Of a DNA stretch of 20,849 bases, positions 1 through 20,849 are shown piece after piece (the first letter of the stretch is position 1; the number at the start of each line of letters is the position of its first letter). The translations under genes were made by a program, and so were the position numbers. The stretch is from Deltaproteobacteria bacterium (GTDB lineage: Bacteria > SAR324 > NAC60-12), in the NCBI GenBank assembly GCA_038150265.1, contig JAYOTF010000002.1, positions 177,830 to 198,678 of the forward strand, written 5' to 3'. The notes below the pieces were generated by a model, which was not told where the DNA came from, did no database searches, and saw nothing but the letters and a program-made list of their open reading frames with translations.

Positions 1-1329
1 TCTGCTCCGGAGCCGTTGCTGCCCGCTGCGCTTTCCGGAAGCATGGGCCTCGATCTTTCCTACGCGTATGCGCGGGAGGCACCGACGGCTGCGACCGCTC
101 CGGACTGGAGCGGCCTCCGCAAGGCACGGGGCTCCGTGCGGCTCCGCTGGGACGAAAAGTATGGTGGGGTCCGGGTGTTGGTGGAAGGCAAGGCGGCTTA
201 TGACGCGGCTCCGGAACCCCTGGATGCCAGCAACTTGCCCACCTTTCCACTGGACTGGCGAGGCGCTTATGAAGACGCCCGGAAGCAGGAAGTCCGCGAG
301 GCCGAGTTTCGGGAAGCCTATGTGGCGTTTTCTCCTGCGGATTTCCTTGATGTCAAGCTTGGGCGCCAAATCGTGGTGTGGGGCAAGGCGGACGCGCTGA
401 CGGTTGTTGATGTGCTCAATCCTCGTGACAACCGGGAGGTGGGGCTTGTGGACTTGGCCGACATGCGCCTCCCGGTCACAGCGACACGGCTGGATTTTTA
501 CTGGAGTGGGGTGCAGCTTCAGGTTGTGGCCAACCACGAACTGCGCTTCAACAAGGAGGCCGGCTTTGGCAGCGAGTACTTCCTCTATCCTGATCCAGAC
601 AACCTGACTGCAACACAGAATGCCGCGTTGCTGAGTCCTGAGGTTCAGCCGGAAGCAGGAGGCACGAACACCGAGTGGGGGGTGGCTCTGAAGCGCAGCG
701 GCCTGGGCTGGGATCTGGCGCTGTACCATGCCGATGTGTTTGAAGATGCCCCTCATCTTTCCGGAACCCTGGCGCTTGTCAATGGGGGGCTGGTTCCTCA
801 AATCGACGGTCGCCGTTATGCCCGGCTGAAGCTGAACGGACTGGGAGGCACGTATGCGTCCGGAAGCTGGCTCTGGAAGGGAGAGGCGGCTCAGGTGCAG
901 GGCGTGCAGTTTTTTGGCTCCGACCAGAGTTTCTCCCGGACGGATCTGGCCACTGGAGTGGAGTATGCCGGTTTCACCGAGGCCCGCTTGATTGCTGAAG
1001 CTTCCGTGCAGCACCTCAACGAGTTTGACGAGATTCCGTACCGTGACGAAGGCCTGCCGAATGCGAATCTGCTGGAGGACATTTTGCGGGTGGTGCTGAG
1101 CTGGCAGCAGGACTTCTTGCAGCAAACCCTGCACGGCAACGTGACCCTCCTCAGTGTGGGACGCTCCGGAGAGCATGGCGGCTCGCAGCGAGTGAGCCTG
1201 GAGTACGACTGGACCGACCGCGTGAGCGTGACGGGTGGGGTGATGGACTACCGCGATGGGCAGAATGCCTACGCTCAGCAACTCGCAGACAACGACCGCG
1301 TGTACCTGAACCTCAAGTATACCTTCTGA
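1..1329 (+). CDS. Outer-membrane beta-barrel protein, DUF1302-like; 5' end probably outside the window
   Basis: Frame is open from base 1, so the TTG at 16 is probably not the true start. It has an LGRQIVVWGKAD..VDVLNPRD motif, alternating hydrophobic beta-strand patterns and a C-terminal Y-x-F (NLKYTF) beta-signal. The family name is from recall. Confidence 0.7.
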   Translation, partial: SAPEPLLPAALSGSMGLDLSYAYAREAPTAATAPDWSGLRKARGSVRLRWDEKYGGVRVLVEGKAAYDAAPEPLDASNLPTFPLDWRGAYEDARKQEVREAEFREAYVAFSPADFLDVKLGRQIVVWGKADALTVVDVLNPRDNREVGLVDLADMRLPVTATRLDFYWSGVQLQVVANHELRFNKEAGFGSEYFLYPDPDNLTATQNAALLSPEVQPEAGGTNTEWGVALKRSGLGWDLALYHADVFEDAPHLSGTLALVNGGLVPQIDGRRYARLKLNGLGGTYASGSWLWKGEAAQVQGVQFFGSDQSFSRTDLATGVEYAGFTEARLIAEASVQHLNEFDEIPYRDEGLPNANLLEDILRVVLSWQQDFLQQTLHGNVTLLSVGRSGEHGGSQRVSLEYDWTDRVSVTGGVMDYRDGQNAYAQQLADNDRVYLNLKYTF

Positions 1330-1377
1330 CCGGCGTCGCTCTTTTGCGTTCCGGAAGCGGCGGGCGTCTGCTCGGCT

Positions 1378-1602
1378 TCAGCGCCGGGAGGCTTGCACCG
1401 CTTGGGCAATCATCGCCTCAATCCGCGGGCGATACAGGTCCCAGACGTCTTGCCCCAACTCGGTGAGCTGGTGGCCGTACCCCTGACAGGCCAGGCACTT
1501 CCCGGGGATGTGAGGCTTCCAGGCGCCGACTTCTTCGTAACCGGCGGTGAATCCGGTTCCCCCGCATGTCTCACAGTGCTTCATCAAGTCCGCAATCAGC
1601 AT
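1378..1602 (-). CDS. Small Zn-finger protein, anti-TRAP (RtpA/YczA)-like, 74 aa
   Basis: ATG at 1602 gives MLIADLMKHCETCGGTG...GKCLACQGYGHQLTELGQDVWDLYRPRI. Two CxxCxGxG repeats are followed by LTxxG and an amphipathic helix. Weak GAGAG RBS. The longer 181-aa ORF overlaps dcd, so its N-terminal part is unlikely to be real. Confidence 0.75.
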   Translation of the reverse strand: MLIADLMKHCETCGGTGFTAGYEEVGAWKPHIPGKCLACQGYGHQLTELGQDVWDLYRPRIEAMIAQAVQASRR

Positions 1603-1646
1603 ATTTTCTCTCAGGTGGATACAGAACTGGCAGCCCTGCGTGAGGT

Positions 1647-1675
1647 ATGATAAAAAATCTCGTTTCTCTTGTCGG
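1647..1675 (-). promoter_or_regulatory. Candidate sigma70 promoter for the anti-TRAP-like gene
   Basis: Minus strand CCGACA (1675-1670), 17-bp spacer, TATCAT (1652-1647), about 45 nt upstream of the ATG at 1602. Confidence 0.45.
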
Positions 1676-1761
1676 TCGTCCGTTGTGTTTCCGGAAGGTT
1701 GCCGGTCGGAGCGCAGGAAAACAAATTCGTGAATCATGCCAACTTGTAAGGAGCCTCTGAA

Positions 1762-2283
1762 ATGATCATTCCGGACGTAGGACTGAAGCAACTTGTGGAA
1801 AACGGCTATCTTCCGGAAGGACTCCTGATTGGACCTTCCAGTGTGGACCTGACCCTTTCGAATTCCTTCAGCTGGCCGGATCCTCAGTCTGAGGAGATTG
1901 TTTTGGGGGAAACCGTGCCGCACCAGTCGGTGGAATCAGACCGGTTTGTGCTGGAGCCGCACCACTTCGTCCTGGCCAGCACTGCTGAGGTGATTCAGGT
2001 TCCAGAGCACATGGCCGCCTACGTGGAAGGACGTTCCAGCATTGGGCGCCTGGGGCTGCAGGTGCAGAACGCAGGGTTCATTGATGCCGGCTTCAAGGGG
2101 CAGATCACGCTGGAGCTGGCGAACCAATCGCCGTTTCCGATTGTCCTGAAGCCCGGAACCCGGATCTGCCAGATCGTGTTTGTGCAGATGGCTGAAGCCG
2201 CCGAGAAGCCGTACTCCGGAAAGTACGGGGGACAGATGGGCGCCACTCCGAGCCGTCTGGAGAAGGATCCGGAGTTCCGCTAA
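1762..2283 (+). CDS. dcd: dCTP deaminase, probably the dUMP-forming bifunctional type
   Basis: Motifs PSSVDLTL, EGRSSIGRLGL, AGFIDAGFKGQITLEL, RICQ and PYSGKYGGQ. RBS AAGGAG at 1748-1753. Confidence 0.95.
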   Translation: MIIPDVGLKQLVENGYLPEGLLIGPSSVDLTLSNSFSWPDPQSEEIVLGETVPHQSVESDRFVLEPHHFVLASTAEVIQVPEHMAAYVEGRSSIGRLGLQVQNAGFIDAGFKGQITLELANQSPFPIVLKPGTRICQIVFVQMAEAAEKPYSGKYGGQMGATPSRLEKDPEFR

Positions 2284-2393
2284 GCGGCTGGAGCCCAACT
2301 GATTGGCAAAAACGATCAGTTCCATCTCTGAAACCGATTGGACAAATCGGCATGAATTTCTCATGATCACTTCTTCAAGCGAAAGCCCCCTAC

Positions 2394-2421
2394 TTGATCA
2401 TTGGATCGGGGGTGCTACGCT
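2394..2421 (+). promoter_or_regulatory. Candidate sigma70 promoter for leuA
   Basis: TTGATC (2394-2399), 16-bp spacer, extended -10 TGc-TACGCT (2413-2421). Confidence 0.4.
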
Positions 2422-2512
2422 TTACAGTTCCTTCCTCTCCCGCTTCAGGAAGGCTCAATTGGCCTGACCGATTCCCGGTTTGGCGTTTCATCTCCATGGC
2501 TAGAGGTTCCTT

Positions 2513-4066
2513 ATGGAAACGATCCGCATTTTCGACACCACGCTCCGTGATGGGGAGCAGGCTCCAGGATTTTCCATGTCGGCCAGCGAAAAGCTAGGCC
2601 TCGCCAAGCAGCTGGAGCGCCTAGGGGTGGACGTCATTGAAGCCGGATTTGCGGCCTCCTCGCCCGGAGACTTTGAGAGTGTCCGTTCCATTGCCCAAGA
2701 GCTGGAGCGTGCCACGGTGGTGTCGCTGTGCCGGGCGTCAAAAGACGACATTGACAAAGCCGTGGAGGCGCTTCGGGGCGCGAAGCACTGGGGCATCCAC
2801 ACCTTCATTTCAACCAGCCCGCTGCACATGAAGTACAAGCTGCAGATGGAGCCGGAAGAGGTCCTGCAGGCGGCGGTGGAAGCCGTGGCTTATGCCAAGC
2901 AGTTCACCGATAACGTGGAGTTCAGTACCGAAGACGCCACTCGCAGTGACCCGGAATTCCTGATCCGGATTCTGTCGGAGGCGGTTCGGGCAGGAGCCGT
3001 GACGCTGAACGTTCCGGACACCGTGGGGTACACGACTCCGGAAGAATACCACCAGCTGATCACACGCCTGAGAAACGAGGTGTACAACGCGGACCAGGTG
3101 GTCTTTTCGGTACACTGCCACGACGACCTTGGTCTGGCGGTCGCCAACTCGCTGGCAGCCGTGAACGCGGGAGCCCGTCAGGTGGAGTGCACCATCAACG
3201 GCATTGGGGAGCGAGCTGGAAACGCTTCGATGGAAGAGCTCGTCATGGCGCTGAAGACGCGGCAGCAGTTTTACAACATCGACACCAACATTGTGACGGA
3301 GCAGCTGTATCCCACCAGCAAACTGCTGCAGCAGATCACAGGCGTGGGGGTGCAGCCGAACAAGGCCATCGTGGGGGCCAACGCTTTTGCACATGAGGCT
3401 GGCATTCACCAGCATGGGGTGTTGAAGAATGCCCTGACCTACGAAATCATGACCCCGCAGTCGGTGGGCATCAAGTCCAGCAACCTGGTTCTTGGCAAAC
3501 ACTCCGGACGGCATGCACTGGGGGACCGCATCAAGGAACTCGGCTTTGAGCTCAATGATGTGGAACTCAACCAGGTCTTCAAGGAGTTCAAGCGCCTGGC
3601 CGATGTGAAGAAGCAGGTCTTTGACGAAGACCTCGAAGCACTGGTCACCCATGGACTCCGCAAGCACTCGGAGCGTTACGTGTTCGAGAGCCTGACGGTC
3701 ACCTCCGGAACCGACACCATCCCCACCGCGACCGTCGTGATGCGTGTGGATGGAGAGTCGCACAAGCAGGCCAGCTTCGGAGACGGTCCGGTCGATTCGG
3801 CGATGAACACCATCAAGGACATCACGGGCATCCAGTGCACCCTGACGTCTTACGTGGTGAAGGCGATCACGGGCGGAACCGATGCACAGGGTGAAGTCAG
3901 TGTGGGCGTGGAGTACAAGGGCCTCCATGTGGTCGGACGCGGGGCCCACACAGACATTGTCATCGCCAGCGCGATGGCGTTTGTCAATGCCCTGAATCGC
4001 CTGGATGTTCGTTCGGGGGCGATCAGCCACATGATGCCGGTCCGGGCAGCAGTCGGAGGCGTGTAA
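2513..4066 (+). CDS. leuA: 2-isopropylmalate synthase
   Basis: [13 protein letters not shown] (DRE-TIM), [36 protein letters not shown] and LGKHSGR motifs, plus a C-terminal leucine-binding regulatory domain ([15 protein letters not shown]). RBS AGAGG at 2502-2506. Confidence 0.97.
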
Positions 4067-4108
4067 GCCCCACCGCCTTCCGTCCCTTCCCTCCCGGATC
4101 CCTTCCTC

Positions 4109-4135
4109 AGGCGGGCCGACACGGTCCGCCTTTTT
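4109..4135 (+). terminator. Rho-independent terminator after leuA
   Basis: AGGCGGGCCG-ACA-CGGTCCGCCT forms a 10-bp stem with one G-U pair and is followed by a T run. Confidence 0.8.
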
Positions 4136-4137
4136 CA

Positions 4138-4165
4138 TTGCGCTCCTCCAAATAGTTTGTAGAAT
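4138..4165 (+). promoter_or_regulatory. Candidate sigma70 promoter for leuS
   Basis: TTGCGC (4138-4143), 16-bp spacer, TAGAAT (4160-4165), directly after the terminator and 50 nt before the leuS ATG. Confidence 0.55.
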
Positions 4166-4215
4166 GAAGGGTTTGGTTTTTCTCCTACAGAACCGTCCAC
4201 TCGTTTCACAAGCCC

Positions 4216-6687
4216 ATGCAGGATTACCAACCCGGAGAAATTGAAGCCAAGTGGCAACGCCACTGGGAGCAGACCGGTCAATTCACTCCTGATCTCAATC
4301 CCGACCGCAAGAAGTTTTACATGCTGACGATGCTGCCGTATCCCTCAGGGGACCTGCACATCGGGCACTGGTACGCGATGGCGCCTTCCGACGCTTACGC
4401 TCGCTTCAAGGCGATGCAGGGGCATGAGGTGTTCTTTCCGATTGGCTTTGACGCCTTTGGGCTTCCAGCGGAGAATGCGGCGATCAAGCACAACATCCAC
4501 CCCAAGGAGTGGACGTACCAGAACATTGAGCGCATGCGGGGGCAGCTTCGTTCCATGGGGAACCGCTTTGCGTGGGACCACGAGGTCATCAGCTGCGATC
4601 CGGACTACTACAAGTGGAGCCAGTGGTTCTTCCTCCGGATGCTGGAGAAAGGCCTGGCCTACCGAGAGCATGCGCCGGTGGACTTCTGCAACCACTGTCA
4701 GACCACGCTGGCCCGCGAGCAGGTATGGGGGGACGAGCGCCTCTGTGAACGCTGCAACAATCCGGTGGTCAAGAAGGCGCTGAACCAGTGGAAGCTGCGC
4801 ATCACCGACTACGCGGAAGAGCTGCTGGACTTTTCGCAGATCGAGTGGCCGGAAAAAGTGCGGCTCATGCAAACCAACTGGATTGGACGTAGCGAGGGGG
4901 CGGAGTTTGCCATTGCCGTGCAGGGGCATGAGCAAAGCTTCCGGGTCTTCACCACCCGTCCGGATACCGTGTTTGGGATGAGCTTTTGTGTGCTGGCCCC
5001 GGAGCATGAGCTGGTGGAAGCGATCACCACGCCCGAGCAGCGAGAGGCTGTGGACGCTTATCGGGAGTTGGCTGCACGCAAGGAAGAAATTGAGCGGACT
5101 GCCGAAGGCAAGGAAAAGGACGGGGTGTTTACCGGCGCCTATGCCCTCAATCCAATGAACGGACAGGCGGTGCCAATCTGGATTGCCGACTACGTCCTCG
5201 CCTCTTACGGGACCGGTGCCATCATGGCGGTTCCCGCTCATGACGAGCGCGACTTCGCCTTTGCCCGCAAGTATGGTTTGCCGACCCCGGTCGCCGTGGT
5301 GGAAGTTGGCACCCACGATGTTCCGGAAGGCTCCGAGTTGGAGGAGCCCCTCCTGGTCAAGGAAAACTCGGTGATGGTCAATAGCGATGCCTTCACCGGA
5401 AAGGCCTGGCCGAGCAGTTTTGATGCTGTGGTTGAACACATGGAGGCTGCCGGGTTTGGGGCGCGACAGGTGAACTATCGGCTCCGGGACTGGCTGATCA
5501 GTCGGCAACGGATGTGGGGGACGCCGATTCCCGTGGTGTACTGTGGCACCTGTGGCCTCCAACCGGTTCCGGATGCCGAGCTTCCGGTGACGCTTCCGGA
5601 TGATGCCGAGTTCAAGCCGACGGGTGAGAGCCCCCTCAAGCACCACCAGGGCTTCCTGAAGGCTGAGTGCCCCAAGTGTCATGGACCTGCAGAGCGGGAA
5701 ACTGACACGATGGACACCTTCATTTGCTCCTCCTGGTATTACTACGCCTACCTCTTCCCCTACTGGCAAAAGGGTGAAACGCTGAGCGCCGACAGCCAGC
5801 CATGGGACCGCGAGGTCATGAAGCGCTGGGCACCTGTGGATCAGTACACCGGAGGCATTGAGCATGCGACGATGCACCTGCTCTACTTCCGCTTTTACAC
5901 GAAGGTGCTGGCGGATCTGGGGCTGCTGAGCTTCCGGGAACCGGCGCTGCGGCTTTACAACCAGGGGATGATCCTGGGGGAGGACCATGAGAAGATGTCC
6001 AAGAGCCGTGGCAACGTGGTCAATCCGGATGAGCTGGTGCAGCGTTACGGAGCGGACACCGTCCGGACCTACCTGATGTTCCTGGGGCCCTGGGATGCCG
6101 GTGCTCCGTGGAACCCGCAGGGCATTGAAGGTGCGGCCCGCTTCCTCAAGGCCGTGTGGTCCCTGGTGCAGCAGCCACTTCCGGAAGCCGCCGGAGAGGC
6201 CGCAGTCGAGAAGAAGGTGCAGCGTGCCCTGCATCAGATGATCCAGAAGGTGTCGGAAGACATGGCGCACTTCCGCTTCAACACCGCGATTGCTGCGATG
6301 ATGAGCTTCCGGAATGTGCTGAAGGCTGAAGGCATTGGGCGGAGCCTGATGCTGGAGTCTCTGCAGGCGCTGCTGCGGTTGCTGGCTCCGATTGCACCGC
6401 ACCTGACGGAAGAACTGTGGCAGGTACTGGCTCCGGAAACCGGAAGCGTCCATGCTCAGCCGTGGCCGACTTTCGACCCTTCCCTGACCAAGGAGGATGA
6501 GGTCACCATCGCGGTGCAGGTCAACGGCAAGGTCCGGGAACGGCTGGAAGTGCCCGCGGATCTTTCTAAAGATGAGTTGGAACAACAGGCGCTTCAGGCC
6601 CCCAGGCTCCAACCTCACCTGGAGGGGAAGACGGTTCGCCGTGTGATTGTGGTCCCGGGGCGGCTGGTTAATATCGTGGTGAACTAA
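4216..6687 (+). CDS. leuS: Leucine--tRNA ligase
   Basis: MLPYPSGDLHIGH, GFDAFGLPAENAA, CP1 editing motifs FTTRPDT and GTGAIMAVPAHDERD, DWLISRQR, KMSKS and the C-terminal VQVNGKVR...LVNIV. Confidence 0.98.
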   Translation: MQDYQPGEIEAKWQRHWEQTGQFTPDLNPDRKKFYMLTMLPYPSGDLHIGHWYAMAPSDAYARFKAMQGHEVFFPIGFDAFGLPAENAAIKHNIHPKEWTYQNIERMRGQLRSMGNRFAWDHEVISCDPDYYKWSQWFFLRMLEKGLAYREHAPVDFCNHCQTTLAREQVWGDERLCERCNNPVVKKALNQWKLRITDYAEELLDFSQIEWPEKVRLMQTNWIGRSEGAEFAIAVQGHEQSFRVFTTRPDTVFGMSFCVLAPEHELVEAITTPEQREAVDAYRELAARKEEIERTAEGKEKDGVFTGAYALNPMNGQAVPIWIADYVLASYGTGAIMAVPAHDERDFAFARKYGLPTPVAVVEVGTHDVPEGSELEEPLLVKENSVMVNSDAFTGKAWPSSFDAVVEHMEAAGFGARQVNYRLRDWLISRQRMWGTPIPVVYCGTCGLQPVPDAELPVTLPDDAEFKPTGESPLKHHQGFLKAECPKCHGPAERETDTMDTFICSSWYYYAYLFPYWQKGETLSADSQPWDREVMKRWAPVDQYTGGIEHATMHLLYFRFYTKVLADLGLLSFREPALRLYNQGMILGEDHEKMSKSRGNVVNPDELVQRYGADTVRTYLMFLGPWDAGAPWNPQGIEGAARFLKAVWSLVQQPLPEAAGEAAVEKKVQRALHQMIQKVSEDMAHFRFNTAIAAMMSFRNVLKAEGIGRSLMLESLQALLRLLAPIAPHLTEELWQVLAPETGSVHAQPWPTFDPSLTKEDEVTIAVQVNGKVRERLEVPADLSKDELEQQALQAPRLQPHLEGKTVRRVIVVPGRLVNIVVN

Positions 6688-6706
6688 AAACATTTGTGTT
6701 TTTCGG

Positions 6707-6735
6707 TTGACCCGTCCCAGTCGAAGTGCTAGGAT
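6707..6735 (+). promoter_or_regulatory. sigma70 promoter of the ribosomal superoperon (PrpsL)
   Basis: TTGACC (6707-6712), 17-bp spacer, extended -10 TGc-TAGGAT (6727-6735), with an AT-rich tract immediately upstream. Confidence 0.7.
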
Positions 6736-6785
6736 TGCTGTTTGCTTATTTGTAGGTTGCTACCACTGAAAGATTTTTTCGCAAC

Positions 6786-7154
6786 ATGCCAACGCTGAGT
6801 CAACTGGTCCGGAACGGACGAAAGAGCAAAGTCTCGAAGAAAGATACCCCGGCCCTGCAGGAATGCCCGCAGCGTCGTGGAGTGTGCGTGAGGGTCTACA
6901 CCTCGACGCCGAAGAAGCCGAACTCGGCCTTGCGGAAGGTGGCGAAAGTCCGCCTGACGAACGGAGCCGAAGTGATTAGTTATATCCCTGGGATCGGCCA
7001 CAACCTTCAGGAGCACTCGGTGGTTCTGATCCGGGGTGGTCGTGTCAAGGACCTTCCGGGATGCCGGTATCACATCATCCGCGGAGCCTTGGACTCGCAG
7101 GGGGTTAAAAATCGCAAGCAAGCCCGTTCCAAGTACGGTGCTAAAAAAGGATAA
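6786..7154 (+). CDS. rpsL: 30S ribosomal protein uS12
   Basis: [45 protein letters not shown]. Confidence 0.99.
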
Positions 7155-7162
7155 GAAAACGC

Positions 7163-7636
7163 ATGCCGCGACGTAGAGCTGCAGAGCCCCGAGAAGTTCT
7201 GCCCGATCCTAAGTATCATGACATCCTGGCCAGCAAGTTCATCAATACCCTGATGAACCATGGCAAGAAGAGCATTGCTGAAAAAATCTTTTATGGCGCG
7301 CTGGATCTGATTTCGGAGCGTGAAAAAGAGACGAATCCGTTGGACGTGTTCAAGGGTGCAGTCGAGAACGTCCGTCCTTCCCTTGAGGTGAAGGGCCGCC
7401 GTGTCGGGGGTTCGACCTATCAGGTTCCGATGGAAGTTCGCCCCTCTCGCAGCCAGTCTCTGGCCATCCGCTGGATCATCCAGTACGCCAATTCGCGCAA
7501 TGGCAAGTCCATGCGGTCGAAGCTCGCTGATGAGCTCCTGGATGCCTACAACAAGCGTGGAGCCTCTGTCAAGAAGCGTGAAGACACGCACAAGATGGCT
7601 GAGGCGAACCGGGCCTTTGCTCACTACCGCTGGTAG
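7163..7636 (+). CDS. rpsG: 30S ribosomal protein uS7
   Basis: [37 protein letters not shown]. Confidence 0.99.
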
Positions 7637-7653
7637 GTTGCGGACTTAGCGCG

Positions 7654-9744
7654 ATGCAGCCTGCTCCCCAAAATTGGCGAAACCTCGGCATCATGGCTCA
7701 CATTGATGCGGGAAAGACGACGACGACCGAGCGCATCCTGTACTACACGGGGCGCATTTACAAAATCGGAGAAGTCAACGACGGTTCTGCCACCATGGAC
7801 TGGATGGAGCAGGAGCAGGAGCGAGGCATCACCATCACCTCTGCAGCCACAACCTGTTTGTGGCAGCACGGAGGAGAGGAGTACTACTTCAAGATCATCG
7901 ACACCCCTGGGCACGTTGATTTCACCGTTGAAGTCGAGCGCTCCCTGCGTGTGCTGGATGGCGCTGTGATGGTGCTCTGTGGAGTCGCTGGCGTTCAGCC
8001 TCAGACCGAAACGGTCTGGCGACAGGCGCAGCGGTACAAAGTGCCCTGCATCGCCTTCGTCAACAAAATGGACCGAGCCGGAGCGGACTTCAACAGCGCG
8101 GTTGCTTCGATGAAGGAACGGCTGGCGGCCAATCCGATTCCGATCCAGATTCCGATCGGTGCAGAAGATCGATTCATCGGGATGATTGACCTCGTCACCA
8201 TGGAGGCCATCTTCTACGATAAGGACTCAACCGGAGCGACGTTTGAAAAGCGTGCGATTCCGGAAGAGCTGCAGGAGGAAGCGCAGCAGTGGCGATCCAG
8301 CATGCTGGACCAGCTGACGCTGTTTGATGACGAGTTGATGGAAAAGCTCCTGGAGGAAGAAGAGCCCAGCGTTGCCGAAATCATCAATGCCCTCCGGAAA
8401 GCAACCATCAGCGCAGAAGCCATTCCGGTGCTGTGCGGAAGTGCTTTCAAGAACAAAGGCGTGCAACAGCTGATGGACGCAATTGCTCAGTGCCTGCCCT
8501 CTCCGATGGACGTCCCGCCGATTCATGGCGAACATCCGGAGTCGAAAGAGGAGTTGGTTCGGCATGCCGACCCGACTGAGCCCTTGTGTGCGTTAGCTTT
8601 CAAGATCGCGTCCGATCCCTTTGCGGGACAGCTGACCTTCGTCCGAGTCTACTCAGGCGTTTTGGAAAGCGGCAAGGCTGCTTACGTGACCCGCAAGCGC
8701 AAGCATGAGCGGGTGGGGCAGATCTTCAAGATGCATGCGAACAAGCGAGAAGACGTGGCCTGTTTGGAGGCCGGAGACATCGGCGCGGTCGTGGGCATGA
8801 GTTTGGTGACGGGAGACACGCTCTGCACCAAGGATCACCCGATTGTGCTGGAGCCCACTCAGTTCCCGGAGCCGGTCATTGACCTGGCACTGGAGCCAAA
8901 GACGAAGGCGGATCAAGACAAACTGGAGCAAGCCCTTGAGCGCTTGAGCCAGGAGGATCCTTCTTTCCGGAACCGAGTGGACGGAGAAACCGGGCAGATC
9001 CTGATTTCCGGAATGGGTGAGCTTCACCTGGAGGTCATTGTGGACCGGTTGCAACGCGAGTTTCGGGTGGCGTGCAAGGCTGGAAAGCCACGAGTCGCCT
9101 ACCGTGAAGCGATTACCGGAACTTCGGAGGTGGAATCGCGCTTTGACCGGGTTCTGGATGGCAAGGAACGCTTTGCTGCCTGCACCCTGCAGCTCAAGCC
9201 GAGCGAACCGGGAAGCGGGTTTCAGTTTCACAATCTGTTGAAGCCCAATGTGCTTCCAGAAGAATTTGCGGACTCCGTTGAGCGGGGCGTGCAGATGGGG
9301 CTCAGCAACGGTGTGTTAGCCGGGTACCCCGTCATTGATGTCACCGCAACCCTGGTTGCCGGGGAACACCGAGAGACATCCACTCCGGAAGCATTTGAGA
9401 TTGTTGCCAATGCCGCCTTGCGCGATGCATTGGTTCAGGCGCAGCCGACTCTGATGGAGCCCACGATGCGTGTTGAAGTGGTCGTCCCCCAAGAGTTCAT
9501 GGGAGACGTCATTGGAGACTTCAACTCCAGAGGCGGACGAGTTCGAGGCATGGAAGAACGCTCCGGGATTCAGGTAGTCAATGGGGAGGCCCCGCTGGCG
9601 AAGATGTTCGGATACGCAACCGAGCTTCGATCCATGACGCAGGGAAGAGCCTCTTACACCATGCGTTTCAGTCATTACACGCCCGTTGCGCCAACGGGCC
9701 AGACCAGTTCGTCAGGTTATTCGGCCCTTGCCGTTGACACTTGA
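7654..9744 (+). CDS. fusA: Elongation factor G family protein with divergent domain IV (EF-G2-like)
   Basis: [42 protein letters not shown] and EP-x-MRVEV...MGDVIGD motifs, in the str-operon position. Confidence 0.96.
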
Positions 9745-9814
9745 GTCCCTATTTTAACCGTTGCCACGTGCAACAACTACTTGGTAGCAACATTCCTTCA
9801 GTAAAGGAGTATCA

Positions 9815-11014
9815 ATGGCACGAGAGAAGTTTGAGCGCTCCAAGCCTCACGTAAACATCGGAACAGTTGGTCACGTGGACCATGGGAAGACAACCCTGAC
9901 GGCTGCGATCAGTAAAGTGCTGGGCCTGAAAGGCCTCGCAGAAGCCCGAGACTATGGTGACATCGACGCCGCTCCGGAAGAACGTGAGCGCGGAATCACC
10001 ATTGCGACGGCTCACATTGAGTACCAAACCGAAATCCGTCACTACGCACACGTCGACTGCCCCGGGCACGCCGACTACGTGAAGAACATGATCACGGGTG
10101 CGGCCCAGATGGACGGCGGAATCCTCGTGGTTTCTGCTGCAGACGGCCCGATGCCTCAAACGCGTGAGCACATCCTGCTTGCTCGCCAGGTCAACGTTCC
10201 GTACCTCGTGGTGTTCCTGAACAAGGTGGACCAGGTGGACGATGAGGAGCTGCTTGAGCTGGTGGAGATGGAAGTGCGTGAACTGCTGAGCAGCTACGAC
10301 TTCCCGGGCGATGACATCCCGATCGTCAAGGGTTCTGCTCTGGCGGCTACCGAGTGTGCCTCCACGGATCCGGAAGATCCGGCTTATGCTCCGATTCTTG
10401 AGCTGATGGACGCTGTGGACAGCTACATTCCGGAGCCTGAGCGTGCCCTGGACAAGCCGCTGCTGATGTCAGTGGAAGACGTCTTCACGATCTCGGGTCG
10501 TGGAACCGTGGCCACGGGCCGGATTGAGCGCGGAATCGTCAAGACGGGCGAAGAAGTGGAAATCACCGGAATGCGTGACACCGTCAAGACCACCGTCACG
10601 GGCGTTGAGATGTTCCGCAAGACTCTGGACGAAGGTCGTGCCGGGGACAACGTGGGACTGCTGCTCCGCGGACTGAAGCGCGACGAGATTGAGCGCGGTC
10701 AGGTGATCTGCAAGCCGGGCTCCATTACCCCGCACACCGAGTTCAAGGCTCAGGTGTACGTGTTGACGAAAGACGAAGGGGGACGCCACACGCCGTTCTT
10801 CACGAACTACCGCCCGCAGTTCTACTTCCGTACCACTGACGTGACCGGTGTGGTCCACCTGGCAGATGGTGTGGAAATGGTGATGCCTGGTGACAACGTG
10901 GAGATCAACGTGCAACTGATCACCCCCATTGCTTTGGAAAAAGAAGTGCGCTTCGCTATCCGCGAAGGTGGTCGCACGATCGGTTCCGGAGTGGTCACCG
11001 AAATTTTGAAGTAA
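9815..11014 (+). CDS. tuf: Elongation factor Tu
   Basis: [49 protein letters not shown]. Strong RBS AAAGGAG at 9803-9809. Confidence 0.99.
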
Positions 11015-11032
11015 GAGACGCTGGAGTCCTAG

Positions 11033-11344
11033 ATGGAGCAGAAAATTAAAGTTCGGTTCAAAGCCTACGATGATAAGCTGTTGGACCAAACCGTGTCCGA
11101 AATTGCACATACGGTTCGGCGAACAGGAGCCGAAATTGTGGGCCCAATCCCCCTACCGACGCGCATCAGTCGCTACACGGTTTTGCGTTCTCCTCACGTG
11201 GACAAAAAGTCCCGCGAGCAGTTTGAGGTCCGAACTCACAAACGTTTGCTGTACATCAAGGACGCCACCGCTCAGACCATGGACGCGTTGATGCGTCTCG
11301 ACGTTTCGGCGGGGGTCGATATCGCCATTAAACAGGAAGAGTAA
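11033..11344 (+). CDS. rpsJ: 30S ribosomal protein uS10
   Basis: [28 protein letters not shown]. Confidence 0.99.
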
Positions 11345-11372
11345 GATTCCCGTCGATTAAAGGAAGCCCGCA

Positions 11373-11996
11373 ATGGCAAAGCTCCAAACACTGAGTTTAG
11401 AAAACACACAGATCGGGGAGATCGAGATCGACGATCAGATCGTTGAGACTCCATACCACCCGAATTCGGTCAAAGACACCGTCCTTCAGTTCCTGGCCAA
11501 GCAACGTCAGGGCACGCACTCGACAAAAGACCGAGGCGAGGTGTCTTACAGCACCCGGAAGCTGTACCGTCAGAAAGGAACCGGAAACGCTCGGGCCGGA
11601 AGCGCCAAGTCCCCGATTCGCCGACACGGCGGCGTGGTCTTTGGTCCCAAGCCCCGCGAGTACAACTTCAAGCTCAACAAGAAGGTCCGGTCACTGGCTC
11701 TGCGGTCGCTGTTTGCTGAAAAGTTGCGGCACAACCAGATCCTGGTCGTGGACAATCTGGAGCTGGCGGATCACAAGACCAAGAATTTCAAAGCGGTTCT
11801 GGACAAGCTTCAGGTTGAAAAAGTGCTGATTGTGGTGGACAACCCGTCAGAAAACCTCGCCCGTGCGTCTCGCAACCTGCAAAACGTTCATGTGCTCTCT
11901 TACCGCAGCCTGAACGTCTATGAAATGATGCGCTACCCCAAGGTCGTCTTTGTGAAAGAGGCACTGGAGGCGTTGAAAGAAAGGCTGGCGAAATGA
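11373..11996 (+). CDS. rplD: 50S ribosomal protein uL4
   Basis: RQGTHSTK.RGEV, RQKGTGNARAGS, GGVVFGPKPR. Confidence 0.98.
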   Translation: MAKLQTLSLENTQIGEIEIDDQIVETPYHPNSVKDTVLQFLAKQRQGTHSTKDRGEVSYSTRKLYRQKGTGNARAGSAKSPIRRHGGVVFGPKPREYNFKLNKKVRSLALRSLFAEKLRHNQILVVDNLELADHKTKNFKAVLDKLQVEKVLIVVDNPSENLARASRNLQNVHVLSYRSLNVYEMMRYPKVVFVKEALEALKERLAK

Positions 11997-12280
11997 ACGT
12001 TTATGATGTGCTGAGAGAGCCCCTGATGACGGAGAAGTCCATGATGCTCCGTGAAGAGGGGAACAAGTACGTGTTCCGCGTCCATCCGGATGCGAACAAG
12101 TTCCAGATCAAGCAGGCGGTTGAGACAGCGTTCAAGGTGAAGGTCGAGAAGATCAACACCATGAATGTGACCGGCAAGAAGAAGCGACTGGGACGTCATC
12201 AGGGTAAAAAATCGAACTGGAAAAAAGCAGTGATTACTCTGCCTGAAGGTCAGAGCATTGAATATTTTGAAGGCGCATAA
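11993..12280 (+). CDS. rplW: 50S ribosomal protein uL23
   Basis: [33 protein letters not shown] overlap with rplD. Confidence 0.98.
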
Positions 12281-12288
12281 GAGGAATC

Positions 12289-13107
12289 ATGCCAGTTAAG
12301 AATTACAAACCAACCTCGCCGGGACGCCGCAACATGAGCGTCCTGACCTTTGACGAGATCACGACCGACAAGCCGGAAAAGAGCCTGTTGGCGCCGATCA
12401 AGCGCAAAGGTGGACGAAACAACCTGGGACGGATCACCACGCGTCACCACGGGGGAGGACACAAGAAGCGTTACCGGATCATTGACTTCAAGCGGAACAA
12501 GTTCGACATTCCGGCCAAAGTCGCTTCCATTGAGTACGACCCGAACCGCAGTGCCCGCATTTCGTTGCTGCATTATGCCGACGGAGAGAAGCGCTACATC
12601 CTCGCACCGCAAGGGCTGAAGGTTGGTGACAAGATCCTTTCGGGTCAGAGCGTGGACATCAAGCCGGGCAACGCGATGCCGCTGAAGAACATCCCGGTGG
12701 GCACAACGCTTCACAATGTGGAGCTGAAGCCAGGCAAGGGGGGGCAGATGGCCCGCTCCGCTGGTTCCAGCGCTCAGTTGGTGGGACGTGATGACAACTA
12801 CGCGCAGCTGAAGCTCCGTTCCGGAGTGATTCGCCGTGTGCGTGTGGAGTGCCTGGCAACGATCGGTGTGGTGGGCAACGCTGACCACATGAACGTGAGT
12901 CTGGGAAAAGCCGGACGCGCTCGCTGGAAGGGCGTTCGCCCGACCGTTCGCGGAGTGGCCATGAACCCGGTGGATCACCCGCATGGTGGTGGTGAGGGTC
13001 GCACGTCAGGTGGCCGACACCCGGTGACCCCATGGGGTAAGCCGACCAAGGGCGCGAAGACCCGCAAGCGCAAAGACACTGACAAGTACATCATCAAGAA
13101 AAGGTAA
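12289..13107 (+). CDS. rplB: 50S ribosomal protein uL2
   Basis: [34 protein letters not shown]. Confidence 0.99.
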
Positions 13108-13110
13108 GCT

Positions 13111-13389
13111 GTGCCACGATCCGTAAAAAAAGGTCCCTTCGTCGACGAACACCTTGAGAAAAAAGTCCTCGCTGCCAAGCAGAGTGGAGATCGTAAGCTG
13201 ATCAAAACCTGGTCCCGACGCTCAGTGATCCTTCCGGATTTTGTTGGTGTCAACATCGCCATTCACAACGGGAACAAGTTCATTCCTGTGTTTATTACCG
13301 AAGAGATGGTCGGCTACAAGTTGGGGGAGTTTGCTCCCACCCGGACCTATCGCGGTCATGAAAACAAAAACGACAAGCGTTCCAGGTAA
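13111..13389 (+). CDS. rpsS: 30S ribosomal protein uS19 (GTG start)
   Basis: [25 protein letters not shown]. Confidence 0.99.
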
Positions 13390-13395
13390 GAAGCA

Positions 13396-13725
13396 ATGAG
13401 TTCAGCTACCGCACGAAACGTCCGGATCTCTCCTCGCAAAGCACGCCTGGTGGTCGATGCCATCCGGGGGCTGAGTGTGCCCTTGGCACTGGCCCGGTTG
13501 AGCAACCTTCCGAACAAGGGAGCCCGAGACGTCATCAAGGTTTTGAAGTCTGCCTTGGCCAACGCTGACCAGCAGGACTCCTCTGTGGATGTCGACAGTC
13601 TGCAGGTCCGCCTGGCTTATGTTGACGAGGGACCAACCCTGAAGCGCTTCCGTCCTCGGGCAATGGGACGCGCATACCCGATTCGCAAACGAACGAGCCA
13701 CATCACCGTTGTGGTGGGCGAGTAA
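13396..13725 (+). CDS. rplV: 50S ribosomal protein uL22
   Basis: [36 protein letters not shown]. Confidence 0.99.
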
Positions 13726-13745
13726 CATTTCATTAGGAACTCAAC

Positions 13746-14405
13746 GTGGGCCAGAAAGTCAATCCGATCGGACTCCGAGTAGGCATTTCCAAACCGTGGG
13801 CTTCCACTTGGTTTGCAGAGCGTGACTACGCGACGCAACTCAAGGAGGACATGGAAATCCGCAATTACGTCAAGAATCGCCTGCGGCATGCAGCGATCTC
13901 CAAGATTGAAATCGAGCGCACGGCAAAGAAGACCAAGGTCAACATCTTCTCCGCTCGTCCCGGGATCATCATTGGTCGCAAGGGAGACGAGGTGGAGCGT
14001 CTGAAAGCCGAGCTGGCCAAGCGTTCTGAGGGTGAAATCGTTGTCAACATCAAGGAAATCAAGCGTCCTGAGATTGATGCGACCTTGATTGCGGAGAACA
14101 TTGCAAACCAGCTGGAGCGCCGGATTGCGTATCGCCGGGCCATGCGTCGGGCCATGAGCTCTGCCATGCGGATGAACATTGCCGGCTGCAAGATGATGGT
14201 GGCTGGTCGCCTCAATGGGGCTGAAATTGCCCGGACCGAGTGGATCCGGGAAGGTCAGGTCCGCCTGCACACGCTGCGGGCCGACATTGATTACGGAGTG
14301 GCTGAGGCGCATACGACCTATGGTGTCATCGGCGTAAAAGTTTGGGTGTATCGCGGAGAGAACTTCGAGAAGAACCGCACCCGTCGAGCCAGAAGAAAGG
14401 ACTGA
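13746..14405 (+). CDS. rpsC: 30S ribosomal protein uS3 (GTG start)
   Basis: [43 protein letters not shown]. Confidence 0.99.
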
Positions 14406-14411
14406 TTCATC

Positions 14412-14828
14412 ATGTTGATGCCCAAACGGACTAAGTTCCGCAAGCAGATGCGTGGCCGCATGAGCAATGATGCTCAAAGCGGTAACTATATCAGCTTCGG
14501 GTCCATCGGACTCCAAGCAACGGAGAGTGGTTACATCACCACCCGCCAGATCGAAGCGGCACGACGTGTCATTTCCCGAGCCATGAAGCGGAGTGGAAAG
14601 ACCTGGATCCGCATCTTTCCTGACAAGCCGGTGACGCGCAAGCCTGCCGAAGTCCGGATGGGAAAGGGAAAAGGCTCCGTGGATACCTGGGTGGCTCCGA
14701 TTCACCCGGGCCGCATCCTTTATGAGATCGATGGGGTTCAGGATGAAGTGGCTGAAGAAGCCCTGCGCCTGGCAGCCTACAAGCTTCCCATCAAAACACG
14801 AATCGTGAAACGGGCCGCTGTTATATGA
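14412..14828 (+). CDS. rplP: 50S ribosomal protein uL16
   Basis: [27 protein letters not shown]. Confidence 0.99.
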
Positions 14829-15031
14829 AAGCTTCAGAACTCCGGGCACTCTCGGTTGAAGAACTCACCCAGAAGCGAGATGAGTTCAAGGAGGAGCACC
14901 TCCGTTTGCGTTGCAACAACGCGTTGCGGCAACTGCAGGACGTGCAGATGCTCAAAAAGCGCCGGCGCGATATTGCCCGAATCAATACCATCCTGAGCGA
15001 AAAGCAGGCTCAGGCGTCAACAATTTCGTGA
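14825..15031 (+). CDS. rpmC: 50S ribosomal protein uL29
   Basis: MKASELR...RRDIARINT, located between rplP and rpsQ. Confidence 0.96.
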
Positions 15032-15043
15032 CCGTAGGCGAGC

Positions 15044-15298
15044 ATGCAGAAGCTAAAGATTAAACGAGGGGTCGTCGTGAGCGACAAGATGGAAAAGTCC
15101 ATCGTTGTGGCCGTTGAGACGAAAGCCAAGCACCCTCTGTACAAGAAGACGATCAAGCACACGAAGAAGTACACGGCTCACGACGAAGCCAATGAGTGCA
15201 AAGTGGGAGACCTCGTGGAGATTGCCGAGTGCCGGCCGCTGAGCAAGCACAAGCGCTTCCGGCTGATCAAGCGCAATGAAGGAAAGGCTGGAGAATGA
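15044..15298 (+). CDS. rpsQ: 30S ribosomal protein uS17
   Basis: [32 protein letters not shown]. Confidence 0.99.
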
Positions 15299-15663
15299 TT
15301 CAGACACAGACTCGACTGGAAGTAGCCGACAACTCAGGCGCCAAGAGCATCATGTGCATCAAGGTGCTCGGGGGATCCCGTCGCCGCTACGCTCGCGTGG
15401 GAGACATCATTGTGGCTTCCGTGAAAAGCGCGTTGCCGAACTCGAAGGTGAAGTCCGGTGATGTGGTAAAGGCCGTGGTGGTGCGGACCAAGAAGGAATA
15501 CCGCCGCGCGGATGGCACGCACATCCGCTTCGACAAGAACGCCGCAGTTGTCATTGACAACAAGCGTGAGCCGGTAGGAACCCGTATCTTTGGACCCGTT
15601 GCCCGCGAACTGCGTACGGGTAAGTTCATGCGGATCCTTTCGCTGGCTCCCGAAGTACTTTAA
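15295..15663 (+). CDS. rplN: 50S ribosomal protein uL14
   Basis: [31 protein letters not shown] overlap with rpsQ. Confidence 0.99.
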
Positions 15664-15672
15664 GGAAAGACG

Positions 15673-16023
15673 ATGTCTACGAAGAAAACGAACCAGCGCC
15701 GCAAGAGCGTTGCGAGAATCAAGCGAGGCGACACGGTGATCGTCATTTCCGGAAAAGAAAAAGGCTCCACTGGAAAGGTGTTGCTGGTTGACTGGAAGAA
15801 CGAGCGTGTGTTGGTGGAGGGTGTCAACATGGTGACCAAGCACATGAAGCCCAACCCTCAGAATCAAGAAGGCGGACGGATTCAAAAAGAAGCCCCGCTC
15901 CACTACTCCAATATCCAGCTGTACAACGCCTCCCTTGAGCGTGGGGTTCGCTTCCGCACCGTCAAGACGGAGTCCGGAGAGAAGCAGCGGATTTGTGTCA
16001 AGACCTCGGAAGTACTGGGTTGA
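15673..16023 (+). CDS. rplX: 50S ribosomal protein uL24
   Basis: KOW motif [29 protein letters not shown]. Confidence 0.98.
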
Positions 16024-16024
16024 A

Positions 16025-16570
16025 ATGCAACAAAGCCATCTATATCAGACCTATCAAACCGCTACGGTTCCTAAGCTGAAGGAGAAGTTCTCCTACGCGA
16101 ACCCCCATCAGATTCCCGGCCTGGTGAAAGTGACCCTGAACATCGGTTTGGGGGAAGCCGTGCAGAATCCGAAAGTGATCGACGCAGCCGTGGAGCAACT
16201 GGCCCAGATCTCTGGACAGAAGCCGGTTGTGACCCGCGCCAAGAAGTCCATTGCAGGCTTCAAGCTCCGCGAAGGCATGCCAATTGGCTGCATGGTCACC
16301 CTGCGAAGTCAGCGCATGTGGAACTTCCTCGACAAGCTCATTCATGTCGCCCTCCCCCGCGTCCGGGACTTCCGGGGCATCTCCCCGCGTGCCTTTGATG
16401 GCCGGGGAAACTACTCCATGGGCCTGAAGGAGCAACTGATCTTCCCGGAAATCGACTTCGACAAGATTGATGCGGTCCGGGGGCTCAACATCGCGATCAA
16501 TACTACTGCGAAAACCGACGAAGAAAGTTTTGCGTTGCTGGAATCGCTCGGGTTTCCTTTCCGAAAGTAA
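16025..16570 (+). CDS. rplE: 50S ribosomal protein uL5
   Basis: The ATG at 16025 (MQQSHL), just after the rplX stop, is preferred over the track start at 15935. Motifs [28 protein letters not shown]. Confidence 0.97.
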
Positions 16571-16574
16571 GACC

Positions 16575-16760
16575 ATGGCCAAGAAATCAATGATTGCCAA
16601 GGCGGCCCGAAAGCCCAAGTTTGAAGTTCGGGTCCATAACCGCTGCAACTACTGTGGCCGTCCCCGTGGGTATCTGCGAAAGTTCGGCATGTGCCGCGTC
16701 TGCTTCCGCCAGAAAGCAAGCTTCGGCCTGCTGCCGGGAGTGACCAAGGCAAGTTGGTGA
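16575..16760 (+). CDS. rpsN: 30S ribosomal protein uS14, type Z (Zn-binding, 61 aa)
   Basis: MAKKSMIAK...[10 protein letters not shown]...MCRVCFR...[11 protein letters not shown] at 16575. Confidence 0.98.
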
Positions 16761-16792
16761 ACACCCATTATTCAGTAAGATAAGGTTCTCCT

Positions 16793-17188
16793 ATGTCAAT
16801 GACCGATCCGATTGCGGACCTGCTGACCCGTATTCGTAATGCGAACATGCGCCAGAAGCCCACGCTGAGTGTGCCCAGCTCGAAGATGAAGCGAGCCATT
16901 GTGCAGGTACTCAAGGATGAAGGCTTCATTCAAGACTTCCAGGAAGAAGATGATCAACCGGTGAACCGGATTGACATCACCCTGCGGTACCAGCAGGGCG
17001 TCCCCGTGATCCGCCAGCTCATCCGGGTCAGCAAGCCGGGACTGCGCCAGTACCTCAAGGCTGGAGACATCAAACCGGTGGTGAATGGACAGGGCATTTC
17101 AATTGTGTCCACATCCCAAGGCGTTCTGACCGACCGACAGTGTCGGGAACAACACATCGGAGGAGAAATCCTCTGCAAAGTTTGGTAA
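16793..17188 (+). CDS. rpsH: 30S ribosomal protein uS8
   Basis: TDPIADLLTRIRNA, SKPGLR.Y, STSQGV, GGEILC.VW. Confidence 0.99.
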   Translation: MSMTDPIADLLTRIRNANMRQKPTLSVPSSKMKRAIVQVLKDEGFIQDFQEEDDQPVNRIDITLRYQQGVPVIRQLIRVSKPGLRQYLKAGDIKPVVNGQGISIVSTSQGVLTDRQCREQHIGGEILCKVW

Positions 17189-17203
17189 GCAGAGTTCAAG
17201 ATT

Positions 17204-17743
17204 ATGTCACGAATTGCAAAGCGCCCGATCCCTGTGGCTCCGGGTACAAAAGTTCAATTTAGCAACCGTCAGTTGGTCCTGTCCGGCCCTAAGGGAGAGC
17301 AATCCCTGGCCTTGCATCAAGACGTGAATCTGGACGTAAGCGACACCGCACTGCTCGTGCAGCCGGCCAATCCGGAAGGCAAGCCGTCTCCGATGCTGGG
17401 CACCACGTACGCGCTCATCAAGAACATGATGCAGGGTGTGAGTCAGGGCTTTCAGAAGGAACTGAGCCTCGTTGGTGTCGGTTACCGTGCTGCCCTGAGT
17501 GGCACCCGCCTGGAGCTGAACCTCGGGTTCTCGCACCCGGTGATGTATGAGTTGCCCAAGGGCGTCAGTGCCAACATTACCGCCAACACCAAAATCATGC
17601 TCGAAAGTGCGGACAAGCAGCTGCTCGGGCAGGTTTCTGCAGAGATTCGCAAGTTCCGTCCGCCGGAGCCTTACAAAGGAAAAGGCATTCTGTTTACCGG
17701 TGAGGTCTTGCGGCGCAAAGCAGGCAAGAGTGGCAAAAAGTAA
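17204..17743 (+). CDS. rplF: 50S ribosomal protein uL6
   Basis: MSRIAK.PI, GVGYRA, LGFSHPV, RPPEPYKGKG. Confidence 0.99.
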   Translation: MSRIAKRPIPVAPGTKVQFSNRQLVLSGPKGEQSLALHQDVNLDVSDTALLVQPANPEGKPSPMLGTTYALIKNMMQGVSQGFQKELSLVGVGYRAALSGTRLELNLGFSHPVMYELPKGVSANITANTKIMLESADKQLLGQVSAEIRKFRPPEPYKGKGILFTGEVLRRKAGKSGKK

Positions 17744-17763
17744 GAGCTAATCAAGGATAGAAG

Positions 17764-18120
17764 ATGTCCAAAGTCCGTAGTCGTACCGAAGTTCGCAAAA
17801 CGCGTCACCGTCGCGTACGCAAGAAGGTTTCGGGAACTGCCGCCCGCCCCCGATTGGTGGTGTTCCGCTCCAACCAGCACATCTATGCACAGGCCATTGA
17901 TGACCTCCAGGGCCACACCCTGGCCTCGGCCTCCAGTGTCGGAATGAAGCTGGAAGCAGGAGGAAACAAGGAAGCGGCTCAGCAAGTTGGCAGTGCCGTG
18001 GCCAAGAAACTGATGGAACTTTCCATCAACCAAGTCGTCTTTGACCGTGGAGGCTACCTCTACCATGGTCGCGTCCAAGCAGTTGCAGAAGGCGCACGCG
18101 AGCAAGGACTGGTGTTTTAA
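17764..18120 (+). CDS. rplR: 50S ribosomal protein uL18
   Basis: [28 protein letters not shown]. Confidence 0.99.
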
Positions 18121-18140
18121 CCCAAGCTGAGGAACAGAAG

Positions 18141-18641
18141 GTGGCAGAGAAGCCAGGAGAAAAAAACGAACTGATCGAAAAAGTGATCAGGGTCAATCGA
18201 GTGGCCAAGGTGGTGAAAGGCGGCCGTCGCTTCAGCTTCAGCGCCCTCGTCGTGGTTGGTGACGGAAACGGAAAAGTGGGACTCGGGCTGGGCAAAGCCA
18301 ACGAGGTGACGGAAGCGATCCGCAAGGCCGTAGTGGAAGGAACCCGCCGGATGCAGTTTGTGCAACTGGAAGAAGGCTCCATTCCTCATGAAATCAACGG
18401 ACATGCGGGATCAGGCCGCGTGCTCATGAAGCCGGCCTCCAAGGGACACGGCATCATTGCCGCAGGTCCGGTCCGTGCGGTCATGGAAGCCGTCGGCATC
18501 TCGGACATCAGCGTCAAGTGCCTGGGCTCCCGCAACCCACACAACCTGGTCCGCTCCACCCTCAAAGCCCTTTATGAACTGCGTAGCTTCGACCAAGTTG
18601 CTCGCCTACGCGACAAAGAAGTCGCTTACCTGCGAACCTGA
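18141..18641 (+). CDS. rpsE: 30S ribosomal protein uS5 (GTG start)
   Basis: [37 protein letters not shown]. Confidence 0.99.
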
Positions 18642-18643
18642 CC

Positions 18644-18829
18644 ATGGCTAAGAAGATTCAAGTGACCCAAATCCGTAGCGGCATCGGGTCCACGACCAAG
18701 CAACGCGAGTCCCTCAAAGGCCTGGGACTGCGCAAGATCAATCATACTGTTGAGCTGGAAGGCACGCCTTCGATCCTGGGAATGGTCCGGAAGGTCTCCC
18801 ACCTCGTCAAAGTTCAAATCGCGGAGTGA
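18644..18829 (+). CDS. rpmD: 50S ribosomal protein uL30
   Basis: IRSGIG, LGLRKIN, GMVRKVSHLV. Confidence 0.97.
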   Translation: MAKKIQVTQIRSGIGSTTKQRESLKGLGLRKINHTVELEGTPSILGMVRKVSHLVKVQIAE

Positions 18830-18831
18830 CC

Positions 18832-19278
18832 ATGTACCTGCACGAGTTGCCGGATACCGGAAATAAAAAACGGAAGCGCATCGGACGGGGTCCGGGAAGC
18901 GGTTTCGGAAAGACCTCAGGAAAAGGACACAAAGGCGCCAAGGCCCGTTCCGGAGCCAAGACCAAGCGAGGCTTTGAAGGGGGCCAAACCCCAATCAACC
19001 GACGTCTTCCCAAATTCGGCTTTACCAGTCCGAACAAGATCAGCTACCAGCTGGTCAACCTGAAGCGTTTGGAAAGCGACCAGCGTGTCACCGCCGATTC
19101 CTCCCTGACCAAGGAAGAGCTCCGTGGCCTGGGGCTGATCCGGAGCCTCAAGCAGCCGGTCAAGCTGCTTGGAGATGGAACGCTGACCAAGAAACTCCAC
19201 ATTACCGTTGACGCGGCAAGCCAATCTGCCATTGAGGCCGTCAAGGGCTTGGGTGGAGACGTAGTCATCGGAGGCTGA
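18832..19278 (+). CDS. rplO: 50S ribosomal protein uL15
   Basis: RIGRGPGSG.GKTSGKGHKG, GFEGGQTP..RRLPKFGF. The ATG at 18832 lies 5 nt after GGAG; the GTG at 18826 is an alternative start. Confidence 0.98.
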   Translation: MYLHELPDTGNKKRKRIGRGPGSGFGKTSGKGHKGAKARSGAKTKRGFEGGQTPINRRLPKFGFTSPNKISYQLVNLKRLESDQRVTADSSLTKEELRGLGLIRSLKQPVKLLGDGTLTKKLHITVDAASQSAIEAVKGLGGDVVIGG

Positions 19279-19284
19279 TCCTTC

Positions 19285-20616
19285 ATGTGGACGACCATTC
19301 AGAACATCTTCCGAATTGAAGAGTTAAGGGCTCGGATCATCTTCACGATCGCGATGCTATTCGTGTTCCGGATTGGTGCCCACATCCCGACTCCAGGCAT
19401 CGACGGTGCGGCGCTGACCGATTTCTTTCAGCAGCAGCAAGGCTCGATCCTGCGATTCTTTGACATGTTCACAGGAGGAGCACTTGCTCGACTGACGGTC
19501 TTTGCCCTTGGGGTGATGCCGTACATCAGTGCCTCCATCATCATCCAACTCCTGACCGTTGTGTTTCCTTACCTGGAGCGACTTTCCAAGGAAGGAGACA
19601 TGGGCCGCAAGAAAATCACGGCCTACACGCGCTATGGAACCATTGTCCTGAGCATCGTTCAGGGCTTTGCCATTGCCGTCGGTCTGGAAAGCATGGCGGC
19701 TCCGGACGGCTCGCCCGTGGTGATCTCCACGATGTCGCCCTGGGCATTCCGGGCACTGACGGTCATTACCCTGACAGCAGGCACCGCCTTCCTGATGTGG
19801 GTTGGAGAGCAGATCAACGAGCGTGGCATTGGCAACGGCATTTCGTTGCTGATCTTTGCAGGAATCGTGGTGGACATTCCGGGAGCGGTGATCAACTCAG
19901 CCCAGCTGGTGCAGACCGGTGAGCTGCCGATCCTGATCCTGTTGATTGTCGGACTCCTGATGGTTGGGGTGATCTTCGCGGTGATCTTCACCGAGACGGC
20001 GTACCGTCGCATCCCGGTTCAGTATGCCAAGCGCCTGCAGGGCAATCGGATGTACGGAGGGCAAAGCTCACACCTGCCTCTGAAAATCAACTCGGCTGGG
20101 GTGATTCCTCCGATTTTTGCCTCGTCAATTCTGGCATTTCCTGCAACAATTACCGGTTTCTTCACGATTCCCTGGGTCAAGTGGGTCAGTGACCAACTGA
20201 TGCCCGGCCGATTCCTGTATTCGGTGGTCTTCGTGATGTTGATCTTCTTCTTCTGTTTCTTCTACACCGCGATTCAGTTCAATCCGGTGAAGATTGCTGA
20301 GGAGATGAAGCGTCATGGCGGGTACATCCCGGGGATTCGTCCGGGAAAGAAGACAGCAGAGTACCTCAATCAGGTTCTGACTCGATTGACCACTGGAGGC
20401 GCATTTTACCTCTCCGTCATCTGTATCCTCCCCAGCATCCTGTTCGTGGTCTTCAATGTCCCGTTCAGCTTTGGAGGCACCGCCCTGTTGATTGTGGTGG
20501 GCGTGGGACTGGATCTGGTCAATCAGATTGAAGCCTTCTTGCTGAATCAGAACTACGACGGCTTCCTGAAGAAATCACGAAGGCGTCCCTTAAAGACCGG
20601 CTCCCTCCGGTTGTGA
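19285..20616 (+). CDS. secY: Preprotein translocase subunit SecY
   Basis: ALGVMPYISASII, GIGNGISLLIFAGI, RRIPVQYAKR, GVIPPIFASS, IPGIRPG, FGGTALLIVVGV, and about 10 TM segments. Confidence 0.99.
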   Translation: MWTTIQNIFRIEELRARIIFTIAMLFVFRIGAHIPTPGIDGAALTDFFQQQQGSILRFFDMFTGGALARLTVFALGVMPYISASIIIQLLTVVFPYLERLSKEGDMGRKKITAYTRYGTIVLSIVQGFAIAVGLESMAAPDGSPVVISTMSPWAFRALTVITLTAGTAFLMWVGEQINERGIGNGISLLIFAGIVVDIPGAVINSAQLVQTGELPILILLIVGLLMVGVIFAVIFTETAYRRIPVQYAKRLQGNRMYGGQSSHLPLKINSAGVIPPIFASSILAFPATITGFFTIPWVKWVSDQLMPGRFLYSVVFVMLIFFFCFFYTAIQFNPVKIAEEMKRHGGYIPGIRPGKKTAEYLNQVLTRLTTGGAFYLSVICILPSILFVVFNVPFSFGGTALLIVVGVGLDLVNQIEAFLLNQNYDGFLKKSRRRPLKTGSLRL

Positions 20617-20639
20617 ACTCATACAGTTGAGAACTTCCC

Positions 20640-20753
20640 ATGAAAGTGCGTTCCTCAGTCAAGCGAATGTGCGAAAAATGCCGGATCATTCGCAGGCACG
20701 GAGTTTTGCGTGTGATCTGCGAAAATCCCAAGCATAAGCAGCGTCAAGGATAA
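20640..20753 (+). CDS. rpmJ: 50S ribosomal protein bL36 (37 aa, Zn-ribbon type; not in the ORF track)
   Basis: Hand translation: [37 protein letters not shown]. Confidence 0.98.
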
Positions 20754-20755
20754 GA

Positions 20756-20849
20756 ATGGCCCGTATTGCAGGCGTAGACCTCCCCAACAAGAAGCGTGTT
20801 GAAGTGGCTCTGACCTATATTTATGGGATCGGAACCACGAGTGCGAAGC
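20756..20849 (+). CDS. rpsM: 30S ribosomal protein uS13 (3' truncated by the window)
   Basis: Hand translation: [31 protein letters not shown]... Confidence 0.97.

Follow-up and report, generated by a model that had tools for sequence, protein, structure and literature searches.

TCCGGA as a hyper-abundant DNA-level palindrome with helically phased site pairs in one family of SAR324 bacteria

Short genomic words related to TCCGGA

The closest described relatives of TCCGGA are the highly iterated palindromes (HIPs) of cyanobacteria, which occur roughly once per kb and, where frequent, are accompanied by a methyltransferase that targets the word or its core (Elhai 2015, PMC4390886). For HIP1 (GCGATCGC), Xu et al. 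(2018, PMC5861425) describe a periodicity of 18-94 kb and selection that seems to act on the distribution of sites, not on single sites. HIP1 and the alternate HIPs share with TCCGGA a GC-rich palindromic sequence, lineage-wide hyper-abundance and occurrence in all frames and in non-coding DNA, and HIP1 and TCCGGA are alike in being kept beyond the expectation from codon conservation and in being sparse in highly expressed genes. HIP1 differs in length (8 bp versus 6 bp), sequence and host (cyanobacteria versus SAR324), and the HIP density of roughly one per kb contrasts with one TCCGGA per 349 bp; searches here for a cognate pair of methyltransferases, of the C5 or the GATC type, were negative. 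Whereas the period reported for HIP1 is 18-94 kb, TCCGGA has one of 10.5 bp with a lineage-specific sign, the 87-contig assembly analyzed being too fragmented for the kb scale. With many-fold genome-wide over-representation of a palindrome, presence in all frames and in non-coding DNA, sharing across a lineage with exceptions and conservation beyond codons, TCCGGA in its SAR324 family shares these features of the HIP class.

In enterobacteria, Dam GATC is the mark of an orphan methyltransferase, and SeqA needs two sites that lie on the same helix face within a few turns of each other. A same-face excess as in genomes G000 and G002 and genus g11 (below) would be expected from a mechanism of this type; GATC is, however, less hyper-abundant than TCCGGA, and MutH was sought here and not found. 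We know of no case of a same-face deficit of sites. Very-short-patch repair by Dcm/Vsr raises CCWGG in E. coli, so that, as in the methylation-linked drive considered below, a methyltransferase-linked repair bias shifts the genome-wide frequency of a short palindrome; here, in contrast, Vsr and a C5 enzyme were not found, single-position T-to-C changes do not dominate the substitutions, and the effect is far larger. Uptake sequences (USS in Pasteurellaceae, DUS in Neisseria) are 9-12 bp long, non-palindromic, oriented and present about once per kb; like TCCGGA, they are short words whose spread over coding and non-coding DNA reflects a weak force acting across the genome, and their positions turn over rapidly; to our knowledge they show no helical phasing. 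TCCGGA itself is cut by BspEI, AccIII and Kpn2I, and is avoided in genomes G086 and G087 as a restriction target would be; in family f1, by contrast, it is over-represented, and no endonuclease was found.

Abundance, lineage distribution and turnover of TCCGGA

The window, the whole stretch of 20,849 nt analyzed from genome G000, contains 53 TCCGGA by motif match (6..19706; being palindromic, the word reads alike on both strands). Across 100 dinucleotide-preserving shuffles the count averaged 7.56 and peaked at 15, and in none did it reach 53. The extended form TTCCGGAA was matched 12 times (33..15754; starts 33, 759, 1349, 1689, 1811, 5321, 6179, 6307, 8258, 8965, 9006 and 15747), with shuffles averaging 0.46 and never exceeding 3. 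An earlier sequence-only reading of this DNA, which had counted about 53 sites and 12 extended ones with less than 1 of the latter expected, was exact in both counts and in every position. In the 3.39-Mb assembly of G000 (87 contigs, largest 214 kb; 97.8% complete), 9,711 sites place TCCGGA at rank 1 among all hexamers (2.9 per kb overall, or one per 349 bp), and each of the 46 contigs over 20 kb carries 2.4-3.8 per kb; the signal is genome-wide, as had been proposed, and enrichment of the window alone is ruled out. TTCCGGAA occurs at 1,129 sites (O/E 27) and the 10-mer CTTCCGGAAG at 275 sites (O/E 70). Beyond 3 bp on each side the flanks of TCCGGA in G000 are near background, and T at position -1 is favoured in G000, G002, G013 and G044, not in G001. 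The suggested comparison with other CCGG palindromes showed the excess to be specific to TCCGGA, with ACCGGT, GCCGGC and CCCGGG unenriched in G000 (O/E 0.67-0.68).

Over Markov models of increasing order, the O/E of TCCGGA in G000 was 8.69 (order 0), 7.57 (order 1), 3.95 (order 2), 2.39 (order 3) and 1.22 (order 4). The last two values are what favours reading the excess as a by-product of codon, dipeptide or base-composition bias with no DNA-level feature. They do not amount to a refutation, because at these orders the expectation is drawn from TCCGG and CCGGA, sub-words that carry the signal. The sequence-only reading had staked its case on both Markov and codon-preserving models; enrichment does shrink under the former, but under within-gene synonymous codon shuffling (10 replicates) only 2,039-2,176 sites were formed against 8,737 observed in coding DNA, a 4.1-fold excess. 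It extends to all three codon phases (2,081/2,545/4,111 observed, ~530/770/820 after shuffling, each 3-5 fold up), and the phases claimed for individual sites match the gene frames (2215, phase 0, in the dCTP-deaminase gene at 1762-2283; 4634, phase 1, and 5322, phase 2, in leuS at 4216-6687). Protein-permissible positions carry TCCGGA in 8,737 of 21,702 cases (40.3%), the Pro codon CCG is used at 63.6% preceding Asp/Glu versus 39.5% elsewhere, and non-coding DNA holds 966 sites (2.30 per kb; coding DNA 2.94 per kb). TCCGGA tops the hexamers at 43%, 57% and 61% GC, and genus g2 (9 genomes), with similar proteins, lacks the excess. The synonymous shuffle, the usage of permissible positions, the neutral genus and the top rank across the GC range refute the by-product reading, to which we give next to no credence. 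The signal lies at the DNA level, as had been claimed from its spread over all frames and non-coding DNA and as the roughly 4-fold drop on synonymous shuffling bears out: TCCGGA is a DNA-level word held at very high density by weak genome-wide per-site pressure in one SAR324 family.

Specificity across lineages was checked on genome samples. A TCCGGA-specific excess was found in this one family (genera g1, g11, g12 and g4), at 14-30 times the control word in g12; genera g2, g5, g8 and g9 are neutral. SAR324 lineages outside the enriched family are neutral, or avoid all CCGG, or avoid TCCGGA alone. In G084, which avoids CCGG, RE_HpaII lies beside a C5 methyltransferase. G086 and G087 have 0 TCCGGA in ~50 kb at normal CCGG, ACCGGT and ACCGGA, and restriction of exactly TCCGGA therefore occurs in the phylum.

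Between G000 and G002 (81.9% overall identity), 534 of 1,140 aligned G000 sites are common (47%); for sites of the window, the shared fractions are 30/53 (G002), 15/44 (G001), 10/36 (G013), 5/23 (G012) and 0/11 (G003). Third-base retention in the G000/G002 comparison, inside versus outside sites, was.667 versus.558 for CCG,.765 versus.602 for CGG,.683 versus.623 for TCC and.679 versus.500 for GGA. The probability of a site given a site was.590 versus.183 given a non-site, with about.3 expected arithmetically if two synonymous positions decay independently. Individual sites turn over fast among close relatives, yet outlast matched synonymous positions; the proposed check of conservation in orthologues thus came out in favour of the word, with the third base higher at all four codons tested. 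One-off substitutions at sites between G000 and G002 are broadly spread, CCCGGA being the largest class (27%) and the deamination-type partners TCTGGA and TTCGGA accounting for 16.5% and 5.3%.

Helical phasing of site pairs and its possible origin

Pair spacings in G000 have a spectral power of 45 at 10.5 bp; the background stays at or below 6.3, and five control words stay at or below 5.9. At the same period, the power was 4.5 for permissible and 3.3 for unused sites, did not exceed 6.3 in 30 trials of random relabelling, and was 13-18 in each third of the contigs. Pairs across genes have an amplitude of.137 at a phase of 331 degrees, and same-gene pairs.180 at 333 degrees; the probability of usage varies with helical phase between.358 and.470, a modest relative amplitude of 0.18. 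In G013, used sites have an amplitude of.276 at 197 degrees and permissible sites.031, the protein-level controls covering G000 and G013, not g11. G000, G002 and G013 have periods of 10.45-10.55 bp, and phasing reaches roughly 400 bp, fading over a few hundred bp. Neighbouring TCCGGA are not independently placed: their spacing has the period of B-DNA, crosses gene borders and is missing from protein-permitted positions.

The sign of the phasing was measured on pairs summed over three integer-turn versus three half-turn windows. Integer turns prevail in G000 (358 v 203), G002 (206 v 140), G018 (253 v 58) and G005 (87 v 24), and in 13 of 13 genomes of genus g11 with at least 30 pairs, the strongest pair excess in this genus lying at 30-32 bp. 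Half turns prevail in G013 (44 v 205), G062 (30 v 151), G063 (1 v 87) and G001 (85 v 175); same-face pairs are depleted in 3 of 3 g12 genomes and nearly all gone in one species (1 versus 87). In g12 and G001, pairs at 30-32 and 41-43 bp stand at 0.04-0.38 times random and half turns at about 1.0-1.8 times, the expected counts being based on rounded genome sizes. The sign is lineage-specific, with a same-face excess in G000, G002 and g11 and a deficit in g12 and in G001, a congener of G000 and G002; as the 13 g11 genomes are kin and count as one lineage, about four to five independent lineages underlie the regimes. Between the sites of listed pairs the sequences are unrelated, and therefore no repeat element is involved; a REP/MITE-like element was rejected on this ground and on the near-background flanks. 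No rotational register with A/T-rich dinucleotides was found, even around 3,851 isolated sites, and the phasing is thus no general bending code.

The lineage-dependent sign of the phasing points to a factor reading TCCGGA in pairs. Our preferred reading, held tentatively and at somewhat less than even confidence, is that TCCGGA is a weakly maintained docking site for a putative abundant multivalent DNA-binding factor, which would contact at least two sites at once by side-by-side cooperativity, bridging or short looping; holding two or more sites at once, it would sense their rotational setting. Same-face pairs may then accumulate where pairing is useful, and be purged where pairing is harmful or the geometry of the factor differs. 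A same-face cooperative binder alone does not account for the deficit in g12 and G001, and a change of geometry or of the sign of fitness must be added; the phase split within one genus (G000 and G002 versus G001) requires the switch to be rapid. Neither a candidate reader protein nor a histone-fold protein was found. Among the four roles that the sequence-only reading had offered (methylation, repair, DNA uptake and chromosome organisation), chromosome organisation fits best because of the 10.5-bp helical phasing of site pairs; the methyltransferase link and uptake are unsupported.

A two-site nuclease or recombinase could instead act on same-face pairs and purge them where active (g12, G001), with a separate cause for the abundance. 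Many CCGG-family restriction enzymes need two sites, the g12/G001 regime is an integer-turn deficit (down to 0.04-0.38 times random) and not a half-turn excess, and the avoidance of TCCGGA alone in G086 and G087 shows restriction of the exact word within the phylum. Genomes under restriction, however, normally lose the restricted site, and g12 carries it at 14-30 times the control word; the g11 excess is left unexplained, and no endonuclease was found, the search for the Bse634I/Cfr10I family (matches in 0 of 88 genomes) having been run without a positive control and being uninformative. We consider such an enzyme unlikely. A plain restriction-modification target was rejected for the enriched genomes, in which the word is over-represented, not avoided, and neither methyltransferase described below is adjoined by an endonuclease. 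Improbable as well is an origin in intrinsic DNA mechanics with no dedicated reader, whereby phasing of an anisotropically bendable TCCGGA would tune curvature or supercoil geometry: the period of 10.45-10.55 bp and the fading over a few hundred bp, a scale close to that of DNA stiffness, agree with it, but mechanics gives no reason to favour TCCGGA over other CCGG-containing palindromes, and the opposite sign in congeners of similar base composition, the near-total same-face avoidance in G063 and the missing A/T-dinucleotide register speak against it.

In a methylation-linked drive, an orphan methyltransferase would mark TCCGGA, and methyl-dependent repair or mismatch bias, or selection on the strand mark, would raise its frequency, in keeping with the co-occurrence of HIP1 and alternate HIPs with cognate methyltransferases (Elhai 2015, PMC4390886). 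G000 encodes two putative SPPY amino-methyltransferases, one of them present only in G000 and G001. The conserved orphan enzyme (C51:248-1384 in G000) is solitary and vertically inherited, its motif I precedes the SPPY motif IV, and among PDB entries it matches N4-cytosine methyltransferases best (E 1.7e-5). The advised search for an orphan methyltransferase thus yielded a candidate, but one whose distribution does not follow the trait. Orthologues of 46-49% identity occur in the non-enriched G003, G014 and G010, none was found in the enriched G011, G017 and G018 (the last 87% complete), and motif IV reads APPA, a broken catalytic motif, in the enriched G004. The core is collinear in 12 orthologues, with just 4 of 392 columns separating enriched from non-enriched genomes. 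No endonuclease gene adjoins the orphan enzyme in G002, G001 or G013, and none was found beside either SPPY methyltransferase. C5 methyltransferase, Vsr and MutH were not found in G000, and a search of the 24 genomes of g1, g11 and g12, the three genera with the highest enrichment, recovered no intact C5 enzyme. The HIP1-like methyltransferase link drawn in the sequence-only reading thus lacks support. The broad substitution spectrum also weighs against this drive, and drive by repair predicts neither helical phasing nor a flip of its sign; it is distinctly doubtful. Still less probable, and very much so, is an uptake or recombination signal spread by drive as with USS/DUS. ComEC, the only competence gene sought, is present in G000; with matches in 10 of 14 control genomes, its presence says little, and the uptake option of the earlier reading has no support beyond this ubiquitous gene. 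A 6-bp palindrome at 2.9 per kb does not belong with the uptake signals above, which are longer, oriented and at about 1 per kb, and neither helical phasing nor a sign that depends on lineage would be expected from uptake. In favour of it, a preprint (10.1101/2024.09.10.611283) reports that Synechococcus PCC 7002 is transformed more readily when the donor DNA carries HIP1, an effect that depends on methylation.

Site usage along the window

The first part of the window is the denser one, as described before: the stretch 1..6813 (+ strand), with the genes for a DUF1302 protein, dCTP deaminase, LeuA and LeuRS, holds 30 sites (4.4 per kb), and the remainder 23. The site-poor cluster at 6786..19278 (+ strand), assigned by Pfam families to ribosomal proteins and elongation factors (S12, S7, EF-G, EF-Tu, S10 ... 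L15), uses 18 of 80 permissible positions (22.5%) versus the genome mean of 40.3%; usage in the window's non-ribosomal genes is 29 of 53 (54.7%). Two 5-kb segments, C2:190001 and C2:192501, are among the poorest of the genome, with 6 and 7 sites versus a mean of 14.5. In the most highly expressed genes, codon selection overrides the TCCGGA pressure.

Two sites of the TTCCGGAA type (1350-1355 and 1690-1695), named as intergenic in the sequence-only reading, both lie inside the 432 bp that separate the DUF1302 gene from dcd (1330-1761), a gap in which no tRNA, no Rfam family and no Pfam match for the sole long antisense ORF were found. The site at 1165..1170 is polymorphic among strains, with G at 1170 (TCCGGG) in contigs from two other public runs; among 40 listed strain differences, 1170 is the only one that falls in a TCCGGA site.

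Abundance of TCCGGA in the window and its genome

Exact counting gave 53 copies of the TCCGGA palindrome in the window, the figure that the sequence-only reading had estimated by hand, against 7.56 on average and at most 15 in dinucleotide-preserving shuffles. The extended word TTCCGGAA was recovered 12 times (shuffle mean 0.46), every copy where that reading had placed it, and the gene frames bore out its three codon-phase examples and its two intergenic examples. The uneven density it had described was also found, with 30 sites up to position 6,813 and 23 beyond it. As it had supposed, the signal extends beyond the window to the whole genome (G000; 3.39 Mb, 87 contigs, 97.8% complete), with 2.4-3.8 sites per kb on all 46 contigs larger than 20 kb. 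The palindromes ACCGGT, GCCGGC and CCCGGG are without enrichment (observed/expected (O/E) 0.67-0.68, whole G000).

TCCGGA is the commonest hexamer of G000, with 9,711 sites, equivalent to one per 349 bp or about 1.7% of all letters (9,711 × 6 / 3.39 Mb). Its O/E is 8.69 relative to base composition and 7.57, 3.95, 2.39 and 1.22 relative to Markov models of order 1, 2, 3 and 4, respectively. The value of 1.22 at order 4 was considered as a refutation and discarded in favour of a synonymous shuffle, because the sub-words themselves bear the signal. Genome-wide, TTCCGGAA occurs at 1,129 sites (O/E 27) and CTTCCGGAAG at 275 (O/E 70), with the flank preference gone within three bases. Several other palindromes are nearly missing from G000, namely those containing CTAG and some others (CCTAGG, CATATG and ACTAGT at O/E 0.03); CTGCAG and TGATCA exceed expectation about 3-fold.

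For the synonymous shuffle, a crude gene model of our own was used (2,693 ORFs, 87.6% coding). Coding DNA carries 8,737 sites (2.94 per kb), distributed over the codon phases as 2,081 / 2,545 / 4,111, and non-coding DNA 966 (2.30 per kb). Ten within-gene synonymous shuffles yielded totals of only 2,039-2,176 sites, compared to the 8,737 observed. Of the 21,702 permissible positions, where the encoded amino acids allow the word, 40.3% are used, against about 9.7% after shuffling, which by arithmetic from the counts corresponds to an odds ratio near 6. The preference is visible in single codons: proline is encoded by CCG in 63.6% of cases before Asp/Glu versus 39.5% elsewhere, and the base preceding CCG-GA is T in 65% versus 32%. 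A pressure corresponding to this odds ratio is similar in size to codon-usage selection, in agreement with the sparseness of sites in the ribosomal cluster and with the site turnover described below.

In the window (G000:C2:177830-198678), genes for a DUF1302 protein, dCTP deaminase, LeuA and LeuRS precede the S12-S7-EF-G-EF-Tu-S10...SecY cluster; tRNA and Rfam searches gave no matches in it. In its ribosomal and elongation-factor cluster, which ranks among the poorest TCCGGA stretches of G000, 18 of 80 permissible positions are used, against 29 of 53 in the other genes of the window. Density also falls to 1.7 per kb near start codons. Over 5-kb windows it is close to Poisson (variance/mean 1.13, range 3-33 sites), and none of these windows is site-free. 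TCCGGA is abundant, weakly maintained at each site, and defeated by codon selection. The scarcity in the ribosomal cluster resembles that of the cyanobacterial highly iterated palindrome HIP1, which is reported to be scarce in highly transcribed regions (PMC5861425).

Distribution and turnover of sites across SAR324

The EF-G of G000 is only about 55% identical to that of named genomes, and homologues of one G000 protein are labelled SAR324 cluster bacterium (66% and 52% identity). The distribution of the word was surveyed in 88 genomes of the phylum, using the reversed word AGGCCT as a control. The TCCGGA/AGGCCT ratio is elevated in the genera g1 (which includes G000; 3.9-5.9 fold), g12 (14-30 fold), g4 (3-8 fold) and most of g11 (6-32 fold; 1.6 in three poorly complete members), about 1 in g2 (nine genomes), g5, g8 and g9, and lowered 5-100 fold in several SAR324 lineages. 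Specificity was refined on samples of 18-60 kb per genome. In the sampled genomes of g1 and g12 and in G044 (g11), which cover GC contents of 43%, 57% and 61%, the excess is specific to TCCGGA, which also holds the top hexamer rank. An enrichment in families f4 and f7 suggested by AGGCCT as the sole control was dismissed, as sampling showed AGGCCT to be depleted there and CCGG to be in excess in general. Within g11, the excess spans from 1.6-fold (G041, G049, G050; 51-57% complete) to 32-fold (G044; 43% GC), with a GC content of 31-36% in the low-excess members sampled (G049, G050); this spread means either that the trait has truly been lost or gained or that some genomes are mis-binned.

Avoidance takes two forms. 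In G083, G084, G023 and G021, all CCGG is avoided (O/E 0.08-0.31, samples), and in G084 an HpaII-type endonuclease gene adjoins a C5 methyltransferase gene (G084:C5:127578-131510). In G086 and G087, from another SAR324 family, TCCGGA alone is avoided, with 76 and 15 sites in 3.1 Mb and none in about 50 kb sampled, at normal CCGG, ACCGGT and ACCGGA, which is the signature that a TCCGGA-specific restriction system would leave. Two candidates for this putative system were rejected: the C5 methyltransferases of the two genomes are unrelated (27% identity), and their large N6/N4-type proteins resemble other kinds of systems.

Site conservation in orthologues, named by the sequence-only reading as a check, was assessed between G000 and its congener G002 (390 kb aligned, 81.9% identity), which have 534 sites in common, out of 1,140 in G000 and 912 in G002. 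Conservation of all hexamers is 33.6%, TCCGGA ranking 122 of 1,040. For each of the four codons, a synonymous third base is kept more often when it lies within a site. At positions permissible in both genomes, the probability of a site in one is.590 given a site in the other, and.183 given a non-site. Window sites are common to G002 in 30 of 53 cases, to the congener G001 in 15 of 44, to G013 (g12) in 10 of 36, to G012 in 5 of 23, and to the non-enriched G003 in 0 of 11; at aligned positions, these genomes carry a further 18, 19, 25, 7 and 3 sites, respectively, that the window lacks. Aligned partners that differ from a site by one base fall in nine classes, the largest being CCCGGA (27%). From this spread and the turnover counts it follows that TCCGGA is a weakly maintained density trait and not a set of fixed elements, and that it bears no mark of one particular repair pathway. 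A parsimony polarisation in the window (gains 11+11 versus losses 4+3) was set aside, as an outgroup of 76% identity is saturated. In strain contigs from four of the 15 public runs that contain this stretch, 1 of the 40 differences listed of 571 destroys a site and none creates one, at expectations of 0.64 and 0.11, counts too small for power.

Helical phasing of site pairs and its sign

In the pair-distance spectrum of G000, a peak of power 45 stands at 10.5 bp over a background of at most 6.3. Five control words reach at most 5.9, and the peak is missing from the permissible positions as a whole (4.5), the unused ones (3.3) and 30 random relabellings (at most 6.3). The phasing is still present at 100-400 bp (16.2) and gone past 600 bp, is found in each third of the contigs, and has equal amplitude and phase for pairs within genes and pairs across genes or intergenic DNA. 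No register of A/T-rich dinucleotides was detected around the G000 sites. The protein-level control with permissible sites was also run in G013 (1.23 Mb), in which a period of 10.45-10.50 bp is confined to used sites (.276 versus.031). The spacing maxima lie at about n×10.5-0.8 bp in G000 (phase 334 degrees) and at n×10.5+5.8 bp in G013 (phase 197 degrees), with a bootstrap resultant of at least 0.99 for both; the phasing of G002 resembles that of G000. Irrespective of this long-range register, spacings of 9-10 bp are over-represented at very short range in both G000 and G013, with 45 pairs at 9 bp in G000, and those of 11-17 bp form a trough.

Whole-genome pair counts were obtained for the 45 genomes of the family in six 3-bp windows, each comprising one distance per codon phase, at integer turns (30-32, 41-43, 62-64 bp; same helix face) and half turns (36-38, 47-49, 67-69 bp; opposite faces). 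A separate histogram of G000 matches the counts in the four windows checked, and the rounding of the relatives' genome sizes touches expected values but not integer-versus-half comparisons. An integer-turn excess (regime A) was found in G000 (358 versus 203 pairs), G002 (206 versus 140), G005 (87 versus 24) and, as related and hence non-independent genomes, all 13 g11 members with at least 30 pairs; of these, G018 has 253 versus 58 pairs, or 5.9-fold the random level at 3 turns, 3.6-fold at 4 turns and 2.0-fold at 6 turns. An integer-turn deficit (regime B) was found in the g12 genomes G013 (44 versus 205), G062 (30 versus 151) and G063 (1 versus 87), and in G001 (85 versus 175), a congener of G000. 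For G001, phasing from 420 kb had been at noise level (amplitude.07), and the pair counts settled the regime; G011, G015, G061, g6 and g3 have too few pairs for assignment. G001 also departs from G000, G002, G013 and G044 in the base preceding the site (position -1), favouring C (39%) where they favour T.

Site pairs are thus sensed through the helix, and the lineage-specific register is a new result. Relative to random, half-turn counts in regime B reach no more than 1.0-1.8 times and integer-turn counts 0-0.7 times; therefore same-face pairs are avoided, rather than opposite faces attracted.

Interpretation and candidate genes

SeqA on GATC pairs and looping repressors act in dependence on the helical phase of two sites. 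By analogy with such two-site proteins, and given the exact B-DNA period, the range of a few hundred bp and the independence of coding, we infer that a multivalent DNA-binding factor senses the pairs. The opposite signs may stem from the same factor acting with a different geometry; alternatively, one lineage may benefit from the very pairing that harms another, e.g. via a two-site nuclease. As a tentative proposal, which we regard as possible rather than probable, TCCGGA would be the address of a new sequence-specific chromosome-structuring system, in which an abundant multivalent protein docks at thousands of sites and couples neighbours via the helix. The system would have two evolutionary states, with same-face pairing favoured or forbidden, switchable between species of one genus. 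If so, G000 and G002 versus G001 would constitute a natural experiment, in which gene-content comparison could reveal the protein or a modification it reads.

The role of highly iterated palindromes is a decades-old question, to which TCCGGA adds a second case, independent of HIP1 and from an unrelated marine phylum of global abundance. For HIP1, a 2018 paper (PMC5861425) states that more than 20 years of study had not demonstrated a function. In contrast to HIP1, TCCGGA offers a short word with usage measurable against a defined permissible set, a helical phasing that shows physical sensing of site pairs, and a phasing sign that differs between sister lineages, even congeners. The last makes the question tractable as one of what separates same-face-favouring from same-face-forbidding genomes. 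The word also skews the codon-pair statistics of these organisms, their binning by k-mers and the restriction-based methods applied to them. In literature searches of article main texts, we found nothing joining TCCGGA with SAR324, no mention of TCCGGA in bacteria in work on over-represented palindromes, and no mention of a highly iterated palindrome in work on SAR324; Elhai 2015 (PMC4390886), searched likewise, does not contain TCCGGA.

In G000 (97.8% complete), no C5 methyltransferase, type I/IIG N6 enzyme, Vsr or MutH was found, and genera g1, g11 and g12 yielded no intact C5 enzyme. A histone-fold protein as wrapping agent was dropped, with none found in G000. The Bse634I/Cfr10I endonuclease family matched 0 of 1 and 0 of 88 genomes in searches whose controls had no match either. 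The sequence-only reading had named a search for an orphan methyltransferase recognising CCGG or TCCGGA as a check. As candidates, G000 encodes two SPPY amino-methyltransferases, on contigs C45 and C51, the latter solitary and also present in non-enriched genomes. On C45 (G000:C45:1404-5096), a reverse transcriptase (RVT_1; ORF 35-1444 of that stretch) overlaps a 258-aa SPPY N6/N4 methyltransferase (1441-2217), followed by a 311-aa protein of no family (2224-3159). The group looks like a mobile or defence module, and its methyltransferase occurs only in G000 and G001 (71% identity).

The C51 enzyme (G000:C51:1-1387) is vertically inherited, lies among housekeeping genes and is usually followed by a gene for a TerB-domain protein. 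In g1 and g12, its open frames comprise 614-732 aa (called ORFs 580-731 aa), with a basic, low-complexity N-terminal tail of 100-350 residues; 12 orthologues share a collinear core. Most have SPPY as motif IV, with NPPY in G013 and APPA in the enriched G004. The best PDB matches are N4-cytosine methyltransferases, which weakly back N4-cytosine methylation, presumably the activity that SPPY points to. Since the enzyme also occurs in non-enriched genomes, and three enriched genomes gave no match to it, it is at most a necessary part of the trait, not its determinant.

For the regime difference, samples of regime-B genomes (12% of G001, 36% of G013) were compared with G000. In the G001 sample, 46 of 353 proteins had no G000 match, and the 29 of these run against Pfam belong mainly to metabolic islands (nos cluster, hydrogenase). 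Two of them have a match in the G013 sample as well: one is RraA-like, and the other is a fusion of an APH-type kinase with an Ogt-type DNA-binding domain (G001:C4 14391-15713, minus strand; without counterpart in G000). The latter and a G001-only DUF3782 protein with a PD-(D/E)XK nuclease domain (G001:C8, 446-1396 of the sampled piece, minus strand) are possible leads from this 12% of G001. The nos (nitrous-oxide reductase) island, without G000 match, spans about 15 kb at G001:C4:1-16000 and encodes NosD, NosL, NnrS and a Crp-type regulator.
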